Positions 1 through 34,644 of a stretch of DNA of 34,644 nucleotides are shown one piece after another. The stretch is from Candidatus Zhuqueibacterota bacterium. Its GTDB lineage: Bacteria; BS750m-G25. Position 1 is the stretch's first letter. Each line of letters opens with the position of its first letter. The notes beneath the pieces were generated by a model. That model made no database searches. It saw only the letters and a list, made by a program, of their open reading frames with translations, and was not told where the DNA came from. Where the stretch lies: positions 1 to 34,644 of the forward strand of contig JADHWK010000022.1 in assembly GCA_016783505.1 (NCBI GenBank). The letters run 5' to 3'. Both the position numbers and the translations under genes were made by a program.

Positions 1-1
1 G

Positions 2-1904
<1,903 letters not shown>

Positions 1905-1942
1905 TCAAAGAGAAAAAAGGATATTTTCATGAGAAAGAAAAG

Positions 1943-2205
1943 ATGAGTAAAATATGCCATTTTAAGTCTGAGGAAGAGGAAGCCCAATTTTGGGCTATAC
2001 ACGATTTTGCTGACTTTATGGTTGATAGCGAGGAAGTAAATATGGAAATTTCCTCTATCAAAATTACGAAATGTTCTACCTACCGATTTGATCAGTGAAT
2101 GGATTAAGCATGGGATTAAACAGGGTAAAAAATTGCTCTTAAAGTAAAATAATCCTAGATCCGATATCAGATTGAAATGAAGATGCCAAGCTATGGGTAA
2201 AAAAA
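1943..2205 (+). pseudogene. Decayed CopG/BrnA-like type II antitoxin
   Basis: N-terminal FKSEEEEAQFW..HDF.DF motif of CopG-type antitoxins, premature stop at 2098, and RHH-like remnants (IRYQI at 2159, KLWVKK at 2188) in shifted frames. Confidence 0.6.
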
Positions 2206-2277
2206 CCGAGCGACAGACCACATATCGGGACGTTATCGGGGGAAATACCGCCCCAGCGGTTATCGCTCGGTTATTTT
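2199..2277 (-). terminator. Probable intrinsic (possibly bidirectional) terminator between convergent guaB and rpsT units
   Basis: Inverted repeat AACCGAGCGA (2204-2213) / TCGCTCGGTT (2263-2272), flanked by an A-run on the left and TTATTTT on the right. The loop is unusually long. Confidence 0.45.
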
Positions 2278-2295
2278 CGGTTGTTTATAGGGAAA

Positions 2296-2550
2296 CTACG
2301 TTAGGCTATTGACAAGTTGGGTTAACTTTGACTTATGGGTGGCGGCCCTATTACGATGTATGATACCCTTGCTCGCTAATCTATCGAGCAGGGAGATCGC
2401 CTTTTTCAGTTCGACCTGTGCGGTTTCTTTGTCCGAGGATGCCCTCACCTTCTTCAGGGCGGAGCGGAGTCGGGACCTGTATTGGCGATTGCGCTGATTG
2501 GCCTTGAGGTTGGTGCGCATCCTTTTTTTTGCTGATCGGTGTTGGGGCAT
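2296..2550 (-). CDS. rpsT: 30S ribosomal protein S20
   Basis: MPQHRSAKKRMR...LDRLASKGIIHRNRAATHKSKL, 84 aa. Confidence 0.98.
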   Translation of the reverse strand: MPQHRSAKKRMRTNLKANQRNRQYRSRLRSALKKVRASSDKETAQVELKKAISLLDRLASKGIIHRNRAATHKSKLTQLVNSLT

Positions 2551-2574
2551 AATTCCCTTTAATTTGTGGGTGAT

Positions 2575-2603
2575 AATATACGAAAAAAAATCGTCATTGT
2601 CAA
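2575..2603 (-). promoter_or_regulatory. Sigma70-type promoter of rpsT
   Basis: Minus strand TTGACA-N17-TATATT, 24 nt upstream of the rpsT ATG. Confidence 0.75.
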
Positions 2604-2637
2604 TAAGAAATTGTAAGGGTTTATCTTAAGGAAAGGA

Positions 2638-3366
2638 TTGTTCAGTCAGGGTTTGATAGACCGGCTAGAAGGGGCCCGCAGGGTTGTCGTCCTGACCGGG
2701 GCGGGTGTCTCGGCCGAGAGCGGAGTGCCTACCTTTCGGGGTAAAGGCGGGCTATGGAAGAGGTATAAGCCGGAGGAGCTGGCCAACCCTTCTGCCTTCA
2801 TTCGCAACCCCGAGTTGGTCTGGGAATGGTATTCCTATCGCAGGAAGCTTATTGTGGGGATAAAACCCAATTCGGGGCATTACGCCTTGGCCGAGTTGGA
2901 GGGGATGTTCCCCCATTTTGCCCTGATCACCCAGAACATTGATGGACTTCATAAAGCGGCTGGTTCGCGGGTTATCCTTGAATTGCACGGCAATATTATG
3001 AGGAATCGATGCTTCGAATGCAATCGGACCTTCAGGTCCATTGACCCCGGGGACGAGCCCAGGGTTCCCCGATGTTCCTGCGGGGGCTTTATTCGGCCCG
3101 ATGTGGTCTGGTTCGGGGAATCATTGCCCGCCGATCAGTTAAGTCGAGCAATGGAAGCTGCCGAGGGGGCAGAGGTATTCCTTTCCGTGGGGACATCGGC
3201 CCAGGTTCAACCCGCCGCCTCCCTGCCGCTGGTGGCTAAGAGAAACGGAGCCCATGTGGTTGAGATCAACCCCGAGCGGACACCAATTTCCCATCTGGTG
3301 GATGAATTTATTCAAGGGGAATCCGGGGAAGTGTTACCTCAATTGGTTCAAGCAATAAAGGCCTGA
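2638..3366 (+). CDS. cobB: NAD-dependent protein deacylase (sirtuin, class III)
   Basis: GAGVSAESGVPTFRG, TQNIDGLH, ELHG, Zn-binding Cys pairs, RPDVVWFGE, GTS. The WYxxRR motif is typical of desuccinylating class III sirtuins. Confidence 0.95.
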   Translation: MFSQGLIDRLEGARRVVVLTGAGVSAESGVPTFRGKGGLWKRYKPEELANPSAFIRNPELVWEWYSYRRKLIVGIKPNSGHYALAELEGMFPHFALITQNIDGLHKAAGSRVILELHGNIMRNRCFECNRTFRSIDPGDEPRVPRCSCGGFIRPDVVWFGESLPADQLSRAMEAAEGAEVFLSVGTSAQVQPAASLPLVAKRNGAHVVEINPERTPISHLVDEFIQGESGEVLPQLVQAIKA

Positions 3367-3424
3367 AGAATTAACTTTTTATCAATTAGAAGACTATTAT
3401 TTTTGAATATTGTGAGTTCAGGGC

Positions 3425-5395
3425 GTGTACGGCATAATGACTAAGAAAATGTTTATAGAAAAATTTTATCGTTTCTTTTCCTTTGAAAAAAGAGATCACC
3501 TGAATATCTCTCATTATTTTATCGTTTTGCTCACGGCTGTGGTTGTGATATTTTTGGGATGGTCCTGTGCCTATTACAACATTTTTTATAATGCCCAGAA
3601 ATATTATCAAGCGGGTTTAAAGAAAAGTGTTGCCAATCCAACCGGCACTGTTCAGACCCAAGATTACAATAAGGCTATCAAAACCGCCTCCAAGGTTCTG
3701 GAGCTTTATCCCGAGAGCAAATGGGTGGACGACGCCCTGTTGTTGATCGGGAAATCTTATTACCAGATCGAACAGTATCGGAAGTCTATGCGGAAGTTTG
3801 AAGAGCTGTTGGCCAATTTTCCTCAGAGCGAGCTTACGACCGAGGCCCGGCTCTGGCTGGGGAAATCCATGATCGCCATCGGGGAGGTGGATGAAGCCAG
3901 ACAGATTCTCGGGGAACTGGCTGAGGGGGAAAAAAATCCGGAAATTGCCGTAGAGAGCAGGTCCGTCCTGAGCGGACTTATGTTCAGCGAGGGCGAGTAC
4001 TCCCAGGCTATGGAACAATATCAGGAAATCCTGGCCCGGGCTAAGGATAAGAAACTTCTGGCTGAGGTTCAGTATAAGATTGCAGAATGCCTATGGATCC
4101 AGGGGGATTTTAGGGGGGCGGCGAAGGGTTTCAAGGCGGTTTCGAAGTTTAATCCGATCAAAAGCCTGGAATTTGAGGCCCGATTGCGGTATGCCCAGAG
4201 CCTTAAGAAGGCTGAGGAATTTCCGACTGCCCTCAAGGTGTTGAGTCGTCTGATCAAAGATGAGGCATTTGAATCCTATCTTCCCCAGGTAAATCTCGAA
4301 ATAGCTGATTGTCTCCTTCAGGCAGAAAGGCGAGAGGAAGCTATCCAGGAGTATCAGAAAATTATCGAGAATTACCCCAACGACAAGGATGTGTCGGCAC
4401 AGGCTCACTATGAGTTGGGATTGATTTATTGGGAAATCAAGGATTTTCAATCGGCACGCACCCATTTTGATGCCGTTCAGGGGGCAAAGCCCCAGTCAGA
4501 GTGGGCCACCGATTCTAAGGAAAAAATAACCAGCATTGACCGGCTGTTTACGCTTAAGAACGACATCACCGCCCTGAACGATACTCTCGATGCGTTGCAG
4601 ACAGCCCTGAAAGCTTCGCAGGATTCGGTGGTCATTTTGGTCTTAGCTAAACCGGTTGTGTCTGATAGTCTAACTGTTGATTCCGTTGCCGTGACCGATT
4701 CTGTTCGAGGGGAGAGAGTTGATAGGGAAACCGTCCTTGATGATGTTAATGAAAAACAAAAAGTCCTGTTTGAGAAGCGGTTTTTGTTGGCTGAGCATTA
4801 CCTTCATCAGCTATCCGATCCTGATTTAGCTATTGGTCAGCTCAGGCTAATAGGGGGGGCTGATTCGGCCGAATTGGGGATAAAATCACTCTACCTTATG
4901 GGCTACATTTATCGGGAAAAACTTAAACAACAGGCGGTGGCTGACTCTCTTTATCGGCTGATCCTGAAGAGAAGCCCTGATTCGGCCTACGGTCGGGCGG
5001 TCAAAAAGTGGCTGGGTCTTCCCGGGCCAAAGGAGCCCATTGATTCGGCCCTGGTGGCTTTTCTGGATGCGGAACATACGTTCTTTAATACTGATAGCTT
5101 CCAATCAGCCATTATTAAATACCTTCAAGTGGCGGAAAGTTATCCGGGTTCTCCGTATGCGGCGAAAGCCCAGTATTCGGTGGCCTGGACATATGAGAAG
5201 AAACTGGCGGATTATGATAGTGCCGTATCTGCCTATCGCCAGTTGCTGAAGGAATATCCCCACTCCCCCTATGCGGAGGTGGCCCAGCTTAAGATAGCTA
5301 GGGTCATGGAGACCCTGCCGGCGGTCACCGATAGTCTAAGGGTGGGGGAAGGGACTGATCCTGTCCAACAATCTGATCATTCAGGTGAGGAATAA
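3425..5395 (+). CDS. Tetratricopeptide-repeat lipoprotein (SprE/PorW- or BamD/CpoB-like); start codon uncertain
   Basis: Hydrophobic stretch plus GWSC lipobox followed by AYYNIFYNA; many TPR units of the 'L..YP.S...A' type. Confidence 0.85.
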   Translation: MYGIMTKKMFIEKFYRFFSFEKRDHLNISHYFIVLLTAVVVIFLGWSCAYYNIFYNAQKYYQAGLKKSVANPTGTVQTQDYNKAIKTASKVLELYPESKWVDDALLLIGKSYYQIEQYRKSMRKFEELLANFPQSELTTEARLWLGKSMIAIGEVDEARQILGELAEGEKNPEIAVESRSVLSGLMFSEGEYSQAMEQYQEILARAKDKKLLAEVQYKIAECLWIQGDFRGAAKGFKAVSKFNPIKSLEFEARLRYAQSLKKAEEFPTALKVLSRLIKDEAFESYLPQVNLEIADCLLQAERREEAIQEYQKIIENYPNDKDVSAQAHYELGLIYWEIKDFQSARTHFDAVQGAKPQSEWATDSKEKITSIDRLFTLKNDITALNDTLDALQTALKASQDSVVILVLAKPVVSDSLTVDSVAVTDSVRGERVDRETVLDDVNEKQKVLFEKRFLLAEHYLHQLSDPDLAIGQLRLIGGADSAELGIKSLYLMGYIYREKLKQQAVADSLYRLILKRSPDSAYGRAVKKWLGLPGPKEPIDSALVAFLDAEHTFFNTDSFQSAIIKYLQVAESYPGSPYAAKAQYSVAWTYEKKLADYDSAVSAYRQLLKEYPHSPYAEVAQLKIARVMETLPAVTDSLRVGEGTDPVQQSDHSGEE

Positions 5396-5398
5396 GCA

Positions 5399-6208
5399 AT
5401 GGACCCCCGGGTTGTCCAGGAGAAGGTTGAACTGGTAAGGGTTAGCGGCGTTGGGCGGGGGATTTATTTGTTTCGGTTTCGATCCACCCTCATCGCCCGC
5501 TCGGCCTGGCCCGGTCAGTTCGTTCACCTCAGGGTTGACGATGGGAGTTCCCTGACCCTGCGACGGCCTTTCAGTCTCTGTCAGGTAGGGCGAAGTTGGT
5601 TTGAAATATTGTTTAAAGTGGTGGGTCGGGGTACCGAAATCATGGCCAGGAAAAAACCGGGGGATTCCTTGGACATCCTCGGCCCCCTGGGCCGAGGGTT
5701 TTCAGTGGGGGAGAGCTTTTCAGGGGCGGCCATGGTGGCCGGGGGTATGGGAGTAGCCCCGTTTCCCTTTCTGATTCGGGCCTTACGTCGTCAGGGGAAA
5801 CGGGTTTTTCTTTTTCTGGGGGCCAAGAATCAAGATGAACTTTATCTGCCGGATCAGTTAACCAAGGATGTGACCCTGTCCTTAGCCACTGAGGACGGCA
5901 GCAGGGGGTTCAAAGGGCTGATTACCCAATTGGTAGAAAAAAAATTACGGGATCAAAAAGAGTTATTGGGTGGAAAATGGCAATTTTTCGGCTGTGGGCC
6001 CCGGGCCATGCTGGCAAGGCTGAAGGAATTAGCCCTGACCTATAAATTTTCCTGTCAGGTCTCGGTGGAGACCCAACTGGGGTGCGGGATGGGGGTCTGT
6101 CAGGGGTGCGCAGTCCCCGCCGCCCCCAGGGATGAAACTTCATCCCCAAAGTACCATCTGGTCTGCCAGGACGGTCCGGTATTCGATGTTTCGGAAATAG
6201 ATCTTTAA
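5399..6208 (+). CDS. pyrK: Dihydroorotate dehydrogenase electron transfer subunit
   Basis: PGQFV, LRRPFS, GPLGRGF, AGGMG, CGP, and 2Fe-2S motif CGMGVCQGC...VCQDGPVF; adjacent to pyrD. Confidence 0.93.
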   Translation: MDPRVVQEKVELVRVSGVGRGIYLFRFRSTLIARSAWPGQFVHLRVDDGSSLTLRRPFSLCQVGRSWFEILFKVVGRGTEIMARKKPGDSLDILGPLGRGFSVGESFSGAAMVAGGMGVAPFPFLIRALRRQGKRVFLFLGAKNQDELYLPDQLTKDVTLSLATEDGSRGFKGLITQLVEKKLRDQKELLGGKWQFFGCGPRAMLARLKELALTYKFSCQVSVETQLGCGMGVCQGCAVPAAPRDETSSPKYHLVCQDGPVFDVSEIDL

Positions 6209-6222
6209 AGGGAAATAATTTA

Positions 6223-6289
6223 CTGGTAATTATGGGAATGATGGTAACAGAGACCTACGAGTTATACCCATGATATCCATCATTTTCAG
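6223..6289. repeat. Degenerate inverted octamer element
   Basis: Left arm ..TTATGGGAATGATGG and right arm CCATGATATCCATCATTTTCAG, of the same type as the element at 34284-34366. Confidence 0.35.
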
Positions 6290-6349
6290 TGAATCTATTT
6301 AACACACCCGGCTATCACTGCTATATGTTACTATTCATCCTATATCGTT

Positions 6350-6399
6350 TCCCCTCTTTTTAAAGGGGGGAATAAGGGGGGATTTAAAAGGGGGATTTT
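6350..6399. repeat. Short G-rich dispersed palindromic repeat between pyrK and pyrD
   Basis: CCCCTCTTTTTAAAGGGGGG hairpin followed by AAGGGGGGATTT and AAGGGGGATTT units. Confidence 0.5.
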
Positions 6400-6470
6400 G
6401 AGAAAGGCCGAAGGATTCAGAAATAGGATTTAGTGGTAAACTGTTACAAAATGGATTGGGATTTTTCAGA

Positions 6471-7388
6471 ATGAACATTGACCTTTCTGTTGAAATCGGT
6501 TCTTTGAAATTAAAAAATCCGGTTATGGTGGCTTCAGGGACATTTGGGTATGGTGAAGAATATAGGTCCCTGTTGAACCTCAATGGCTTAGCGGCGGTGG
6601 TAACCAAGACAATCACCCTGGAGCCCAGGCCGGGTAATCCGCCCCCTCGGATCGCCGAGACCGAGTGCGGGATGCTGAATTCTATCGGTCTGGCCAACGT
6701 GGGGGTGGAGGCTTTCATCAGGGATAAGCTCCCTTTTTTAAAAACCCTGAAGACCCGGGTTTTGGTTAGCGTCGGGGGAAGCCGCGTAGAGGAGTTTGCC
6801 GAAGTGGTGGCCCGCATTGAAGATGCAGGGGGGGTGGATGGGTATGAGTTGAACGTCTCCTGTCCCAATGTGGCCGGGGAGGGAGTGGCCTTCGGAACCG
6901 ATGCTGACTTAACCCTGGCTATTGTCAAGAGGGTTCGAACGACAACCAAGCGTTCCATAATGGTCAAATTAACCCCGAATGTAACTGTCATCGCCGGGAT
7001 CGCCCGAGCCGCCCAGGAAGGGGGTGCTGACGGTTTGGTGGTGGGCAACACCGTCTTCGGAATGGCTGTGGCTTTGTCCACCAGAAAGCCAAAGCTGGCC
7101 CGCATCATTGGGGGCTATTCGGGGAGGGGCATCAAACCCATCGCCTTGGCCAAGGTGTATGAAGTGGTGCAAGCGGTGGACATCCCGGTAGTGGGCTGCG
7201 GTGGCATCCTGAACGCCCAGGACGTCCTGGAGTTCCTGATCACCGGGGCCAGGGCGATCCAGATAGGGACGGCCACTTTCCTGGATCCAAAAAGCGCTCC
7301 CTCCGTCATCGAAGGGTTGAAGGATTATTGCCGTCAGCATAATATCAACCGAATTACTGACCTGATCGGGACATTGAATACAGAATGA
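6471..7388 (+). CDS. pyrD: Dihydroorotate dehydrogenase family 1B catalytic subunit
   Basis: LKNPVMVASGTFG, GNPPPRIAET, MLNSIGL, catalytic NVSCPN, VKLTPN, GGYSG..IKP; follows pyrK. Confidence 0.96.
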   Translation: MNIDLSVEIGSLKLKNPVMVASGTFGYGEEYRSLLNLNGLAAVVTKTITLEPRPGNPPPRIAETECGMLNSIGLANVGVEAFIRDKLPFLKTLKTRVLVSVGGSRVEEFAEVVARIEDAGGVDGYELNVSCPNVAGEGVAFGTDADLTLAIVKRVRTTTKRSIMVKLTPNVTVIAGIARAAQEGGADGLVVGNTVFGMAVALSTRKPKLARIIGGYSGRGIKPIALAKVYEVVQAVDIPVVGCGGILNAQDVLEFLITGARAIQIGTATFLDPKSAPSVIEGLKDYCRQHNINRITDLIGTLNTE

Positions 7389-7408
7389 CTTCAAGCCCTT
7401 GGAAATTT

Positions 7409-7426
7409 TCCCGATGAATATCGGGA
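7409..7426. repeat. Short REP-like palindrome TCCCGAT-GAAT-ATCGGGA
   Basis: Perfect 7-bp stem; a related copy lies at 26927-26944 and a half-site at 2224-2231. Confidence 0.5.
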
Positions 7427-7622
7427 TTGGTTTTGTAAGCAAAGAAAATAATTAAGTAATGGATGGAGGAAGGGATGGAGTGATGGAATATTGAAGTGTT
7501 GAGGGGTTGGGAAAGAAGGTGTAATGACCTAATCCTTTCCTTCTCAACAATAAAAGGCCATTTTCAAATGTGTTTATCACTAAGGACAGTTGTAAGTCGG
7601 TGTTCGAAATTGTAAGGATAAT

Positions 7623-10340
7623 ATGAATTATTTCCGGACATTCTTCCTATTAATTATTGTCGCCTGTTTTCACAGGACCCTGGCAACAACCCCGGGAAAT
7701 GTATATCTAGTACTGGGGTCAGACACTGCCATCTGGAATGGAATGAATGTAAACCAATATCATTGTTATTATAACATTGATTTATATACCGATCCCCTCC
7801 AAAATGCTTACCAAGTAATGAGCCCGGATTTTAGAGCTCAATTTGTGGATTCTTACGGACAACCACTGAAAATGACCTGGTGGATGATGGCAGGGAATAT
7901 TTTTCGATACGCATCCAATAAAAACGTCCCCTTAGCCAATATCATGACCCTTTATCTAATGCAGAAATACCACGGGAATGCAATTCAACAGAACGGCGAT
8001 GAACTCTCCTTACATTACCATACCTTTAACTGGACCGATTACAACTCCGATGGGGTATACTGGTGGAATCAGGCTCTAGAATTTTCCGAATGCCGCAATG
8101 ATTTTGACCTAACATTGGCCCAATTTCTATTAGAAGAAAATATATTTCCAGTTTCCTTTCGTAGTGGCTGGCACTACATGGACAATGGGTGGCAGAATTA
8201 TCTAAACGAACTTCTCCCTTATAGCATGCACAACGACTGGCCAAATGTCAATACTGATACCACTGAACCATTGGACAACACCTATGACTGGTCCCAGGCT
8301 CCAGCAGAGTTTGTTCCTTACCATCCTTCCCCACAGGACTACCAACTCCCCGGGGATGGCCCCGGATGGAACGTCCGCTCAGCCTACATGTATACTGTGC
8401 GTTACCAAGATTTGATGGACACAATTTTCGCCCAGGCCAATCAGGGAATTGACCAAGTTGCTTGTATCTGGGCTCATTTACCCGAAACTGATTTCCTAGA
8501 GAATATTGCCATTATTGATAGCTTAGCTCACACTGCTGCTGACAACTATCCCGAAGTCGAATTCCAATACTGTACCGCTGTGGAAGCTATGCAGTTTTGG
8601 CGCCAAACATCCGATACGGAAGGACCTGTCCTGACCCTCTCGGAACACCAGACCGGAACCGAAGTATATTTTACAATTACATCTGATGAGCCTTTTTTTC
8701 AGCCTCAACCCTTTGTTGCAGTAAAGAATATTTATGAGCAGTATTCCATTCTTCCCTGTACTTTCCTTGGTCCTAATGAGTGGCAGACAGTTGGGACCTT
8801 GCAAATAGATAGATTGGCTAAAGTAGGCGTGGCCGCCTGTGATACGGTAGGAAATTTGACAACTACCTTTATCCATTTTCTTCCCGATGATATTTACATA
8901 GACAACCAAGACTCCGGGTATGAAGAGGTAAGCGGAAGCTGGACTACCTCGACTCAAGCCGCCTGGGGCGTGGATTCCCGGGTTGCACCGGTATCCCAAA
9001 ATGATACGGCAAAGGTGAGGTGGATTCCTGATATTCAACAGGCGGGTTATTACAATATTTTTATTCAAGTGCCTGGGGTTGATGGTGCTTCCAATCAGGT
9101 TACCTACACTATCAGGCATGCCCAAGGTGCTGATACCACCTACTTCACATCTGAGCTACCTACAATGGACTGGGTTTATATTGGCACTGCATATTTTACG
9201 GATCAATTAGATCATTACCTGGAAATAATGGTCGTTGGGGAATCACCATCCAATCCGGTGGCTGTGGCTGATGTGGCAAAATTTTCGGCATTAGTGCGTG
9301 ACAGGGATATCTACGTAACCCAAAATTTCCTTAACTTTGGTGAAATTAGCGAGGGAGATACTGTTACCGTCAATGTAAATGTAACCAATCGCGGACTCGA
9401 AACTCTGACCCTCTCTGAAGTTTCATCGGTTCATCAGACAATAACCCCTGGACTTAACTTGCCGGTGGAGATCCCAGGAATGGGGCGGCTCACATTACCA
9501 TTACACTTCACCCCACCCAACATTGGGATAATCACCGACACAGTTTTATTTGTCAGTGATGATCCAGTGAAACCTGTTTATAAAGTACCATTAACAGCTA
9601 ACGTTCAGTCCTATTTTGAAATTGTTGACAACGAGGATTCTTTGAATTATAGCGAAGAAGGCACATGGTATTACAGCAACGCCCAAGCCTATGGTCCTAC
9701 GAGTCGTTATGCTTGGTTATTGACTGGTGCCAGCGCCAGCTTTTCTATCACCTTGGAAAGAAGCGGTTTGTATGACCTTTTTGAAATTGTACCCACTACC
9801 CAGAACGCAACTAACTACGCCCTCTATGTAGTTAGTATTTCTAACGTGGCGTTGGACTCAGTTATTATAGATCAGAACGAAGGCAGTGGCTATTGGGTTC
9901 TTCTTGGTCGCTATTACCTACCCGCAGATGTCCTCGTTGAAGTGAAAGTATTGGATACGGGCCAAAGTACGGCGGGCGATGTTCTCCGGGCGGATGCAGT
10001 AAAGTTCCAACTAATCGAGGAAATTACCGCTGCAGACGAAAGATATGATAAAATCATCCCTAAGGAATTCAAATTAAAGCCAAATTACCCCAATCCATTC
10101 AACGCGGTCACCACCATCACTTATGACTTACCACTAAGATCCCCAGTTTCATTAGTCATTTATGATATCCTAGGTCGCCAGGTGAAGGTCCTGATCAATA
10201 AAACACAAGAGGCTGGCCACCAATCTGTGCTATGGGACGGAACCAATGACCACGGGGTACAAGTAAGCTCAGGAATATATTTTTACCGTATCCAAGCCGG
10301 AAATTTCGCTAAGACTCACAGGATGGTCTTGTTGAATTAA
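7623..10340 (+). CDS. Secreted multidomain protein: deacetylase-like (NodB/CE4-type) N-terminal domain, two golvesin/Xly-CBD-like domains, Ig-like domain, T9SS type A / FlgD C-terminal domain
   Basis: Signal peptide; SDT...LHYH...SFRSGW pattern; two 'IDN.D..Y.E.G.W.....A.G...ADV/A.KF' repeats; 'LNFGEI..GDT....V.VTN.G..TL' Ig domain; C-terminal NYPNPFN...IYDILGRQV...WDG...SSGIYFY. Confidence 0.85.
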   Translation: MNYFRTFFLLIIVACFHRTLATTPGNVYLVLGSDTAIWNGMNVNQYHCYYNIDLYTDPLQNAYQVMSPDFRAQFVDSYGQPLKMTWWMMAGNIFRYASNKNVPLANIMTLYLMQKYHGNAIQQNGDELSLHYHTFNWTDYNSDGVYWWNQALEFSECRNDFDLTLAQFLLEENIFPVSFRSGWHYMDNGWQNYLNELLPYSMHNDWPNVNTDTTEPLDNTYDWSQAPAEFVPYHPSPQDYQLPGDGPGWNVRSAYMYTVRYQDLMDTIFAQANQGIDQVACIWAHLPETDFLENIAIIDSLAHTAADNYPEVEFQYCTAVEAMQFWRQTSDTEGPVLTLSEHQTGTEVYFTITSDEPFFQPQPFVAVKNIYEQYSILPCTFLGPNEWQTVGTLQIDRLAKVGVAACDTVGNLTTTFIHFLPDDIYIDNQDSGYEEVSGSWTTSTQAAWGVDSRVAPVSQNDTAKVRWIPDIQQAGYYNIFIQVPGVDGASNQVTYTIRHAQGADTTYFTSELPTMDWVYIGTAYFTDQLDHYLEIMVVGESPSNPVAVADVAKFSALVRDRDIYVTQNFLNFGEISEGDTVTVNVNVTNRGLETLTLSEVSSVHQTITPGLNLPVEIPGMGRLTLPLHFTPPNIGIITDTVLFVSDDPVKPVYKVPLTANVQSYFEIVDNEDSLNYSEEGTWYYSNAQAYGPTSRYAWLLTGASASFSITLERSGLYDLFEIVPTTQNATNYALYVVSISNVALDSVIIDQNEGSGYWVLLGRYYLPADVLVEVKVLDTGQSTAGDVLRADAVKFQLIEEITAADERYDKIIPKEFKLKPNYPNPFNAVTTITYDLPLRSPVSLVIYDILGRQVKVLINKTQEAGHQSVLWDGTNDHGVQVSSGIYFYRIQAGNFAKTHRMVLLN

Positions 10341-10431
10341 CCTATCTTATTTATTATGTAGAAAACAGGAATATGTTTTTCACCAGTTCTCCAACGTTCC
10401 ATCACTCAAGGTTTTTAGTTCTTCAAAAGGC

Positions 10432-10872
10432 ATGAAAACCCTGTTTATTTGCATTGCAATCTTGATCATCTTAATCAGTTGCACCCCCTCCCCTAAGTTT
10501 AAGCGGGGTGGGAAGGCGAAGCCCCCCCCTAAAAAAGAGGAAGTTTTAGCGAATAGACCGGGGGTGTCTGACGTTCAGGTGGGGATAGCCTCCTATTACG
10601 GTGAGGAGTTTCACGGCAAGCCCACCGCCAGCGGTGAGATTTTTGATATGCATAAGCAGTCGGCTGCCCACCGCACCTATCCCCTGGGCACCCGTGCCAG
10701 GGTTACCAATTTACAAAACGGAAAGTCAGTAGTGGTGAAGATAAATGACCGGGGACCGTTCGTCAGTGGGCGTATCATGGACCTTTCCTACGGGGCGGCC
10801 CAGGCGTTAGGGTTCGTTGATCAGGGGACGGCCCGGGTGAAGATCGAGGTGTTAGAATGGGGGAAAAAGTGA
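10432..10872 (+). CDS. rlpA: Septal ring lytic transglycosylase RlpA family lipoprotein (DPBB domain, no SPOR)
   Basis: LISC lipobox; GIASYYG..FHG..TASGE, AAHRTYP, INDRGPF, IMDLS. Confidence 0.93.
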   Translation: MKTLFICIAILIILISCTPSPKFKRGGKAKPPPKKEEVLANRPGVSDVQVGIASYYGEEFHGKPTASGEIFDMHKQSAAHRTYPLGTRARVTNLQNGKSVVVKINDRGPFVSGRIMDLSYGAAQALGFVDQGTARVKIEVLEWGKK

Positions 10873-11693
10873 AACTGTCCCAACACGCATCCCGGATTCT
10901 GGTGGCGGTGGTAGGGATTCCGGCCCTGGTGGTTTCTGCCTGGTTGGGCGGGATTTTCTTTCTGGTGGTGGTTGAAGTCATCCTACTACTCTGCTTGTGG
11001 GAGTTCTACCGATTGGCCCAGAAGGGTGGGGTCTATCCCATTAAAATCCCCGGTTTTCTCTTCGCTGGTCTGGGGGGGTATTTGTTTTTCTGTGGGGTCT
11101 TGGGGATGTTTATCCCCCTCCTTTTAATCTATCTGATCATGATAGTACTGTGGGGGCTTTGGCAAAAGAAGGGGTCGGTTCTGGCTAACCTAACAGTATC
11201 GGGGTTCGGGGCCATCTACCTGACCCTTTTTCTGGGGTCGTTATTGCTGATCCGGGAGAACTTTAAGGGAGACTACTGGCTGGGGGGAATGGTGGTCATC
11301 TTTACCTTCGCCTCCATCTGGATCTGCGACACTTTTGCCTTCTACGGGGGGAAGGCTATGGGAAAGAAGTTGTTGGCCCCCTCCATCAGTCCCAAGAAGA
11401 CGGTCGAGGGGGCTGTTCTGGGAATGCTCGGGGCCCTGCTCACCTCCCTGGGGGGATGGTTTGTCCTTAAAGGGCAGCTTTCCCCCTTGGATTGCTTGGT
11501 CGTTGGGCTGGTGGTGGGCAGCATCGGTCAACTGGGGGACCTGGTGGAGTCTAAGTTCAAACGAGCGGTGGGGGTCAAGGACACCTCGGATATCCTGGCC
11601 GGACACGGGGGCTTTCTGGACCGGTTTGACTCCCTGGCCTTGACGGCCCCAACCTTGTACCTCTACTTCTGGGCGGTGGGGAGGGTGTGGTGA
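10869..11693 (+). CDS. cdsA: Phosphatidate cytidylyltransferase
   Basis: Highly hydrophobic; DTFAFYGG, ISPKKTVEG, GDLVES.FKR..GVKD, GHGGFLDRFDS. The GTG start overlaps the rlpA stop (GTGA). Confidence 0.95.
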   Translation: MKLSQHASRILVAVVGIPALVVSAWLGGIFFLVVVEVILLLCLWEFYRLAQKGGVYPIKIPGFLFAGLGGYLFFCGVLGMFIPLLLIYLIMIVLWGLWQKKGSVLANLTVSGFGAIYLTLFLGSLLLIRENFKGDYWLGGMVVIFTFASIWICDTFAFYGGKAMGKKLLAPSISPKKTVEGAVLGMLGALLTSLGGWFVLKGQLSPLDCLVVGLVVGSIGQLGDLVESKFKRAVGVKDTSDILAGHGGFLDRFDSLALTAPTLYLYFWAVGRVW

Positions 11694-11745
11694 TCCGAGA
11701 AATTCTCTTAATTTGAATTAGTGTTATTTTTTGGTTATTTTATCC

Positions 11746-11774
11746 TTGACTTTATGAAATAAATTAATTAATTT
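11746..11774 (+). promoter_or_regulatory. Sigma70-type promoter of cassette 1
   Basis: TTGACT-N17-TAATTT in an AT-rich intergenic region. Confidence 0.6.
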
Positions 11775-11825
11775 ATAACAAAATTTAATCTAATCAAACC
11801 CTTTATTAAAAGGGGGAGTCAGAAG

Positions 11826-14800
11826 ATGAAAGCAACAAAAGTTCTCACTATTTTTTTCTTTCTGTTCTCAGCTTATTTTGTGTTTGCTGGGACTACGGGG
11901 AAAATTGTAGGAATCATCACAGATTCTGAGAGTGGAGATCCCCTTATTGGTGTCAATGTGATCATTGAGGGGACTACCTTGGGTGCGGCCACCGATATGG
12001 ATGGATATTATGTAATCCTGAATGTTCCCCCTGGAAGGCACCACCTCAAGGCCAGCATGATGGGCTATAGGGCGGTTACCGTTACCGGCGTTCGGGTGAA
12101 TATTGATCTGACCACCTCGCAAGACATCAAGATGGCACCAATAGCTGTGGATTTGGGCGAAGTGGTGGTTGTAGCCGAGCGTCCGGTTGTTCAACCGGAT
12201 ATTTCAGCCAGTCAGGTAAATCTGAATATCAAAGACGTTGAAGCCCTTCCCGTTGTTAGTGTGGCGAGTGTTGTAGGATTAGAAGCTGGTGTTATTGACG
12301 ACTTAACGATCCGTGGTGGTGCTAGGGATCAGACAGCATTCGTGGTTGACGGTTTCACATTACGTGATGAGCGGGACAACACACCATATACTGGTATTAG
12401 CTATACGGCGGTTGATGAGATTCAAATTCAAACGGGTGGCTTTAACGCAGAATTTGGTAATATCCGCTCAGGTCTCATCAACGTTGTTACGAAAGAAGGA
12501 AGGCGAGATGGTTATCATCTGGGCTTAATAACGCGGTATAGACAGCCAGCACCAAAGCATTTCGGTCATTCAGCCGACTCACCGGAGTCCTATTGGATTC
12601 GTCCCTATGTGGATGATGCGGTTTGTTGGATGGGGACAACAAATGGCGCTTGGGACGAATACACACAAAAACAGTACGTTGAATTTGAGGGTTGGAATGC
12701 TGTATCTGAAAAGTTGCTTTTAGATGACGATCCGAATAATGATCTGACACCGGAAGCAGCCCAACGCCTTTTCATGTGGGAGCATCGAAGGGAATTGGAT
12801 ATTGTAAAACCGGATTATGATTTCGATATGAGTTTCGGCGGACCCGTTCCGTTTATTAGTGAGCCGCTTGGAAACCTTCGATTTATGGCATCTTACCGGA
12901 GGTCACAAGATATGTATATTATTCCACTTTCCGATGATGCCTATCGAGATTATAATGCACAACTAAAACTCACATCCAATCTTGCACCGGGAATGAAGCT
13001 GATGATTGAAGGAATTTTGGGGCAGGCAGCTGGCACGAATGATAACAATTCGGGCTATCCTGGGATATTCAGTGATTCTTGGAGCATTGGCAGTGCGTTG
13101 AGCAATGGTCCTAAATATATTGATGGCAGAATGTTTGGAACTGATTATTGGTGCCCCTCCAAAATTTCAAGAAATAGTATCGGCGCAAGATTTTCCCATG
13201 TGCTAAGCCCGACCACATTCTACAACGTAACCCTGCATCGGTTTGCATCCAGCTACGATACAAGTCCTGATCGTCTTCGTGATACATCCAGAGTGTATCT
13301 ATTCGGCAATAACTATTATGTGGATGAAGCGCCGTTTGGCTTTCAACCAAGCCCAAGTACTGGCATCGTTGGTTTAAGAATGGGTGTCGGGATGAGTAAT
13401 TCCCGGGATAGTAGCGAGGTTACATGGTGGTCCAGTAAATTCGATATTCATAGTCAGATTGATCGTCATAATTATATAAAGGCAGGGGTTGAGTTTATAT
13501 ATACCGATAACGCAGTCAACTACGCCTCCGTTGATGAATTCTTACCAAGCGGTCGAACAAAATCTAAATGGGAGACATATCCGGTACGGGGAGCCGTATA
13601 TGTTCAGGACAAGTTGGAGTTTGAGGGGATGATTGCGAACGTGGGCTTGCGTCTGGATTATTCGCACCCAGGTGGAGAGTGGTATGTATATGATCCCTAT
13701 GACAAGGCATTCTCAGCAAAATATTCGTTAGGGATTGACACTCTGCTCGCCAAAGAGCCGACAAAACGTATCTTTAATCTCAGTCCCCGGTTAGGAATTG
13801 CCTTTCCGATTACAGTGAATAGCAAGCTCTTTTTCAACTATGGGCATTTTAGACAAATGCCAACCCCGGAGAACCTCTATCTCCTAAGAAGAGAAACTTT
13901 AACTAATCATGTAACTCGGCTGGCAAATCCGAATAATCCACTTCCCAAAACGATCTCCTACGAATCGGGGTATGAGCATAATCTCTTTAATCAGTTCCAT
14001 GTTCGACTCATGGGCTATTATAAAGATTCGTCTCTGCAATCAAGGCTTGTGAGATATGTCAGCAGTGATAATAAGGTAAATTATAGTTTAACTGAGCCCA
14101 ACTCGTATCGGGACACCCGTGGTTTTGAACTTACAATTAGAAAGAATAGGGGGGAATGGGTTCGAGGGTTTATCAATTACACATACGAGGTGACCACATA
14201 TGGTAACTTCGGATTTTACTATTACTATGAAAATCCTGTTGAGCAGCGTAGGTATGAAAGTGAAACCCGATCCCATTACCAGGAGAAACCTATTCCCCGA
14301 CCGTATGCTCGTGCAAACATCGATTTCTTTACTCCAAAACCTTTTGGTCCTAAGTTCTTTGGAATCCATCCATTAGAAGATTGGCGATTGAACGTATTGG
14401 GAACCTGGCGATCTGGTTATCATCTTACCTGGACGGGTGGTGGAACTATTCCCGGAATAGTTAATAATGTTCAATGGAGGGACCACTATAATGTTGACCT
14501 TCGTTTGAGTAAAAGCTACCAAATAGGGGGCGCCGGTATTCAGTTTTTTATGGATGTAACGAATGTTTTCAATTTTAAATATATGACAAGATATGGTTTT
14601 GTTGATCCCATAGATTACAACGGCTATATGAAGTCTCTCCATTTACCGGCTGAAATTGGCGATGAGCTGGGTTATGGTAATATTCCTGGGGATGATCGCC
14701 CCGGGGATTATCGTACTGTTCCATATGAGCCGTACGATCCCGATGATCCAGATGAGGAGAGAAAGAAAAGGATTTTAGAAACGAAGGCTTATATAGATAT

Positions 14801-14879
14801 GCCCAATCAGCAATATCTCACCTTTCTTGACCCACGGAATATATTCTGGGGTTTGAAAGTATCTTTCGATATTAAATGA
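11826..14879 (+). CDS. TonB-dependent receptor 1 (N-terminal carboxypeptidase-regulatory-like domain, plug, barrel)
   Basis: Signal peptide, GTTGKI.G...GAATD.DG.Y.ILNVPPG, TonB-box-like GEVVVVAERP, plug IRGG and TGGFNAEFGN..SG.INVVTKEG, barrel motifs SPRLGIAFP, NYGHF, PRNI. Confidence 0.93.
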   Translation: MKATKVLTIFFFLFSAYFVFAGTTGKIVGIITDSESGDPLIGVNVIIEGTTLGAATDMDGYYVILNVPPGRHHLKASMMGYRAVTVTGVRVNIDLTTSQDIKMAPIAVDLGEVVVVAERPVVQPDISASQVNLNIKDVEALPVVSVASVVGLEAGVIDDLTIRGGARDQTAFVVDGFTLRDERDNTPYTGISYTAVDEIQIQTGGFNAEFGNIRSGLINVVTKEGRRDGYHLGLITRYRQPAPKHFGHSADSPESYWIRPYVDDAVCWMGTTNGAWDEYTQKQYVEFEGWNAVSEKLLLDDDPNNDLTPEAAQRLFMWEHRRELDIVKPDYDFDMSFGGPVPFISEPLGNLRFMASYRRSQDMYIIPLSDDAYRDYNAQLKLTSNLAPGMKLMIEGILGQAAGTNDNNSGYPGIFSDSWSIGSALSNGPKYIDGRMFGTDYWCPSKISRNSIGARFSHVLSPTTFYNVTLHRFASSYDTSPDRLRDTSRVYLFGNNYYVDEAPFGFQPSPSTGIVGLRMGVGMSNSRDSSEVTWWSSKFDIHSQIDRHNYIKAGVEFIYTDNAVNYASVDEFLPSGRTKSKWETYPVRGAVYVQDKLEFEGMIANVGLRLDYSHPGGEWYVYDPYDKAFSAKYSLGIDTLLAKEPTKRIFNLSPRLGIAFPITVNSKLFFNYGHFRQMPTPENLYLLRRETLTNHVTRLANPNNPLPKTISYESGYEHNLFNQFHVRLMGYYKDSSLQSRLVRYVSSDNKVNYSLTEPNSYRDTRGFELTIRKNRGEWVRGFINYTYEVTTYGNFGFYYYYENPVEQRRYESETRSHYQEKPIPRPYARANIDFFTPKPFGPKFFGIHPLEDWRLNVLGTWRSGYHLTWTGGGTIPGIVNNVQWRDHYNVDLRLSKSYQIGGAGIQFFMDVTNVFNFKYMTRYGFVDPIDYNGYMKSLHLPAEIGDELGYGNIPGDDRPGDYRTVPYEPYDPDDPDEERKKRILETKAYIDMPNQQYLTFLDPRNIFWGLKVSFDIK

Positions 14880-14917
14880 GTAATGTTAATTATAGCTAAT
14901 ATAAAATTGAGGTAATT

Positions 14918-17110
14918 ATGAAAATGGTTTTTTATGAAAAACGAATTTTAGTATTGCTTTGTTTGCTTTGTATTGTAACTTTTTTGGCAGGTCCAAATGA
15001 TTCCTATGCTCAATTCGATGTTAAATGGATGTCTGTCGGCTCACTTCATAATTGGTATTCCGAAATTGGCAGTGAGATAGAACATGGGTTTCAGCCAGTT
15101 CAACAATATGGGATGCAGTGGCCGGCTATCTATGAATATCAGGATATGCAAGCAGCTAAAGCGCTTTGGATCGGTTGCCGAGATTTTACAGATGAACGGG
15201 GTGATCTTTATCCTTTCAAGGTCGCACATGTCGGTCCGCGTGTGACAGGTGCCGGGGAGTTTTTTCCTATGAGGTTTGAAATAGTAAGTCGTTTTGAACC
15301 GCCATTGGTCTATGTGGACGGCGTTCAATCATATGAAAAGACCATTGACAATGATGATGTTGATCCATTAATGAAAGCCGATCGCATGATTATTAATGTG
15401 ACAAATTGTCAGGTTGGAATTACAATGACCCGTAAGATCATACAATTTAGCCAGCAGTACCATGATAACTACATTATTTCCGATTATAATTTTACTAACA
15501 CAGGTAATGTAGATGATGACCCAGAAATAGAATTACACGATCAGACGCTAGATAGTGTTTACTTCTTCTTCCAATACCGATGGGCTGTTAGCCGAGAAAC
15601 CCGTTATTTGATCGGTAATGCGACCGGATGGGGTATAAATTTTATGCTCGATGCCCGCGGAGACGGGGTAAAGGATGATCCACAGGATGAAGATTTCCGA
15701 GCTCAATATGGCTGGCATGGGAATTATCCACCATTTACAGAATACGATAATATTGGTGCGCCTATTTGCGACCCGAGTGGCTCCGCTGGTTATATCGGTG
15801 TGGCAGATACGGTGGGACGGCTTGGTTCGGCCCAATTCGTAGGCGCAGTAACCCTCCACGCTGATACATCCCCAACCGATCCATCAGATGATCCCTCTCA
15901 ACCTTCAACAACCATCTATGAATCTTCTGATGATCCTGAAACATCACAAAATGACCCCTATAATATTGTAAAGATGGAGTCTGAGTATGGTTGGATGTCA
16001 AAGGGGCATATGTCTCCCCGCCATGCAGATGTGGTCGAACCTGAGGGAAATTTTATCGAACCAACGGGCGATCCTGCTCTTGGTACTCCCGGTGGTTTCT
16101 CAGCTTGCAATGGCTATGGGCCTTATACATTGGGGCCGGGTGACAGCATTCGTATTGTGGTGGCTGAAGGAGCTTCGGGATTAAGCCGCCAGAAATGCAT
16201 AGAAATAGGTAGAATATGGAAAAAGGCATATGATGATCCGAATGAATCATACATCTTCGAATTGCCAGATGGGTCGACTATTACTGGGAGTTATAATGAA
16301 AAAAAAGCCAATCAGTTCAAAAATACATGGGTTTATACAGGAAGAGATTCTTTGTTTCAGACATTCCGACGAGCAATAGCAAATTACGAATCAGATTATG
16401 ATATTTCGCAGCCACCACAGCAACCACTCCCGCCGAGCATATTCAATGTAAATTCCGGGGGTGATAGGATCTCACTGACTTGGGAAGTCTATAATGGTGG
16501 CCAAAACCTGAACGGATTCCAGATCTACCGGGCTAAAGGCCAATATGATAGTACCTACCACCTCATATATGAAGCAGGTCCCGATGAACGAAGTTTTGAT
16601 GATACGCAATTAGAACGGGGAGTTTCATATTATTATTACATGGTGTCAGTCGGCGATGATATTCCAGCCGACCCAGATTTAAATATTCCAGCGGGCAGGC
16701 TACGTAGCAACCGGTATTACACGCAGACATACGACCCGGCATATCTGCAACGACCGGCAGGGAAAAAATTAAGTGGCATAAGTGTCGTACCAAATCCATA
16801 TAACATCTCGGCAGATACCGATAGATTGCTATTCCCGGGCGAACCCAATAAGATTGCTTTTTTCAATATACCCGGCTATTGTACTATTAAAATCTACACT
16901 GAAATTGGTGAATTGATAAAAACGATTGAACACACTAATGGAAGGGGGGATGAATATTGGCGTTGTACGACTTCTTCCGATCAAATCGTGGTGAGCGGTA
17001 TTTATATTGCGGCTTTTACAGTAACTAAAGATTATTATGATCCAGAGACCAATGAATTATTATACAAGAAGGGGGATACCGAAATTGTAAAATTTGTAAT
17101 AATTCGGTAA
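14918..17110 (+). CDS. Secreted TBDR-partner protein 1 with FN3-like domain and variant T9SS-like CTD
   Basis: SPI-type signal peptide; paralogous to 21825 and 30459; PP.PP.F.V.SGGDRI.L.W FN3-like domain; C-terminal VVPNPYNI...SGIYIA...KFVIIR. Confidence 0.85.
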   Translation: MKMVFYEKRILVLLCLLCIVTFLAGPNDSYAQFDVKWMSVGSLHNWYSEIGSEIEHGFQPVQQYGMQWPAIYEYQDMQAAKALWIGCRDFTDERGDLYPFKVAHVGPRVTGAGEFFPMRFEIVSRFEPPLVYVDGVQSYEKTIDNDDVDPLMKADRMIINVTNCQVGITMTRKIIQFSQQYHDNYIISDYNFTNTGNVDDDPEIELHDQTLDSVYFFFQYRWAVSRETRYLIGNATGWGINFMLDARGDGVKDDPQDEDFRAQYGWHGNYPPFTEYDNIGAPICDPSGSAGYIGVADTVGRLGSAQFVGAVTLHADTSPTDPSDDPSQPSTTIYESSDDPETSQNDPYNIVKMESEYGWMSKGHMSPRHADVVEPEGNFIEPTGDPALGTPGGFSACNGYGPYTLGPGDSIRIVVAEGASGLSRQKCIEIGRIWKKAYDDPNESYIFELPDGSTITGSYNEKKANQFKNTWVYTGRDSLFQTFRRAIANYESDYDISQPPQQPLPPSIFNVNSGGDRISLTWEVYNGGQNLNGFQIYRAKGQYDSTYHLIYEAGPDERSFDDTQLERGVSYYYYMVSVGDDIPADPDLNIPAGRLRSNRYYTQTYDPAYLQRPAGKKLSGISVVPNPYNISADTDRLLFPGEPNKIAFFNIPGYCTIKIYTEIGELIKTIEHTNGRGDEYWRCTTSSDQIVVSGIYIAAFTVTKDYYDPETNELLYKKGDTEIVKFVIIR

Positions 17111-17142
17111 TATGAAACAAATTTAAATAAATGGGTGGTCTT

Positions 17143-18159
17143 ATGAAAAAGTATATTACTTCAACTGTAGTTGGCTGTGCGTTTTTTATGCTTCTGTCAA
17201 CGGCAGGGTTAGGTCAATTACAGAAACTAGCTCAGACTGGGATGAAATTTCTAAGCGTTTCAACCGATGCTCGTGCAAGTGCCATGGGTGATGCCGTAAC
17301 CGCGCTTGAGGGTCATTCGTCTTCAATGTTCTTCAATCCATCAGGAATGGCACGCTTGAACAGCTTTGCGAATGTCTCGCTCGGTCAAGTCAGTTGGATT
17401 GCCGATATATACTATTCTTACGGCAGTGCCGCATTTAGCCCGGCAAAAGGACATTATGGGGTCTTTGGTATTACGTTCCTGTCAGTAGATTATGGAATTT
17501 TTAAGGGAACAATAAGAGATCCCGGTGAGCAAGGGTTCAAGGACACAGGTGACTTTAGTCCCAGTGCCACGGCTATTGGATTTGGCTATGCAAAAGCACT
17601 GTCCGACAAATTCTCAGTTGGTGGTAATATCAAATATGTTACACAGAACCTCGGAAATAGCATTATTGGATTTGACTTAGATGACAACTACCTGGAAAAG
17701 AGTTATTCCGAAGATGTTTATGCCTACGATTTTGGTCTTCTTTACCGCACCGGTTTTGAGAGTCTGACTTTTGGTATGTGTATACGAAATTTCTCAGAAG
17801 AAGTAAAATATGAAGATGAAGGTTTTCAACTGCCTTTGAGTTTCAAAATTGGTCTCAGTATGAATGTTTTGGATATTTATCAGGCTTTAGACAAGAAAAC
17901 GCAATCTCTCTTGCTTTCGGTAGATGCTGTTCACCCACGTGACTACCCAGAGCAATTGAATATTGGTGCAGAATATCTGTTTATGCGGAATTTTGCCTTG
18001 CGTCTGGGATATTCGTCGCCTAATGATGAACATGGCCTCTCTGCCGGATTTGGTTTCCAGCAGACATTTCGTAATTACATGTTGGCCTTTGATTATGCAT
18101 ACACTCCGTTCGAATTGTTCAATGATGTTCATAGATTTTCTGTACATTTCTCTTTGTGA
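17143..18159 (+). CDS. PorV/PorQ (UPF0164/FadL-like) family outer-membrane barrel 1
   Basis: Signal peptide; AQTGMKFL.V.TDARASAMG...FFNPSG family motif; alternating amphipathic strands; ends DYAY..F..F..VHRFS. Confidence 0.88.
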   Translation: MKKYITSTVVGCAFFMLLSTAGLGQLQKLAQTGMKFLSVSTDARASAMGDAVTALEGHSSSMFFNPSGMARLNSFANVSLGQVSWIADIYYSYGSAAFSPAKGHYGVFGITFLSVDYGIFKGTIRDPGEQGFKDTGDFSPSATAIGFGYAKALSDKFSVGGNIKYVTQNLGNSIIGFDLDDNYLEKSYSEDVYAYDFGLLYRTGFESLTFGMCIRNFSEEVKYEDEGFQLPLSFKIGLSMNVLDIYQALDKKTQSLLLSVDAVHPRDYPEQLNIGAEYLFMRNFALRLGYSSPNDEHGLSAGFGFQQTFRNYMLAFDYAYTPFELFNDVHRFSVHFSL

Positions 18160-18441
18160 TCGACCGGTTTAGAGTAGTCAATCTATATAATATTAGAATA
18201 AAAACGTGGTATTATGACGAAAAAATTCTATCTTGATCCGCTATGGTTTGAATATTGACAGTTAGTCTGTTCGATTCGGCTGTATTCTCCAAGAAGAAAC
18301 GTGCTCAACCCGGATTTCAGGTCATAAGCATGGAATTCGGCTACTTCTTCCAATACTTCTGGGCGGTGGGTAAGGTGTGGTGATGGAAAAGTTGATCTTT
18401 GAGAAATTTCCAGAAGAACAACAAAAAACAGAGTTTTTCTC

Positions 18442-18470
18442 TTGACATTATAGAATAAATTATTTAATTT
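18442..18470 (+). promoter_or_regulatory. Sigma70-type promoter of cassette 2
   Basis: TTGACA-N17-TAATTT; spacer similar to the cassette 1 promoter. Confidence 0.65.
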
Positions 18471-18560
18471 ATTAATAAAATATAACAATGAAAATTACAA
18501 TTAGTGTAACTAAAATTTGACCCTTCAAAGTGGGCCTTTGTCAAAAGGGAGAGTTAGAAA

Positions 18561-21500
18561 ATGAGAATAACAAAAGTTTTAGCCATTTTTTTCTTTCTGT
18601 TCTCAGCTTATTTTGTGTTTGCTGGGACTACGGGGAAAATTGCCGGCAGGGTATTTGATGAAGACACCGGGGATCCTCTGCCCGGGGCTAATATTATCGT
18701 AGTGGGGACTACCATGGGGGCTATGGGGGACATGAACGGGGAATATTTTATTATCAATATCCCCCCGGGTAAGTATACGGTTAAGGTGACCATGATGGGA
18801 TATAAGGCCATGGTAGTGGAGAATGTGCGGGTCAGCATTGATATTACCACCTCCCAGGATTTTGCACTGCCGGCGACCATTGTGGACATCGGTGAAGAGG
18901 TGACCATTATAGCCGACCGTCCGGTTATTCAACCGGACGTTGCCGCAAGCCTGAGGAATATTAGTTCCAGTCAAATAGAAGCGCTGCCAGTAACGACGGT
19001 TACAGAAGTCATTGGTCTTCAAGCTGGTATTACTTCTGCTCTTGGAATTCGCGGGGGCAGTTCAGACGAGGCGCTTTTTATGGTTGATGGAATTGCTCTA
19101 AGGGACGAAAGAAATAATCAGCCCATTACCAAAATCCCTTTAAGTGCCGTAAAGGAAATTTCAGTTCAGACGGGGGGGTTTAACGCTGAATATCATAATG
19201 TTCGTTCCGGTGTTGTCAATATTGTTGCCAAAGAAGGAGACCCCAAGTATTATAGTGGAACGATCACAATCAAATACGGTCCTCCGGCGTCAAAACATTT
19301 TGGGATTTCCCCATATGATCCCAATTCCTTTTGGCTCCGTCCCTATCTGGACCCCGATGTCTCCTGGACTGGAACCTCAGGCGAAACCTACGATGACCTG
19401 AATTCGAACGGTGACTGGGATGAGGAAGAACCCTTTGTTGATTACAACGGAGACGGTGAGTGGACAGGATGGGACAAATATACACAGAGACAATATCCCC
19501 CGTTCGATGGTTGGAATGCCGTCTCTAACCGCACCTTACAAGATGATGATCCCACCAATGATCTTACCCCGGAAGCAGCTCAACGAATCTATCTCTGGGA
19601 GAAACGCAAAGAGGGGCATATTACAAAACCGGATTATAATGTAGACTTAGGATTTGGCGGTCCGGTACCCGTTATTAGCGAAAGGTTGGGGAATCTCCGG
19701 TTTTATACCTCATTTCGGAAAGAGCAAAATATGTATCTTATCCCCCTTTCCCGGGATGCCCTTACAGATCGTAGCTGGATGACTAAATTAACATCTGACA
19801 TTACCCCGTCTATGAAATTAACAGTATTGGGACTTTATGGAGAAACGTATGCCGCCGCATTTTCCAGATCCGGGGGGACCTCCTACATGGAAGATACCTG
19901 GGATGTAGCCAGCACAATTGACCGAGCAGGTCATACTATCACCTGGAGATTATTTACCAATGATTATTGGTGTCCCACATCCCGTTATTATAATGCGGTA
20001 TCAGCTAAGCTTACGCACGTGCTCAATCCCAGCACTTTTTATGAGGTTCTTCTAAAACGCGTTGGGAAAAAATATCATACTTTACCAGGTCGCCACCGTG
20101 ATCGGACAAAAAAATACGAGATTTTTGAAGGGTACTTTGTTGATGAGGCCCCTTTTGGGTTCGATGAAGACCCTGTTTGGGGCATTGATGGCATGGGGAT
20201 GGGGGGGTCGGTCAGTACATCACGGGATACTAGCGAAATTATCACCACCACAGCCAAATTTGATTTCGTAAGTCAAATAAATCACAATAATCAGATAAAA
20301 ACCGGCCTTGAATTTGTTTACGATGATTTCGACATGAAGTTTGGGATGGTAAATTTGGTTTTACCCGAAGGCAACACCTGGACATCAATCGAAAGAAAAC
20401 CATATAGAGGAAGCATCTATCTACAGGATAAAATCGAGTATAAGGGATTCATTTCTACCATTGGATTGAATATGGAATACAGTAATCCAAATGGGAATTG
20501 GTATGTTGTAGATATTTATGACCGCGGTCTCTATTCATCGGATTATAAATCTGAAGATGAACCAAATATTAACATGAAAAAAGCTAAATCAACCATTACC
20601 CTAAGTCCACGTCTGGCCGTATCCCATCCAATTACCCAAAACTCAAAGCTCTATTTTAATTATGGACATTTCAGACAAATGCCAACTTCTGAACGTCTTT
20701 ACAGGGTTCAAAGGGATGTAACTAATAAAATAGACTATATTGGCGATCCCACCCTGCCGCTTGCTAAAACAGTAGCCTATGAACTGGGATACGATCAAGC
20801 CCTTTTTAATATTTATCTGTTGCACCTGGCAGCATATTATAAAGACATTTCCGACCAGGAAGACTGGACCCGATATATTAGCTGGGATGGTAAGGTAAAT
20901 TATCGAACATTGACCAGTAATAGCTATGAAGATATTCGTGGCTTCGAAATTGATCTCACAAAGATGAGGGGAAGATGGATGACAGGAAATGTTAACTATG
21001 AATACAGGGTGGGGACGTCCGGCTATTTTGGCTTGAAAGAATACAATGAAAATCCGGTAGATCAACGAAATTATTTGCGGCAAAATCCTTATCAGGAAAA
21101 GCCTCTACCAAGGCCCAGAATTAAATCTAATATAGATTTTCACACCCCGCCTGATTTCGGTCCAAAATTGGCCGGACAAAGACCCTTAGGTGGCTGGCAT
21201 TTGAACTTTATAGCGAGATGGACTGCTGGTTCGTGGTTTACGTGGAATCCAAATAATATAGCGGGAATCGAATATAATGTTCAGTGGAAAGACTATCATA
21301 ATGTTGATCTTAAAATGTCAAAAACATTTCCCTACGGAAATGTTAAATTAACATTCTTTATGGATGTTAATAATCTGTTTAACGTAAAAGATTTTTCCGG
21401 AGAATCTTTTTATGATTCCCATGATTATGATTACTACATGGAGTCGTTGCATCTGCCCGCCAGCATTGGGGATGAACTGGGATACGGTAACATTCCCGGT

Positions 21501-21794
21501 GATGATCGTCCCGGTGATGGGCGCAAAACAGGGGTTGATTATGTCCCGGTGGAATGGAAACCAAGCATTTCAAATGTAACCAATCCTAATTCCAGGGTAA
21601 TTTATTATGATGCCAGTACAGAAAAGTATATGCAATATGTAGGTGACGTATGGGTTGAGGTGGAAAGTAAGCGGATTGATGAAATTCTTGATAATAAGGC
21701 ATATATTGACATGCCCAATCAAACCTATTTCACTTTTCTAAACCCAAGGGATTTCTTTTTCGGAATAAATGTAACCTTTGACCTGAAATTTTAA
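18561..21794 (+). CDS. TonB-dependent receptor 2
   Basis: Same architecture and motifs as receptor 1; C-terminal Phe; extra acidic DxNxNG insert. Confidence 0.93.
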   Translation: MRITKVLAIFFFLFSAYFVFAGTTGKIAGRVFDEDTGDPLPGANIIVVGTTMGAMGDMNGEYFIINIPPGKYTVKVTMMGYKAMVVENVRVSIDITTSQDFALPATIVDIGEEVTIIADRPVIQPDVAASLRNISSSQIEALPVTTVTEVIGLQAGITSALGIRGGSSDEALFMVDGIALRDERNNQPITKIPLSAVKEISVQTGGFNAEYHNVRSGVVNIVAKEGDPKYYSGTITIKYGPPASKHFGISPYDPNSFWLRPYLDPDVSWTGTSGETYDDLNSNGDWDEEEPFVDYNGDGEWTGWDKYTQRQYPPFDGWNAVSNRTLQDDDPTNDLTPEAAQRIYLWEKRKEGHITKPDYNVDLGFGGPVPVISERLGNLRFYTSFRKEQNMYLIPLSRDALTDRSWMTKLTSDITPSMKLTVLGLYGETYAAAFSRSGGTSYMEDTWDVASTIDRAGHTITWRLFTNDYWCPTSRYYNAVSAKLTHVLNPSTFYEVLLKRVGKKYHTLPGRHRDRTKKYEIFEGYFVDEAPFGFDEDPVWGIDGMGMGGSVSTSRDTSEIITTTAKFDFVSQINHNNQIKTGLEFVYDDFDMKFGMVNLVLPEGNTWTSIERKPYRGSIYLQDKIEYKGFISTIGLNMEYSNPNGNWYVVDIYDRGLYSSDYKSEDEPNINMKKAKSTITLSPRLAVSHPITQNSKLYFNYGHFRQMPTSERLYRVQRDVTNKIDYIGDPTLPLAKTVAYELGYDQALFNIYLLHLAAYYKDISDQEDWTRYISWDGKVNYRTLTSNSYEDIRGFEIDLTKMRGRWMTGNVNYEYRVGTSGYFGLKEYNENPVDQRNYLRQNPYQEKPLPRPRIKSNIDFHTPPDFGPKLAGQRPLGGWHLNFIARWTAGSWFTWNPNNIAGIEYNVQWKDYHNVDLKMSKTFPYGNVKLTFFMDVNNLFNVKDFSGESFYDSHDYDYYMESLHLPASIGDELGYGNIPGDDRPGDGRKTGVDYVPVEWKPSISNVTNPNSRVIYYDASTEKYMQYVGDVWVEVESKRIDEILDNKAYIDMPNQTYFTFLNPRDFFFGINVTFDLKF

Positions 21795-21824
21795 GTGAGT
21801 CAATATCCAAGCAAAGGAGGTATC

Positions 21825-23915
21825 GTGAAACTAAAAACACGGGATAACAGATTACATCATATAATACTTATCGTATGCTTGATCCTACTGATTGGTTCCA
21901 TAAATATTGCGACTGGCGATGAAACAAAGTGGATTGCGGTAGGAATGTTGCATGACTGGTATTCGAGCCTTGGTTGTGAAATAGAAGTAGGTCGTCGGCA
22001 TCTAGTACCGGATCAACAAGATGGATTAATATGGCCGGCGCAATTTAGATATCAGGATTCTAAAGCTGCTAAGGCGCTGTGGATCGGTGCTACAAACTAC
22101 AATGATCCTTTAGTAGATAGAACCTTTAATTATAAAGTTGTTCATATAGGACCCAGGGTCTGGGATGAACAAAGTGAATCCATGCCGGTAGAATTTAAGA
22201 TGATCGGGAGATTTGATCACCCTAATGTTTTGGTGGACGGAGTCCCCGCCTCCAATATGGTTCAAATGGACGTTGTGGATGAAATAGACGAGACGCTCCC
22301 AGCGGATAGAATGATTTATAACGTGGTAAATACTTCCATCGGCATTACGCTAACCCGTAGAATCTATGCGTTTAGCCAGCAGAATCACGATAATTACTTT
22401 ATCTATGATTATATCTTTAAAAATACCGGAATATGCAATAAGGACGGTAGCATCACACATGAACAGACTCTAGAAGGCGTTTATTTCTTTTTTCAATACC
22501 GATATGCCCCTTCCCGGGAGGGCGGCCCCTACGGTGATGATTATTGGTTGCCCCAGTCAACGTCATGGGGTCATAATACAATGAACGACGCCCGTAATGA
22601 ATCTCCACCATATTCTGAGGATGCCCCCCCCCGTTGTCTTTTTTCCTGGCATGGACTTCATTCCAAAGCTGCTTTTGACAATATAGGGGGACCCTATGGT
22701 GGGGAGGGGGGAGACGGACATCTGGGCGCTGCCCAATATGTGGGGGTGGTGACCATACATGCGGATAAATCGGCAACGGACAACTCCGATGACCCATACC
22801 AACCCACTACTACCCAATACTTAGGATCGGATGAGCCAATTACGTCGGGTAATGATCAGTTTAACGATGCTAAGATGACGGTAGAGTATGAGGCAATGAC
22901 TGCAGGTCATCCTGAAGAAAGACATGCTGATGCCGTAGGTGACGGCTATGCTGATGAATGGGGCGGCACCCCGGGCGGCTATTCCCATGGCCAGGGTTTC
23001 GGTCCCTATACTATCGCCCCCGGTGATAGTATTCATATCGTCATTGCAGAAGGGGTGGCCGGACTTTGTCGCGATTCCTGTTACACCATTGGTGCTAGAT
23101 GGTTAGAAGGAACTGGACCATTTATATTGCCTGATGGCTCCACCACGAACGATAAGGATGAGTATAAAAAAGCCTGGGTGTATACCGGTCAGGATTCGTT
23201 ATTTCAAACTCTTGAAAGGGCTATTGCAACCTACGATACCAATTTTATAATTCCCCAACCACCATCGCCTCCCGACTATTTTGAGGTAAACTCGGGTGGG
23301 GATCGCATTACTCTCACCTGGTCCAATAGTGCAGAATCATGGCCCAACTTCGGAGGCTATAAAATTTATCGTGCTATTCACGTACCGGATACTACTTATG
23401 AGGAGATTTTCGCCTGTGGAGTAGGCACGAATCATCCAGAAATCGTTTATGAATTTCTTGACACCTCACCGGTACGCGGTTTTGATTACTATTATTATAT
23501 CGTATCTTTTGAAGATGATATAACGAATGATGTTGACCCTGGAGTTCGGCTGGAAAGCAGTATGTTTTACACAATGACCAATGAGCCCGCCTATCTTCGT
23601 CGTCCTCCTGGCGAAAAATTTGCAGATATCAGAATCGTTCCCAATCCTTATAATATAAGAGCCCGTGAATTGCAATATGGTGCGAGTGGTCCTGATAGAA
23701 TTATGTTCCTGAACATACCCCCGGTTTGTACGATTAAAATTTTTACTGAACGGGGCGATCTCATTCAAACTATTGAACATACGGATGGCACCGGGGATGA
23801 AGCATGGAATTCGGTAACTTCCTCCAGGCAGGTTGTGGTCAGCGGTGTATATATTGCTGTTTTCGAAACGCCCGATGGGAAGAAAGCGATTAAAAAATTT
23901 ATAATTATACGCTAG
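21825..23915 (+). CDS. Secreted TBDR-partner protein 2 with FN3-like domain and variant CTD
   Basis: GTG start after AAAGGAGGT; paralogue of 14918; C-terminal IVPNPYNI...KFIIIR. Confidence 0.85.
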   Translation: MKLKTRDNRLHHIILIVCLILLIGSINIATGDETKWIAVGMLHDWYSSLGCEIEVGRRHLVPDQQDGLIWPAQFRYQDSKAAKALWIGATNYNDPLVDRTFNYKVVHIGPRVWDEQSESMPVEFKMIGRFDHPNVLVDGVPASNMVQMDVVDEIDETLPADRMIYNVVNTSIGITLTRRIYAFSQQNHDNYFIYDYIFKNTGICNKDGSITHEQTLEGVYFFFQYRYAPSREGGPYGDDYWLPQSTSWGHNTMNDARNESPPYSEDAPPRCLFSWHGLHSKAAFDNIGGPYGGEGGDGHLGAAQYVGVVTIHADKSATDNSDDPYQPTTTQYLGSDEPITSGNDQFNDAKMTVEYEAMTAGHPEERHADAVGDGYADEWGGTPGGYSHGQGFGPYTIAPGDSIHIVIAEGVAGLCRDSCYTIGARWLEGTGPFILPDGSTTNDKDEYKKAWVYTGQDSLFQTLERAIATYDTNFIIPQPPSPPDYFEVNSGGDRITLTWSNSAESWPNFGGYKIYRAIHVPDTTYEEIFACGVGTNHPEIVYEFLDTSPVRGFDYYYYIVSFEDDITNDVDPGVRLESSMFYTMTNEPAYLRRPPGEKFADIRIVPNPYNIRARELQYGASGPDRIMFLNIPPVCTIKIFTERGDLIQTIEHTDGTGDEAWNSVTSSRQVVVSGVYIAVFETPDGKKAIKKFIIIR

Positions 23916-23961
23916 TTATGCAAAAATATACTACTTAAGAAAAGTAAATATAAGGAGAAAA

Positions 23962-24549
23962 ATGATGTCTACCAATTTTATTAAAAAACTTGTCGCCTTG
24001 GTTGTCTGTATCCCGCTTATTGTTTTGCTTATTAGTTGTGAGGAATATCAAGAGGAAGATTTTACCATCGCAGACATGGATGCTAGAGCCTGTGAGCTTT
24101 TTGAGGATACTGTGAGCGTTAAAATCCCTAGATTTCCATTGGTTAGTTTCGACTCAACCTGGGTGGACTCTGCGGTTTATGAAAATGTACTCGAAATATT
24201 AGATTCTTTAGAAGCAAATGAAATAATAGTAACGGATAGCGACACGAGCTTTACAATCACCACGGCGGAAAACGTTGAGATGTATTATATTTGTTTCTTT
24301 ACGGAACTGAACGAAGTGGTAATTTTCTCCAATTATTTTACGGACATGAATATTATAGATGCAGATGGAACTGTTATTAATAAAGAAAGTAGTGTAATTT
24401 CGCTGGAAACAGTCGCTGGTTGCTCTGAAATAAGAACTCGTAATGTTTATAATCTTTCAGAACGGAAGAATTTGCTGCAAATTGTAAAGATTGAGTCGGA
24501 TCAGACGGGGGGAAAACCTTTTCTACTGGTGATTTTACCGAGTCATTAA
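23962..24549 (+). CDS. Hypothetical lipoprotein
   Basis: SD AAGGAG; signal peptide with LISC lipobox followed by acidic EEYQEED. Confidence 0.8.
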   Translation: MMSTNFIKKLVALVVCIPLIVLLISCEEYQEEDFTIADMDARACELFEDTVSVKIPRFPLVSFDSTWVDSAVYENVLEILDSLEANEIIVTDSDTSFTITTAENVEMYYICFFTELNEVVIFSNYFTDMNIIDADGTVINKESSVISLETVAGCSEIRTRNVYNLSERKNLLQIVKIESDQTGGKPFLLVILPSH

Positions 24550-24607
24550 AATATCAATTGATCCGTCTCCGATTATATCTATAGGTTGTAATATTGGAGG
24601 GCTTATC

Positions 24608-25591
24608 ATGAGAAAGAAAATCTTAAGCTTTATTGTGATAATTTTGGCTATTACCCTGGTTATATCAAATGGTTACTCACAAAAAAAATTGGCACAGACC
24701 GGATTTCAGTTTTTGAGCATAGGGCAAGATGCTCGGGCATCCGCCATGGGTGAAGCGTTCACAACCGTCGAAGGGGTTTCCAGCGCCCTTTTTCACAACC
24801 CTGCGGGGATGGCAAGGCTTTCCTCTTTCGTGGATGTGGCTGCCAGCCAAAACAATTGGATTGCAGATATTAAACACAACTCTCTCAGCATCGCATTGAA
24901 TCCCTTGCAGGGAAGATATGGTGTGTTTGGCATCAGTGCGATGTGGGTGGACTATGGGGAAATCCAGGGGACTATGGTTTGGGAAAACGTAGATGGTTAT
25001 ATAGATACGGAGGTATTTGAACCTAAAGCAATTGCTGTTGGGATAGGTTATGCCAAGTATTTAACCGATAGATTTGCAGTAGGAGGACAAATTAAGGAAG
25101 TCGCCCAGTCTTTGGGAAAAAGTGTTATACCTGAAGAAGGGGCTAAAAAGAATATCGCCTCGGCTTTGGCATTTGATTTTGGCACCATATATCGAACGGG
25201 CTTTAAGAGTTTATCTTTTGGTATGTCAGTCCGCAATTTTTCAGAAGAACTGAAATTTGAAAAAGAGGGTTTTCAGCTCCCCCTCACTTTTAAAATTGGT
25301 GTTTCAATGGATGTATTTGATTTTTACATGAAAATGCCTGAGGGACATTCTCTTCTGATGGTCATGGATGCAGTTCATCCGCGGTCATATCCGGAATATA
25401 TTAATTGGGGCGCTGAATATTTATTTATGGACATGTTTGCCTTAAGGGCAGGATATGTGTCCAATCAAGATGAATACGGTTTGACCTATGGTTTTGGCAT
25501 GCAGAAATTTGGGTTGGCAATCAATTATGCATACACCTCGTTTGGCGTTTTTGATCCTGTTCAAAGATTCACCATTCGATTTTCGATATAG
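24608..25591 (+). CDS. PorV/PorQ family outer-membrane barrel 2
   Basis: KKLAQTGFQFLSIGQDARASAMG...FHNPAG; paralogue of 17143. Confidence 0.88.
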   Translation: MRKKILSFIVIILAITLVISNGYSQKKLAQTGFQFLSIGQDARASAMGEAFTTVEGVSSALFHNPAGMARLSSFVDVAASQNNWIADIKHNSLSIALNPLQGRYGVFGISAMWVDYGEIQGTMVWENVDGYIDTEVFEPKAIAVGIGYAKYLTDRFAVGGQIKEVAQSLGKSVIPEEGAKKNIASALAFDFGTIYRTGFKSLSFGMSVRNFSEELKFEKEGFQLPLTFKIGVSMDVFDFYMKMPEGHSLLMVMDAVHPRSYPEYINWGAEYLFMDMFALRAGYVSNQDEYGLTYGFGMQKFGLAINYAYTSFGVFDPVQRFTIRFSI

Positions 25592-25616
25592 GTTAAAAAT
25601 CATAAGGAGATATCCA

Positions 25617-26819
25617 ATGAAGAAAGTTATTGTGGTTATCGTTATGTTGTCCCTTGCCATATTCTTTGTTGCAGGGTGTGAGCCTGATTATCCCGACAGC
25701 GTTTGGGATCCAGATTATCAGGGTAAACCAGATCCCATCATAACCGGTGTTGAGCCCGATAGTGCCCTAGCTGGAATTGATACTGTTAGAATAATAGGTG
25801 AAAACTTTTCCCCGGAAGTAGGGGAAAATCATGTCTCTTTTGATGGTAACAAAGCGACCACTTTATCAGCTACTGATACTGTAGTCACTGTGCTCACACC
25901 TAATGTAGTTGGGGACTCCTTGAGAATCCAACTGCGTGTGGATGACGCTATTTTATTTGATTATTATTATCCTTACAAGCTTGAACCAGCGGTAATTGAA
26001 TATGGTGGCTTTGGCGATTTCGATTATGTTTCGGGTTTAGCCTGTGATCTCTCAGAAAATATCTATGTTTTGAGTCAGACTGAGGATGTTATTAAGGTTA
26101 CCCCTGAGGGAGAGCAAATCGTACATGGTACCAATATCTTCATTACTACTCCTGGTATGAAAATTGGACTAGGGGGGTATTTGTACATATTAAGGGGTAA
26201 TAAGAAGGTTTATCGAATTCTCCCAGAGGGTGGTTCTGAAAGTAGTTGGGTAACCCTTTCAGGCAAAGTTTCTGATATTGATTTTGATTCAAACGGAATT
26301 CTTTATGCTGCTGGAAAGGGGGACTCCATTTATAGTATCAAGTCCGATGGTTCATTTTTTGGAGCAGCGGCTTATATTGACTATAATATAATCAGTGTAC
26401 GGGTATACGAGCCTTATGTATACGTGGCAGGAAAATATGAGGGTACTGATACGACCGAAGGTATTTGGCGTAATCGTATAATCTCCTCCGAAGGTGAGCT
26501 TGATGATAACGAACTTGTGTTTGATTGGGGCAATTATGTAGGGGAAGATGGTCCTTCAATACTATCAATTACTTTTTCAGAGACAGGTGAACTGTATATA
26601 GGTCAAGATAAAGAAGATGCTATTACCATATACTCGCTCGCAACTGAAACTACCAGAATACTGTATCCAGGCATATTGTACCCACCTGCTACTTATATGT
26701 GCTGGGGTAATGGAGATTACCTGTATGTGAATCGGCATGATGAGGAAGTCGTTTCCAAAAGGCGTATTATGAGGATAAACATGAAATTAAAAGGAGCACC
26801 CTATTTCGGTCGGCAGTAG
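25617..26819 (+). CDS. Lipoprotein with IPT/TIG domain and NHL-like beta-propeller
   Basis: ATG at 25617 after AAGGAGA; VAGC lipobox; P.ITGV.P...V.IIGENFS....N.VSF IPT/TIG motif; repeats such as GLACD..ENIYV and DIDFDSNGILY. Confidence 0.85.
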   Translation: MKKVIVVIVMLSLAIFFVAGCEPDYPDSVWDPDYQGKPDPIITGVEPDSALAGIDTVRIIGENFSPEVGENHVSFDGNKATTLSATDTVVTVLTPNVVGDSLRIQLRVDDAILFDYYYPYKLEPAVIEYGGFGDFDYVSGLACDLSENIYVLSQTEDVIKVTPEGEQIVHGTNIFITTPGMKIGLGGYLYILRGNKKVYRILPEGGSESSWVTLSGKVSDIDFDSNGILYAAGKGDSIYSIKSDGSFFGAAAYIDYNIISVRVYEPYVYVAGKYEGTDTTEGIWRNRIISSEGELDDNELVFDWGNYVGEDGPSILSITFSETGELYIGQDKEDAITIYSLATETTRILYPGILYPPATYMCWGNGDYLYVNRHDEEVVSKRRIMRINMKLKGAPYFGRQ

Positions 26820-26970
26820 AGTTCGTTAAATTATTGGTAACATTTCACCCCCCATCAAACAAAACCTAATTTATAGCAGCTAAAAAGATAGTAGAGAAGC
26901 AAAAGTTTGGAAATCCTGCCGTTCTCGTTCCGATGTATCGGGACTAATTCGGAAGGTCGGTCAGATGCCC

Positions 26971-27134
26971 GGGCCTGTGGCACAACTAGTAAACGTTGCT
27001 AATGTCCAGAACCTATCTAAAGATAAGGTTCTGGTTAATGTTTTGTTTAGCAATTAGTTAACCAGAACCGCTCTTTAGAGCGGTTCTAAACATAACCCCT
27101 AAATTATCAATTACGATAGTTCTGCAACAGACCC
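26971..27134. mobile_element. 164-bp non-autonomous MITE with IS1182-like terminal inverted repeats
   Basis: Left end GGGCCTGTGGCACAACTA and right end TAGTTCTGCAACAGACCC (15/18 inverted match); GCCC duplicated at 26967-26970 and 27135-27138; two internal hairpins. Confidence 0.7.
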
Positions 27135-27145
27135 GCCCGACTAAA

Positions 27146-27334
27146 TGGATTCCTGCTTTAAAAACTGTCGGCCCCAAAGGTCTTGGGACCCGAAGGGTCT
27201 TGCCTGCCCGTAGGCGGATCACTCAGACGAGCCGTATGGCCGACCGGTCCGCCGTGCCCGGTCCCAAGATCGCTTTGCGACTAGGGTAGGAGGCTACGCT
27301 CCCAGGGGGAAACGATCTGGGGACAGGAATGACA
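27146..27334. repeat. GC-rich nest of REP-like palindromes
   Basis: Outer TGGATTCCTG...CAGGAATGACA; inner TCTTGGGACC/GGTCCCAAGA, GACCCGAAGGGTC, TCGCTTTGCGA, GGAGGCTACGCTCC. Confidence 0.55.
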
Positions 27335-27378
27335 AGGGGTCAACTGTTACAATAATTGGATATTAACCTTCCGCGATA

Positions 27379-30300
27379 ATGGAAATTTATTCTACAAAGA
27401 GATCCCTCCTGTTGGGGATCTTTGTCCTTCTGTTTTTGCCTTATTCTGCATTTGCCGGGATTACCGGAAAGATTGCCGGTCGAATTACCGATGCTGACAA
27501 TGGTGAAGGGCTTCCAGGTGTAAATGTAATCATCGAAGGACTGGCGATAGGGGCGGCAACGGGTATTAATGGCTACTACGTAATCCTGAATGTCCCCCCC
27601 GGGACTTATACGCTCAAGGCTTTAATGATGGGTTATACGACTGTAACCACAACGCACGTCCGTGTCGTTATGGATCTTACCACAACCATTGACTTTCAGA
27701 TGCATTCAGAAGTATTGGACATTGGTGAAGTAACAGTCGTCGCCGAACGCCCAGTGGTTGCCCCCGATATTTCAGCCAGCCAGATGAATGTGGAAGCCAA
27801 GACGATAGAAAACCTGCCCGTTGTAAGTATTTCCGAGGTCGTTGAGCTTCAAGCTGGTATTGAAGCCGGCACTCAAGGACCGGTTATTCGTAGTGGTGGC
27901 CCTCATCAGACAGCATTTATTGTGGACGGATTCAAACTTAACGATGAGCGGTCCAACATCCCCTACACTGCTGTCAGCTTGAGTTCGGTTAAGGAAGTGC
28001 AGATACAGACCGGAGGATTTAACGCAGAATATGGTAACATGCGTTCAGGTGTCATCAATGTTGTCACTAAAGAAGGGGAACGCAATCGTTACGGTGGACG
28101 TGTTACCCTTCGTTATCGCCCCCCCGCCCCAAAACATTTCGGCCCTTCAGTCTATGATCCTGATACATATTTCACCCGTCCCTATATGGACCCTGCTGTC
28201 TGTTGGACTGGTACTGCAAATAGTGCTTGGGATTCATATACTCAACGTCAGTATCCGAGCTTTGAAGGCTGGAATGCGATCTCGGTGGCCACCTTGCAAG
28301 ACGCTGATCCAACAAATGACCTTACACCCGAAGGGGCAAAGCGCTTGTGGGAGTGGCAGCATCGTCGGCAGGGTGATATTGTAGACCCTGATTACACCGT
28401 TGATGTCGGTTTTGGGGGGCCAATCCCCTTTATCAGTGAAAAGCTTGGGAACCTACGATTCTACGCTTCCCATCGCACCGAACGGGATATGTTCATTTTC
28501 CCCCTTTCTCGTGATAGTTATAATGATAGTTTTACGCAGCTTAAACTTACTGCTAACATAAGTCCTATGATGAAATTGATTTTCACCGGGATGTATGGTG
28601 AAACCCATTCTGTTTCCCCGTATCAATGGAAAACTACTCCAACCGAACGAGTTCTAAGAACTCCCTATGAAGTTGCTGATTATGTAAGCAGCAGTTCCGG
28701 GAATAGTAACATATATATGCCCGGATGGTTTAGTCCTACCTTAATTAACCGGAATATTATCGGGCTAAAATTTAACCATGTGTTGAGTTCGAGAACATTT
28801 TATGAAATAATTGTTCAAAATAATATAAATAGATACAATACATTTAAAATGGCGGATCGTGATACGACAAAGAATAATGAGATTATTCCCGGCTATTATG
28901 TTGATGAGGCACCTTACGGTTATTGGGGATATGGTGTCACCGGTATTGATGGTATGAGGATAGGGGGATGGATGAATTTAGGTCGGGATTCAAGTGTGAT
29001 TAAAACAACTACTCTCCGCTTTGATTTCACAAGTCAATTAAATAATACTAATCAGTTCAAAACTGGTTTAGAAATTGTCTATAATGATTACGACATCAAG
29101 TCATCTACAGAAAATCCTTCCATGAGTACCTGGCGTCGAAAACAGGTCTATGAGATTTTTCCTTATAGAATTGGTGCCTATGTTCAGGATAAACTGGAAT
29201 TTCAAGGATTTATTGCCAACGTCGGCGTACGACTAGATTATTCCGATGCCAACTCCATGCGCTATCAATTGGACCCCTATGATGAATATTTCAGTCAGGG
29301 TTTTGGAGACTTAATAGAGCCAGAGGCACCCACCGAAGATGCGAAACCCAGTTTGAGTTTGAGTCCACGCCTCGGGGTTGCCCACCCCATTACCGTAAAT
29401 TCCAAGTTGTATTTCAACTACGGCCATTTTCGTCAAGAACCCGCTTCCTCTTACAGATTTCGGCTTCAGAGAGAAGCCAATGGCCTGGTAACGTCAATAG
29501 GAGACCCCAACCTTGAAACGGAAAAAACGGTGTCTTATGAATTAGGATACGAGCATGCGCTTTTCAATGATTATTTGCTCCACTTGGCAGCATATTATAA
29601 AGACGTTACAAATCAGCCTGGCTGGGTTTATTATCAAGACATCAAGAATGCGGTGCAGTATGATAGGGCTGCTAATAATAACTACGAAGACATCCGCGGA
29701 TTTGAGGTAACTTTGACTAAACGTGTTGGAAGCTGGATTGGCGGTTTTATCAATTATACGTATGATGTTCGGACATCCGGATATTTCGGTTTGACAAAAT
29801 ACTATGAGGATCCCCAGGAGCAGCGGGACTATTTGAGATTAAATCCCTATCAGGAAAAACCACATCCACAACCTTATGCTCGAGCAAATTTAGACTTGCA
29901 TACCCCCGACAATTTTGGTCCTGGGTGGTTAGGTTTTAAACCATTAGGTGATTGGAATTTGAATATTTTAACAAACTGGTCAGCCGGGACTTATACAACT
30001 TACAATCCGAATCAAATACCTGGATTGGTTGATAATGTTCAGTGGAAAGATAGACACAATATTGACTTGCGATTTTCAAAAAATATTAAGGTAAGTAAAT
30101 ACAATTTTCAATTCTTTTTGGATGTTACGAACGCTCTCAATAATAAATTCCTTAGCTATGCCGGTTTCTCAGATAACTATGATTATCTTGATTATATGGA
30201 ATCATTGCATTTCTCTTGGGAAGATGGAGTTGAACACGGTAACGATAGGGTGGGTGAATACCGTAAAGAGGGTGTTGATTATGAACCGTATGATCCCACC

Positions 30301-30432
30301 GATCCGACAAAAACCCGAGAAGATTTACAGAGGATATTAGATACCAAAGCCTATATTGATATGCCCAATTTAACCTATTTCACCTTTCTCAATCCGCGGG
30401 ATATTACATTCGGCATTAAAATATATTTCTAA
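27379..30432 (+). CDS. TonB-dependent receptor 3
   Basis: Same architecture and motifs as receptors 1 and 2; ends KIYF. Confidence 0.93.
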   Translation: MEIYSTKRSLLLGIFVLLFLPYSAFAGITGKIAGRITDADNGEGLPGVNVIIEGLAIGAATGINGYYVILNVPPGTYTLKALMMGYTTVTTTHVRVVMDLTTTIDFQMHSEVLDIGEVTVVAERPVVAPDISASQMNVEAKTIENLPVVSISEVVELQAGIEAGTQGPVIRSGGPHQTAFIVDGFKLNDERSNIPYTAVSLSSVKEVQIQTGGFNAEYGNMRSGVINVVTKEGERNRYGGRVTLRYRPPAPKHFGPSVYDPDTYFTRPYMDPAVCWTGTANSAWDSYTQRQYPSFEGWNAISVATLQDADPTNDLTPEGAKRLWEWQHRRQGDIVDPDYTVDVGFGGPIPFISEKLGNLRFYASHRTERDMFIFPLSRDSYNDSFTQLKLTANISPMMKLIFTGMYGETHSVSPYQWKTTPTERVLRTPYEVADYVSSSSGNSNIYMPGWFSPTLINRNIIGLKFNHVLSSRTFYEIIVQNNINRYNTFKMADRDTTKNNEIIPGYYVDEAPYGYWGYGVTGIDGMRIGGWMNLGRDSSVIKTTTLRFDFTSQLNNTNQFKTGLEIVYNDYDIKSSTENPSMSTWRRKQVYEIFPYRIGAYVQDKLEFQGFIANVGVRLDYSDANSMRYQLDPYDEYFSQGFGDLIEPEAPTEDAKPSLSLSPRLGVAHPITVNSKLYFNYGHFRQEPASSYRFRLQREANGLVTSIGDPNLETEKTVSYELGYEHALFNDYLLHLAAYYKDVTNQPGWVYYQDIKNAVQYDRAANNNYEDIRGFEVTLTKRVGSWIGGFINYTYDVRTSGYFGLTKYYEDPQEQRDYLRLNPYQEKPHPQPYARANLDLHTPDNFGPGWLGFKPLGDWNLNILTNWSAGTYTTYNPNQIPGLVDNVQWKDRHNIDLRFSKNIKVSKYNFQFFLDVTNALNNKFLSYAGFSDNYDYLDYMESLHFSWEDGVEHGNDRVGEYRKEGVDYEPYDPTDPTKTREDLQRILDTKAYIDMPNLTYFTFLNPRDITFGIKIYF

Positions 30433-30458
30433 TTTGCCTTAACCCTGGTAAAATATAA

Positions 30459-32579
30459 ATGATAGATAACCTAAAAAAGAATTTTGTATTGAAAGTTTTT
30501 TTTTGGCTCGGCATTGGGTTTTTGGTTTTTGGTCAATTTGTTCCGGTTTCTGCCCAGGTCGGCGAGACTGAAAAGAGATATATTCGAATCGGGTCTCTGC
30601 AGAGCCATTTTTCGGCTTATGGCTCAGAACGGGCCTGGAACAATGTGTATTATGAAGGGTTGAGATGGCCGGCTGATTATCCTTATCAGGATAATTCCGT
30701 TATTAAGCGCTCCTGGATAGCTGCCCAGGATTTCACCGATGCAGATGGACAGGACTGGAGTGTGTATGGAATCTATTTCGCCATGGGTTATGTTGGTCTA
30801 TCCTTATTTCCCATGGAGCTAAAACAGACGGCCAAATTTGAGCCGCCCACCGTCTATGTTGACGGTAAGAATTTAACCGCACCCTATGCCGACGACGTTG
30901 ATGAAATCAATCCGGATCAGATACCCGATCGGATCGTTACCAATGTGGTGAATACCTCGCTCGGTCTTACCATGACCCGGCGCATCTTAGCTTTCAGTCA
31001 GCAGTACCACGATAATTATTTTATTAAGGAATTTACGTTTACCAATACGGGTAATGTAGATTCTGACACATTAATCGAACTGAATGCACCGTTAACAGGG
31101 GTACGAATAGGCTGGGGTACTCGCTACAGCGTATCTCGCGAGGGCTCATTTAAAATAGGTGATGGACAATCCTGGGGTAAACATTCATGGGTTACCAGGC
31201 GTGGCGAGGATTACCCTGCCCATGCATCTGATATAATAACTGAACAAAATCCGATTGTGGAATGGCTTCGCTGCGGTTTTAGCTGGGCCGGACAGTCGGA
31301 AATCAATGCATTTGACAACATCGGTGCTCCTGATATTTCCGGCACTGGACGACTATGTGCGCCGCAGCATGTCGGCACCGTTTGTTTGCATATTGACAAG
31401 AGCGCAACCGATACGACCGATGACCCCTACCAGCCTGTTTTTTTGGGTTGGCATGCAGGCGACACCTATCCAAGTGTAGGTAATTTGCAAACGTCAGACG
31501 AAATTAATATGATTAAGTTATACGACATGTTAAGCGGATTTCCACATATGGGTTTAGGCGGTACCGATCGGATGGATGAAACGTATTTAGAATCCATAAC
31601 ACATAGATTAGATCCTTATACTATTCACAATGATGGTGGCGGAACAAATGTAATGATTTGTTACGGGCCTTTTGATTTGCAGCCGGGTGAAAGTATCACC
31701 ATCGTTGAAGCCGAAGGGATTTCCGGTATTTGTCGTGATTCCTGTTATTCAATTGGCGCAAAATGGCTTGCTGGTGTAGGACCCTTCCATTTACCAAAAG
31801 GCTATGACCCTTCAACAACTAATGATGCCGATTATTATAAAAATGCCTGGGTATATACAGGTAAAGATTCCATATTATTGACGTTTGGGAGGGCCAAACG
31901 CAATTTCGACATGGGCTACGATATTCCACAACCACCATTGCCTCCGCCCTTGTTCGATGTGAAATCAGGGGGTGATCGAATTAGTCTTTCATGGAGCCCA
32001 TCCGAAAGTGAAGATTACCCAGGTTTTGCAGGATATAAAATTTATCGGGCTCTCAGCAAACCAGATACTACACATGATGAAATAGCCACCTTAGGACCGG
32101 GTATTACCTCTTTCGATGATATGACAGCGGATCGCGGCAAAGCCTATTATTACTATATTGTTTCTTTTAACGATGGCTCTAACAACACTGCGGAGGAAGC
32201 AAATCCTGTTGGGCCTCTGTACAGTAGCCGATTTTATACCAAAACCACCGAACCCGCCTATTTGCGTCGTCAAGCTGGGGAATCGCTGTCAGATATTCGT
32301 GTGGTTCCGAACCCTTATAACATTAAAGCCCGTGATTTGCAGTATCCTGGCGAGCCGGACAAAATTATGTTTTTAGACATCCCTGCCTATTGTACTATTA
32401 AAATATTTACAGAACGGGGTGATTTAATTCAAACCATCGAACATACTGATGGCAGCGGAGATGAGGAATGGAATTCGATCACTTCATCCCGACAGGTGGT
32501 TGTCAGTGGTATTTATATCGCACATTTCGAAACGCCTGATGGCCAAAGCATCTATAGGAAATTTGTTATCATTCGATAA
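30459..32579 (+). CDS. Secreted TBDR-partner protein 3 with FN3-like domain and variant CTD
   Basis: Signal peptide; paralogue of 14918 and 21825; C-terminal VVPNPYNI...KFVIIR. Confidence 0.85.
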   Translation: MIDNLKKNFVLKVFFWLGIGFLVFGQFVPVSAQVGETEKRYIRIGSLQSHFSAYGSERAWNNVYYEGLRWPADYPYQDNSVIKRSWIAAQDFTDADGQDWSVYGIYFAMGYVGLSLFPMELKQTAKFEPPTVYVDGKNLTAPYADDVDEINPDQIPDRIVTNVVNTSLGLTMTRRILAFSQQYHDNYFIKEFTFTNTGNVDSDTLIELNAPLTGVRIGWGTRYSVSREGSFKIGDGQSWGKHSWVTRRGEDYPAHASDIITEQNPIVEWLRCGFSWAGQSEINAFDNIGAPDISGTGRLCAPQHVGTVCLHIDKSATDTTDDPYQPVFLGWHAGDTYPSVGNLQTSDEINMIKLYDMLSGFPHMGLGGTDRMDETYLESITHRLDPYTIHNDGGGTNVMICYGPFDLQPGESITIVEAEGISGICRDSCYSIGAKWLAGVGPFHLPKGYDPSTTNDADYYKNAWVYTGKDSILLTFGRAKRNFDMGYDIPQPPLPPPLFDVKSGGDRISLSWSPSESEDYPGFAGYKIYRALSKPDTTHDEIATLGPGITSFDDMTADRGKAYYYYIVSFNDGSNNTAEEANPVGPLYSSRFYTKTTEPAYLRRQAGESLSDIRVVPNPYNIKARDLQYPGEPDKIMFLDIPAYCTIKIFTERGDLIQTIEHTDGSGDEEWNSITSSRQVVVSGIYIAHFETPDGQSIYRKFVIIR

Positions 32580-32639
32580 TTTAAATTTAAGTTTTATACC
32601 GTTAACTCATTCAGTATTAGGATTTTTTTAATTTTTTAC

Positions 32640-32668
32640 TTGCATTTTAATTTTTTATTTATTAATTT
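32640..32668 (+). promoter_or_regulatory. Putative sigma70-type promoter
   Basis: TTGCAT-N17-TAATTT, with the same -10 hexamer as the cassette promoters. Confidence 0.45.
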
Positions 32669-32672
32669 ATAT

Positions 32673-32806
32673 AAAAGGGGATGATATTGGAAGAACAAAA
32701 ATTATAGGTAATAAAAATGTCAAGAAAGGAGGTGATATTGGAATAATAGAAATTACTAGATAGTAGAATTATCAAGAAAGGAGGTGATATTGGAAGAACA
32801 AAAATT
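32673..32806 (+). repeat. Three tandem ~51-bp units, each carrying a strong Shine-Dalgarno-like motif
   Basis: TGATATTGGAA at 32682, 32733 and 32785; copies 2 and 3 share TCAAGAAAGGAGGTGATATTGGAA exactly. Confidence 0.85.
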
Positions 32807-32851
32807 TCCGATTTTTATCCAACTAAAAGATTAAACAAAATGGAGGTAATA

Positions 32852-34162
32852 ATGAAGAAATTATTATTGGTTTTATTGGTTGCTGCCCTATTATCGGGTT
32901 CAGCAATGTCCCAGTGGACCTATGTGGAAGATTTTAAAACAGGTCCTAGCCCACATGGTCTTGTTGTTGATGGAAATGGTCGCATTTGGATAGGCTTCTA
33001 TGCTTATACAGATACGCTCGGTATGCCAGCAGACACCATTCCAGTAGCCCCTATCTACGTGTATGAACCAGATGGATCAGCCGCATCATTTTCGCCCATT
33101 ACATTTTTAACAGTTGGTGGTGTAACCGATACAATTGATACCTATTGCCGCGGGCTTTCGCTCGATAATAATGGCAATATCCTGTTTGTTGGTAATCAAG
33201 TCCTGTATCGGATAAACTATCAGACTGGTGAAGGGATGACTAAATATCTGTATCCTTATGCTTCTGGTTCACTCACCAGTGCGGGGTGTGATGACGAGGG
33301 TTATATCTACCTGACAAAGGTAGTTCCTGGTGGTGATCCTCTTGTCATTTTAGATGAGGATTTTGTGTTATACGGTTTCGTACTGGATAGTTGTTTTACT
33401 ATTCAGAGAGCTGTTGTCGTCACATCTACGGGGAATGATGTTTACGTGGGTAGGATTTATGGCGCAGGAGGTTTAGATGGTGTTCTACACTATCACAGCG
33501 ACAATGGGGCAGATGGTCCTTATGTAGCAGTTGATACATTATGGACAAGTATCTGGGGTCAGTGTGTAGACTGGGACAACAATGGTCTTTTGTGGGTAGG
33601 TTCTTACTGGGATGCTGGTGCTAATGACCTAAAAGGTTGGTACGCATTAGACCCCACACAGGATTATGCGATCATTGACACCATTGGGCATAGTGCAGGA
33701 GCTTTTGTTGCTGGAGAGGTGCCTGCAGGAGGTACATATTATTCGCCACGTCATGTAGCATGGAGCGCCGATGGCCTAACAATGTACACCAACGATTTTG
33801 ATGGTGGTGTCGTTAAGAAATGGACCAATTCTAGCCCGGCGCAACCAGGAGACCCTGCAATCATGTCAGTGGATGAACAAATTCTAAGGACTTTACCATT
33901 AGAATTCTCTCTCTGGCAGAACTATCCCAATCCCTTCAACCCGACGACGGCGATCCCATTTGACCTTTTAAAGAAAGGGTATGTCGAACTGAAGGTGTAT
34001 GACGTGATGGGTCGTGAGGTGATAACCCTTATCGGCAGACCAATGGTCGCCGGCCGCCATGAAGTCGTCTTTGATGGTTCTGACCGTTCATCAGGGGTGT
34101 ATTATTACCAGTTGAGAATGGGGAGATCTCAGGAAACGAAGAAAATGCTCCTCATTAAGTAG
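32852..34162 (+). CDS. Secreted beta-propeller protein with canonical T9SS type A C-terminal domain
   Basis: ATG after GGAGGT; signal peptide; PHGLVVDGNGRIWIG, RGLSLDNNGNIL and SPRHVAWSADG blades; C-terminal QNYPNPFNPTT...VYDVMGREV...SSGVYYY...KKMLLIK. Confidence 0.88.
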   Translation: MKKLLLVLLVAALLSGSAMSQWTYVEDFKTGPSPHGLVVDGNGRIWIGFYAYTDTLGMPADTIPVAPIYVYEPDGSAASFSPITFLTVGGVTDTIDTYCRGLSLDNNGNILFVGNQVLYRINYQTGEGMTKYLYPYASGSLTSAGCDDEGYIYLTKVVPGGDPLVILDEDFVLYGFVLDSCFTIQRAVVVTSTGNDVYVGRIYGAGGLDGVLHYHSDNGADGPYVAVDTLWTSIWGQCVDWDNNGLLWVGSYWDAGANDLKGWYALDPTQDYAIIDTIGHSAGAFVAGEVPAGGTYYSPRHVAWSADGLTMYTNDFDGGVVKKWTNSSPAQPGDPAIMSVDEQILRTLPLEFSLWQNYPNPFNPTTAIPFDLLKKGYVELKVYDVMGREVITLIGRPMVAGRHEVVFDGSDRSSGVYYYQLRMGRSQETKKMLLIK

Positions 34163-34186
34163 CGGCCTGGTGAGCTCAGGGTTACG

Positions 34187-34226
34187 AAAAGCCTCGGTAG
34201 AAAAATTACCGGGGCTTTTTTATTTT
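34187..34226 (+). terminator. Rho-independent terminator
   Basis: AAAA-GCCTCGGTA-loop-TACCGGGGC-TTTTTTATTTT just after the 34162 stop. Confidence 0.85.
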
Positions 34227-34283
34227 AACATCTCGGAATTTCTAAAACTTAATGAAATTATTAGTATTATTTAAACATTTCCA

Positions 34284-34366
34284 AATGATGGAATATTGGA
34301 AGGTTGGGTGTACTCATTCATCCATTCTTCCACTCTTCCATTTATCCATCATTCCATTATTCCATT
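34284..34366. repeat. Inverted octamer tandem element
   Basis: Three AANNNTGG units (34284-34307) facing six TCCANNNN units (34321-34366). Confidence 0.75.
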
Positions 34367-34442
34367 GGGGCATAGCCCTTAAGTTCAAACAGGCTGTTGA
34401 TAAACAAAGGCCGGTCTTGGGGTCGCTTTTTTGTAAAAACAC

Positions 34443-34471
34443 TTGATTTAATCCAAAAGAATTGTTAATAT
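34443..34471 (+). promoter_or_regulatory. Putative promoter of the NhaC-family gene
   Basis: TTGATT-N17-TAATAT. Confidence 0.4.
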
Positions 34472-34516
34472 TAAGAGAATTTTTTCTGTCACCAATATTT
34501 TTTGGTGTCCCTTCCT

Positions 34517-34644
34517 ATGAACGATGTTGGTTGGCTGTCGGTTCTCCCGCCCCTGTTGGCCATTGTCCTGGCCATCTGGAGTAAGCAGGTTTTCCTGTCC
34601 CTGTTTTTTGGCATCTGGATGGGATGGACCATCCTGGTGGGCTG
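34517..34644 (+). CDS. NhaC-family Na+/H+ antiporter / amino-acid transporter, N-terminus (3'-truncated)
   Basis: Manual translation MNDVGWLSVLPPLLAIVLAIWSKQVFLSLFFGIW matches the W.S.LPP..AI.LA...K.V..SL..GI start of this family. Confidence 0.8.
   Translation, partial: MNDVGWLSVLPPLLAIVLAIWSKQVFLSLFFGIWMGWTILVG

Follow-up and report, generated by a model that had tools for sequence, protein, structure and literature searches.

Nutrient capture in Bacteroidota is driven by TonB-dependent transporters with surface partners. In the SusC/SusD (RagA/RagB) systems, a TonB-dependent receptor (TBDR) of ~1000 aa with a CarboxypepD_reg extension is obligatorily paired with a surface partner encoded directly downstream, with SusD diverging faster than SusC; accessory lipoprotein genes and tandem duplication of the unit are found as well. 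Other surface proteins are handled by the T9SS, in which PorV belongs to the FadL-like barrel family and PorZ has two propellers. In the Porphyromonas gingivalis attachment complex, T9SS substrates with a retained C-terminal domain (CTD) are held at the surface by PorV/PorQ-family barrels (PorZ-PorQ and PorU-PorV); according to the excerpted text of PMC10947112, the CTDs of PorZ and PorU stay uncleaved and PorQ anchors PorZ. In the SprA translocon of Flavobacterium johnsoniae, a single PorV carries all type A CTD cargo, binding it via a surface that is poorly conserved (PMC10994853, excerpt). Type B CTD cargo with co-encoded PorP/SprF-like shuttles follows the logic of a dedicated, genetically linked outer-membrane shuttle or anchor per CTD subclass (PMC12618676, excerpt).

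The window analyzed here is a 34,644-nt stretch of DNA from a Candidatus Zhuqueibacterota bacterium. With confidence evenly balanced, we read its central locus as an outer-membrane uptake module that is conserved, is present in three copies, and belongs to FCB-group bacteria outside the Bacteroidia. The locus shares with SusC/SusD the obligate pairing of an extended TBDR with a partner gene directly downstream, accessory lipoprotein genes, and tandem duplication. Consistent with what a sequence-only reading had described, three co-oriented cassettes occupy positions 11826-32579, all as + strand open reading frames (ORFs). The TBDRs, which that reading put at ~1020-1080 aa, have 1017, 1077, and 1017 aa, and the partners, put at ~700 aa, have 706-730 aa and begin 38, 0, and 26 bp after the receptors in cassettes 1, 2, and 3, respectively. 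The PorV/PorQ-type barrel assigned to cassettes 1 and 2 was likewise borne out, with both copies above the cut-off of the family model NF033709 (90 bits). The features are as follows:

7623-10340, + strand: protein of 905 aa carrying Golvesin_C twice, plus a canonical type A CTD (TIGR04183, 44.3 bits)
11826-14879, + strand: TBDR1, a TonB-dependent receptor of 1017 aa that combines a CarboxypepD_reg N-terminal extension with a plug and a putative large barrel (CarbopepD_reg_2, 67.8 bits)
14918-17110, + strand: PART1, a secreted non-lipoprotein partner of 730 aa in which an FN3 spacer separates an unannotated beta-rich domain from a PorZ-like CTD, ending in KFVIIR
17131-18159, + strand: PORV1, an outer-membrane barrel of the PorV/PorQ family, 342 aa (NF033709, 202 bits)
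18561-21794, + strand: TBDR2, 1077 aa (CarbopepD_reg_2, 63.3 bits; Plug, 34.6 bits)
21795-23915, + strand: PART2, 706 aa as listed, assigned by paralogy; its C-terminal 114 aa entered the complex model
23962-24549, + strand: small putative lipoprotein of 195 aa with an LLISC lipobox followed by acidic residues, without a known family
24608-25591, + strand: PORV2, a PorV/PorQ-family barrel, 327 aa (NF033709, 196.3 bits), predicted to bind the PART2 CTD
25614-26819, + strand: putative lipoprotein with an IPT/TIG domain (Pfam TIG, E 1.1e-8) and a propeller-like C-terminal part
27379-30432, + strand: TBDR3, 1017 aa (CarbopepD_reg_2, 65.9 bits; Plug, 32.3 bits)
30459-32579, + strand: PART3, 706 aa, the copy modeled with AlphaFold2
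32840-34162, + strand: propeller-like protein of 440 aa with a canonical type A T9SS CTD (TIGR04183, 31.9 bits)

Judged by sequence identity, the paralogy of the cassette genes is far above chance (47-50% among TBDRs, with TBDR1 at 48-50% to the other two, 41-48% among partners, and 52% for the PorV pair; BLASTP E 0 to 5e-146). As had been noted from the letters alone, no SusD, glycoside hydrolase, or regulator was recognized by Pfam and NCBIfam between 11.8 and 34.2 kb, and the same searches recognized none of the elements of a polysaccharide utilization locus (a SusC/D pair, CAZymes, and a regulator) in this interval.

The genome collection includes at least 604 tblastn-confirmed relatives, from metagenome-assembled genomes (MAGs) with labels including KSB1/Zhuqueibacter, Fidelibacterota, Calditrichota, and Melioribacteraceae. 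We analyzed gene order in the loci with the best 80 matches to PART3, a sample biased towards orthologous synteny. The cassette locus is syntenic in 73 loci of this sample, drawn from MAGs assigned to KSB1, Fidelibacterota, Calditrichota, and Ignavibacteriales. On the grounds of gene order, the TBDR and the partner are an obligate pair: in the loci of these 80 matches, a TBDR lies directly upstream of the partner in all 59 copies for which 3.2 kb or more of preceding sequence is available and in all 34 copies with truncated upstream sequence, and the paralogue types of the two genes are concordant in 90 of 93 cases. The co-occurrence that the sequence-only reading had proposed as a check held for the TBDR, in 59/59 copies, but less so for PorV: in the same loci, no more than 46/86 partner copies have a PorV gene in the 2.5 kb downstream of them. 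When a PorV gene lies within 900 bp downstream of PART1, it is of the PORV1 type (9/9 in these loci). Given two PorV paralogues for the three partners of the window, and PorV genes nearby in 46/86 copies, partners would need to share a barrel. In conservation, the partner exceeds its own TBDR in 57 of 59 pairs (mean identity 63.8% versus 57.9%), in contrast to SusC/SusD. This pattern argues against a SusD-like adaptive lid and, as far as sequence conservation can tell, better suits an enzyme or a fixed part of a machine.

PART3 consists of a beta-rich domain (residues ~35-490), FN3 (~498-571), and the CTD (~614-704), a highly conserved beta-sandwich, and its AlphaFold2 model has a mostly beta fold (pLDDT 82.5, pTM 0.80). 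The N-terminal domain modeled separately (pLDDT 83.9, pTM 0.88) resembles the beta-sandwich domains of GH94, GH116, GH36, and PL enzymes, a weak likeness with TM-scores of 0.24-0.36 (normalized by query length) and rmsd above 11 Å. No ligand site was found in this N-domain model; the partner carries many invariant His, Asp, Arg, and Trp residues. PART1 belongs to no Pfam or NCBIfam family, and database names for the partner family are merely "fibronectin" or "hypothetical." The three window partners have a signal peptide and, as the sequence-only reading had stated, no lipobox; in PART2, the true start is probably internal, with the hydrophobic signal from about residue 22. A scan of 236 homologues starting with M returned 11 permissive lipobox-like matches, all of them in the hydrophobic core, before an AQ-type cleavage site. 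Assignment of the partner to SusD/RagB was rejected: unlike SusD, it has no SusD Pfam match, a mostly beta fold, and no conserved lipobox, and its gene position alone fits. The module of N-domain plus FN3 also has longer relatives, in which it is joined to a beta-helix or a BNR/sortilin propeller; 15 of 20 of them match Por_Secre_tail at E ≤ 0.001, with 10 of these at or above the cut-off.

The variant tail motif reported previously was recovered, with all three partners containing VPNPYNI and ending in KF(V/I)IIR, as was its difference from the canonical NYPNPFN tails of the 905-aa (~10.1 kb) and 440-aa (~33.9 kb) proteins. The latter two proteins exceed the TIGR04183 cut-off (23 bits). Of the partners, PART1 has no match to this model, PART2 and PART3 reach 16.6 and 16.2 bits at full length, and the isolated PART3 tail reaches 20.0 bits. 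By the curated cut-off, assignment of the partner tail as a T9SS type A CTD (TIGR04183/PF18962) was therefore rejected, with the window copies at 16-20 bits versus 23. Profile-profile comparison (hhalign) of the partner tail with the type A CTDs of the same loci gave a probability of 92.4% and E 5.2e-7 over 79 columns, and we regard the tail, on this profile similarity, as a homologue of the T9SS type A CTDs that forms a subclass of its own. The model of the PorZ C-terminus, NF052228, matches 37 of 43 partner tails (profile positions ~666-757; best E 9.3e-9) and 7 of 47 canonical CTDs. The type B model TIGR04131 matches none of the 43 tails at E ≤ 10, and, apart from type A CTDs, the partner tail matches only the C-terminal ends of PorZ and PorU. 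Of the distinct CTD/barrel pairing proposed previously, the distinct CTD subclass stands, but the nearest precedent is the PorZ tail on PorQ rather than type B cargo on SprF, because of these contrasting matches to NF052228 and TIGR04131. The resemblance to PorZ is limited to the tail, whose retention here is putative; the passenger, a beta-rich domain with FN3, is unrelated, and the genes are linked to TBDRs rather than to T9SS components.

The locus would share with type B cargo the principle of a linked shuttle or anchor reserved for one CTD subclass. Its barrels belong to the PorV/PorQ family, in contrast to the PorP/SprF-like shuttles of type B cargo, and PORV1 matches F. johnsoniae PorV (6h3i_F, E 2e-8). 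As equivalogs (NF033710, NF033711), PorV proper was rejected for PORV1 and PORV2 (90.4 and 81.1 bits versus 250), and so was PorQ proper (100.8 and 93.7 bits versus 220). The docking of the CTD on PorV loops that the sequence-only reading anticipated was reproduced in structure prediction: the PART2 tail was placed on the long loops of PORV2 with a score of 0.91 (best of 3 controls, 0.01), although, since a similar PorV-CTD complex has already been solved (8gl6 and related structures), this score may reflect the memory of the model and would then indicate likeness, not binding. For comparison, 116 of 157 solved complexes attain this mark, whereas among mismatched pairs 2 of 215 do. Contacts agree to at least 98% across the three runs, with partner pLDDT of at least 83. 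Both sides of the predicted interface are more conserved than the remainder of the respective protein (0.74 versus 0.61 for PorV, p 8e-4; 0.77 versus 0.62 for the tail, p 5e-4), and the near-invariant Lys109 of the tail touches PorV residues 86, 88, 116, and 119 in the model. These contacts resemble those in the solved translocon, where RemZ Lys1110 touches PorV Asn87 and Phe115, and the predicted docking, as in the SprA-translocon cryo-EM structures, involves PorV loops and a conserved C-terminal Lys (PMC10994853, excerpt). The long-loop face, which appears to be extracellular from the alternating loop lengths, is also the CTD-binding side in the solved translocon (same source). Unlike the single PorV carrier of F. 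johnsoniae, the barrel is co-encoded with its putative cargo, and conservation is strong on either side of the predicted interface.

These features bear on a possible, if rather unlikely, explanation, that the partner is ordinary T9SS cargo and the PorV paralogue a specialized shuttle, the tail being cleaved and the partner released or attached to LPS, so that it would feed the TBDR not as a lid but as a binding protein or an enzyme, either on the surface or free, much as SGBPs and secreted enzymes do in a PUL. The homology of the tail to type A CTDs and the canonical CTDs of N-domain relatives are in line with this explanation, as is the setting of cargo destination by dedicated shuttles in F. 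johnsoniae (PMC12618676, excerpt), and the high conservation of the partner with its many invariant His, Asp, Arg, and Trp residues would suit an enzyme. However, the conservation of the tail and the PorV loops goes far beyond the need of a transient signal, the contact surface of the solved type A CTD being poorly conserved save for one Lys (PMC10994853, excerpt); the tail is most like the uncleaved tail of PorZ; and strict TBDR adjacency, in 59/59 copies from the loci of the best 80 matches, argues for a stoichiometric partner.

The receptors themselves point to transport. Plug and CarbopepD_reg domains are present in 30 of 30 members of the TBDR family; in the window, TBDR2 and TBDR3 exceed the Pfam Plug cut-off of 23.9 bits and TBDR1 falls just below it, at 22.0 bits. 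In the PDB, the family profile finds the plug of Cir (E 3e-8) and the barrel region of PhuR (E 7e-4). For the C-terminal barrel, which has 22 strands in TBDRs, Pfam models are matched by fewer members (TonB_dep_Rec_b-barrel by 3/30 and OMP_b-brl_3 by 10/30), and TBDR3 has partial barrel matches to TBDR families in NCBIfam. Between the N-terminal extension and the plug, the family consensus contains a conserved EEVVVVAERP-like stretch, which may be a TonB box of the SusC type. Membership in the SusC/RagA subfamily (TIGR04056) was rejected for all three receptors, which score 59.1, 48.4, and 44.3 bits where the cut-off requires 368.25, with matches to the N-terminal part only; by domain content, they share the SusC build (CarboxypepD_reg extension, plug, ~1000 aa) without belonging to that subfamily. 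It is very unlikely, in our estimate, that the TBDR-like barrel, the partner, and the PorV-like barrel are no importer but an outer-membrane complex with a structural, adhesive, or surface-layer role: the synteny of all three cassettes across phyla at unusually high identity (58-74% for PART3) would suit a core machine more than a substrate-specific one, and Pfam and NCBIfam show no catabolic enzyme or regulator in the window locus, but the plug in 30/30 members and the possible TonB box preceding it speak for TonB-driven transport. Most improbable is a periplasmic partner whose C-terminal sandwich is Ig-like with no role in secretion, next to PorV-like barrels acting as FadL-type channels for small hydrophobic molecules, which would fit the sub-cut-off TIGR04183 scores of the window tails (16-20 bits versus 23) and the FadL-like family of PorV, but not the restriction of tail matches to type A CTDs and the PorZ and PorU C-termini, the canonical CTDs borne by relatives at the same position, or the predicted interface on the CTD-binding, long-loop face.

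In the uptake module that we favor, the partner would cross the outer membrane via the T9SS, be collected by its own PorV paralogue, and stay bound to it non-covalently, by analogy with PorZ on PorQ. Tethering to PorV, a protein-protein anchorage distinct from that of SusC/SusD, would keep the beta-rich domain next to the TBDR or above it. There, it may capture oligomers, probably of a glycan or an amino-sugar polymer, which the TBDR would import with energy from TonB. Indirect signs of a T9SS in the window, at the level of sequence, are the two proteins with type A CTDs and a TPR protein resembling PorW/SprE.

Two ORFs of cassette 2 with a lipobox (23962-24549 and starting at ~25614) were overlooked in the sequence-only reading. 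The second ORF is listed from 25488, its real start being that of MKKVIVV...FVAGC at ~25614, and has weak propeller matches in the PDB. Among the related loci (best 80 PART3 matches), its homologues occur in 56 places, and those of the 23962-24549 lipoprotein (23-32% identity), which has no Pfam or NCBIfam match, are located between PART2 and PORV2 in 13 loci. The synteny of both lipoproteins and of the type A CTD propeller-like protein that follows cassette 3 is conserved, and these three proteins might be accessory surface binders. In three of the related loci (L009, L011, and L046), the cassettes are followed by a homologue of the Golvesin_C protein. Among 110 unlabeled flanking ORFs, 9, from 7 related loci, are peptidoglycan-turnover genes (NamZ, Amidase_3, LD-/DD-carboxypeptidases, and GH20). 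The sole cultured species of Fidelibacterota needs exogenous muropeptides, and the excerpted text of PMC11652737 reporting this names no uptake route, with 0 occurrences of "transport" and "uptake."

In the literature searched, we found no published description of a module of TBDR, partner, and PorV. Taken jointly, these elements would amount to an unrecognized class of TonB-dependent uptake machine, in which a non-lipoprotein capture subunit is exported by the T9SS and a retained sorting domain of the PorZ kind keeps it permanently on a PorV/PorQ paralogue of its own, as a core outer-membrane feature of at least four phyla of the FCB group, with peptidoglycan fragments or amino-sugar polymers as the possible substrate; we consider this full combination unlikely.

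The outer-membrane feeding of the largely uncultured Fidelibacterota/SAR406, Calditrichota, KSB1, and Ignavibacteriota is poorly known, and the TBDR with its PorV-anchored partner may be the alternative of these phyla to the SusC/SusD nutrient capture of Bacteroides. If so, it would represent a second, lipoprotein-independent way of giving a TBDR a surface partner, would extend anchoring of the PorQ-PorZ type from T9SS housekeeping to nutrient uptake, and would provide a function for a large protein family that now goes by such uninformative names.

The three cassettes span positions 11826-32579 on the + strand in the ORF listing of the window. Each opens with a TonB-dependent receptor (TBDR1-3) followed by a secreted partner of ~700 aa (PART1-3), and the first two add a barrel of the PorV/PorQ family (PORV1-2).

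Genes of the window
3425-5395, + strand: 656-aa TPR protein, best NCBIfam match PorW/SprE, N-terminus ...FLGWSC
Cassette 1, + strand: TBDR1 (1017 aa), PART1 (730 aa), PORV1 (342 aa)
Cassette 2, + strand: TBDR2 (1077 aa), PART2 (706 aa), 195-aa ORF, PORV2 (327 aa), 401-443-aa ORF
23962-24549, + strand: lipobox ORF of cassette 2 (small lipoprotein), LLISC
Start near 25614, to 26819, + strand: second lipobox ORF of cassette 2 (TIG lipoprotein), FVAGC
Cassette 3, + strand: TBDR3 (1017 aa), PART3 (706 aa), then the 440-aa protein

The receptor and partner genes are separated by 38, 0 and 26 bp in cassettes 1, 2 and 3, and the paralogues share 47-50% (TBDRs), 41-48% (partners) and 52% (PORV1 vs PORV2) identity, which confirms the three co-oriented cassettes proposed in the sequence-only reading. 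Their contents are as described there, except that two lipobox ORFs of cassette 2 had been left unmentioned. The 25488 start of the second, which gives a 104-bp overlap with PORV2, is probably a first-ATG artefact, because the signal peptide with its lipobox begins near 25614. In both putative lipoproteins, acidic residues stand right behind the lipobox Cys (CEEYQEED in 23962-24549 and CEPDYPD in 25614-26819), a stretch that presumably recalls the surface-export signal of Bacteroidota lipoproteins. [quoted passage not shown] The GC content is ~0.48-0.53 in the housekeeping part (1-12000) and ~0.40-0.45 over the cassettes (12000-34000). Scans of the window yielded zero Rfam matches and no excess of promoter-type (57 vs 49.3 +/- 7.2 in shuffled sequence) or terminator-type matches (13 vs 16.5 +/- 4.7).

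A scan of a species-representative genome collection matched at least 649 stretches, of which at least 604 encode a partner relative; the best 80 of these relatives gave 73 loci, which are those closest to PART3 and thus biased to orthologous synteny. The relatives come from MAGs labelled KSB1/Zhuqueibacter, Fidelibacterota/Neomarinimicrobiota, Calditrichota and Melioribacteraceae/Ignavibacteriales, with a few labelled Cytophagia or Bacteroidota. When the locus ORFs were compared with the window proteins by BLASTP, the complete multi-cassette layout was found repeated, and 107 partner copies were counted at an alignment length of at least 400 aa in the 73 best-match loci. A TBDR lies directly upstream in all 59 copies with at least 3.2 kb of upstream sequence, and was also seen in the 34 copies with incomplete upstream sequence. 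Of 86 copies, 46 have a PorV gene no further than 2.5 kb downstream. Downstream sequence of at least 1.5 kb is available for 95 copies; there, the next labelled ORF was of PorV type in 39, TIG lipoprotein in 22, 440-aa CTD type in 15, small lipoprotein in 11, TBDR in 4 and 905-aa type in 1, with none in 3.

Receptor and partner were of matching paralogue type in 90/93 pairs, a concordance which argues that the cassettes were duplicated as units before the carrier lineages split. The three discordant pairs combine a TBDR2-type piece with PART1, and such hits in L029, L030 and L051 are short fragments of low identity. Furthermore, in 57 of 59 pairs the partner shows higher conservation than the TBDR next to it (63.8% vs 57.9%), which would count against an adaptive lid of the SusD kind.

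Several other features of the 73 loci (L001-L073) were observed. Conservation within the locus is highest for the partner, with a median identity to the window copy of 56-63%. The TBDRs reach 59%, the PorV paralogues 52-55%, and the TIG lipoprotein and 440-aa CTD protein 37% each; such identities span phylum-level labels. Extra ORFs of ~330-380 aa occur inside the cassettes of 12 loci:

L052:2959-4032, L053:2958-4028, L055, L058, L059, L062, L063: between PART2 and PORV2, Neomarinimicrobiota-labelled
L029:684-1715, L030, L043, L051, L060: between TBDR and PART1, Calditrichia-labelled

In Pfam, nothing matched eleven of these 12 ORFs at E <= 1e-5 (that of L051 had a weak RskA_C match only), and those of L052 and L029 matched nothing in NCBIfam. 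In an Ignavibacteriales MAG (L056:4838-11295), the TBDR3, PART3 and TIG genes are broken into several short ORFs, which could reflect sequencing-error frameshifts or pseudogenes.

At the N-terminus, the window TBDRs carry a CarboxypepD_reg extension, followed by a plug (Pfam), and they score only 44-59 bits with the SusC/RagA model vs a cut-off of 368. In the alignment of the TBDR family (n=30), Pfam detected Plug and CarbopepD_reg in 30/30 each, the TBDR barrel in 3/30 and OMP_b-brl_3 in 10/30; in the PDB, the family profile matched the plug of Cir (E 3e-8) and the barrel of PhuR (E 7e-4). PORV1 (202 bits) and PORV2 (196 bits) pass the PorV/PorQ family model (cut-off 90) and fall below the PorV, PorQ and PorV2 equivalog cut-offs; PORV1 matches Flavobacterium johnsoniae PorV at E 2e-8.

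The partners have no family in Pfam or NCBIfam, and their relatives are named "fibronectin", "fibronectin type III domain-containing protein" or "hypothetical protein" in the databases, or fall into unnamed clusters of the protein atlas, from Fidelibacterota, Gemmatimonadota and Zixiibacteriota. The AlphaFold2 model of PART3, built on a 30-sequence alignment (pLDDT 82.5, pTM 0.80), predicts a signal helix, a beta-rich domain (~35-490) with a long helix at its end, an FN3 domain (~498-571) and a C-terminal beta-sandwich (~614-704). The beta-rich N-domain, which matched nothing in Pfam at E <= 1 in 30 partners, was folded separately (pLDDT 83.9, pTM 0.88), and this model is partly similar to beta-sandwich domains of GH94 phosphorylases, GH116, GH36, a PL enzyme and cyclic glucan synthase. 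With TM-scores of 0.24-0.36 (normalised to the length of the query) and rmsd values >11 A, the likeness is only partial and therefore a lead towards carbohydrate binding rather than an assignment. The whole-chain PART3 fold search was swamped by FN3 tandems and uninformative on the N-domain, and the partner profile retrieved FN3 domains only from PDB sequences. The absence of a lipobox, claimed in the sequence-only reading, holds: permissive matches occur in 11/236 M-starting homologues, all 11 within the hydrophobic core. SusD identity was rejected, there being no SusD Pfam match, a mostly beta fold and no conserved lipobox.

The variant tail was likewise verified, as VPNPYNI...KF(V/I)IIR, with VPNP[YF] in 238 and the K[FL]xxxR end in 217 of 240 homologues. 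Comparison by hhalign of 43 partner tails with 47 canonical CTDs encoded in the same loci gave a probability of 92.4% (E 5.2e-7, 79 columns). Scanned singly, the tails matched the PorZ C-terminus in 37/43 (best E 9.3e-9), TIGR04183 in 27/43 and the PorU C-terminus in 16/43, whereas the canonical CTDs matched TIGR04183 in 46/47 and the PorZ C-terminus in 7/47. The CTDs of PorZ and PorU are described as retained and uncleaved (PMC10947112). A type B/SprF pairing was rejected: the type B CTD model matches 0/43 tails, and the barrels are of the PorV/PorQ family.

To model the complex, PORV2 residues 25-327 and the last 114 residues of PART2 were supplied with an alignment for each. The complex scored 0.91 (runs 0.92, 0.91, 0.91) vs 0.01 for the best of three controls, with at least 98% of contacts agreeing between runs and a partner pLDDT of at least 83; this mark is attained by 116/157 solved complexes and 2/215 mismatched pairs, counts that are approximate since the alignments were self-supplied. 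The predicted docking lends support to the earlier proposals that the tail sits on PorV loops and forms a distinct CTD/barrel pair. However, a similar complex has been solved, with type A CTDs bound to the loops of PorV within SprA (PMC10994853), and because of it the high score may be the model's memory; the prediction is evidence of likeness, not of binding. The predicted PORV2 contacts sit on segments alternating with short turns, which we infer to be extracellular loops, and involve the RIVPNP, FTERGDLI, QVVVSGVY and KKFIIIR stretches of the tail. Tail Lys109 is predicted to contact PorV residues 86, 88, 116 and 119, which resembles how the single conserved Lys of type A CTDs touches PorV Asn87 and Phe115 (PMC10994853). 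In the solved complexes described there, the CTD contact surface is, Lys apart, poorly conserved, whereas the partner-tail surface is strongly conserved, and residues in the PORV2-tail interface show higher conservation than the remainder. Such a predicted interface fits a dedicated tail/PorV pair.

The wider family also bears signs of the T9SS. Against 1.84 billion representatives, the partner profile gave 653 matches at E <= 1e-30; counts at looser thresholds are inflated by FN3 repeats. Among 20 longer relatives (P0122-P0253), Pfam detected Por_Secre_tail in 15 at E <= 0.001, 10 of them at or above the 27-bit cut-off, which suggests that the N-domain + FN3 module is habitually T9SS cargo; the other five had no Pfam domain. 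The module is N-terminal in 7 of the 15 (6 also with beta-helix, pectinesterase or PMP-type repeats) and C-terminal to BNR, sortilin or PSII_BNR propellers in the other 8. In these fusions to repeats or propellers, a canonical type A CTD stands at the end, the position occupied by the PorZ-like tail in the cassette partners. Two window proteins exceed the TIGR04183 cut-off, an indirect sign of the T9SS, and the 656-aa TPR protein, 6 kb upstream of the cassettes, may be a core component of PorW/SprE type (154 bits, E 5.8e-45, under the 250 cut-off; YbgF and BamD TPR models match too).

With regard to the substrate, the scan of the flanks of the related loci covered 110 unlabelled ORFs with lengths of 220 aa or more; nine, beside or inside the loci, encode enzymes of peptidoglycan or amino-sugar turnover, the occurrences not being independent, as several loci share synteny. 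Further ORFs encode GHL10 (4), alpha-amylase (2) and PD40 propellers (12).

L017:3405-4637, L023:13123-14370, L028:11791-13053: NamZ
L011:16539-18071, L046:17000-18055: Amidase_3
L033:3-4842: two LD-carboxypeptidases and one S13 DD-carboxypeptidase
L072:844-3453: GH20 hexosaminidase, between two cassettes
Window 10432-10872: RlpA-family gene

The cultured Fidelibacterota species Fidelibacter multiformis requires exogenous muropeptides (PMC11652737); in the text searched, the words 'transport' and 'uptake' have 0 occurrences. Together, these neighbours and this need provide a substrate lead only.

In the literature, judged mostly by titles and abstract openings, no description was found of a TBDR combined with a PorV paralogue and a partner that bears a CTD; the Caldithrix abyssi genome paper mentions vitamin-related TBDRs only, and a SAR406 paper speaks of TBDRs and of numerous Por sorting-domain genes but does not mention the cassette. 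Overall, the triplicated TBDR-partner feature is real and conserved, and it lacks annotation. Its parts, a TBDR, a T9SS CTD and a PorV/PorQ barrel, are of known kinds, and their combination is new relative to the sources searched; a model supports the pairing of CTD and barrel, and the partner's role as a lid and its substrate are inferences.
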